From NCBI GenBank assembly GCA_040182905.1, contig JARQWU010000057.1, positions 1 through 46,142 on the forward strand: DNA of 46,142 nucleotides, given 5' to 3'. This DNA comes from Barthelona sp. PAP020 (taxonomy: Eukaryota). Both the position numbers and the translations under genes were made by a program. A model generated the notes under the pieces. The model was not told the DNA's origin, searched no databases, and saw only the letters and a list, made by a program, of their open reading frames with translations. Each line of letters begins with the position of its first letter. Positions within the stretch are counted from its first letter, which is position 1. Below, piece after piece: positions 1 to 46,142 of the stretch.

Positions 1-3000
1 GCTTCTACATCAAAAGTGTAAATCTCCAAATCATTATCATAGGCGAAAGAAACGTTTGGTTCAAGCAACAATGAACTATCTGCAATAATTTCAGAAATTT
101 TGTAAACTGCATCACAAGTGATGATTGTACCATAATAGAATTCTTCACAAGTTCCATCTTTTGGTACACCAGTAGATAATGAAGTAACACATTGACTGTC
201 ATCCATACACCATCCACAGAAAGAACGTGCAACACAATCTTCTTGAGTGTCAAATGCACTACAATCTGCACTACAATCCATTCCTTCATAACCATAATCA
301 CAGTCACATTCATCAGGATAGCATTCGCCGTGTTGGATTATCAAAGTACCTTTACCGACAAAACTACCTCCCAAACGATCATAATATCCACTATTACTGA
401 GGATTTTGCTATCCAAAGATGGAATGAATAAAATACCATCTTTATTCAGTTCAAACTTGTCATTCAACAGATTTGTTTCAACTTTCAAAGTACCATTAAG
501 TAAAACAATATTAGAAACATTTGCATACGTTGTCAGTTCAACATCTTTGAGTTGAACAATTCTGACAGTTGGTTCACACCAATCTTCCCATAATTCATTA
601 TTGGTGAAATTAGCTTGAGTGAAATTACTTGGTACAACAGGACAGTTTGTAGAATTGATGGTGAGAGGTACATTCTGATTATTAATTTGTGTTGTGTCAT
701 AAATTATCAATTGACCTCCAGTTATTAAGAATTCACCAGCAATCAAATTAATGTAATCCATGATATAATGGGTACCTCCAGTGATGTAAATATTACCATT
801 AGAATTGAATATAACATCAGAAGTGAAAGTTGTTTGACCAGAAGCCAAATTCAAGCTGCCACTATACCCAACAGTCCAAGTACCATTCAAACTCAAATCT
901 TCAACAGGATTCAATTCAAGTTCTCCAGCATTGACAGCGAAAGAACCATTACCACTGATGCCTGTAGAAATTGGGAAACTAATTGCAGAAATGACAATAG
1001 AACCATAATTAACTATTTCAGCATATTCAAGCAACTCTGCATTTGATGGAAGCGTGTAAATACCACAATCACTACAGCCTATGGTCAATTCACCATTATA
1101 ATGAATGATAAATTTACCATTTCTCTTTATTGTGACATTTGCATCTTCATACCATCCCATGAGTGTTTTGAGATGGAAATCAGCATTGTCAACGACAATA
1201 CCACCCTTTGGCATAAACACACCACTGTATGCAGTTCCTAAAATATTGAATTCACCAGTATTATCACTAGAAGTAACAGTAAGATCTTCTACATTATTTC
1301 CAAATTCAACTACATCAATAACACCATTATTCAAAACTTCAAACGTTGTATTTGAACAATCAATGGTCTTGAAATTGGCTTTTCCTTCAACATGGAAATT
1401 AACATCAACAGCCTCACAAGAAATACCAGATTCAATATTCAAATAGTTACCAGCTCTAATGTATACTTCACCACCATTGAATGTACAATCCATAACCCCA
1501 GTTAAAGATACGTTGGCTTCCATGGTAAGTCCTTGTTCAAAAATAACTTCTGTACTGTCAACTTCAAGAGGAGCTTTCAAAATTGCATTACGAAGCTTCA
1601 GCAAACCACCACCACTTCTTCTGAATGAAGATTCTAAAATAACACGAGAATTCTCGATGAAATCAAATTCACAACTTGCATCAGAAGATGACAGTGAACC
1701 GAAAGCTGGAATCCAGAAGATACCAGAAGATTGACCAGCGATAACACCTGATCTCCAATCAACAGAACAATTTAAATACAAAGTGAACTTACCATCAATC
1801 AATTTGGTATTTGTTGTATCAATCAGTGTAGAACCATTAACTGTAATGTTACCTGCACCAATGAGTGTTGCACTTTCCCAAGTAAATTCATTCTTTACAT
1901 AGGCATAACCATCACCAGAAATAGTACCAGCATTTAAAGTCAAATCTTCAATTTCAATAGAACCGTTCAAGTAGAAAGTAATATCAGCATTGTCCAAAAC
2001 TAAAGCAGTTAAATAAGAAGGTTTGCTACCAAGAACTTCCAAATGCCCAGAAACAAGTTCAATTGGACGAACTGAATTTTGAATCTTTGCACCATCCTTC
2101 AATGACAGTTTACCACCATTGAAAGTAAATTCTCTGGTCATTGTTACTGAAGATTGCTCCAATCTTAAGGTACCAATCAATTCGACTTCACCATAAACAG
2201 TAAATGTCGCATCAGTTCCATAAATTGTGTGAATACCAGTACCGAAACATATTTGTCTTTGCATAAGGTAATCACCAGATGACCAAGATTTTCTTTCAAG
2301 AACCAACAAACCAGCAATGTGATTGACAACACCATCGTAGTTAAACAAACCTTGAATAACAATAGATTCATCAGATTTTTGATAAAAAGTACCATAGTTA
2401 TGAATACCAGCGTTAGATTCACTGTCAATGTCATGAACTTGTGCAGAACAATCAAGACCTGTCAACTCCATTTCAGCACCGACATTTACCACCAATTTGG
2501 ATTGATTGTAGAAATTTAAGACACCGGCAGACCATGTGATCAAAGTGTTTGATTGCAATTCAACCAAGTCATACAATTTCTTTTCTTCAGAACCAACGAT
2601 CTTCAATGTATCAGACACAATCAATTTACCAGGTCCAATCAATGAACCAGCATACCAATTGAAATCAGAGAAATGCCCTGTTCCTTTACCAGCAATTGTA
2701 CCTTGCTGCATCGTAATTGGTTCGTTAACCAATAAATCTCCGTTGTTTATCAAATATGATTCTTCATTGATAATACGTAAGGATTCAATTTCAACATAAG
2801 CTCCTTCATTGATGGTGAAATATGGATTATAGATATCAACATCAGCAAGAATATAATGGAAACTAGAATAAACTGAAGGAGGTTTGGCTATTGTAACATT
2901 ACCTTCAGTTAAAGTAAGGGAACCAGATGAAGATCCAGTAGAGAAAGGATATTCAATGTGCAAATGTCCCTTTTGAATGATGATACCACCACTGCAATCA

Positions 3001-6000
3001 AACACAGCAACAGCGATTGTGGATTCACCATATGCATACATTCTGGAGTTTCCATTTATGGAACCAGCACCCAAAATTGTACCAGAATACAAGTAGAGAC
3101 GACTAGTAACTTCTAAATCTTCAGCAACATTTAAGATTCCTGAATTATTCAAATAAACCTTGGTGAAACGAGAGCTACCAATTATTTGAACTGTACCATT
3201 TTGAATTTCAAGGGTTCTGAATAAAGCTGGATTATTATCTTGATCTCCAATCAATACAGAACCATCATAGACATGAATTTCACAGGAAGAGGGCACCTTT
3301 GCAGCATCATGCTTAATAGTGACAACACCATCATAGACATTAATATCAGCGATATTCAAACCTGCAGCCACATAAACTTCAGTATATTCTCCCATAATAG
3401 ATAAAATACCCGTAAAATCACCAGCTAAATTGGAAGTCAATGTGTGTGAACCATCAGAATAACGCAATTCAGCACTGTTTTGCAATGATAATGAACCAGA
3501 TGTAAAATCAGATAAAGTTCGGATGTTCAAAACACCACCAACAAGTGAAATTTCATTTTCATTTTGAATACCAGAAATGGTAGTTACAGATACTGATAAT
3601 TTGCTCACAATACCACGATTGATGAAAGCAAAAGTACCTCCAGCAGAATCAAAGTTAGAATCTGTTCCAATAATTTTCAATTCACCAGTGGATTCAATGA
3701 TGAATGAACCAGTTGTTGCAACAATTGAACCTTGATGCCAACGAATAATACCCAATGCATGGAAAGTCATATCTTTGAGAGTTAAAGTAGACAATAAATA
3801 CATGTCCATTTCATCAAGAAGATAAACATGTCCAGATACACCAAAACTACCACCTCTCCAAATCATATTTTCAACAAACATGTTGCCACTACCTTTCACT
3901 TGTCCAGAACTGATATTCAACATGGACAACACACGAACATTAGATGATATCTGTAAAGTACCACCATTGATAATAATAGTACCCAATGTTTGATTCAATA
4001 CAACTGGCTTCAACAGTAAAGTACCATTGAAGAGGTTGAAATAAGGATCAATAGTTGTTGTTTGAACAAATGGTTGTGGAACAGTAACAGTACCATTGTA
4101 CAAATTGTAAATTGTACTGTAAGATTTTACACTTTTGAAAGATACGACAGTGTTTTTGTCAACAAAATCAACCATGCCACCATGAATTTCAAACTTCAAC
4201 AAATGTGTACCAGCTTTGAAAACAAGCTTAGAAGTACTGTCTAAAGTCCATAATCCATCCAAGGTGGTAGTAGCAGACATTGTAAGAATACAACCAATCA
4301 AATTCACATTGCCATTGATGGTAACATCAGAGAGATCAATGGCACCATAAAGATTCAACTGACCATTAACAATGAATCCTCCAACTGAATCACCAACGGC
4401 CAATTCAGTTCCAGAATAGATGTTACCAACACCAGTTGATTCAATGACTACTGAAGAGGAAGCTTCAATAGTAAACAATGTGACTGGGAATTCAACAATA
4501 CCAAATATTTGGTATGTTAAATCTGTGATTGTATCCTTTTGTAAATACAATTTTGCATTTTCATTGACAATAACAGAACCAGGTCCAACAATATTATCAA
4601 CAATTGTTGCAATTCCACTAATATATATAGCAGAGTTCTGTTTCAAATTATAGGTGGTTCCATTCACAATCAAATGTTTCTTAACATTGATTGAAGTACC
4701 AAAAGTATGAATGTTAACGATACCACCATTCAAATAGAGATAATCAATTGACAGTGGAGTAACAGTTAGAGCTTTCCATAACCAGATACCTCCATTAATA
4801 TGAATATAACCAGTAGAACTGAAAGGAGTTTGAACATTGATAGATCCATCATAAAGGAACAAACCAGATTCATTATTTTTACCGATAGAGAAAGCACCAT
4901 AGAGATTCAAACTGACATCAGAGTTATTCACAATCATCTTGCCATTACCTGTCAATGCTGAAGAAGCAGCAAATGACTTAGTCTCAGAACTAAAGAATTG
5001 TACAGTACAATTTTCTGAAATGTCAAAGACAGATTCGGAAACGAAAGATCCATAGATATTGACAAAACCATTTGTACAATTAAATGAACCAGAAACATCC
5101 AAACCCCAGTATAGTGAAACAGTACTGGTTCTGTTTGGTGTATTGAAAAGAATCATACCATCAATCTTGAATATATTGGTTTTATTAATGAATTCAATGT
5201 CTTCATTGTTGCCAAATATCAATCTACCAGTTTCAGTTAAATGAACTGTAGCAGCACCATCAGAAATGAAATTGGGATCAGAAATAGAAACATTACCACT
5301 CAACTCAATTGTTGGACCATCAATCAGGATGAAATCTCCAGATAATGAACCACTTCCTTGAATATCGAGTGTTGTAGAAGCACCAGAAATAGTACCACTC
5401 ACCCATTCAAGAGCATCTTTGACAGTTAAACTGCCACTACCAGTGATAATACCACCATTCATTGATAGTTTTCCTTCAACAACCAGCGGTTTCTCAACAG
5501 TAAGTTTACCACCCTTCATGTTTAATTCAGTGTTGACAATTAATGTCTCAGCAGTGGATAATTCACCAGTATTTGAAATAATAAGAGTTCCAATATTGTA
5601 TGATTCACCTTCTGTCATACTTTCAAAGTTCAAAAGACCATCACTTAATCTGATAACACCAGGACATTCCATACCACGTTGAGCAATGAATGTACCACCA
5701 TTGATAACAATACCATTCAAAGGATCTGTTAAATTAACACTACCACTCATAGAAAGAGTAGCATTGGTTATTTCAATAGATCCTGCACCAACGAAAGCAG
5801 AACCACTTTCCATTTCATGAACACCACCATTCGTTAATTCAATTGAACAAATACTTTCTAAATTCCATTTTCCATCAGTAACAGTGTTGGAACTGATTTG
5901 AACATCACCACTAACACATCTTAATTCTCCTTGAATGTTGAATGACCAATGAATCATCAATAATGTGGGAGAGTTGATGGCAACTTGTCCATTGACATTG

Positions 6001-9000
6001 ACGATATCAGTGCTATCACCTTCAATGGAAAGAGTTGTGCTTGGATTAACGGCAAATTCACCACCAGATAAGACATTAATGGTGGTACCACCATTTGACG
6101 AAATGATGGGACCATTTAAGAATTGACAAGAACCATAAATATTGAGGGTAGGACCATCTATGAAAGTGATACCTGTCCCATCAACAGTAAATGTATTAGA
6201 AACAGTTAAAGTTAACAAAGAACCAATATAATAACCACCATCAACATCAACAGTACCTGAAACATCAACAGTACCAGAACCAGTAATATTAGCCCCACTG
6301 TAATGAGTTAATGAACCAGAAATATAAAGTGTGCTTGAAGTTTGAATCTCACCTCCTTCCAAAATGTAGTTTCCACTAACTTGAAGATTGGAGCTAACAT
6401 CAAGAACACCAGCAGTTTGAGTAATACTGTCAATTTCATAAGTACTAACATCAGGTTCAAACATAACGACACCATCAGTACCATTCAATAAAAGAGGTGT
6501 ATTGTCACTAGACAATAGTTTAAATCCATTTTGACAAATTAAAGTACCATTGGAGACGTATGCAACGGCACCAGCCTCAAGTTCCAAATAAGAACCAATG
6601 GTAACTTCATTACCACCATCAACAGAGAAAATGAATGGTCCATAAATAGGTTCTGAACCACTAATTGAACCACCTTTCAACAACAAATTTCCGTGAAGGT
6701 GAATCTTGGCATCCAAAACAGTTGAACCACCTCTAATATCAAGGTCAGTAATGTTCACTTCACCTTTGATGCTAACAGAACCACTCATAATTGTCATTTG
6801 ATCAACATTGTAATTATCAATACCAGTGGCCAAAGTGTTGAAAACAACATTTCCATAAATATAGAAAGGACAATCTTCATTAATGACTCTGGCTTTCTTT
6901 CCGAAATATAAAGTGGAACCAGATTGAACAGTCATTGAAGCTGAACCACTTAAAAGAACTGGCAACTCAATCGTAACAGGGTTAGCTGTAATTTGAAGAT
7001 TACCTGTAACTTCCCAAATACCATCACCAGTAAGAACACAACCACTTTGAAGTAAAGCAGAACCACCAACATTAAGGGTCTTCTTAACTTCAATAATAGC
7101 AGAACGTAAAGTTAAATATTCTCCAATTTCTGTATTTCCGTTCATTTGAAGAGTACCACCATCAACAACTTCCAATCGAGGAACTTGAAGAACAGTATCA
7201 CCCAAATCAGGAATAATGAATTTACCACTCACAGAAACTGAAATAGCAATATCTTGATCAAAAGAAGCTGTTTCATACAATTGCATATCTCCATTGGTGA
7301 TGAAGAATTGACCAGCAGTAAGATAGAAATCACCATATTGATGAACTGAACCATATTGAATATCAACTCTACCACTTGAAGTTAAAGTAGAATTATCATG
7401 AATATAAGCATTTTCAGCTTGGAATACCAATTGACCCGGGGCAACAACAATAATGTCGGCATAATTATCAAATCTCTTCTTGACATAAGTTTTACCACCA
7501 CTTACCTTCAAAATATTGTAATTTTCGAAATATTCAATATAAGTATCGGATTTAAATTCAACAGTACCATAATTGACAAATATACCAGTATTATCTTGAG
7601 ATAATAACTTTAATGCCTGGATACCACCTAATTGAGTGACAATAGCTGTATTTTCAGAAACAATGAACTTAGAGTTGCTCAAAGTATAAATAGTACGCTC
7701 ATCTAATGAAACAGTAGAACAATTGAGATACAGATTTGTTCCTTTCAATTTCAGAGCAGCAGCACCAAAGATGATGTTTTGTTGAACAAACACATATCCA
7801 ACACTTTCCATATAAACATCACCAACGGCAGGACTAGTTGACCAAGAGAAAGTGTCAGCAGTTACATTACCAACACCGTCAAGATAACCAGCGAACATAT
7901 TGAATGTGCCAATTTTCATGATTCCACCATTCAAGACAAGTCTTGAATTGCCAGTCAGTCTTAAACGATCAACAGAAGCTACTTCTACATTTTCATCAAC
8001 AGTAATTTCAGCAATTCCAGATAAAATCAAATCTGCATATGCATTAGAAATGTTTGCTGAAGCAAACAATTTCATCACACCCTTATCTAAACTGAATTCA
8101 CACAATTCACGAATAATCAAAGTTGAATAAACCAAAAGGGAAACATCAGGATCATCGATGTAAATTGTACCATTAACACAATCAATGACTGAAGATGTGT
8201 CAAATTTATGATCACCAGAGTTGAAAATAATTTCACCACCATCAATCATGTTGACTTTACCATTCATTACAGAATCTTCATATAATACCAAAGTATCATG
8301 AATGTTGATAGTACCATCATTTTGAAGACCAGTCAAGGATAATGAACCTTTGTGAATTTCTAAAATTCCTTCAATAAGGAATTTGGCAATGGCACTGTTG
8401 ATGTTTAATGATGCGCCAACAGTGGAAGATACATTGAGCATACCTCCCTCCTTCAAATAAATTTGAGAAGAAACGAGATCAACAACCAAACCAACTTCAA
8501 TAGTACCACGAACCCATTCAACATAATCACCATTGTCAATAATGAATTTAAAACCTTTATTAATATTCAAGGATCTATCAAGATCGATCAATGTGGTTTT
8601 TGCATTCAAGACACCAAGTCCCTTGAAAGTACCACCATGAATAGTTAGATCATTAACATTGATGTAAACTGTACCAACAGAACTATCGTCAGTAGTTAGA
8701 ATAACGTTGTCAATAACCAATTTATCAAAATTAATTGTGCTCAATACTTTAACAACAGGTGGATCAATGTCATCATGATAGAAGCGTACACTCTTCAAAT
8801 TGACCACAGACTTGACAATTCTCAATAGGCCTTTCTTGAAATGTAACAAAGGCTCAGAAACAATATCAGTGTTCAAGTTCAAAGTACCAGAATTGAAAAT
8901 GAATTCTGAGTTATCTCCCATGTTGACATCACCGGACCATACAGATGCACTATCAAGTTCATCAATAGTAATACTTCCATTGACCCAAAGTTTAGAACCG

Positions 9001-12000
9001 GCTTGAACATTGAAAGTAGCGGCATTTATCAAAATTCCAGCATCCTCCTCAACATACAACTTATTATAGAGTGTTGCATCGGTTGCATCAATTTTCAAGT
9101 CTCCTTTTTCAACATAAATTTCTCCATAAATATTAGTTTCAACATTAATATAGAATACTGATGTATTTGTTCCAGTAACATTCAAAGTACCCTTTACAAT
9201 GAAATATGAAGCAGGATTAACATCGTCAGTAACAATCTTCAAATCGTCAGTGATACTATGAGACACATTCATAAAAGCACCATCAGCAACATACAATTTT
9301 GCAGTTCCAGACAGATCAATAATGTAGTTATCAAAAATGAACTCTCCGTAGATGTACAAGATTCTGTTAGTGATAATCAAATCATTGTGAAGAATCAAGT
9401 GATTAGTTGAAGTGTTTGAAGAAGAACCAATTTGAACACCTCCAAATATTTCATAATTTTCTTTGATCAATATCAGAGCTTGAGCACCGCTTATCGTTCC
9501 ATTATATTGTGTCAAATTGCCAACAGTTAAATTGGACATTTCGTTAACACAAAGGTTTGATTCATTCAACAAATGAATGTGATAAGTAACATTCAAATCA
9601 CTTTCACGTTGAACATTCAATAATGAAGAATTGTACAATTCAATTCTTGGAATAATAACTGATGCACCTTTTTGGGTAACAGGAGGTGTAGGAACAGTAA
9701 CTGTACCATCATAAATAATGATAATGGTATCAGAATTGTCAATTATTAATTCATTATGCAATTTCACATAATTTGTTATTGAAGTAGGGACATTGAATGC
9801 AATGTTTCCTGTAGAATTAAATTCAGCCTTGAAATTGACTTCACAATTTCCTTCAAACAACAAATCAATATCTCCTTCAATAAGTAACGAATTGGCTAAA
9901 TTGTAAGAATTGTCAGCAAATACAATGTTGTTGTTGAAACAAGTCTCATTATAAGATTTGACAGAGGTATCAATAGTACCACCTCCTTTAATATTCAAGA
10001 TTGCATTATCAAACATGAGAATGTTGGTTCTTGAATCAATTTTAATGAATAAAGTCATTTCACCATTAACATATATTTCTCCTTGATTATTCAATAACGA
10101 AGAGATTAATCCAGATTTAGGATCTTCAAAGACAGTAGTGCCATTGGCAAAATACTTGTCAAATATTCTCAATTCTGCAGACCAATCCATTTCGATTGTG
10201 ACATTATTGGAATGTACTTCACCCTTGCACTCAACAATTCTTTCATGCAATTTTATTGTGTTGTTTGATTCAATTAATAAATGATCTTCAAAAATAGTTC
10301 TGCCACCCAAACCTTTGATAAAGGTATCTTTCCAAATGGCATGCTGCTTGGCAACAACTTCACCAGATCCTTTAAGAATTCCATTGTTAAGATATGTAAT
10401 TCCCTTGATGTTAAAATCTCCGTTGACAGTGATATTACCATCATTAAAGATAAAATCGTTTCTGACTTCCCATTCAACACCACTATTTTGGGTAATTTCT
10501 CCATCATTCATGGTAACATCACAGAAAGAAATTAATGACTGACCAGAAGTTTGTGACATTTGAGTACTACCATTGTTGAAATTGAATGGCGCGCCACAAT
10601 TGGAAGCATTGAAAGGGGCAACAATTAATAAATTACCTTCGTTGAAATCAATGGGTAATACGGTAGAAATGAAACCAGAAAGTGTAACAGTGGCATCAAA
10701 CAAAATAATTGGACCAACTGCAGTGATATTGGCGGTATTAGCGAAAACAAACACACCTTGAGTGAAGTTAAGAGTTGAATTCTCAGAAACAAGAACTAAA
10801 CCAGTAATACTAGCACCCGCATTCAATTTAGCTTCACCTTCAGAAACATTAAATGTTCCATCAATCCACAATTTGGTTTCAAAAATAGTATTATTATGCA
10901 TAATAACATCACCTTTAATAACAAGACCTGTGGCAGCATAGAAAATACCACCAGTTTCAATATCAAAGGTTGCACCAGCTAATACTGTCATTTTAGCATC
11001 AACTGTTCCCAACAAATCAGCACCACTCCAAGATGCAGTTCCACGAATTTCAATATTCTTTTCTTTCCAACCTTTTGTAACATTTGTACTGATGTTCAAA
11101 TGTCCAATGACAATAAGTTTTCCATATCCTTCCATATCACCACCAAACCAATCAAAATCACCACCACTTATTGTAATGTCACCAGCACCAGCAATTTTAC
11201 CGGAGTAGAATACACCACCACTTTGGAATTCCCAAGGCTCAACAGCAGTAAAGTTACCGTTTGTAATATTGACTTTACGTTCAACAATAGTCTTGGAATC
11301 AGCACTAACTTCACCACCTAACATAATAAGTGAAGGTAACATGAAAGGATTAGTGGAAGAACCACCAGATAAGATAAGAGAACCATTATTGATCACAATG
11401 TCAGGTTTGTTGACAAATATTGTATCTGAGAACAATGTCAACGAACCACTCTCAACTCTCAAAGTTGAATTTGAAGTAACATTAAATGTGGTATATGAGA
11501 ACATTGTTGCACCATTTACAATGAAGAAACCTGACCCTTGAATTAATAGATCACTTATAAGATAGATAACACCTGAAGTAAATTCAAATCCAGACGTCTC
11601 ATCATATAACAAAGTACCACCATATGAAGAGTCACTTGAAATAATAACTTTAGTGGAAGCTAATGCAGCTAAAACTGCTCCTGCTTGATTGTGGATATAA
11701 ATAGAAACTTCAACAGTTCCACCACAACTGAATTCAATGAGATCATAGTTCTTCAAAAGAGGAGAAGAAGAAACACCAGGAATTAGTTGAAGGTTTGAGG
11801 CTTGCAAGTAGAATTTACCTTTGTTGTTGATAATTGGTGAATTATCTAATGATAAATATCCTGAAGCATAGTTTATTGTACCTTCATTGATAATTTCTCT
11901 TTGATCCAAAGTAACAATACCGTTGATATTCAGAGTATCGTTGATTTTTACAGAACCACTGCCTTTCAAATAACCACCATTCCATTCGAATTTATTGTTT

Positions 12001-15000
12001 GCTTTGACAATACCAGTACCAGTGATAACACCAGAATTGAAATTGACATCACCTCTAACTTCTAAGGTATTAACATCCATTTTAACATAAGAAAGAGAAC
12101 CAGTGATATTAACATCTTTCATTACAACAACACTACCGTCCATTTCAACAGTACCATTATATACAACAAGACTGTTCAATGTGAAACAATTTCTTGAAGG
12201 ATCTAATGGTGCAGTAACCTTGGCTGTACCACCATCAACAACTAAATCAACTCCAAATCTTTCACTTTCATCACATGAACCAGAAAGAATGTTAACAATA
12301 GCTCCTGATTTGACAATGACTTCAGACCTGATGGGATATATATCCTGAGTACCAGTATCAATTTCAATACCTTGACCTTCAGAAATAACTTCACCTTCAG
12401 TTGTTAATTTTTCCAAAGCAAATTCCATTCTTCCAAATGTTCCAGCTTTGAGATATGAATCTGAATAACCACCACCAATGAAAGTGACAGTACCATTATC
12501 AATATTAATTCTACCACTATTGGCCAATGACCATTCAATGATTGCTCTACTCACAGAATAATCAGGTTCATCACCTGGTGAAATGTTATCACAGGGAGCA
12601 ATAGGTTTTCTGATGGTACCATAATAAGTACCCATAAAATTGTAATATGAAATACAATTCTTCATGACAATAGGATCGGTTGGTGTGATATATGATTGAG
12701 CATCCACAGCAGATTGAACAGAAGTTGCGAAAGATACTAAATTACTCAGACCTTCATAAACAAGAGCGTGTGTTATTTTGGTCTTGGTCGCTTGAAGAAC
12801 AAACTTATAATCACCATTTGATAATTCATCATCAAAATCGATTGAATAAATTTGATATCCTCTGAATAAGATTGTCATAACACCTTCTTCGGTAAAGTCA
12901 ACAACCAAAGCACCATAATCAATTGAAGCAAAACTAATCACAAATTGAACATATTCACAATGAGAATAAATTGTTTCATTTGTTCCAACTATACATCCGG
13001 TAACATAACCTTTTCTTGTTAATTTGACTGCATAATTCATGACAACAATTGAAGGAGTTCCTGGATCATAATACATCTCTAATTCTAAAATATTCTCAAA
13101 ACCAAATCTGATGATAGTTCCTGTTGCATCACTGTCTGGTCTAAAACCAACAACAAATGCAAGAGCATCAGTTTTGAATAATCTGAAACCAACAGCAGTC
13201 ATTTGTGTATCAGCAAAATAAGCGTAGCCATTACTATATACTGGATCAGTCAGAGCATCTTCATAAACTCCGTAGAATTGATGAACATAGCAGAAGTTAG
13301 TATCTCCTGCAACTCTTTCATAATAACTGTTTTTAGTAATATTACCATAATTTTCGAGTGTGGCTTTTCCAGTACTACCTCTTAATAACATAGAGTTACC
13401 AAAAGTAATTGATGCATCTTGATTTGACAATGATGCAGAACTTTCACCCCAAACAACAGCATCCCAAATAGAAAGATTCATTTTATTCAATAATTTTCTG
13501 CCAGACAAAAGTTTGTAGAATGTGGTTTCAATGGAACTTTCTCCATATAAAACAGTAGTTCCTAAACCACTCATTGTACCTTCAATCCAAACAAAATTGC
13601 CAAAAGTACTGAAAGAACCTGTACCAGCTAATTCAGAGTTACCATCTTGAACAAAATTACCATATAAGTCAACCTTACCAGTAATCGTAACTTTACCTTC
13701 ATCAGATAATGTGAAATTATTCTTTATTTCCATATCTCCAATGATATTGACTTCTCCATTTTTAGAACTTAAACCAGAAATAACAATAGGTGCACTACTT
13801 GATTGTTTGAATGTTAATAAACCTCCTTCAACAATAAAAGTAGTATTCAAGTCATTGAATTGAACATCTGATGAAACTTGTGCAGATCCCTCCTTAATTG
13901 TGATAAGACCATTGACATGAGTGAAATTGTTGTTAATTGAAACTTGAGATGACCCTGAATTAACAATGAGATCACCTTCATCACTTACAAATGATAACTC
14001 AGAATAAAGAGTGTGAACTTCATCTCCTAATTCAACACTAGAATGATCTTGAAGAGTAATAATACCATAAAGATCAGAACCACCATCAAATACAACACTA
14101 CTGTTAACCATACTAATGTTACTCGTAGTGTGTGCATAGAACACAGATTCAAACGTGGTATTTGAAACATCCGAAAGAATCATAACACCATAGTTGTGGA
14201 ATTCAGAAGGTACATCACCAATATCCTCAATAGCAACATCTTCGGTATTTTCAAGAGTAAATGTGGCATCAAGACTATTGACTATTCTCGAAAATTCATC
14301 AAGAATTAATCTACCACCATTCCAAGTTGCTTCATGTTCAATACTAAGAGAAGATTGAATCATATATTTTGAATCACCCGACATTTCAACATCATAGGCA
14401 TACACAATACCAATATTGGTAACATTACCACCAGACCAATTGTAGACTTCAGTAACATTTAAACCATCAGCAACAACAACTTCTCCACAACTTAATGAGA
14501 AATTTTTAAAAGTGAAGAAAGAACAATGGAAATCGATTGTTCCGCCATTGACAGCTACTAAAGCAATATCAACATCACTTGGAGGACATCTAACAGATAA
14601 GTATCCACCTAACACTTGAACTACACCATCACCAGTCATTGAAGTACCAGTTAACCATTCAAAATTAGAAGTGTTAAATGATAGAGTGGAACCTTCTTTA
14701 GCATTCATCAAACCTTTGTTGAAACCATAAACTTGAAGAATCAATTCACCAGCTTCTGTTGACAAATTACCAAAGTTATAGAATTTAGAATCCCAAACAG
14801 CAACACTGTCCCCTTCTTTCTTTAATGTACCATAATTATAAAGATTGATACCAAACACATCTGCTTCATTTTCCAAGAGAACTCTGAGAACAGCATCCTC
14901 CAAAATAATGAAGCTTCCTTGTGAAAACCAACCAGCCATGGAAGAATATCCCTTCACAAGAACACCAGTGTTAATTAAATTGATGACAAATTCATGAACA

Positions 15001-18000
15001 ATTACATAAGAACCATTCCAATTTAAGGTTTGAGCGTTAAGGGTACCATATGAAGTCATAGCCAAACTGTTATCAGATGTGCTATCACCAACAACATTAA
15101 CATACGTGGCATTCAATGTACCATCTGATGAAAATTCACCCTTTTGAAGTCTAAGTTCTTCAGTAATCTCAGTTGGATAGCAACCTTGGATTAAAGTACC
15201 ACCATTCAACCAAATAGAAGGAAGAGAGTACAATTCAATATTTGTATTACCACCTGTAATTTCAATAGCTGCAGTTCCAGCAATAGTAGATTCTCTAAAA
15301 TAGAAATCACCAGCTGCAACTTCAAACCATCCATCTTCTGCACCAGTTGTATCAGCAGTGGAGCGGAAAACACCAATAGCACCTTCGAAAATAATTTTAG
15401 CCTTTCTTGGAATAATTACCAAAGAAGTTTTGAAATCTAAGGCAGAAACACCACCAAATCTAAGTGTAGCAGCGGTAGTAGCATGTCCTTCAATTCTTGT
15501 ATTCAGTTCATTATTTGTACCATTAGATGCCAAGGAACCTTCATTGAGGTAAAGAATACCTCCATTTTGAACAAAACCTCCAGTAGCTGAGAGAGTAATG
15601 ACAGAAGAACCAAATTTGTACACATCATCGTATGCTTCAATCAAAAGATTTCCCAACCAATCAACTGAACCAGCAAGATTCAAACGATCATGAGTTTCTA
15701 ATACCCAAGCAGCTCGATCATTGTATGACATGGAAGCATTATTTTGAGGAATTAAATCAACTGGACAATATGAAATCCATGTGAAGGGATCTGTAGCTCT
15801 AATGTTTCCAGAAGTCCATTGAGCTGAAGATACAGTATTTTGAGTAATTAAAGTACCAGAGAGAAGTGTTTTGTTACGAGGTGAATCAATGAATAAACTT
15901 GTAGAAACTGTGATGGAAGACAGTAATGCACCAGAAATGGTCAATGTGTCCAACTCAAAACGGTCAACGGTCAAATCAAAATCACCTCTAAGAGTACCAG
16001 ATTCTTTAGCTGATCCATCGCTTTCAAAACTGGGCAAACCATACAACAAACCGATGTTACATTCAACATCAATTGCAACGTCTGCAGTTTTGATGAACAA
16101 ATTGGAAATATTACAACTTGAAGATTTTACTAACAAAGTACCATCAACAGCTTGTACCGTAGCATTTCCGGTTATTGACTGAATGTCAAAAATACCATAA
16201 ACAGTTGTGTAACCATCAAATTCATAATATCCATCACCTGCAAGAATACTATCATCATAAATAGTTGCAGTTGAAGTGTTAACGAAAGAAATTGTGCTAC
16301 CATCAGTAACATTCATTATACCATAACATTCAACAACATCATGGAAGTAAACAATACCATTATCACTGTAAATGAAACCAGACTCTTTAATAGTAATTGG
16401 AGAATAAACATTAAGAGTGCTATCTTCAATTGAACGAATTGTACCATTTTCCTTGACAATGAAAGAGGAATAAGTTGAATAAGTTGTTATATTTGTCATA
16501 GAACTATCAGCAATGCGAAGTTCATCTTCAATCAACATTGATGCATCATCAAAAAGAGTAATATTTGCTCCTTCAGCAAATAAGATTCCTTGAGAAACAA
16601 TAGAACCTTTTCCAACGACTTCAATGTTTTCTTGAAGATGTCCTTCCTTTGTTTCATGAACAATCAAACGAATTCCATCAAGAGTTGCATTTTTAACAAC
16701 GGCACCTTCCAAAATCAAGTCACCAATACCTTCTAAATCGACTTTATAAATGACAGATGATGCACCAAGTGTTAAAGCACCATTTACAACAATTTGTCCT
16801 TCATAAACAGCCAAATTATCAAAAGATAAGTCCCAATAATCCAAATCAAACACACCACCATACATTTTAAAGGTAGTACCAAACGATTCTAAATTGGCAC
16901 CACTACGGAATCTATAATAAGAATCACCTGTACCATTGGACAAGAAACGATCGGACATGATCATATAAGTACCATTCAACACATGAGTTTCACCTTCAAT
17001 TTTAATTTCTGAATTAATAAGAGATGGTTCGCTTGATTGAGAACTAAAACTGAAAATACCATTACCAAGCAATTTGGAATCAGAAATCAGATTACACAAG
17101 TCAAATTGGATTTTACCATCAAGAGAAGCATTGAAAATACCAGCAGATGCAATAGGTGATAAAGTGGAAGAACCAATAATTAGAGTACCTTTAGTAACAT
17201 TGAAGAATGAATTTGTACCACCAATAATATTCCAAGCTAACAAAACTTCCATTTCCGAATCTAAAACAAGATTTCCATTTTGATATAAGATACCTTGATT
17301 GGTAGTATTAAATTCACACAAATCAGTACCACCTTTTTTGAATTCGATTGAACCGTAATTTGTGAAATAAGAGTTATCAGCAGTTAATGCGATGCTTCCA
17401 AAAACAAAATAACCATAATTGATAAATTGAATGTCAGATTTCAACATAACAGGAACACTGGTATCAGTAGAATTCATGAGAGAATTACCTGAGATGTTAC
17501 ACAGACCAACACCATCAAAGACAGCACCAGAACCGACAATAAGTTCACCAGTTAATTGTAAAGTACCATCATTGACAATAAGACCATATGTCGTTAAATT
17601 CTTGAGTTCAACATGTGAAGAAGTAACTGTCATTTGACTGGTTGAATCAATCAAACTGACAGCTGCTTGTCTGGTTAAGACATTTTTGAAAACAATATTA
17701 GAATTGTCAGAGAAGGAGAAAACCATATGTTCAATTGCATCACTTGAATAGGATGTGAATGTTTGAATATTCAAAATAGCATTTTCGATGAAAACAACAG
17801 TTGAAGTAATATCAAAAATACCATTGGAATCAAAAACATGATTTCCAGAAACTTCAATGTAACCTTCTCCAGTAATAAGACCTGTGGGATTATTGGTGAA
17901 CACACCATCTTCTCCACAAATTAATGAACCATCGGCAGTAATATTGACAGTTTTATCATTTTCAAATTGTCCAACAAAAGTGAACTCACTTTCGATGACA

Positions 18001-21000
18001 AAATCATTTTGATTTTGAATAAAGACTGAAATTTCTAAATCACCAGTAACAACAATACGTCCCAAATTGGTTAAATAACCAGGACTAGCAACATCTGTAA
18101 AAATAGAGTATCCAGAAGATGACATTTGGAATTCACCAGTTGCTGCAACAATTATCTTGAAATATGATTCAACAGTGATATTACCTGAATTCCATTCTAA
18201 TTGTTTTTCAATAATCAAAGAACCTGAAGAGAATGTTTTCTCATCATCACCTTCAATAACAACACTTTTTTTGGCAGATAATTCTCCTAATCCCATCCAA
18301 TCAACACTTTGAATTGTCAATAACTCATCAACACTTGTATCATCATCAATTACAACAGTACCACCAACAATGGTGAATTCTTGTACAATTTCAACTTTAG
18401 CAAAAATAATTTTTGCTTTTGAGAAATCTAAATTTGAAGCAGTGTTCGGATCGGAAGCATTAAACCAAGCAGTATAATCAAGTCTAATATTACTAATTTT
18501 GGTCAAATATGGTCTAGAAAATTCAACAACACCACCACTTACATTTAATAAAGTGGAATTCGATTCAGAGAAATTTAATTCTCCAGTAAATTCAACATAG
18601 TTCTCTTCTGATTTGGAATAATTGGCAACAACATTAAATGAACTCTCATTATAGAAATTGATCACACCAGCTTGATGATAAAATTCACCAGTATGAATAT
18701 GAATTGAAGCATCGTCAAACAAATCAAATGTACCATAATTATTTGCTTCTAAAGACTCAAATAACATGATGTTATCTTCGGTTATTAATGTGTAACCATC
18801 AGAAAGTTGATTAAATTTATGTTCAAACACAATAGGACGAGTTTGATTAATAAAACCTGAATTTTCAAAAGGAATAGAAAAAGTAACATTTTCAGAATAT
18901 TCATTGAACATGCGTCCGGTTGAATCAATAGCAAAGAGTGTCTCAGTTAATAAAACATTCTCTGATGATTCAGGTTTCAAATTAACATAACCTTCAAAAA
19001 CAACATCTCCGCTGACAAGAATATTACCACCAGATTTAAATTCAATTGTGGTTGTGTTAATGAAGACACTATTCTCAAAAATGAGCTGTCTTTCATCCAA
19101 AATTTTAACTGAATCTGATGTGATTGTAGAAACAGCTTGTGATCTGATGAAACCTTCACCCTTAATAGTTCCACCATACCAGTTGAAATTGGTGGTAATG
19201 ATGAATGATGATGAAGATTCAACAACACCTTCAGCCAAATTCAAAGTGACAATCTTACAATCACCAGCACAAGTAACAGTACCACCAGCAACATCAACAA
19301 AACCTTGAGTTTCACCAGTTGATAAATATTCAAATATTGAAGTGCCAGTTCTTTTACCAACACGAATTGTGGGAATATCCATAATACCACCCATTTTAAC
19401 GGTACCTTGTAACAAAGTGAAATTACCCAAACCAGTCATTCGTGATAATTCATGATAATAAACAACTTTAGTGGTGTCAATTATCAATTTGGAATCACTT
19501 TGCATCATATGAATAAGGGAACCAGTATATAATTCCATGTAACCTGTAATTTCAATATCTGTATATTTGGTCATATTAATAGTACCATGATTCAATACAT
19601 TCCAATTGGTTGAAATGTTGTAGGCATTATTATTATTATCGCCAATAAATTCTCCAGTAATTAAACCACTTTCATAATTAATCAAGGAACAATGTTCACT
19701 GGTACCCATTGACAAATACATTTTGTTGCTTATATCAACAGCCAAGAAAATAAGTTGGTTGTGATTTCTTATACCACCATAAGTATAACATTGTATTGAT
19801 TTTTCAATCTTTAATGTACCATGATTGTGAATCTGGGCATACAAATAATCAGTTGTCAAATCAGATCTGATCAGACCTTCAGCTGTACTTGCTAAAATGA
19901 GATAAGATGTTTTGGTAATATCACCATGAACCCAATCAAAAGATTTATGAACCATGATTGCATCATATAACTGCAATTCATGAGTTAATAACCATTCATC
20001 CATAATTAAATTCTGTACATGGGTAAAACTACTCACGTTAACAATAGCATTAGCAGAGATAAACAAAACATCAATGTATTCATCATAAGTAGGTTGAGTA
20101 CCTGCCAATCGTAATTCACCGTTATAGACAGAAATATTTCCTTCAAAATGAGACTCAGATTCAAGCATAAGTACACCATTATTCAAAATGAAATGACCAT
20201 TTCCTTCTAAAATACCTCTAAATGTGGTAAAATGATGTACACTAGCTGTAAGAACATTGATATATCCATTAATATTGGCATAATCACTAACTAACGCAAA
20301 TTTGACAAAATTAATTCCTTCTCCATTATGAATGAAGCTATTCATACGAATTTCAGAATCAATAGTTGAATTTTCACCAGTAAATTCAGTATGGTTGAGT
20401 CTCAACAAACCATCACCTGTGGATTCAACAGGACCAACAATATTAGTATAACCAGATGAAACAATGAATGAAGTTTTAATATCACGAATCTCCAAATAAT
20501 AAGAATACATAACTAAATCAATGGTTGAATTCACCCAAGTAAAGTTGTGTGTATAAATACTTTGTTCCAAAACAAAAGTAGCATTAGTAACGTTTAATAA
20601 TTGAGTTGTGACAGGATTAGATCCATTAATGATAACGTTATCACTTACAAATGTCTCCTCAACAAACAAAGGTGCATCGACATGTAAGAGTGAATCTCCT
20701 GAAATTTCAAGATGATCAATTTCAATTCTGCCATTGTAATATGGAATATGAACAGCACCATCATTGATAAATACATTTTCAAAACTGTTTGTATTGTTTG
20801 GTGCAAAATGAACAATGGAATTGAGGGTTCTTTCAACAAAATAAATCTCAGAAAGATCAAGATTTTGAGGATGGAAATGTAAGCCCCAACCTCCAAGTTT
20901 CAAAGAACCTCCACCAACTATGTTGGATGAAGAACCAACAAATGAACCTGTTTGATAGAAGATAGGTTGAATATTATAATAAGAAGAAGGTTTGAAATTA

Positions 21001-24000
21001 ACAATAGGACTGTCCAAATAATAAATTCTTGAAACACTGGGTGCCAATGTTAAAGAAGAAGTTGCATCAATGAATGCTTGACATTTCATTTGAATTCTAC
21101 CTCCAAATCTCAAAGTAGAAGAACTCAAAACTTGAATTGAAACCTCAGCATCATCATCAAAAACAACACCAGCTTCAATAGAAGAATTGAAACCATTTTC
21201 AGAAATGATATGATTGTTAAAATGGAAAACAGTATTATCATCTGACAATTGAGAAGAAACAAGAGAAACATCACCAGTTACACCAACAGTGACATTCTTG
21301 TGGAAACGTACTGAAGCAGATTGTCCAATTTCAATGAAACCCTTTTTGAAACGGAATTCTCCAAAGAATTCCATGGAAACATTAGCAATATATGCATCTT
21401 CAAAATCATTTTCAAAGTATGAATCTTCAATAACATAAACAGTAGATTGTCCATCAAATCCACCCGAAATCCAGTTCAAATTAGAAATGGTAACACTTCC
21501 TTCAGCGTTATTAATAACACTACCGTTTGTAAGTGTCACAGTATCAACAACCATTTCAAAAGTACCAGAAAGATGATATAGAGCACCCGAACGATCAACA
21601 TTCATTGTAAACCTGCTAACATCTGTAAAATTAGGAGAGAACACACCTCCATTGATTTCAATTGTAGGAGAAATTGAATTTTCAATTGAAGAATTGAACA
21701 AAGCAGTAATACCAGGATAGATTTCAATGATACCATCGCCTTCAATTTTAGAATTTGCAATATAAAGAATAGAATCAATATTACGGTCTTCAAATTCAGC
21801 AAATGAACTGAAATTAGAATAACCACCAAATGAACCAGCAGTATCAATAGAAACACTTGCATTTTTAACATAACCATGATCCAAGAAAAGAGTTGAACCA
21901 GCAAAAACACTAATAATGAGGTCATTGCAAGTAGATTCTACACCTTTCATAAAAGCAAAGGTAGTGGCAGATAGAGTGTTCAAAGTTGTTTCAGAATCAG
22001 TGATCAATTGTGATCCAATACCAAACAAACCACACTCTCCAATACAATCAAAACTCAAAACGTTATGAACGATAAAACCAGATCCTTCAGTAGAATCTTC
22101 AAAACCACAGAAACCAGCTTTAACAATGATATTATCAGCTTCAATCCATAAACCATCTGGCCAATCACCATCCAATGAACAATTGAAGTAAACATCTTTT
22201 TCAAATACTGGAGTCGTACCAACAAATCTAGTGTTTCTTAATGTCACATCTTCAGTGAAAACAGGTATCCAACCTGCAAAATCAATCGTACCAAAACCTA
22301 AGCTCCAATCATATGGAATTTCAAAGTGTTGACAAACATTTTGGTCAAGACATCCAATGTTAACAACACCATCATCATTAATCAATTTCAAATCTTTCAA
22401 ATCTATTGAGCTGATATCATAAATATCCAAATTACCAGATAAAACACCCAAATTAGATTCAATACCAGAATTGGGTAGAATAACAAAACTGTCATTTGCA
22501 ATAATGAAACCTGTACCAACAAGTTTACCCTTTCCAATAATGGAAGGCTTTTCTAAAATAATTGTACCATTGTTTTCAATGTAACCAATAGAATTTAAAG
22601 ATCCAAGTGTAATTTCAACATTTTCTTCAACAGTCAAGTTGGCGAATTCATGAATGTATGTACTGAGGAAAGTACAAGAAGATGTCACCTCCAAAGTACC
22701 ATTTACAATGATACGTTGTGGAAGATCTTCATTATAACTTGCGTATGTATGTGGAACAGATAAATCATTGGTAGTAAAACTGCTTGAAATCTTCAAAGTA
22801 CCAGCAATGAACATTCTAAAATATCCAGAAATATCGAATTGAGCATATGCAAATTCAAACACACCAGTATCCATAACATGAATACGAATGTCAGAAAGTG
22901 CAATAACTCTTCCAGGTGCACCAATAACAGCTGTTTGATGAACTATGATAGTACCAAATCCAGTAATATTGGTGTTATCATTTAGACCAATGAAAAGATG
23001 TTCAGTTTCAAAAATACCATTAACTTCAAGGAAACCATCAAGTCTCAATTCGTCATTTACTTTCACCAAAACATCTTGATACAATTTCATTTCTCCATCA
23101 CATCTCCAAGCAAGGTTTGCAACTTCAACATCATGAACAATTCTCAATTCCAAATCATTTGAAATAGATTGAATGATAACTGAATCATCAGTACGAGGAT
23201 AAGTTTTTAAATCCCATGAGTATGGATTTCCATGCCATTCACCATTACTGTGGACAAAATTAAAGGTGGAAGTGGCCAACAATTGATCACAACGATTACC
23301 TGTATATCCATTTGGACACAAACAAGAACCAGCAATACAATAACCAGTACCACAACCAGCACAACCTACGCCACTACAATCTTCATTTTCATATTCATCA
23401 GTACATTGACAAACATCTGAAGCAACACATGTTCCTTGAGAAGTGAAAGAACTACAATCATGGTAACATTGAGATTTTTCAACATAAAGATAATTTCCAG
23501 CTGTATTGAACAATGGTCTATAGTATAAGGTATCATTGTATTCAGGAATATTGTGAGAAATTAAATATCTGGAAGAACTTCTTAATGTTGGAATGTAACC
23601 TAATACGGTTCTACCAGAAGATAAAGGATTTTCTTCAACTTCCATTTCAACAGATCCACCCCAATAACCTGAAGATCCATACATTTCAATATAAGAATCG
23701 CTGATGATCTTTGCCCTGTATGTACCAGAATCGAGTAAAAACATGTTTGCAAATGCATAATTTGTACTCAAACAGCTAGAATCTTTTTCAACCAAATTAT
23801 AATTCCATAAATAGATAGAATCTGTTCTGCCAGCTCTAAATGTACCATAATTGGAAACATAAGTGCTGAGTAATCTGGCACTTGTACAAGTTGACTCGGT
23901 AAAATCAATTCTACCATAGTTTTCAATCTTTGTTCCATAAATACGATTATTTGTAATGTTAATCAAACCAAGATTGATAACTAAACATTGAATATAGGTA

Positions 24001-27000
24001 TAATAGGTGCTTGTTTTGTCAGACGTTATTTGACCATCAGGTAAGACAATAATTCTTCCTTCACCATCAAATCTAGGTGAATCAAAAGTATTGTTCACAT
24101 ATATTTCACCTTTAAATGTAATTTTGTTAATTTGATAAGATTGATCATTTCTCCAAGAAGCAGCAAGTATCATAACAACAGGTTCTTGTATTCCCCAATC
24201 AGGAGTGTCATAATAACTGCTTGTTGCTTGTGTCCAATTCATTTCCTTATTAAACACAAATACACCTCCTTCAAATTGAGGATAGAAACGAGGTGATAAT
24301 CTTTCAAGGTCTGTAATATCATTGTTAAAAATGGTTGTACCATTCTTGGAATGGAATTTTGGATGAGTAGATCCAACAGCAGTGCTGATCATTGATACAT
24401 TTTCCCCAAAAATGTTTTCATTGTAAAGATAAATGTAAATATTTGACAATCTCCAAGTCAACTCAACAAAGACAGAATTATCAACAATAGCAGACATAAC
24501 ACCAGAATAAACATAAATTGATGTTGTTGTGTTGCATTGAGTAAAATTAACACCATTGTGATTCTTGAAACCACCGTTAGACATCAAATGAAGTCTCAAT
24601 TCCTTTGTTGTGGAATTGAAATGAGAATCACCACCTAACAATTGATACCAATAAATGTCCAAATAAGAATAACTTCCACTGACATGATTAAACATCCACG
24701 TACCAGTAGAATACAAATCATTCTTATCACCACCATCACCACCATAGAAATACAGAATTCTATAAAATCCAGAAGTTTCAAAATGTCCCTCATTCAAAAT
24801 GTAACAATAAAGATACAAATAAGTATCGGTCTTTGCAACAGTCATATTGGCACCTTCTTTAATGTGAATGATACCATTAGAAGATGAACTACCAAAACTA
24901 GATGAGCTAGTAAAGAGGAAAAGAGAGCCAGATTCCAAAGTGATCTTTGCATCATCTCTCAAATGTAAATTCATGCCACCAGTAACATTGACATTCTTTT
25001 CAATAATAATCTCAATAGAATAAAGATAAACATTGTATGCGTTGGTCCAAATTGATGGTTCATGCAATAATAACTGTCCATTTCCACGAATATAACCTTG
25101 TTTCAAATTAAATGGACCATTAACTTCAATTACAACGTTTTCACCAACCCACAATTGAGCATTAGCACTATCTAAAGTGAAGTAAGGCAATTTCACAATT
25201 CTATTTGTCTGAGGATATGATACAGCAGGTGATAAGAAATGTAAGTTCAAACCAGAACTTGCTTCAATTATTAATGGGAACACATTAGTGTCTGAATCCT
25301 CATCAAAATACAAGTGATGTTCAGCGGTGGAAGAATAATCTGGCCAGTTTCTCAATTGAGTACGTATCAAATAACTATGACCATAAACTGGTTTAATAAT
25401 AGCATTAAATATACAATCAATAAATTGAACAACAACATCAGTGCTTTCCACATAAATTAAATGACCTGGTCCATCAAATAAAACATTTCTAACTTGATGA
25501 ATAGCACCTCCAGAAGAACGGAATCTCAACAGACCGGTGTCTCTTATGATAACACGCGTTTCATTAAAGACAGAATTTGCATATAATATCAAAGAATTTT
25601 TCATAATTCTGATACCTCTACCATCAAATTCCTCAGAAACATCATGGAAATCCCAATATGTAATCAAAGAATTCTTATCAAGTAAAACTTCATTACGATT
25701 TTCAAATAAGGGCTCCATATATGAGGAACAACTTCCTGAACCACAACGAAGAGTAAAATATGTGTTATGAATCAAATTGTAATTGATAAATCTAATTGAA
25801 TGCTTAAAACTGGCATGAGCATCAAATATTGCTTGACTTGTTGCCTGCACAGACCCATAATTGTTCAAAGTAATGTTACCATACATTCCCAAAATTGGAG
25901 TACTAGCATAGAAATCAATCATTCCTGTGTTGTCGAATACGGCATTTGTACCATAAAAATATACACTTCCGTAGATATAAATTGTACCAATGTTCTCTGT
26001 AAATTCAGACAAATAGAAAACATAATCATAATTCAATATGTTTTCTCCAGAGAATATCAAATTAACGCCAGGATCAACATAAAAACTAATTTTTTCATAA
26101 GTTTGAGAGGACATAACAGTATGTTGCTCTACAAAAGTAAAATTAACAGTTGATGCTTCAAGAACATTTCCTTCCAGAGAATTGATCTTGTTCACCAAAT
26201 AGACTTGTTTCATATCCTTTTCAACAGCTGTTGAATAATAATTATAATAATATCCATCGCTACTATACGCTTTGACAAATGCACCTCTGGCAGTGGCATT
26301 GAAGAATTGAGGATCATTGGTAATCAATTTACCACTGCTCAAATGAATATTAAAACGTTTGGTTTTTTCAATATTCCACGTCATACCTTCTTCAAAAATG
26401 AACTCTACTTCTGGAGTTAAGGCCCAATTATCACGATAACTATCACCCAAAACCAAACCAACACCATAACCAAGATCAACAGGCTTATCCATATAGACAT
26501 CAAGAATGAAATCCTTTGTAAAACGTGCACCATATTTCAAAGCAATTTTAACAATCACCTCAATATTATTACTGTATGGTTCAATGGGACGGCCATCCGT
26601 AATTGATGCATTATAAGCATCTCTAATTTCCATACGTCCTTCAAAAATAGCTGGAACAGCAATAAATGAATGATAAGCTGAACTTCTATCCCAATATGCA
26701 TACGTGCCATATTGAGTGTATTGTTCATTAGCATTGGTGTATCTTCTAATGACAGTTCCTGACTTTTTCAAATGATACAATGATTCATTATAAGAAAAAT
26801 ATCTTCCTCCACAATTGTGATATTGAGAAACAAGAATTTGTTCACCCTTCAATTCGTGAACACCTTCAACAACAATTTCTGAACGTAACAAATACCATCT
26901 TTGAGGATGACTATTGGAAAATTGATTCAATTTTCCAAGATATCCTTGAATAACCAATCTAACTCGACCCAAATAAATTTCCGAATATGTAGAATGAGAA

Positions 27001-30000
27001 TATCCAGCATCAAGTAAATACAATTCAGGCATTGTTTCAACAGTACAGAAATTGGTCAATGTATCATCCCAATTAACTTTACCACCTTGAATAGCCAATT
27101 CTTTCAAATATAATTTGTTTAAAAAGTTTAATTTACCATCTCCATACAGGAACAAATATCTTACTGTCAATTCAAAGTCATACAAATACCAACGACCACC
27201 ATCTCTCAAATGTACTAAATGTTCATCTAAACCATTAACAGTTAATCTGTTCCACAAAGTGACAGGACCGTTATCAGTGGCATTAACATATTCAACACCA
27301 AAATGAACTTTTCCATAAATCAAAAATGTTTCTGAATGATCAACAAAGTTTAATTCACCATAAAAGTGAACGGTTGAAGCTGCAACAACATACAGATAAT
27401 TGACATACAAACGAGAATCTCCTGAAAAATGCAATAACGTATTTTCAATTTGTAAATGACCTTTACTGACATTCATATAACAATTCATTTGCCAATTTAC
27501 TTCATCAGTAGCTGTATTTTGAAGAATTACACGACCATTAGTGGTGATGTTACTTTCTTTTGTAAAATTAAATCTTTGACCAACAAAATACAAAATATAA
27601 GTGTCACTATAACTTGGAAACATAGAAACAATAGTACCATTAATAAAAGCACCACCTTCATCTGTATCCCACTGTTTTGATCCCAAATATGTAACATTTA
27701 ATGTAACACCATTCAACAAAGAAATAGATGATGTACCTTGAGAATAAAAAGAAGCAGTGGTGCTCCATTCACAATCTTGATGGAATTCAAAATGCACGGG
27801 TTCAGATGTGGCAGTATTTGATCTAACATCAAGTCCTTGAACAGAACATGAAGTGGCATTCATGATCACTTTACCAGGACCATAAATAATACCATCATTG
27901 TAATCAAACTCGTCAGTAATTGTCAAAACAGCGTCGTTATACAAATATATGTAAGAAGATGCAGAGTTCATCATCAACTTGCGAATGGTGGTATTTTCGT
28001 AAATATAAAGTTTACCACTGCTGATAAGAACTTCAGGCCAAACAAAATTACCAAAATCTTGAATTGAGAAAGTGGAAGTGGTGGTAGTCAATGACAATTT
28101 TGACTCATCCCAAACAAAATTAACACCTTCATCAAAGACAATTGAACCAGAATCACCAGTTGAAAAATCACCAAAAACGTTAACATCACCTTTGAATAAA
28201 ACTCTACCATATGATACAGTAAATGTACAAGTAGAACTGATTGTTAAATCAACATCTTCAAACACATTTTCTCCCAATAAGGATAAAACAATAGCATTGG
28301 GACCATTCAAATTCATTACACCTTGAATAATTGATCCACCTTTAAATTTCACAGTTTTTGAATTTAAAGAAAAATCAACAACACCATAAGAATAAACAGG
28401 AACATCGAAACCATGATTTGAAGTTCCATTTACAATCATATAATCATAGTTAATAAATTCATTTAATGTAGAACCAGAAACAATGGTAACAGCAGTATCT
28501 GAATTGGCTTCATCAATATACGTACCATAATTAATAAAACTAGTATCATACAAATAGATAATAGATCTATAATTTCTGAAAATATCATTATTAATAAATT
28601 GCTTGTAATAAATATACACATAATCAGCTAAATATGTATAAGCATTCAAAGACACATTACCAGTTCCTAAGAAATATATTTTTTGAAGATGTGTATTGTA
28701 GTCGAATGAAATAGCTGCATCATTAGTTACAGTCACATAACCACTGCCATAACCACTTGCTCCATGAGCAGTAAAGGTACCATTAAATGTATAACTGTAA
28801 GAATGCATATCTAATTGAGCACTTTCACTTAATCTCACATTTCCTAAATTGGCAATGTTGGGTTGAGTATAAGAAGGTTTATAAGGAGCAGTCACATCAG
28901 GATGATGATAATATCCAATAAACATCTTTGAACCTTGACTTAAATACACATGAGAATTGACATTATTGTTATCAAAGGTTCCATAAACATAGATGTGTGC
29001 ATATCTCTTTGCTAATATGTAATAAAGATTTGAGTATCCCAAGAAATAGAAAGTGTCATAACTGGGATCATGAGTCGCGGATGTATCACCTTCATAATCG
29101 AAAATGACCTGTGAATAAGTATGAATGGATGATGTGAAGGTTCCTTCAAATACAGCAAGTCTGGTAAACATAATTGCTGAATTATCCAGATACAACTTAC
29201 CTTCTTCTTTCAAATGGAATTGACCTTGCACTCTTACTGTGTTACTGGTATATGTAGCAATATTCATTCTTCCATAAACTTCAAAAACAAAATTATCTGC
29301 TGGGAAACTGGAAGTAACCATCATGTACGTGGAAGAATCTGCGTAAATATGATTAAAAACACCTGTGTGACCAACCATAACCAAAGAATCTACACCTTGG
29401 AATCTTGATTTTGAATTAGCAGTACCATTCATTACAAAGTTTGAATCACTCAAATAAACACGTGCTTCAGCCGAAAATGTTGTCATAGTTGCACCATAAT
29501 TGACAACAAAAGCAGCTTCTTCAATAATATTCAAGAAATACAAATCACAAGTTACCAAAATGTTAATATCACCAGGTCCATGAATAGTTGCAACAGCAGA
29601 AGTGGAAGAAGCTCCCACAACATAGAAATAATTAACAGTAACAGCATCAGGTACAGTCAAATGTGCCAAATTTTTAATTGTCAATCTGTTAAAATGCATA
29701 TTGGCAGATTTAGTAACAAAATGTTGGTGTGTACAAATTCTTAATTCTTCCACACCATTGACATTCATTGAAAAACCATCATAAATATTCAACCTAGCAG
29801 GATCAACAGTATAAATCCAATTTTCACTGTTTGTGACATAAATACGACCGTAAAATTCAACATCTACATTTGCATATATCTGGTTGGCTGCCCAAATAGT
29901 ATTTTCATCATAGAATTGAATAACACTATCAGATTGGAAGGAAACATAATTTGCACTGGTAGACCTGGCATAAAGCGTACAATTATAAAAGCTAAATTCA

Positions 30001-33000
30001 CCATTGTACAATCTTACTTGATAAGTCTTAAAATCAATGGTAGTATTAATGAAATATGAACCAAAAGATCTGAAATAGAAATTATTTGCAGCATTAATGG
30101 TGGAAAATTCCAACTGCCATTTTGCGTACAAACTGTTCGATCTTAAGGTCAATAAAGCATCATCACCAACAATATAAAATGGATTGGCAGCAGTACCAAG
30201 AACTGCAGATGTACTTGAAACATAGAATTCAGATGAAGGATGCAAAACAATCGAAGGTTCATTTTCAGCTTTCACATTACAAGTAGCAACAGTAATTTTT
30301 TCATGGATATGAATTGAAGTACCATCAATTGTTGAAGCTCCATTCAAAGTTGCCAAAGGTGTGGAGATTAAACCCAAACCTGAAACAGTACCAGTTGTTA
30401 AAGTAAAAGTAGGAGTGAACAAACTTTCGCTAATATACAATTCAGCATTGGTACCAGAAATAATCAATGAATCAACAGTCAAATTCATTGGAATGGAAAC
30501 ATAAGCATTCTCCTGAATTATCATATCAACAGAAAGAATTTCAAGACATGACTCAAAAGAAACCTTGACATTGTCTTCAATAACTAAAGTGTTCGAAATA
30601 TTGAAATTTTTGTTATCGTTGTCCAATTTAAAACTCACGTCATCTCTCATGTACAAATTGGCAGTGGTAAAATCAAAATTACCACCAATTGTAACTTCGG
30701 CATCATCAATCAAATAGAGAGATGATGAGGCTCCAACGAAATCTGTTGAAGAATCAGTAATATAACGACCATTCCTGAAATATATTTGAGTATTGGTACT
30801 AATTGTGTAAGAAGAAGTACTTTTAAGATAGAAATAATAACCTTGATATTTGATTATCATGTCACTTACAGCTGTTGAGGAATCTAAAGCACAAATGACA
30901 GGTAACAAAACATTAACAGTAACACCACTTACACCATCTGTACCATCGAAATCCATACGTCCATTATTGGTAATTGAACCCAAATTGGATGAAACAGCAT
31001 CAGTATAAATTTGATAGGTTCCAGATGCTTCGGGAATAAAACCAAAATACCCATAAATTATCATTTCACAACCAATGAGATTTAAATTACCTGTAGTCCA
31101 ACGAACAGTACCAATAATCTCCAAAATACCATTGATAAACTTAAATCCGTCACCAGTACTTTTTAAATTTAAGGTTGCTGTATTCTTTAAACTAATTTTA
31201 GCTGCAGCATCAGATATTTCAATAGAACCTGCGATACAAAGGAGATTTGTATCAATCTCTAACACACAACGGTCAGAAACAGAAAGAACTGATCTGTCTC
31301 TCATTTCAATTTGTTGACAAATTACATGTAAATGTTCAATGATCAAAGAAGAATCATCATTCAATCTGAATTTGGGAATAGTTACAACATCCAAATCATT
31401 TGATTGAACAATAACAGATGAATAATCGTTCATTGTAATAGTTTGTGCATTGATTGAATATCCAGGTAAGAAAATAACTTGACTATAATCTTCAAAAACA
31501 CTTGAAGCAGAATCAATCGCGCCGGACAATTTCAAAATACTTTCTTCTTTCAAATACACATAACCAGCACTAGTAGCCGTTAAATTGAAATTGCTATTCC
31601 AGTTGTGAGTTCCTTTCTTCAAATATAAATATGCAGGAGCTTCCAAATAAAATACATCATTCAAATTAGTGTCTGATTTAAATGAAATTTCACCTGCTGT
31701 AAAACTAATTTCAGAGCCAACACTTGCAGTTAGCACGACAGCAAAAGATACATGCCCACTATAAGAAGGATTAGTCAACATTTTACCATTTATATATACA
31801 GTAGATGTCAATTCAACAGAATCTGCTGAAATGAATGTTGGAGAGTTACTACCAGTGGCTATGTAGAATTCAGCACCAGATTGAATGTACAAGAAAGATC
31901 TATCAAAAGAAATATCTCCATAAGCCCATACAAATGTTTCAGAAATAGTAAGTGTAGTGTTAATAAATGATACAGCACCTGACACTTTTGCATTCTTTGC
32001 GTTCAAAGATAATGAAGTAAAACTACCACCATAAATAAAAATGTCATCAGCTTCAACAATACCATGACCTTTCCATGTACCACCATTGTGTACCAAAGTA
32101 GATGCAAACATTTTACCACAACCAATATGAACTGAACCATCATTAAAAGTAAATGCTGAAAGATCATCAAAATTGGCAGTATCACGCACAATTAAAGTAG
32201 CACCATCCACAATGAAAGAACCTTCTCCTTGAATTGTTCCAGCAACTGTCATATAATGATCTTTAGCAGACAATGCCGAAGAAGCTTCCAAATTAATTGA
32301 AGCAAGAGAATCAACAAGGAAATAATTCAAACAATAAATATCAACATTTGTAAATTCTTTCACAAATACAGCAGAATTTGGATAAATATGAACCTTATTC
32401 TCTCTAAATTCAGTCAATTCACCATCAAAATATGTTGAAGACAACTCATAATTAATGTAATTCCAATACATTGTGATCATAAATAGACCTCTTCTTTTGA
32501 CAATACCATAATTTTCAAAATTTGAGGCTAATTCTGAATCATCAACAGTCATAACAGAATCAACAACGGGTTCCAAATAAAAAGTAGCACCAATATTATT
32601 AATAATACTTGCTTCTTGTAAACCACGAATTTCTCCAGATTTCCAAAAAGCAAAACCTTCATTAACGACTTTGAATCTGTCCAAAATCTTTAAACCAGTA
32701 ATCATTGTGATGGAAGGAGAACTTAAAGTACCAGTACCAACTAAAGTTCCTGCTTTCCAAAGGAAAGAAGATGAAACATGGATTTCACCTTTTCCTTCAA
32801 TAACACCATTATCAAAATCAACAGATTTAACATCGAAATCCAAACAATTATACTGAATGGTACCACCACTAATGAACCACTGGGATGAAGCAGGAGGTGG
32901 TGTTCTAAAGTCAATAACACCACCAGTAACTGTGAATGGAGATCCTAAGTTTACAAATAGAACATCTTCACGGAACAAAATGTAACCTCCTTTTACAGAA

Positions 33001-36000
33001 AATTCAGCAACATCATCCCAATTTGCAGAGTAAACGTAAACATTACCTCCAGTTACTTCAAAACTACCTTCAACATCAATATCACCCTCATAAATTCTGG
33101 TCAAACCATCAGCAACTTGGAATTTACCAAAAGATTCAGAATAAATGGTAGAATATGATAAGAATGTGGAAAGTAATGAAATTGTACCAGTTCTAACATG
33201 AATATCACCCTTTAAATGATCAACATCAACACCAATACTTGTTACAGTAGAACGAATAATATTTTGAATCAATATTATACCCTCATTGGAAATTGAAGAC
33301 ATCAAACCATCTCCTTGTAATAATTGATACGCAACAACATGACCAGTTTCAAAAGTAGCTGTTTTAGAATTGTTCAAAACAACCCCATGAGAGAAATAAA
33401 TATCACCTGCTGACCACAAGAAACTACCATAATTGATTAAATAACGTTGGGAAACGTATTTATCTTGATTGGAATCAACAACAACACCTCCTAAAAGATG
33501 GACAGAACCAGATCCAGTAAATCCACCACCGTTCCATAACAACTGATCTTGGAAAAACACTTCACCATCACCATTAACATAACCTTGATCAGTAAGTGTA
33601 AGTTGATCTTTGAATATTGAAGTGTTGTGGAATGCATGGTTACCTCCTGAAATAACAGCAGGTCCTGCAACAGTAAAATCAGAAGACCAAGATGTTTCGC
33701 CATCCACAAAAGTTATACCCAATGTGAAATAAAGAGGTTTTCTTGATTTGACTTGTCCTCCTTGAACTGTTAAAGATGGCATAACAGCTTCTTTGGTTCC
33801 TTCAAAAGAAAGAACGGAAGTAGAATCTCCATCAACAATAACATTATCAGTTGCAAAGAATGATCCATCGTAAACAGACACGTCTGAACCATTTACCAAA
33901 AATTTAGAATTGGATGAAAGGATAATAGAAGAACCACTGCGTAAATAAGTGAAACCACCAGTTAACATAACATCACCATCACCTTTGATACGAGATCCAT
34001 CATCAAGCGTAAATCCTAAACCACCAGAGAAATCTAAATATGCATCTGATGCAACGGTAAAATTACCTTTGCACCAACCTCCACCAGCCAAGGAAAGAGT
34101 ACCAGAATTAATATATGTATCACCACTTGAATCAAAATACCATTCAATGTTCAAGGTTCTATCATAATCCTTATAAACGTTATTTGAATTACCGAATTGA
34201 GGACGATCACCTTCACTGTTGTAATACCACAATGAACCACCTGGCATAAACCTGAATGTGGATGTGGATGAAACAATAATAGTTGCTCCATCCCAACCAT
34301 AAATATCACCATCGGTATATTCAGCGATTGATTCTACCATTATTCTTCTGCCAGACAAATATTTATCATTGGAACCAAATATTAGCAATCCTCCATAAAC
34401 AGAAAGCAAGTTTCCACCAGTGATACGTCCACCAGACCATTTTAAGGGACTGTAACTTTTAGTAGCACCATCACCACCAAAAATACCGTTTGAAATGTTA
34501 AACTCACCATAAATAAGTGATCTAGAATCAAGATAAGCTTCACCACCAGACATTATGAAATTGTTATAAATTTCAACTTCCGAATCAGAAAGCAATTCAC
34601 CACCAGAAATATCAACATTTTCAGAATACATAGGATAACCATGGAAGAAAATTGTACCTCCAGTAATCTCCAACATACTACCAAGTGATATTAATGTTAA
34701 ACCAGATTCAAATGCAGAATAACCACCAGTAATATAAGTCTTACCAGAGACATTGTAAATACAAGTGAAACTAATTTCACAACCATCAGATGTTTGAATA
34801 ACACCAGGAGCATCAATAACAGCTGAAGCTCCAAACAATTGATTTTCACCAGCAAGTTCAAGAACTGTATCCTCAGTAATATTGAAAATACCTTTAGCAT
34901 CAATAGAACCAGATAGAATAAGACGACCTTGTTGAATAATTAAATCACCTCCATGTTCCAAACGAACATCAATGACAGCAGTTGAAGTCCCATACTTTTC
35001 AATTGTTCCAAGATTTTCAAAAACAGCTTCAGGCAAAGCGCCTTGAATGAATTCACCACCTGGTAACATTTTAAAGAATGAGGAACCAAGATTTAAAAAT
35101 CTCGATCCTTCTTTGGCAATAATGTCACCACTATACCACAAACAAGTATCTTTGTTGAAGAACTCATTGATTTCGAAAGTCTTGCTTGCACCACTAGTTC
35201 CTTCAAAAATAAAGAAATCTTTTTCGGTGGACATTCTACCAGTACCTTTAATGGAACCACCTCTCCAAATTAAGCTATCAGTAACAATAGCTTGATTGTT
35301 GTCTTCAATAGTACCTCCATTCATATTGAACTCTTTGATGGTTGCCAAACGATTGAATCTAAATATACCATCATAAATATTCAACTCATCAATTTCAATG
35401 ACGGCTTGAATATCAGATTCACCACCTTTGATATTAACCAAAGGAATGTAAGTATCCAATTTAACCAAAGTAAGGCTACCTGCAACAATTGTAAAATTAT
35501 TGGCCAAAGAAATCAATTGAGTATTTTCTAGCAAACGTAATTCAGTTGTATCTACAACTAACACACCAGTAATATCAACAGTACCAAATTCTATCTCAAC
35601 ATAACCACCCAAAAATTGAACAAGGGCAGGTGATCTGAGAACAGAACCAAATCCAAAGTTCATACCTCTTTCATCAATAATGAACTCGGTATTGAGTGAA
35701 CACGTGATTGCACCATAAATTTCACCATTTCCGGTCAAAACTAAAGAACCCTCTTCTAAATCAACACTAGCATAGAATTGAGTATATAAAGATGAATAAA
35801 AAGCACCATTGTTGGTTTTCACAACAGATGATCTCACAGATAATCTGGACGGAACCAAAGGGTTTTCATCAACAAAACCTGAAGGGAAAATATTATCGAT
35901 TGAAATTGGAGCAGTTGGCTCTGCAACAAAATAACCAACGTTGGAATAGAAAAGATAACCTCTATGGAAATAAATAGGTGCCAAGAAAGTAAGGTGACGA

Positions 36001-39000
36001 GAATGAACTGCCTTGATATCCGAAGTATCAATATAAGTATCACCAAAGACTTGGAAAGTTCCACTGCCGGTGACATTACCTCCATTGAAATTAAATCTTT
36101 CAGCAATCTTAATTGGACCAATACCATCAATCAAACCCGCATTCAATGTATAGTAATCAAATTCTGCATATGAAACTGATGATGGTAATGTTATAATTCC
36201 ATGCTGAGTTAAAGAAGTGACAAACATCGTGGAATGAATGGTAACTATTGCACCAGTTGAAACCGTTGAAACATCACCTTCAGTGGCAGACAAGAAATCA
36301 ATTTGACAATTTGATAAACTCATGCTATCAAAAGTCAAATCGTTGAAATCAATGATACCACCAGAAATTACAAGGATATCAATATCAAAAGTGCCCAACA
36401 AGGAAATATTACCACCATGAATAGTTAAACTACGGATATAAAAAGAAAATCCAAATGGAATGGTAACATTAACTTCATCACCATCATAAATAATAATGTC
36501 TACACCTAAATTGGGAATATAAGCACCAGATTCTAATTCAAAACTACCATGACCAACAGTAACAGTATCATTAAATAAAGTCGAAGAACCAGAATAAGCA
36601 ATGAAGGAATCATCCTTCGATTGACTATTGATGTGTACAGGAGAATAAGAAGTGATTGAAGACAAATACAAAAATTCAACAGTTCCATGCATTGTTAAAG
36701 CAGAACCAGTTTCAATCGTGATTGAACCATAAAGTCCATTTTGCAGACCATATAATTCTGTTGAACTCTTGAAGATATCAATAACATTACCTTCAACATA
36801 TAATTCCCCATAATTTACCAAATAAAAGCGTAAAATCAATGTTTGACTCTCTTGAAGAATCTTACCATAATTGATCAACTGATTCTGTGGTTCAACTTGA
36901 TTGGTCAACACAAATGTTTCAGCATTCTTTTCAATACTGCTTTCAAAAATAATATTGGAATCTGCTTGATTTGTGATAATGAATCCATCATAAACAAGAA
37001 CTTCACCATCTTTATAGCTAATATCACCGAAATTAGAAATAGTTTTCTTCAAAACTTTTTCCAACTTTGTATCAATTACAAGAATTGTGTTCACAATAAA
37101 CAAATTGTTTCCTTGAATAGTACCACAATCCCAATAGAATCCATAAACTGGTAAGTCATAATCAGAAAAAATATCACCACCCTTAAAGGACCAAGAAGTT
37201 AAATGAACGTTGGATGTTTCAAAAGTAAGTGTGCCATTATACATAGTGAATAAAGGAGAAGAAACACTTCCTTTGAATGTCACAGAACCATGAACAATAG
37301 TGATATTGCTAGACACAACATCACCGGTAAAAACATGAACACCACTGTAGATAACAATTTCATCAATATTTGCATCAATGACCTTCAAATTACCACCTGT
37401 AGTTTCTAAATAATCAGCAGTAATTAAATCAGTTTCAATAGTTCCTCCAGACATCCATATATCTGTGGTATTAAACTCTTCAACAAGAACATTTCCTTCA
37501 GACATTGTAACATTATCACAACTAACAGAACCAGGATAAATATTAAGTCCTGACAATTCATTATCAAAGACCAAATAGTCAACCTCCAAATCACCAGATA
37601 ATTCCAAAAAACCTCCAGAAAAATCTACATATCCTGTAAATATTGTACCTGTGACATTTAAAATACCACCATTAAGGGTAAGTAAAGGTACTGTCAAATT
37701 AGCATCAATATTAAGAATTGCACCTTCCATTTGGAATTCATTACCAACACTTACGTTTTTATAAATAAAATGTTCATGATTATATGAACTTCCAGTGGCA
37801 GTGTTATCATCAATATACAACTTATCACCAATGTCAACGAGTGTATATGAAATAAACTCACCAGCTAAAATATTCATAACGTCAACGTCAAAATCAACAC
37901 CTGCTTCCAAAATAAGATGAGCATCCTCATCAACTTTAATACCAGAAACATTCAAATCTCTTGATAGATCAACATTAACGCTTCCAATAAAGTCAAAATA
38001 TGAACCTGTTTCAACATTTAATATAGAATCATCTTCAATGAAGACAGATGTAGTACCATCAAAAACAAGATGAGCTGTTGTATTTAAATCAATGATTGCA
38101 TCATCAGAGATTACATGTTGAGTACCGCTTATACCTGAAAATACCAAATTTGTACCTTCAGTAACCTCAATATGAGAATCTGGGTACAAAACGGAACCAA
38201 ATCCTAATTCTAATGTGCCATCTTCTATCAAAATCTCACTATACAACAATAACTTCCATTTAATATATAAATCAGCAGATAATTCCTTCTTATTCATCTT
38301 AGATCCTTCCTTAAATTCTAACATACAGTCATTTGATGTTGTAGAAAAGGTAAAGGATTGAGGAGATGAATAATTAAAGAAACTTCCATCTTCAAAAATT
38401 AAACGATTTTCCCCACCAGTGTTACAAACAAAGAAACCTTTATTGTTTAAAACTAAACTGGAGGTTGATGTCATATAAATCTTTGAATAACCAGCAATGG
38501 TACGATTTAATGAATAATAAGGCAAATGCAAAGTTTCATTCACAAATAATTCCAAAAAACCTGTATTTCCCTGAAGTAAACCATAACCAAAAGTAAAATT
38601 ACGCACATCTGATGAACCATCACCAGTTACAGTACCTCCAATCATGTTTAAGTGATCTACATAATTCTTTTCAGTTCCTGAAAAATGAACATATCCAACA
38701 AGTGATGTTTCAATTTCTGTCACATTAGCCTTATATAAATACACATGATTCTTTGAGACAAACATTTGATCAACCATTAAATCTTCGTAGAAATATGCAT
38801 ATGTTTGAACAGTTGTTGTTAATGAAGCAGAAACCAATTTTAAAATATGCAAAGGAATGATGTTATTGGCAGTAATTACACCTCTATAATGTTGAATTTC
38901 GTTAACAACACCAGACCTTCTGATATTCAGTTTACCGTTATTAATCAAACGAATTATATTAAAATCTTGTTCAGTATCCAATTCAAGGGTACCTCCAGAT

Positions 39001-40961: not shown

Positions 40962-41175
40962 TCTTTCCCTTTTTTGCAAAAATTCAAACAAATATTAAAA
41001 AAATATACAAAATATCAAATCAAAAATAAATCAAATAAATTGAACAATGACAAAAAGCAATTGAAATGGAAATTCAATAATATCCAAAATTGGAAATTCG
41101 GAAAAAAATAAGGAATTTCCTTACTTTTTTTTTATTTTCACATTCTGTGATATGAATGTTCTAAAACTTTTTTAA
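40962..41175. promoter_or_regulatory. Candidate bidirectional promoter region with repeated GGAAATTC motif
   Basis: 214-bp AT-rich gap between divergent starts. TGGAAATTC occurs at 41067-41075 and 41091-41099, with an inverted GAATTTCC at 41113-41120 inside the palindrome TAAGGAA-T-TTCCTTA (41109-41123). Function is inferred from position only. Confidence 0.45.
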
Positions 41176-41397
41176 ATGGGAAGCACAGCGTCATTACTAC
41201 CTAATTATCAACCAATTGCGAAATCGAACTATTTGAGCTTCCATTATGATGCTGAAGGAAGTGTTTTCACAGAACCTTTAAAATCAAAAGATAACACAGA
41301 AAATAAACATATTTATACAATTAGTCCATCATCTTTGGAAATTCAAAATCAGAATCATGACAACATAATGTTTGTCACCAAAACTCAGAGCTCTTAA
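41176..41397 (+). CDS. Hypothetical 73-aa protein, possibly N-myristoylated
   Basis: ATG follows a T-rich tract, the ORF is less AT-rich than its flanks and ends at TAA. It starts MGSTAS (M-G-x-x-x-S motif). No recognisable family. Confidence 0.5.
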   Translation: MGSTASLLPNYQPIAKSNYLSFHYDAEGSVFTEPLKSKDNTENKHIYTISPSSLEIQNQNHDNIMFVTKTQSS

Positions 41398-41499
41398 TTT
41401 TACCAATTAAATTTTAATATAAATTTTTTCAAGTAATTGTCTTCTTTCAATCTTTGGATTTCTTCAGAAATCTCAAAAAATTTTTTTGTATATTTGAAC

Positions 41500-41883
41500 A
41501 TGGAAGTTGTTTCAACCCCTAATGCCCCCCCTGCTGTTGGTTCCTATTCACAGGCTATTAAAGCTAATGGAATGGTTTTCACTTCAGGACAAATTGGACT
41601 AAAACCTGATGGACATTTTGTTAGTGACGATGTCAAAGATCAAACTCTTCAAGTTATGACCAACTTACAAGCTGTTTTGGAAGAAGCTGGAACCTCTTTT
41701 GAATTTGTTACAAGATGTAATGTTTTTGTTGCAAATATGGATGATTTTGGTGTTGTTAATGAAATTTACAAGTCATTCTTTGAACCTTATGGACGTTACC
41801 CTGCTCGTGCTTGTGTTCAAGCTGTAATTCCCAAGGGTGGAAAAGTGGAAATTTTGTGTGATGCCATTATTCCTTCTCAATAA
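41500..41883 (+). CDS. ridA: RidA / YjgF-YER057c-UK114 family reactive imine/enamine deaminase, 127 aa
   Basis: MEVVSTPNAPPAVGSYSQAIKANGMVFTSGQIG...VVNEIYKSFF...YPARACVQA...KVEI. The YSQA, SGQI, catalytic Arg (PAR) and C-terminal Glu motifs are present. The ATG at 41500 is preferred over the upstream TTG in the ORF track. Confidence 0.95.
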   Translation: MEVVSTPNAPPAVGSYSQAIKANGMVFTSGQIGLKPDGHFVSDDVKDQTLQVMTNLQAVLEEAGTSFEFVTRCNVFVANMDDFGVVNEIYKSFFEPYGRYPARACVQAVIPKGGKVEILCDAIIPSQ

Positions 41884-41972
41884 AAATGTTTTGAATTATT
41901 TCTTATTCAGTTGTTTGATAATTTTGTTGAATTTTAACTACTTTTTATTCATAATTTTTTTTATTGATAGAA

Positions 41973-44900
41973 ATGGAGTATTCACTTGTCTGTGGAATAT
42001 ATTCTTCTCCCAAGGTCGATACCAAAGATTTGATACAATCTATAACTATGAAATACAAACCACGATTGTTTCCAATTTTAAAAGAGAACATTTTGAAGAA
42101 AGGAGATAAAAACGTTGATATTGCGAAGTATGGTGAGCTTATTGCAGAATATGTAAAGGAAATTAGTGAACAGGATATTATCAAAACATATGAAATCACT
42201 TTGAATAGTGTGTTGACATTTGACAAAGATTCTAAGGACAAAAACTTAATGACTCCAAGAAAAGGGAAAAGGGCAGCATCTCCCAAAGGAAACAAAAGGA
42301 GTGACAAAAAGAGAAAAGATAAATCAGATTCCAATGAAGTAAACATTTTAAGCAGTTTTAACGATTTACCAGGGACTAATAGTAATTATTTTTGTTGTTT
42401 TGATTTAAATTTTGAACAATTTTCAGAAATGCAAAATAATTTTGACTTCTTGTTTTTGATAGAGATGGAAAATGAGAATTATTGGGCAAAAATATTGTCT
42501 AATATTGAATTAAATATAGCTTATGAAGTTTTTTCAGTGGAAAATGAGATTGATACTGAGGATATTATTGAAGCTATATCTGTTGCGATTGGAAATCATG
42601 TTTTTGCAAAGAAAATGTTTGATGATTATCTGAATAGCTCCGTTGTTATTACAATACCAAGTGAAGTTATTGATGTGTCCAGGAAGGAATATGATGATTA
42701 CGTTGAAAAGATAAAACCATATGAGGACAATGTATCTTTGATTTTATTTGGTATTATTGAACAAACATTGTATAATGTTGGAGAAGTAGACAGAATTACT
42801 ATTCCTCAACCAACTAAAAATTTAAATATTCATAATTTTGCATCGCATTTACCAAAATCTGCACCTCAATCTTTGCATATGATTGAAGACAAAATATTAG
42901 ACATTTATTTGAAGCATAAAATTTTGGCAAACATCAAGACATTTGACGAAAAGGAAAGTTTACAATTAGAAGCATTGCTTGCTAAAGTATCCCAATTTGT
43001 TCCCTTAGCTTCTTATAATATTGATGTTGATTTTGCTGAAACACCTTTTGCTAATTATTCAACTTTGATTATGTTACACCTGGTTGAATTGGGAAAATTT
43101 TTGGAGGAAAAGATGATTGATTTTGAGATGAAGAATATATTTGATACAATTTCTGATCGTATTGGAATGAAACCATTCGATCATAAAAGATTGGCTTTAA
43201 ATATGTTGGAGATTTCCAAAACTTCATCTTTTCATCATTATGAATTTTTTTCTAACTTTTCTAAGCACAAAATCATCATTGATGGAAGTAACAACAATGT
43301 AAAGCCTTCAGTTCTAGAATATGTCACTCAAATTCCAAAAATTACGCTTGAAGTTGTTCCTTCTTTTCTTGAATTTTTAAAAATGAATGGGGATGCGATT
43401 CTTCAAAACATCAATGCAACTCGTAGTAATGCTATTGAGAAGCACAAAGAAAAAGTTTCGCAAGAGTTATTTAGATTGCAGCAAGAAATTTCAACGGTAG
43501 AAGATGAAAACCAGAAGGCTTCAATTGATATGGAGAAGCTTAGACTAATGGTTCCAATAATAATTGATGAACCACAACCTTTAAATCCGTCTTCAAAACC
43601 TCTGTACCAAGGATTGCCAGAAAATTATGAATTTGGTTTCAAAAATAAAATCTTTTGTCCTGCTGATGCTTCTGAAGTGGCAATCACCATTGGAAATATT
43701 GAAAAAGAAAAGTGTAAAGATGTTAAAAAATCATTGGATGAGAGTTCAATTGTTTCCAATGGTATGACCTTGTTAAATATTTTAAAAAGTGGGTGTCAAT
43801 TACAAATGATAAAGAATTCATTTAATATGAATGTTGGAACTTTCAATGTTGAAGTTTCCTTGATTGGAACGGAAGTGAATGAACAAAGAATTATTGTTCG
43901 TTCTTTACAAAACGATTTCATGATGATCAACTTGAATGATGGTCTAATTTCTCAGGTGTGTCATGATGATAAGGAAAGAATTTATCATACATCAATATTG
44001 AATGGTGGATATGTTGGTATTGATGATCTTCACATGTTTTGCAGTGGTAATTGGAGACGTGGTAATGAAATTGTTCAAAATGATAAGTACGGACATATTC
44101 AATCAATTGAAAATGTGGAAGAAGAAAACGAAAAGAAAAAAGTTGCAAAGACTAAAAAAGAAAAAACCAAAAAGGGGAAAAGACCATCTTCTGCTCAACA
44201 GGAAGTTGAGGAAATTGTGGAAGTATATGAAAAAGAAAAGTTTGTGGTCGAAAAAGAGTTAAGAACTGTAGAACCATCAAAGAATGATGTTAAAATTAAA
44301 ATGAGAGAAGATAATGTTGTTTTCTTTGAGACTGAAGAAGTCAATATGATTAAACATCTGGAAGATGTTCGGTTTAATAAGCTAAAACCCTCGGCACATT
44401 CAGATGTTAATTTGTGTTTCAACACTATTTCGTTACGACCAAAATTTATATCATTTCCAAGTGATATCACCATTGTTGAAGAAGTTATTGTTGAGATGCC
44501 AGGTTGTAGAGCTGTTCACCATTTCTTTTCAAAAGGAATACCTTTGGGTTCTATTATTGAGTTGGATGATAAAAATCGCATTGAAATTGTTCCCTTTAAC
44601 TGTTTAGATTCATATGATAGAACGTTTAATCATTTTGTTTGTGGTGTTTCTGTGGAAGGTCATGTTTTGAAAGTTGATTCTTCAGGTATCATATCTTATG
44701 CTGGTTGTGATTATGAAAATGATTGTGCAGTGTTTTTAGAGAAATATGGGGGACATATTCCTAATGTTTCATGGAAAGAACCTCAATATGGAATTTACAG
44801 GTTTTTATATCCCAAATTATGCAATTCTACAGTGACCAGGCATATTGAAAGGGCTGAACCCATTATTGCCACTCCGCCTAATGATTTCCAGTTTCAAATA

Positions 44901-46028
44901 TTGGATTGGGAAGGTATATGTTGGACTGTAACTCCAAGTGGAAATGTGTTTGTTGGAATACCTGATATAAAAATGGAGGTACATAAAAATAAAGAAGAAG
45001 AAGATTTGACCCTTGAAAAAACTTTAGAAGATGTCAAGAAGGATGGGAAAGATAGCAAAAAGAAGAAGGGAAAGGTTAATAAAGAATTAAAGAATAACGA
45101 AGAACCAAATACTGAAGAAATTGATGAGACCAAATTTTTTACCGAAACCGCCAAAATAATTAAAAAAGTTAATGCTGAGCAAGAAGTTCTTCCTTACTTC
45201 AGATTACATTCACGAATATTTATTAGTGATGAAAATGGATGTGGTTTTGAATTGTTAAGAAAAAAAGATTTATTGAAGGAAATGAATCGAATAAAAAAGA
45301 GTTGTGACAACTTTACAGTTCAAACGGCAAACATGAATACTAATATGGAAACTTTTGTTGGTTTGACTAAAATTAGATATCCTGAATCCAAGGATCAATT
45401 GAATGATTATTTTGACGATTTTACAGCATTGATACCAAAAGAATATGAGTCAATGAAACCATTTAAACCAATTACAAAGGAAATTAGAAATAGTGTATTT
45501 TTGATTTTGATGGAGAAGCTTGTTAGTTTGAAAAATATTGATGCCAAACAAATTCAATTGATTAATGAACAACTTGATGAATTCTACAGTTGGGATAGTT
45601 CAACTCAACAATTTTATGACAATAGGATGAGAGAAAACAAAAAAAAAGAAGATTTTTTTGAAGAATATTCTTATGCTCAGTTCGTAAAAGATGTGGAAGC
45701 AAAAGAAAATGAAAATAGCTGTTTACCAGAAAAGATAGAACCTGATTCAGCTGTTAGCAATGATAGATTTGATACTTCTTTTACCAATTTGAAGAAACAA
45801 CAAATTGCTGTTGATTATGATGAATTTGAAATTATTGACAAAGAAAAAAATTCAGTTCATTTTGAAGAAGATCAATTGTCAAATAAAATTGATGCAACAC
45901 AAGAAATTAGTGAAAATAATTATGCCGAAAATTATAATGATGATTTTACAATGTTCGGCAAATTAAGGGAGAATTTGAAACCTTTGAGTCATGAGTCGTT
46001 GCCTGTTGCTCTCACGCCAAAGTCATGA
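41973..46028 (+). CDS. 1351-aa protein; probable divergent PF6/SPAG17 (flagellar central-pair C1a projection) homolog
   Basis: Long open frame from ATG 41973 (MEYSLVCGIY) to TGA; the CDS itself is secure. KMREDNVVFFETEEVNMIKHLEDVRF (~44300), QILDWEGICWTVTPSGN (~44900) and SRIFISDENGCGFELLR (~45210) resemble, in the same order, SPAG17 motifs as I recall them (TREDKV..DHADGTRI, DPEGN.F.V.ADG, PRFFV..ADGSG.ELLR). Lys-rich tracts are also present. The identity is from memory and unsearched. Confidence 0.6.
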   Translation: MEYSLVCGIYSSPKVDTKDLIQSITMKYKPRLFPILKENILKKGDKNVDIAKYGELIAEYVKEISEQDIIKTYEITLNSVLTFDKDSKDKNLMTPRKGKRAASPKGNKRSDKKRKDKSDSNEVNILSSFNDLPGTNSNYFCCFDLNFEQFSEMQNNFDFLFLIEMENENYWAKILSNIELNIAYEVFSVENEIDTEDIIEAISVAIGNHVFAKKMFDDYLNSSVVITIPSEVIDVSRKEYDDYVEKIKPYEDNVSLILFGIIEQTLYNVGEVDRITIPQPTKNLNIHNFASHLPKSAPQSLHMIEDKILDIYLKHKILANIKTFDEKESLQLEALLAKVSQFVPLASYNIDVDFAETPFANYSTLIMLHLVELGKFLEEKMIDFEMKNIFDTISDRIGMKPFDHKRLALNMLEISKTSSFHHYEFFSNFSKHKIIIDGSNNNVKPSVLEYVTQIPKITLEVVPSFLEFLKMNGDAILQNINATRSNAIEKHKEKVSQELFRLQQEISTVEDENQKASIDMEKLRLMVPIIIDEPQPLNPSSKPLYQGLPENYEFGFKNKIFCPADASEVAITIGNIEKEKCKDVKKSLDESSIVSNGMTLLNILKSGCQLQMIKNSFNMNVGTFNVEVSLIGTEVNEQRIIVRSLQNDFMMINLNDGLISQVCHDDKERIYHTSILNGGYVGIDDLHMFCSGNWRRGNEIVQNDKYGHIQSIENVEEENEKKKVAKTKKEKTKKGKRPSSAQQEVEEIVEVYEKEKFVVEKELRTVEPSKNDVKIKMREDNVVFFETEEVNMIKHLEDVRFNKLKPSAHSDVNLCFNTISLRPKFISFPSDITIVEEVIVEMPGCRAVHHFFSKGIPLGSIIELDDKNRIEIVPFNCLDSYDRTFNHFVCGVSVEGHVLKVDSSGIISYAGCDYENDCAVFLEKYGGHIPNVSWKEPQYGIYRFLYPKLCNSTVTRHIERAEPIIATPPNDFQFQILDWEGICWTVTPSGNVFVGIPDIKMEVHKNKEEEDLTLEKTLEDVKKDGKDSKKKKGKVNKELKNNEEPNTEEIDETKFFTETAKIIKKVNAEQEVLPYFRLHSRIFISDENGCGFELLRKKDLLKEMNRIKKSCDNFTVQTANMNTNMETFVGLTKIRYPESKDQLNDYFDDFTALIPKEYESMKPFKPITKEIRNSVFLILMEKLVSLKNIDAKQIQLINEQLDEFYSWDSSTQQFYDNRMRENKKKEDFFEEYSYAQFVKDVEAKENENSCLPEKIEPDSAVSNDRFDTSFTNLKKQQIAVDYDEFEIIDKEKNSVHFEEDQLSNKIDATQEISENNYAENYNDDFTMFGKLRENLKPLSHESLPVALTPKS

Positions 46029-46142
46029 TTTATGTCATGAGAATAATGAGGGGGAGAAGATTTTATAATTGTTTTTTTGAATTTCGAAATTGTGTAAAAA
46101 GATTTTTTGTATATTTATTATTTTTTTATTTTTTTATTTTTT

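Follow-up and report, generated by a model that had tools for sequence, protein, structure and literature searches.

A single contig of Barthelona sp. PAP020 raised the question of whether one reading frame of some 41 kb encodes one protein and, if so, what such a protein would do. The window, i.e., the whole stretch of DNA analyzed (46,142 nucleotides, contig JARQWU010000057.1), had been the subject of a sequence-only reading, which proposed that its minus strand carries a gene for a giant secreted or surface-displayed protein.

Extent of the reading frame and its host

The frame had been claimed to run from ATG 40961 to the left window edge without a stop. Translation of the reverse complement of 3..40961 gave 13,653 codons and 0 stops, and the mass computed for this visible part of the product (at least 13,653 aa) was 1.495 MDa, in agreement with the earlier figure of about 1.5 MDa. 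About 1,000 stops were expected in this frame from base composition (log10 P about −451), and each of the other five frames contained 751–1,787. The stop-free run started at 40994 and left the window on its left side. The ORF was reported only when open ends were allowed, which fits the earlier guess as to why the ORF caller had skipped it. An intron was not required to hold the frame open, and an alternative genetic code was unnecessary.

The GC3 of the ORF varied from 0.18 to 0.26 per 1,000-codon block and was even across all 14 blocks, close to that of the neighboring gene (0.24). The 20 largest families of direct repeats in the DNA measured only 24–46 nt with 64–85% identity, and no long near-identical repeat was reported among them. 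As the repeats were short and imperfect, a repeat-driven false join had no visible cause.

The neighboring gene (41973–46028) lies on the strand opposite to the giant ORF. Its sole homolog among 7,984 candidates scored was P0001, a transcript product of Barthelona sp. PAP020 in EukProt, with which it was identical at residues 1–955. After aa 995 the neighboring gene departed abruptly from this transcript, with the junction near 44,960. A bacterial origin of the window was rejected on the basis of the EukProt-identical neighbor, the EGF and PSI domains and the bias in glycosylation sequons.

The host is a tiny anaerobic barthelonid metamonad flagellate that eats bacteria. Strain PAP020 is now named Parabarthelona vacuolata, with cells of 7.1 × 4.7 µm; barthelonids attach via the posterior flagellum and have no vane, and their feeding was proposed to differ from that of typical excavates (PMC13087550). 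In the accessible part of this ultrastructure paper, no mention of a surface coat, glycocalyx, hair or filament was found. Barthelonid assemblies in the literature measure just 10.2 and 13.2 Mb (PMC11316075), and the giant ORF would make up 0.3–0.4% of a genome of that size. The accessible text of that genome paper mentioned neither gene length nor the surface; its supplements could list the giant gene.

The giant's own product was not found among proteins shorter than 5,500 aa (last 1,500 aa as query; 7,994 candidates scored), and with the last 5,000 aa as query 0 of 453 candidates matched among proteins of 5,500–17,500 aa. Transcripts of the neighbor and of a paralog were present in the same collection.

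Domain layout and predicted fold

The features of the giant protein are listed below. P0002 is the Barthelona paralog described in the following section.

3..40961, minus strand: giant ORF of 13,653 aa or more, running off the left edge
40899..40961, minus strand: likely signal peptide, aa 1–21, with the most hydrophobic 19-mer of the protein
40662..40898, minus strand: N-terminal Cys/Tyr/Trp-rich tip, aa 22–100, with 7 Cys at 36–96
23487..40661, minus strand: distal rod (predicted), aa 101–5825, degenerate ~280-aa units
23289..23468, minus strand: EGF-like pair, aa 5832–5891, 12 Cys, EGF_TEN match
23157..23279, minus strand: second cap, aa 5895–5935, with the motif W-x-W-x-P-x-D-x-[VAI]-x-I
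13329..23156, minus strand: proximal rod (predicted) part 1, aa 5936–9211, tiled by units
12552..13328, minus strand: insert of ~260 aa, aa 9212–9470, a gap in the unit tiling that splits one unit
342..12551, minus strand: proximal rod (predicted) part 2, aa 9471–13540, colinear with P0002 from aa 10287
273..323, minus strand: EGF-like domain, aa 13547–13563, EGF_Teneurin E 0.027 (below the curated cut-off), Cys pattern kept in P0002
129..266, minus strand: PSI-like domain, aa 13566–13611, PF01437, conserved in P0002
3..128, minus strand: start of the membrane-proximal domain, aa 13612–13653, cut by the window edge; the P0002 alignment reaches aa 13642

The order of cap, solenoid, EGF pair, cap, solenoid with insert, EGF and PSI given in the sequence-only reading held. 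Residues 3–21 had the highest hydrophobicity of all 19-mers (Kyte-Doolittle 2.25 vs. 1.84 for the next best) and are likely a signal peptide, as had been claimed; the hydrophobicity scan found no second signal-like segment, and no RxK/RR or tetrabasic cleavage site was found in the giant. The Cys-rich tip (aa 22–100) matched no family and is a candidate ligand-binding end. Units in the distal rod were regular at aa 1142–2866 and much diverged at aa 2870–5825; this latter stretch and aa 5936–7100 matched the unit weakly. The EGF pair (aa 5828–5893) matched EGF_TEN in Pfam with an E-value of 1.6e-6 and 28 bits, below the cut-off of 65, and it is likely the hinge between the two rods. The cap motif occurred as a single copy, at aa 5909, just past the EGF pair, and there was no copy ahead of the first array. 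The insert at aa 9212–9470 had no match in Pfam, PDB, PHROGs or the bacterial loci examined; by eye, we take it to resemble a LamG/concanavalin-type sandwich. The PSI domain (aa 13566–13594) matched PF01437 with an E-value of 1.8e-4 and 22.2 bits, just below the cut-off of 23.1. N-glycosylation sequons were enriched at aa 5900–13530 (152 vs. 105.8 ± 8.7 in shuffles) and not in the distal rod (62 vs. 72.7 ± 7.5). No full-length match to a named family was found, as the earlier reading had supposed.

An iterated self-profile, circular by construction, revealed a unit of ~280 residues in 52 stretches, of which 21 were strong. The unit profile built from the C half detected 11 stretches above 10 bits on the N half, compared with 2 in the reversed control, and the N-half profile detected 15 on the C half, compared with 1. 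Off the diagonal, self-BLASTP returned no HSP at E 1e-3, and thus the repeats are detectable only with profiles. The similarity autocorrelation peaked at lags 6–8 and 19–21, as expected for three-stranded coils. The columns conserved across 20 units held glycines; no acidic or basic position was conserved.

AlphaFold2, given 20 aligned units as input, modeled unit 2010–2298 as all beta with a pLDDT of 82 and a pTM of 0.84; the folded part covered 289 of 13,653 residues, and residues 35–61 of the model were poorly placed. The unit is thus predicted to form a parallel beta-helix. A VIA structure search of 48,161 chains retrieved Vag8 (Z 18.5, rmsd 3.0 over 261 residues), followed by pertactin (17.4), VacA (17.0), EtpA (16.4), HMW1 (16.4) and Tapirin (16.2). 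These alignments spanned the whole model, and the top matches were beta-helices of the adhesin, autotransporter or two-partner type; tailspikes and lyases scored 15.0 or less. The difference in Z between adhesins and enzymes was only about 3, repeats score high in VIA, and the fold says nothing of function. Foldseek against PDB gave nothing at E 0.001, and its weak rows were mostly beta-solenoids. A match of the unit profile to FwdC among PDB sequences (E 0.006) was rejected as a glycine-rich solenoid likeness. Overall, the results supported a giant ER-targeted or surface beta-solenoid with the layout given in the earlier reading.

Bacterial relatives of the unit and a Barthelona paralog

A motif scan of genome contigs identified at least 129 bacterial loci (L001–L129). 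Among the matches listed, 54 of 63 ORFs of at least 500 aa (7 overlapping duplicate loci dropped) carried at least one unit at ≥20 bits, and 43 carried two or more; the unit matches extended far past the 14-codon search motif. When 102 bacterial units drawn from 42 loci were made into a profile, it matched the giant in 48 stretches, 25 of them at ≥20 bits, and found 7 units at ≥20 bits in P0002 and 0 in the reversed giant and reversed P0002. Profile matches reached 92 bits per unit, and those of the bacterial profile are partly circular, as the bacterial units had been picked with a motif and profile derived from the giant. By BLASTP, the giant matched L040 with an E-value of 5e-28 (21.6% identity over 1,306 columns). 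The cap motif provided evidence independent of how the bacterial units were chosen: among the matches listed, it was present in 25 of the 54 unit-bearing ORFs, 22 of which had it no more than 150 aa ahead of a unit, and in 0 of the 9 ORFs without units. Its chance level was 0.05 ORFs per shuffled set, and it appeared in 1 of 200 shuffles of the giant.

Pfam matches were found in 13 of the 18 high-scoring bacterial carriers scanned, and the domains included TPS/FHA, T9SS sorting, RHS, Ig, cadherin, FN3, DUF11 and FecR. The best-scoring Pfam stretches in these 18 carriers never overlapped the reported unit positions. Carriers with export and surface domains, together with the absence of any family on the units themselves, indicated that the unit belongs to the stalks of secreted bacterial proteins, as a module that has no name. 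In the Atlas, unnamed clusters ranked first (0.94, low recognition). Bacterial arrays contained up to 11 units in the DNA examined, and their units measured ~200–280 aa.

A FastTree phylogeny over 178 columns, with 17 units of the giant, 5 of the paralog and 42 from bacteria, left the eukaryotic units ungrouped, and the only supported grouping was the positional pair G12212/P1935, at 0.97. The unit tree cannot give the donor or the direction of transfer. Of the pattern matches in two metagenome scans, none of 17 and none of 579 were confirmed; a viral scan confirmed 0 of 121, and tblastn against plasmids gave no match. These searches are sensitive to close relatives only.

With the last 1,500 aa of the giant as query, one protein was retrieved, P0002 (4,893 aa; isoform P0003, 4,972 aa), both forms being transcript products of Barthelona sp. 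PAP020. A single HSP joined giant 10287–13642 and P0002 39–3339 with 24.8% identity and 700 bits. The identity was 18–34% in every 250-column block, and the EGF and PSI cysteines were kept. P0002 was considered a paralog because of this 24.8% identity, compared with 100% for the neighbor's transcript. It begins mid-unit without a signal-like segment and therefore is probably 5′-truncated.

Past the PSI domain, P0002 continues for ~510 extracellular residues to a hydrophobic segment (3854–3872), its only strong one, which is followed by RRK and by a cytoplasmic-side tail of about 1,020–1,100 residues (1,097 aa in P0003). The 510-residue membrane-proximal domain had no useful match in Pfam, PDB sequences or the Atlas, and its single-sequence model reached a pLDDT of 30; by eye, it presumably recalls the C-terminal region of FRAS1/FREM. 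The tail matched nothing in Pfam or among PDB sequences. It is helical by composition and contains acidic clusters and YxxPhi and dileucine-type motifs, counted without a chance control. The Pfam scan of P0002 found no C-terminal beta-barrel translocator.

If built like P0002, the giant would comprise about 15,200–15,275 residues, with some 1,550–1,630 codons lying beyond the window edge and the membrane helix roughly 500 codons past it. By analogy with the paralog, the giant more likely spans the membrane once and ends in a large cytoplasmic tail than forms a free fiber, and the anchor and tail read from the paralog at 25% identity are likely present in the giant. The sequence-only reading had suggested a giant adhesin, surface fiber or capture filament. 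Its surface solenoid was retained, a membrane-anchored form is favored over a free fiber by the helix and tail of the paralog, and adhesion is our inference.

Proposed function and comparison with known systems

On balance, we favor the view that the giant is a single-pass surface glycoprotein of ~15,200 residues whose two-segment beta-helical rod of 250–330 nm acts as an adhesin for bacterial prey or a substrate. Here, the signal peptide would direct the chain into the ER, the units would fold coil by coil into two stiff rods with the EGF pair as a hinge, and the proximal rod would be N-glycosylated. EGF, PSI and the 510-residue domain would form the base, and one helix would anchor the rod. 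The helical tail of ~1,050 residues may link binding to the cytoskeleton or to endocytosis. The rods would hold binding sites for prey or substrate up to 0.3 µm off the membrane; candidate sites are the Cys-rich tip, the insert of 260 aa and, in the distal rod, the strongly diverged stretch rich in aromatic residues. The rise per beta-helix coil is 0.48 nm, and with 19–25 residues per coil the two segments would measure 250–328 nm; scaling from FHA (230 kDa, 40 nm) gave about 260 nm. Both estimates assume that the unfolded 98% of the chain resembles the modeled unit.

The same rod and anchor might also serve as a long-reach sensor, with ligand or load signaling through the ~1,050-residue tail and adhesion being secondary, which we consider unlikely. 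The size, helical composition, acidic clusters and YxxPhi and dileucine-type motifs of the paralog tail would suit this role, and PSI and EGF domains occur in signaling receptors such as plexins and integrins. However, that tail showed no catalytic or known signaling domain in Pfam or among PDB sequences, and about 14,000 extracellular residues would be costly for sensing alone.

We hold it equally doubtful that the protein is a structural coat, spacer or shed fiber without a specific ligand, at the surface or in the lining of the cytopharynx, the food vacuole or the cyst wall. The Cys-rich tip, which is distinct, and the insert point to binding sites, cleavage sites of the RxK/RR or tetrabasic kind were not found, and the paralog retains a large tail, although the glycosylation predicted from sequon enrichment in the proximal half and the precedent of Dumpy, a giant structural fiber, agree with such a role. 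The absence of the giant's own transcript where the neighbor's was found would also fit a stage-specific product.

That several paralogous genes were joined into a chimera during assembly, or that the gene is silent, is very unlikely. At least one paralog exists, the second half of the giant opens with its own cap motif, and the neighboring gene has an abrupt junction near 44,960. Against this, no near-identical repeats that could cause a false join were seen, the GC3 was uniform along the ORF, there was no second signal-like segment, and 3,350 aa were colinear with the independent transcript P0002; in an AT-rich frame of 41 kb that was no longer in use, stops would soon arise. That the units are an array of beta-helical domains degrading polysaccharides, so as to digest capsules or biofilm, is hardly to be expected, even though the fold is also that of lyases and tailspikes (Z up to 15.0) and the host feeds on bacteria, since no Pfam or NCBIfam enzyme family matched, only glycines and no acidic or basic residue were conserved across 20 units, and the best structural matches were non-enzymes.

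Returning to the membrane-anchored adhesin, the attachment of barthelonids via the posterior flagellum, their lack of a vane and the difference in feeding proposed for them would provide a reason for such a device but do not prove it. A bolder and rather doubtful extension is that vane-less barthelonids replaced the vane by a family of membrane-anchored, single-chain “fishing rods” of ~0.3 µm that capture and haul in bacteria. A bacterial adhesin stalk module would have been amplified about 50-fold in one exon and connected, through EGF-PSI and a single helix, with a cytoplasmic machine of 1,000 residues. If true, few of the single-pass membrane proteins and beta-helices described would be longer, and this in a lineage whose genomes measure 10–13 Mb.

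The locus represents a class of eukaryotic giant gene that is missed by ordinary ORF calling on cut contigs, and through it a beta-helix module that is widespread in bacteria but has no name is linked with an EGF-PSI-membrane architecture of eukaryotic kind. It also poses a problem of cell biology, namely how a rigid 0.3-µm rod would be folded and trafficked via the ER and Golgi of a 7-µm cell. Moreover, it provides a testable candidate for prey capture or attachment in vane-less barthelonids, a question left open in the accessible part of the 2026 ultrastructure paper (PMC13087550).

Our literature search found no paper on giant barthelonid surface proteins or on the giant's family. The earlier suggestion of an undescribed system stands for the architecture and scale, which were not found in print; it does not stand for the repeat, which is common to secreted bacterial proteins, or for the principle of re-anchoring, which is already known from trichomonad Pmps.

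In eukaryotes, fibrocystin/PKHD1, the fungal Hyr/Iff/Awp adhesins, teneurins and FRAS1/FREM are surface proteins that likewise combine modules of beta-helix type or bacterial derivation with linkers of the EGF type. G8 and TIG/IPT of the fibrocystin/PKHD1-TMEM2 type had no Pfam match at E 0.1 in the whole ORF, searched as five pieces. PF11765 (Hyr/Iff/Awp) had no direct Pfam match in the giant, and the Atlas listed a Hyr cluster at a feature score of 0.90 (150 of 256 features, recognition low). The teneurin shell was represented by no NHL, YD or RHS match in the giant (Pfam, NCBIfam), and neither CSPG nor Calx-beta of FRAS1/FREM matched the giant or P0002 in Pfam. Judged by sequence comparison, the giant appears to fall outside the Pmp, TpsA, G8/fibrocystin, Hyr/Iff and teneurin families.

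Dumpy is a 2.5-MDa EGF-DPY chain encoded by 78 exons (PMC10895422), and MUC16 is a mucin (PMC10867145). The giant is like both in its megadalton size, EGF modules, higher-order repeats and predicted extracellular or membrane-tethered location, and unlike them in being a predicted beta-helix rod from one uninterrupted frame. The sequence-only reading had placed it in the size class of the largest known proteins; it is indeed very large, but well below Dumpy and PKZILLA-1 (45,212 aa; bioRxiv 10.1101/2024.01.29.577497). For the PKZILLAs, poly-A coverage farther than ~10 kb from the 3′ end was negligible.

FHA is a 230-kDa, 40-nm rod of about 80 coils (PMC3756990). Like FHA/TpsA, Vag8, pertactin, EtpA and HMW1, the giant is predicted to be a rigid rod of parallel beta-helix with coils of ~19 residues. 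Unlike FHA and the autotransporters, it has about 6.5 times the mass of FHA and bears a eukaryotic signal-like peptide, sequons, EGF and PSI. The TPS secretion domain (PF05860, TIGR01901) had no match in giant aa 1–3000 at E 0.1; the same models did match the bacterial carriers L029 and L064. The unnamed bacterial arrays (e.g., L040, L055, L039 and L057) share the unit and the cap motif with the giant, which differs from them in its two arrays, with space for about 48 units, and in its base of eukaryotic type; unlike the giant, they leave the cell by bacterial export routes.

The trichomonad Pmps carry bacterial-type adhesin repeats, and in place of the prokaryotic export domain, which they lost, they acquired a single membrane helix with a cytoplasmic tail; their expression increased adhesion, and the tested Pmps were 67–68 kDa with GGA[ILV]/FxxN repeats (PMC6701047). 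In the giant, GGA[ILV], one of the two Pmp repeats, occurred once, compared with 1.2 ± 1.0 expected from 200 shuffles, which speaks against membership, and FxxN occurred 71 times, compared with 58.4 ± 6.8 in shuffles. Like the Pmps, the giant is a putative metamonad surface protein with bacterial-type adhesin repeats, and a one-helix anchor was seen in its paralog P0002. Unlike them, it is a giant of at least 1,495 kDa, built from a different unit of ~280 aa, with EGF and PSI domains and a signal-like N-terminus, in a free-living host.

Genes flanking the giant gene

Two plus-strand genes were located next to the giant minus-strand open frame:
41497–41883, +, enamine deaminase gene of the Rid/RidA family (140 bits to TIGR00004, over the cut-off)
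41973–46028, +, neighbour gene of 1,351 aa

The RidA-family gene and the giant gene were oriented divergently on the two sides of a 535-bp intergenic stretch with a GC content of 25%. The product of the neighbour gene, for which no match was found in Pfam or NCBIfam, may resemble the flagellar central-pair protein SPAG17/PF6. It was compared with P0001, its matching EukProt transcript product from Barthelona sp. PAP020: residues 1–955 were identical, mismatches occurred at 956 and 961, and identity was ~45% from aa 996 (about 44,958) onward, with a C-terminus shorter than that of P0001. Gene conversion between paralogs could explain this break, as could a chimeric assembly of either the transcript or the genome. 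Shortly past the stop of this gene, a T-rich low-complexity run (46,060–46,142) closed the window and resembled a contig end.

Distal rod and paralog tail

The regions considered here were:
about 23,500–32,350 (giant aa 2870–5825), outer distal rod, Tyr-richer and strongly diverged from the ~280-aa repeat unit
P0002/P0003 residues 3875–4972, cytoplasmic tail of ~1,050 residues in two isoforms of a transcribed paralog of the giant gene

Tyr reached 87 and 71 per 1,000 aa in giant residues 4001–6000, whereas most other blocks had 27–47. The diverged Tyr-rich outer rod is a candidate glycan-binding surface. The paralog tail matched no known family. It carried acidic clusters and weak internal helical repeats with spacings near 90, 154, 180, and 315 (best E 0.007), and ended in two alternative C-termini.

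Bacterial cap and unit arrays

Arrays of the unit preceded by the W-x-W-x-P-x-D-x-[VAI]-x-I cap motif are a widespread bacterial module found in many phyla. Examples on bacterial contigs, and one split array, were:
L040, 3–12350
L055, 3756–12359
L064, 6015–16040
L057, 3452–9646
L078, 6048–12584
L079–L081, about 7,900–11,700 in L079, −, split unit array (Rhodocyclaceae contig)

In the last case, three neighbouring ORFs of 271–486 aa in differing frames shared one array, reflecting either sequencing frameshifts or a broken gene. The cap and unit array had no model in Pfam or NCBIfam and merits definition as a family; its fusion partners were TPS, T9SS, RHS, FecR, Ig, and PAP2 domains.

What the first reader, a model, noticed from the sequence alone, without database searches (positions are those of the whole stretch)
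23172..23468. Internal restart: EGF pair followed by a second N-cap motif, suggesting tandem cap-solenoid-EGF modules
Seen: right after the two EGFs comes TFNFVHSNGEWHGNPYSWDLKTYPRTDDSVIIQ, a G-x-W..W..P..DD-x-V-I-I motif. From memory, this kind of motif opens beta-helix regions in many large extracellular proteins. It loosely parallels the true N-terminus (DCTWWYRYNAFGVNPQGTSNTIIVQ). Both halves therefore read cap, solenoid, EGF (about aa 22-5891 and 5892-13563). Inference: the gene arose by fusion or duplication of two giant units, giving two stiff rods joined by an EGF elbow.
Basis: partly seen in the sequence, partly recalled or inferred. Interest (0 to 1): 0.7.

Follow-up and report, generated by a model that had tools for sequence, protein, structure and literature searches.

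The report
Restart cap in giant beta-helix protein
Inside one unbroken gene of more than 13,600 amino acids, two EGF-like domains are followed by a start-of-rod motif that bacterial relatives carry at their N-terminus, so the protein likely forms two stiff beta-helix rods joined end to end, a layout already predicted for fibrocystin, while the proposed doubling of the whole gene is not supported.

Summary
One ORF (minus strand, ATG 40961, at least 13,653 aa, open at the window edge) has two 6-Cys EGF-like domains (aa 5832-5891), then a cap motif found once in the protein.

A cap profile built only from 14 outside relatives hits aa 5896-5937 alone (14.6-21 bits; controls at most 8.1). Those relatives were found through the solenoid repeat, not the cap. 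An alignment-based model of the cap plus 155 aa folds as a right-handed parallel beta-helix (pLDDT 73; Z about 12). Five of 27 relatives also carry an internal cap, and fibrocystin is predicted to have two G8-started beta-helices in tandem. A true loop insert at aa 9214-9473 resumes in register with no cap, unlike this junction.

Not supported: the true N-terminus does not match the cap (-2 to -8 bits; hhalign 0.2%). The halves are not co-linear and share only a degenerate ~278-aa unit. The second 'EGF' is a 4-Cys fragment followed by a PSI-like domain, and the gene continues.

Verdict: a real internal restart of a known kind in an unusually long, unannotated protein. No evidence of whole-half duplication; fusion is untestable here.

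The parts
3..40961 (-). Giant single ORF, at least 13,653 aa from ATG 40961, no stop before the window edge
40899..40961 (-). Signal-peptide-like N-terminus (aa 1-21); the most hydrophobic 19-mer in the protein, and no other window exceeds 1.84 on the Kyte-Doolittle scale
   Evidence: hydropathy; cleavage site by eye
40674..40856 (-).
23838..40570 (-). Solenoid segment 1 (about aa 130-5708): degenerate ~278-aa units, clear at aa 1200-3150, faint at aa 3150-5700
23469..23837 (-). Non-repeat segment of about 120 aa before the EGFs (aa 5709-5831). Beta-alternation is lost here. It sits where bacterial relatives have their closing domain but is not detectably homologous to it
23376..23468 (-). EGF-like domain 1 (aa 5832-5862, 6 Cys)
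23289..23363 (-). EGF-like domain 2 (aa 5867-5891, 6 Cys, teneurin/tenascin type)
23151..23276 (-). Internal beta-helix N-cap (aa 5896-5937; W5909, W5916, P5922, D-S-V-I-I), the only one detected in the protein
22686..23285 (-). Modelled region (aa 5893-6092): cap running into a right-handed parallel beta-helix
372..23150 (-). Solenoid segment 2 (about aa 5938-13530), same ~278-aa unit
12543..13322 (-). Domain of about 260 aa inserted inside one unit (aa 9214-9473); the repeat resumes in register (profile position 180 to 185) without a cap. Serves as the internal control for a true loop insert; family unknown
273..323 (-). Truncated 4-Cys EGF-like piece (aa 13547-13563)
114..266 (-). PSI (plexin-repeat)-like Cys knot (aa 13566-13616); the ORF continues past it

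Best explanation
The motif after the two EGF-like domains matches the N-terminal cap of a bacterial-type beta-helix family and likely starts a second, separately folding beta-helix, so the protein is likely two long rods joined through an EGF pair rather than one continuous solenoid or a doubled gene. Shown: the motif, its uniqueness in the protein, its match to relatives' N-termini, the shared ~278-aa unit, and the lack of co-linearity between the halves. Predicted: cap plus about 155 aa fold as a right-handed parallel beta-helix. Inferred: the two Trp and the Pro pack over the first coil, close the hydrophobic core and nucleate folding of rod 2 in the secretory pathway. Rod 1 ends about 120 aa before the EGFs. 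The disulfide-bonded EGFs, which lack the calcium-binding consensus, act as a spacer with some bend. At 4.8 A per coil and 20-25 aa per coil (general knowledge) the rods would be about 110-135 nm and 145-180 nm long if unbroken. The likely role is a secreted or surface-anchored glycoprotein stalk or adhesin of a eukaryotic microbe, grown by ancient amplification of the unit plus module shuffling.
For:: the unit profile alone, which has no cap, retrieved 27 proteins (best E 2e-126). 14 of 27 start with the W..W..P..D-x-V-x-I cap by pattern, and 3 more by eye; a full-length MAFFT alignment put W5909, W5916 and P5922 in columns at least 90% invariant; the outside profile hits only aa 5896-5937; pLDDT 72.8, pTM 0.68; top hits are right-handed beta-helices (4phb Z 12.4, rmsd 3.1, 168 aligned; 4i84 Z 12.3); model residue 11 onward aligns from TMEM2 residue 117, the start of its helix (8c6i Z 9.9, rmsd 3.6); relatives' caps weakly match G8 positions 1-53 (E 0.08) and Amnionless positions 7-61 (E 0.035); 5 of 27 relatives have an internal cap, 3 of the 5 directly after a closing domain; beta-alternation collapses at aa 5700-5850 and returns at 5901; the true insert at 9214-9473 resumes in register with no cap; 215 sequons against 179 +/- 12 in shuffles.
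Against: Cap 2 scores 9.5-16.6 bits in leave-one-out profiles. That is lower than 13 of the 14 relatives' own caps (18.8-55.4; one scored 3.6). The relatives' caps were picked with a W..W..P pattern, so the profile test is partly circular. The model was built from an alignment of N-terminal caps, which biases it toward this fold, and Foldseek gave no hit at E<=0.001. The relatives' closing domain is not detected before the EGFs (rank 113-152). No Pfam G8 or Amnionless hit for the window's own cap. The junction was never modelled with confidence. TMEM2 shows that domains can be inserted into a beta-helix without breaking it (PMC10206443, passages). A noise-level in-register match (2.7 bits, aa 6010-6062) exists after the EGFs. 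The host and the C-terminal anchor are unknown.
Confidence: 0.75

Rival explanations
1. Whole-module duplication: one cap-solenoid-EGF gene was doubled in tandem.
For: Both halves use the same ~278-aa unit and both are followed by Cys-rich modules. The N-terminus ranks 6th-10th among local maxima of the cap profile and has W-x5-F...P...T-I-I-V by eye.
Against: No excess of similarity at the cap-to-cap offset (1.4-1.8 hits per 1000 aa against 0.4-5.0 elsewhere). The best inter-half hits lie at scattered offsets such as 6105, 6925, 10035 and 8027. The N-terminus scores negative on the cap profile; hhalign 0.2%. The halves are about 5,900 and at least 7,750 aa. The second EGF is a 4-Cys piece plus PSI.
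Confidence: 0.07
2. Fusion of two once separate genes of the same family: an upstream solenoid-EGF gene and a downstream capped-solenoid gene that lost its signal peptide. This is an origin compatible with the best explanation.
For: The cap normally sits just behind the signal peptide in relatives (14-17 of 27), and an EGF pair before a membrane anchor is a common end of surface proteins (general knowledge).
Against: No step in GC3 (0.18-0.26 throughout) or codon usage at aa 5891 (chi-square 77 against 55-90 at other splits). Only 4 residues lie between the last EGF Cys and the cap, with no remnant of a signal or anchor. Internal caps also occur in 5 of 27 relatives, so a restart need not mark a fusion in this lineage.
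Confidence: 0.3
3. Continuous solenoid: aa 5709 to about 6010 (unknown segment, EGFs and a small capped piece) is a side insert, and the main helix runs on.
For: The break before the EGFs falls at the same unit position (profile 175-180) as the true insert at aa 9214. A 2.7-bit match at profile 166-209 follows at aa 6010-6062. TMEM2 carries inserts in an unbroken helix.
Against: That match is at noise level. The model runs as one helix from the cap through aa 6060. A cap occupies the face on which an upstream coil would have to stack (inference). The true insert has no cap.
Confidence: 0.1
4. Assembly artefact: two neighbouring or paralogous genes were misjoined at the EGF-coding DNA.
For: No reads or genome could be checked.
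Against: The frame is open across 41 kb. There are no long near-identical DNA repeats: the 20 largest families shown are at most 79% alike, and the only tandem repeat at the junction is a 34-nt, 78% Cys-codon repeat. Composition is smooth across the junction.
Confidence: 0.04

Closest known systems
Fibrocystin/polyductin (PKHD1): two G8 + PbH1 beta-helix regions
   Same: One secreted chain predicted to hold two beta-helices, each opened internally by a G8 start that is continuous with the helix and proposed to nucleate folding (bioRxiv 10.64898/2026.10.19.758525, passages; PMC13755561, passages).
   Different: Fibrocystin is 4,074 aa and its helices are TMEM2-like regions linked by domain X, with IPT and PA14 domains. 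Here the segments are about 5,600 and 7,600 aa of a different ~278-aa unit, joined by EGFs. No G8 or PbH1 Pfam hit.
G8 domain (PF10162) of TMEM2/CEMIP
   Same: G8 is the N-terminal start of a continuous right-handed beta-helix (PMC10206443, passages). The model aligns from TMEM2 residue 117 (Z 9.9); the cap-alignment profile hits 8c6i weakly (E 0.3); Atlas lead 0.82.
   Different: The window's sequence has no Pfam G8 match even at E 10, and TMEM2 does not stand above other beta-helices in the fold search.
Amnionless N-terminal beta-helix 1 (PF14828)
   Same: Right-handed beta-helix at the N-terminus (PMC6283879, passages). 3 of 18 alignment members match the Pfam model weakly (best E 0.0018).
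   Different: Amnionless helices are short domains of a 45-kDa protein. The window's own cap does not match, and the chain is not among the 50 listed fold hits.
Unnamed prokaryote-type secreted beta-helix proteins (27 hits; one placed in Rhodocyclaceae; two named filamentous hemagglutinin family by the source)
   Same: Same repeat unit (E down to 2e-126), same N-cap, and in 5 of 27 an internal cap; in P0010, P0021 and P0027 the order is helix, closing domain, new cap.
   Different: Their closing domain is not detected in the window protein.
Attractin/MEGF8-type EGF-PSI pairs and teneurin/tenascin EGFs
   Same: Teneurin-type EGF hits and a PSI-like knot after an EGF piece. The attractin comparison is recalled, not tested.
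   Different: All hits are under Pfam cut-offs, and no other Pfam domain was found in this ORF.

Membership tests
G8 domain (PF10162) | Pfam G8 match above the curated score (22.9 bits) | tested here: not met
   No hit at E<=10 for four fragments holding the cap
G8 domain (PF10162) | Forms the N-terminal start of a continuous right-handed beta-helix | tested here: met
   Predicted only: model pLDDT 72.8; aligns from TMEM2 residue 117, Z 9.9, rmsd 3.6
Fibrocystin/TMEM2 family | PbH1 helix with domain X, lectin, IPT or PA14 domains | tested here: not met
   The Pfam scan of the whole ORF in six pieces found no such family; the unit profile does not hit TMEM2 in the PDB
Amnionless (PF14828) | Pfam match; short helices with SEA domain and transmembrane helix | tested here: not met
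   No hit for the window's sequence; only 3 relatives match weakly
Amnionless (PF14828) | Structural likeness of the cap to beta-helix 1 | tested here: inconclusive
   Not among the 50 rows shown; an unlisted family is not excluded
Prokaryote-type W-W-P-capped beta-helix proteins (unnamed) | Degenerate repeat unit with W-x-G-G-x-[LI]-x-G-x-G | tested here: met
   27 hits, E 2e-126 to 3e-4; units in both halves
Prokaryote-type W-W-P-capped beta-helix proteins (unnamed) | W..W..P..D-x-V-x-I cap opening a helix | tested here: met
   Met at aa 5896-5937; not met at the true N-terminus
Prokaryote-type W-W-P-capped beta-helix proteins (unnamed) | C-terminal closing domain (G-x-[LI]-x-PG...) ending the helix | tested here: not met
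   Profile from 15 segments: -1.2 and 2.6 bits before the two Cys clusters; glocal rank 79-152
EGF-like domain | Six cysteines in EGF spacing | tested here: met
   Both junction domains have 6; the distal piece has 4. Pfam scores under cut-off
Tandem whole-module duplication | Co-linear similarity of the halves and matching caps | tested here: not met
Gene fusion | Free-standing paralog or ortholog of module 2 with its own signal peptide | not testable with these tools
   No genome; no close relative found

The most novel reading that the evidence does not exclude
A eukaryotic microbe took up a bacterial-type capped beta-helix, amplified it into a single chain of over 13,600 residues, and joined two such genes through eukaryotic EGF modules. 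The result would be a jointed surface filament about 250-300 nm long, made of the longest single-chain beta-helices yet noted, and the founding member of an undescribed family of protist surface stalks.
Probability: 0.2. Interest if true: 0.6.

Novelty: new variant of a known kind. Interest (0 to 1): 0.33.

Why it matters
An internal cap that restarts a beta-helix is a known design (fibrocystin) and recurs in this protein's prokaryote-type relatives, so the restart itself would not surprise a specialist. What is unusual is the scale (thousands of residues per rod, in one intronless ORF), the mix of a prokaryote-type repeat and cap with eukaryotic EGF and PSI modules, and the absence of any annotation or close relative. 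One chain holds both a capped restart and an uncapped in-register insert, which makes it a natural test of whether such caps nucleate beta-helix folding, as proposed for the G8 domains hit by ARPKD mutations.

Tried and rejected
No genome is held, so the paralog search could not be run. No sequencing run was listed; this is no evidence either way.

No close relative of the cap region was found: 0 of 3,914 candidates of 540-2,000 aa; 0 at E<=0.001 among 1.84 billion representatives; 0 of 1,620 candidates of 5,500-17,500 aa for aa 5001-10000; 0 of 80 metagenome and 0 of 5 viral pattern matches.

The single-sequence model of the junction was useless (pLDDT 33) and was not searched. Whole-protein self-BLAST gave 0 off-diagonal hits; chunked BLAST found the unit. 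A by-eye likeness of aa 5709-5831 to the bacterial closing domain failed profile tests. Atlas hits for both the cap region and the N-terminus were at or under 0.90 with low recognition, so they are leads only. NCBIfam gave nothing relevant. Foldseek gave no hit at E<=0.001, and Amnionless is not among the listed fold hits. A scan of species genomes with P0010 returned only 3 loci, of Rhodocyclaceae, too few to count internal caps. A recalled likeness of the 1,354-aa neighbour to SPAG17/PF6 found no support. Four look-ups of earlier findings returned nothing.

Literature searches for a described protist protein of this layout found none: 1 listing; 0; 5; 1; these were seen as listings only. A recalled paper on beta-helix caps was not held. 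No supplements were read.

Full report
Setting. The window holds one minus-strand ORF from ATG 40961 to the window edge, at least 13,653 aa without a stop. On the plus strand lie a RidA/YjgF gene (Pfam PF01042, E 2.5e-34) and a 1,354-aa ORF of no detected family. The giant protein begins with a signal-peptide-like stretch and has no other strongly hydrophobic segment. It is enriched in N-glycosylation sequons (215 against 179 +/- 12, maximum 213 in 300 local shuffles). With the EGF-like and PSI-like modules this points to a eukaryotic secreted protein (inference); no genome is held and the host is not identified.

1. The observation. Positions 23468-23172 encode two six-cysteine EGF-like domains (aa 5832-5862, 5867-5891) and then the quoted motif. 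The motif occurs once; a strict pattern appeared in 0 of 500 shuffles and a loose one in 1.4%. The second Cys cluster near the window edge is not a full EGF. It has 4 Cys (aa 13547-13563), is followed by a PSI-like domain (22.2 bits, cut-off 23.1), and the frame continues, so the second 'module' has no known end.

2. The solenoid. Chunked self-comparison shows a degenerate unit with spacings of 251-311 aa and 20-33% identity. A 278-position profile finds it in both halves, clearly at aa 1200-3150 and 7175-13420 and faintly elsewhere. An alignment of 16 units, which contains no cap, retrieved 27 proteins among 7,988 scored candidates of 495-2,000 aa (best E 2e-126). Those with any label are prokaryotic (Rhodocyclaceae; filamentous hemagglutinin family); none of 27 has the EGF pattern.

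3. The cap. 14 of the 27 relatives begin with W..W..P..D-x-V-x-I by pattern, and 3 more by eye; the rest are fragments or start otherwise. A profile of the 14 caps, without any window sequence, scores aa 5896-5937 at 14.6 and 17.2 bits (two profile lengths). The next best sites score 2.2 and 7.3, shuffles reach at most 7.6 (40 runs) and the reversed protein 5.1. Glocal scoring gives 21.3 against -1.4 for the next site and 8.1 for the reversed protein. A full-length alignment with 19 relatives placed W5909, W5916 and P5922 in columns at least 90% invariant. Two caveats apply. The caps were chosen with a W..W..P pattern, and cap 2 (9.5-16.6 bits in leave-one-out) is weaker than 13 of the 14 native caps.

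AlphaFold2 on aa 5893-6092 with 17 relatives' N-termini gave pLDDT 72.8 and pTM 0.68. The top fold hits are right-handed parallel beta-helices (Z 12.4-11, rmsd 3-4; left-handed helices give rmsd about 12), none standing out; Foldseek found nothing at E<=0.001. The model aligns to TMEM2 from residue 117 (Z 9.9), where the G8 domain starts a continuous helix (PMC10206443, passages). Relatives' caps weakly match the first 50-60 positions of G8 and Amnionless. The window's own cap matches neither. It works like a G8-type start but is not a G8 member.

4. Restart or loop insert? Three lines favour a restart. (a) Hydrophobic alternation falls to -0.2 to -1.75 over aa 5701-5900 and returns to 2.5-3.2 from aa 5901 (median 1.07). 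(b) The protein contains a true insert. A unit profile built without the overlapping row matches aa 9040-9213 at positions 4-180 (59.7 bits) and resumes at aa 9474 at position 185 (15.8 bits), with no cap. Nothing comparable spans the EGFs beyond a 2.7-bit match. (c) 5 of 27 relatives have an internal cap (4 by profile at 11-19 bits, 1 by pattern only). In 3 of the 5 it directly follows the family's closing domain. Against: that closing domain is not detected before the EGFs, and the junction model failed (pLDDT 33), so the angle and flexibility of the 'elbow' are unshown.

5. Duplication? The true N-terminus scores -2 to -8 bits on the cap profile. Its rank of 6-10 among local maxima is at most a hint. 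hhalign gives 0.2% and BLASTP E 1.5. Ungapped similarity between halves is 1.4-1.8 hits per 1,000 aa at the cap-to-cap register, against 0.4-5.0 elsewhere. There are no near-identical DNA repeats among the 20 largest families shown and no GC3 or codon step at the junction. Whole-module duplication is therefore unsupported. Fusion of two genes of one family stays possible but untested, since five searches found no close relative.

6. Mechanism. Most likely (0.75) the chain is secreted and folds as rod 1, a 120-aa end segment, two non-calcium EGFs, then a cap that seals and nucleates rod 2, which carries one looped-out 260-aa domain, then an EGF piece and PSI, then unknown parts. The nucleation role is inferred from the same proposal for fibrocystin's G8 domains (bioRxiv 10.64898/2026.10.19.758525, passages). 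The lengths (about 110-135 and 145-180 nm) rest on textbook coil geometry and assume unbroken helices; the faint region at aa 3150-5700 may hide further breaks. A stalk or adhesin role is inferred from the fold class, not shown.

7. Novelty. Tandem capped beta-helices are predicted for fibrocystin and occur in the relatives, so this is a new variant of a known kind. The new elements are the size, the EGF joint and the prokaryote-type repeat in a likely eukaryote. Four literature searches (listings only) showed no description of such a protein. Interest 0.33.

Noticed in passing
window 12543-13322 (-), aa 9214-9473: A domain of about 260 aa inserted in register inside one solenoid unit. No Pfam or PDB sequence match; by eye it resembles a lectin-like beta-sandwich (recalled, untested). 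Candidate binding domain.
   Followed up: partly
window 3-40961 (-): An intronless ORF of at least 13,653 aa built from a ~278-aa unit whose only detected relatives are prokaryote-type secreted proteins; possible gene transfer, not tested with a tree.
   Followed up: partly
window 3-323 (-): After the 4-Cys EGF piece and the PSI-like knot, the last 37 residues look beta-rich again and the frame stays open, so a further module may follow.
   Followed up: no
window 26262-27161 (-), about aa 4600-4900: A Tyr/Trp/Arg-rich stretch with no likeness to the unit (about 0 bits) and no Pfam hit; may be another insert or a long-looped region.
   Followed up: partly
window 41500-41883 (+): RidA/YjgF-family imine deaminase, divergently oriented to the giant gene; best PDB matches are Bacillus-type YabJ.
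   Followed up: partly
window 41964-46028 (+): A 1,354-aa Lys/Glu-rich ORF with no Pfam or PDB match; a recalled likeness to the flagellar central-pair protein SPAG17/PF6 was not supported.
   Followed up: partly
protein P0027, residues 1311-1527: A relative with two beta-helix segments, an internal cap and a C-terminal caspase-like domain (PF00656, E 1e-24).
   Followed up: no
proteins P0001-P0027: The shared N-cap, repeat unit and 115-127-aa closing domain of these proteins had no Pfam or NCBIfam model in the members scanned (11 and 6 proteins); they look like an unmodelled family.
   Followed up: partly
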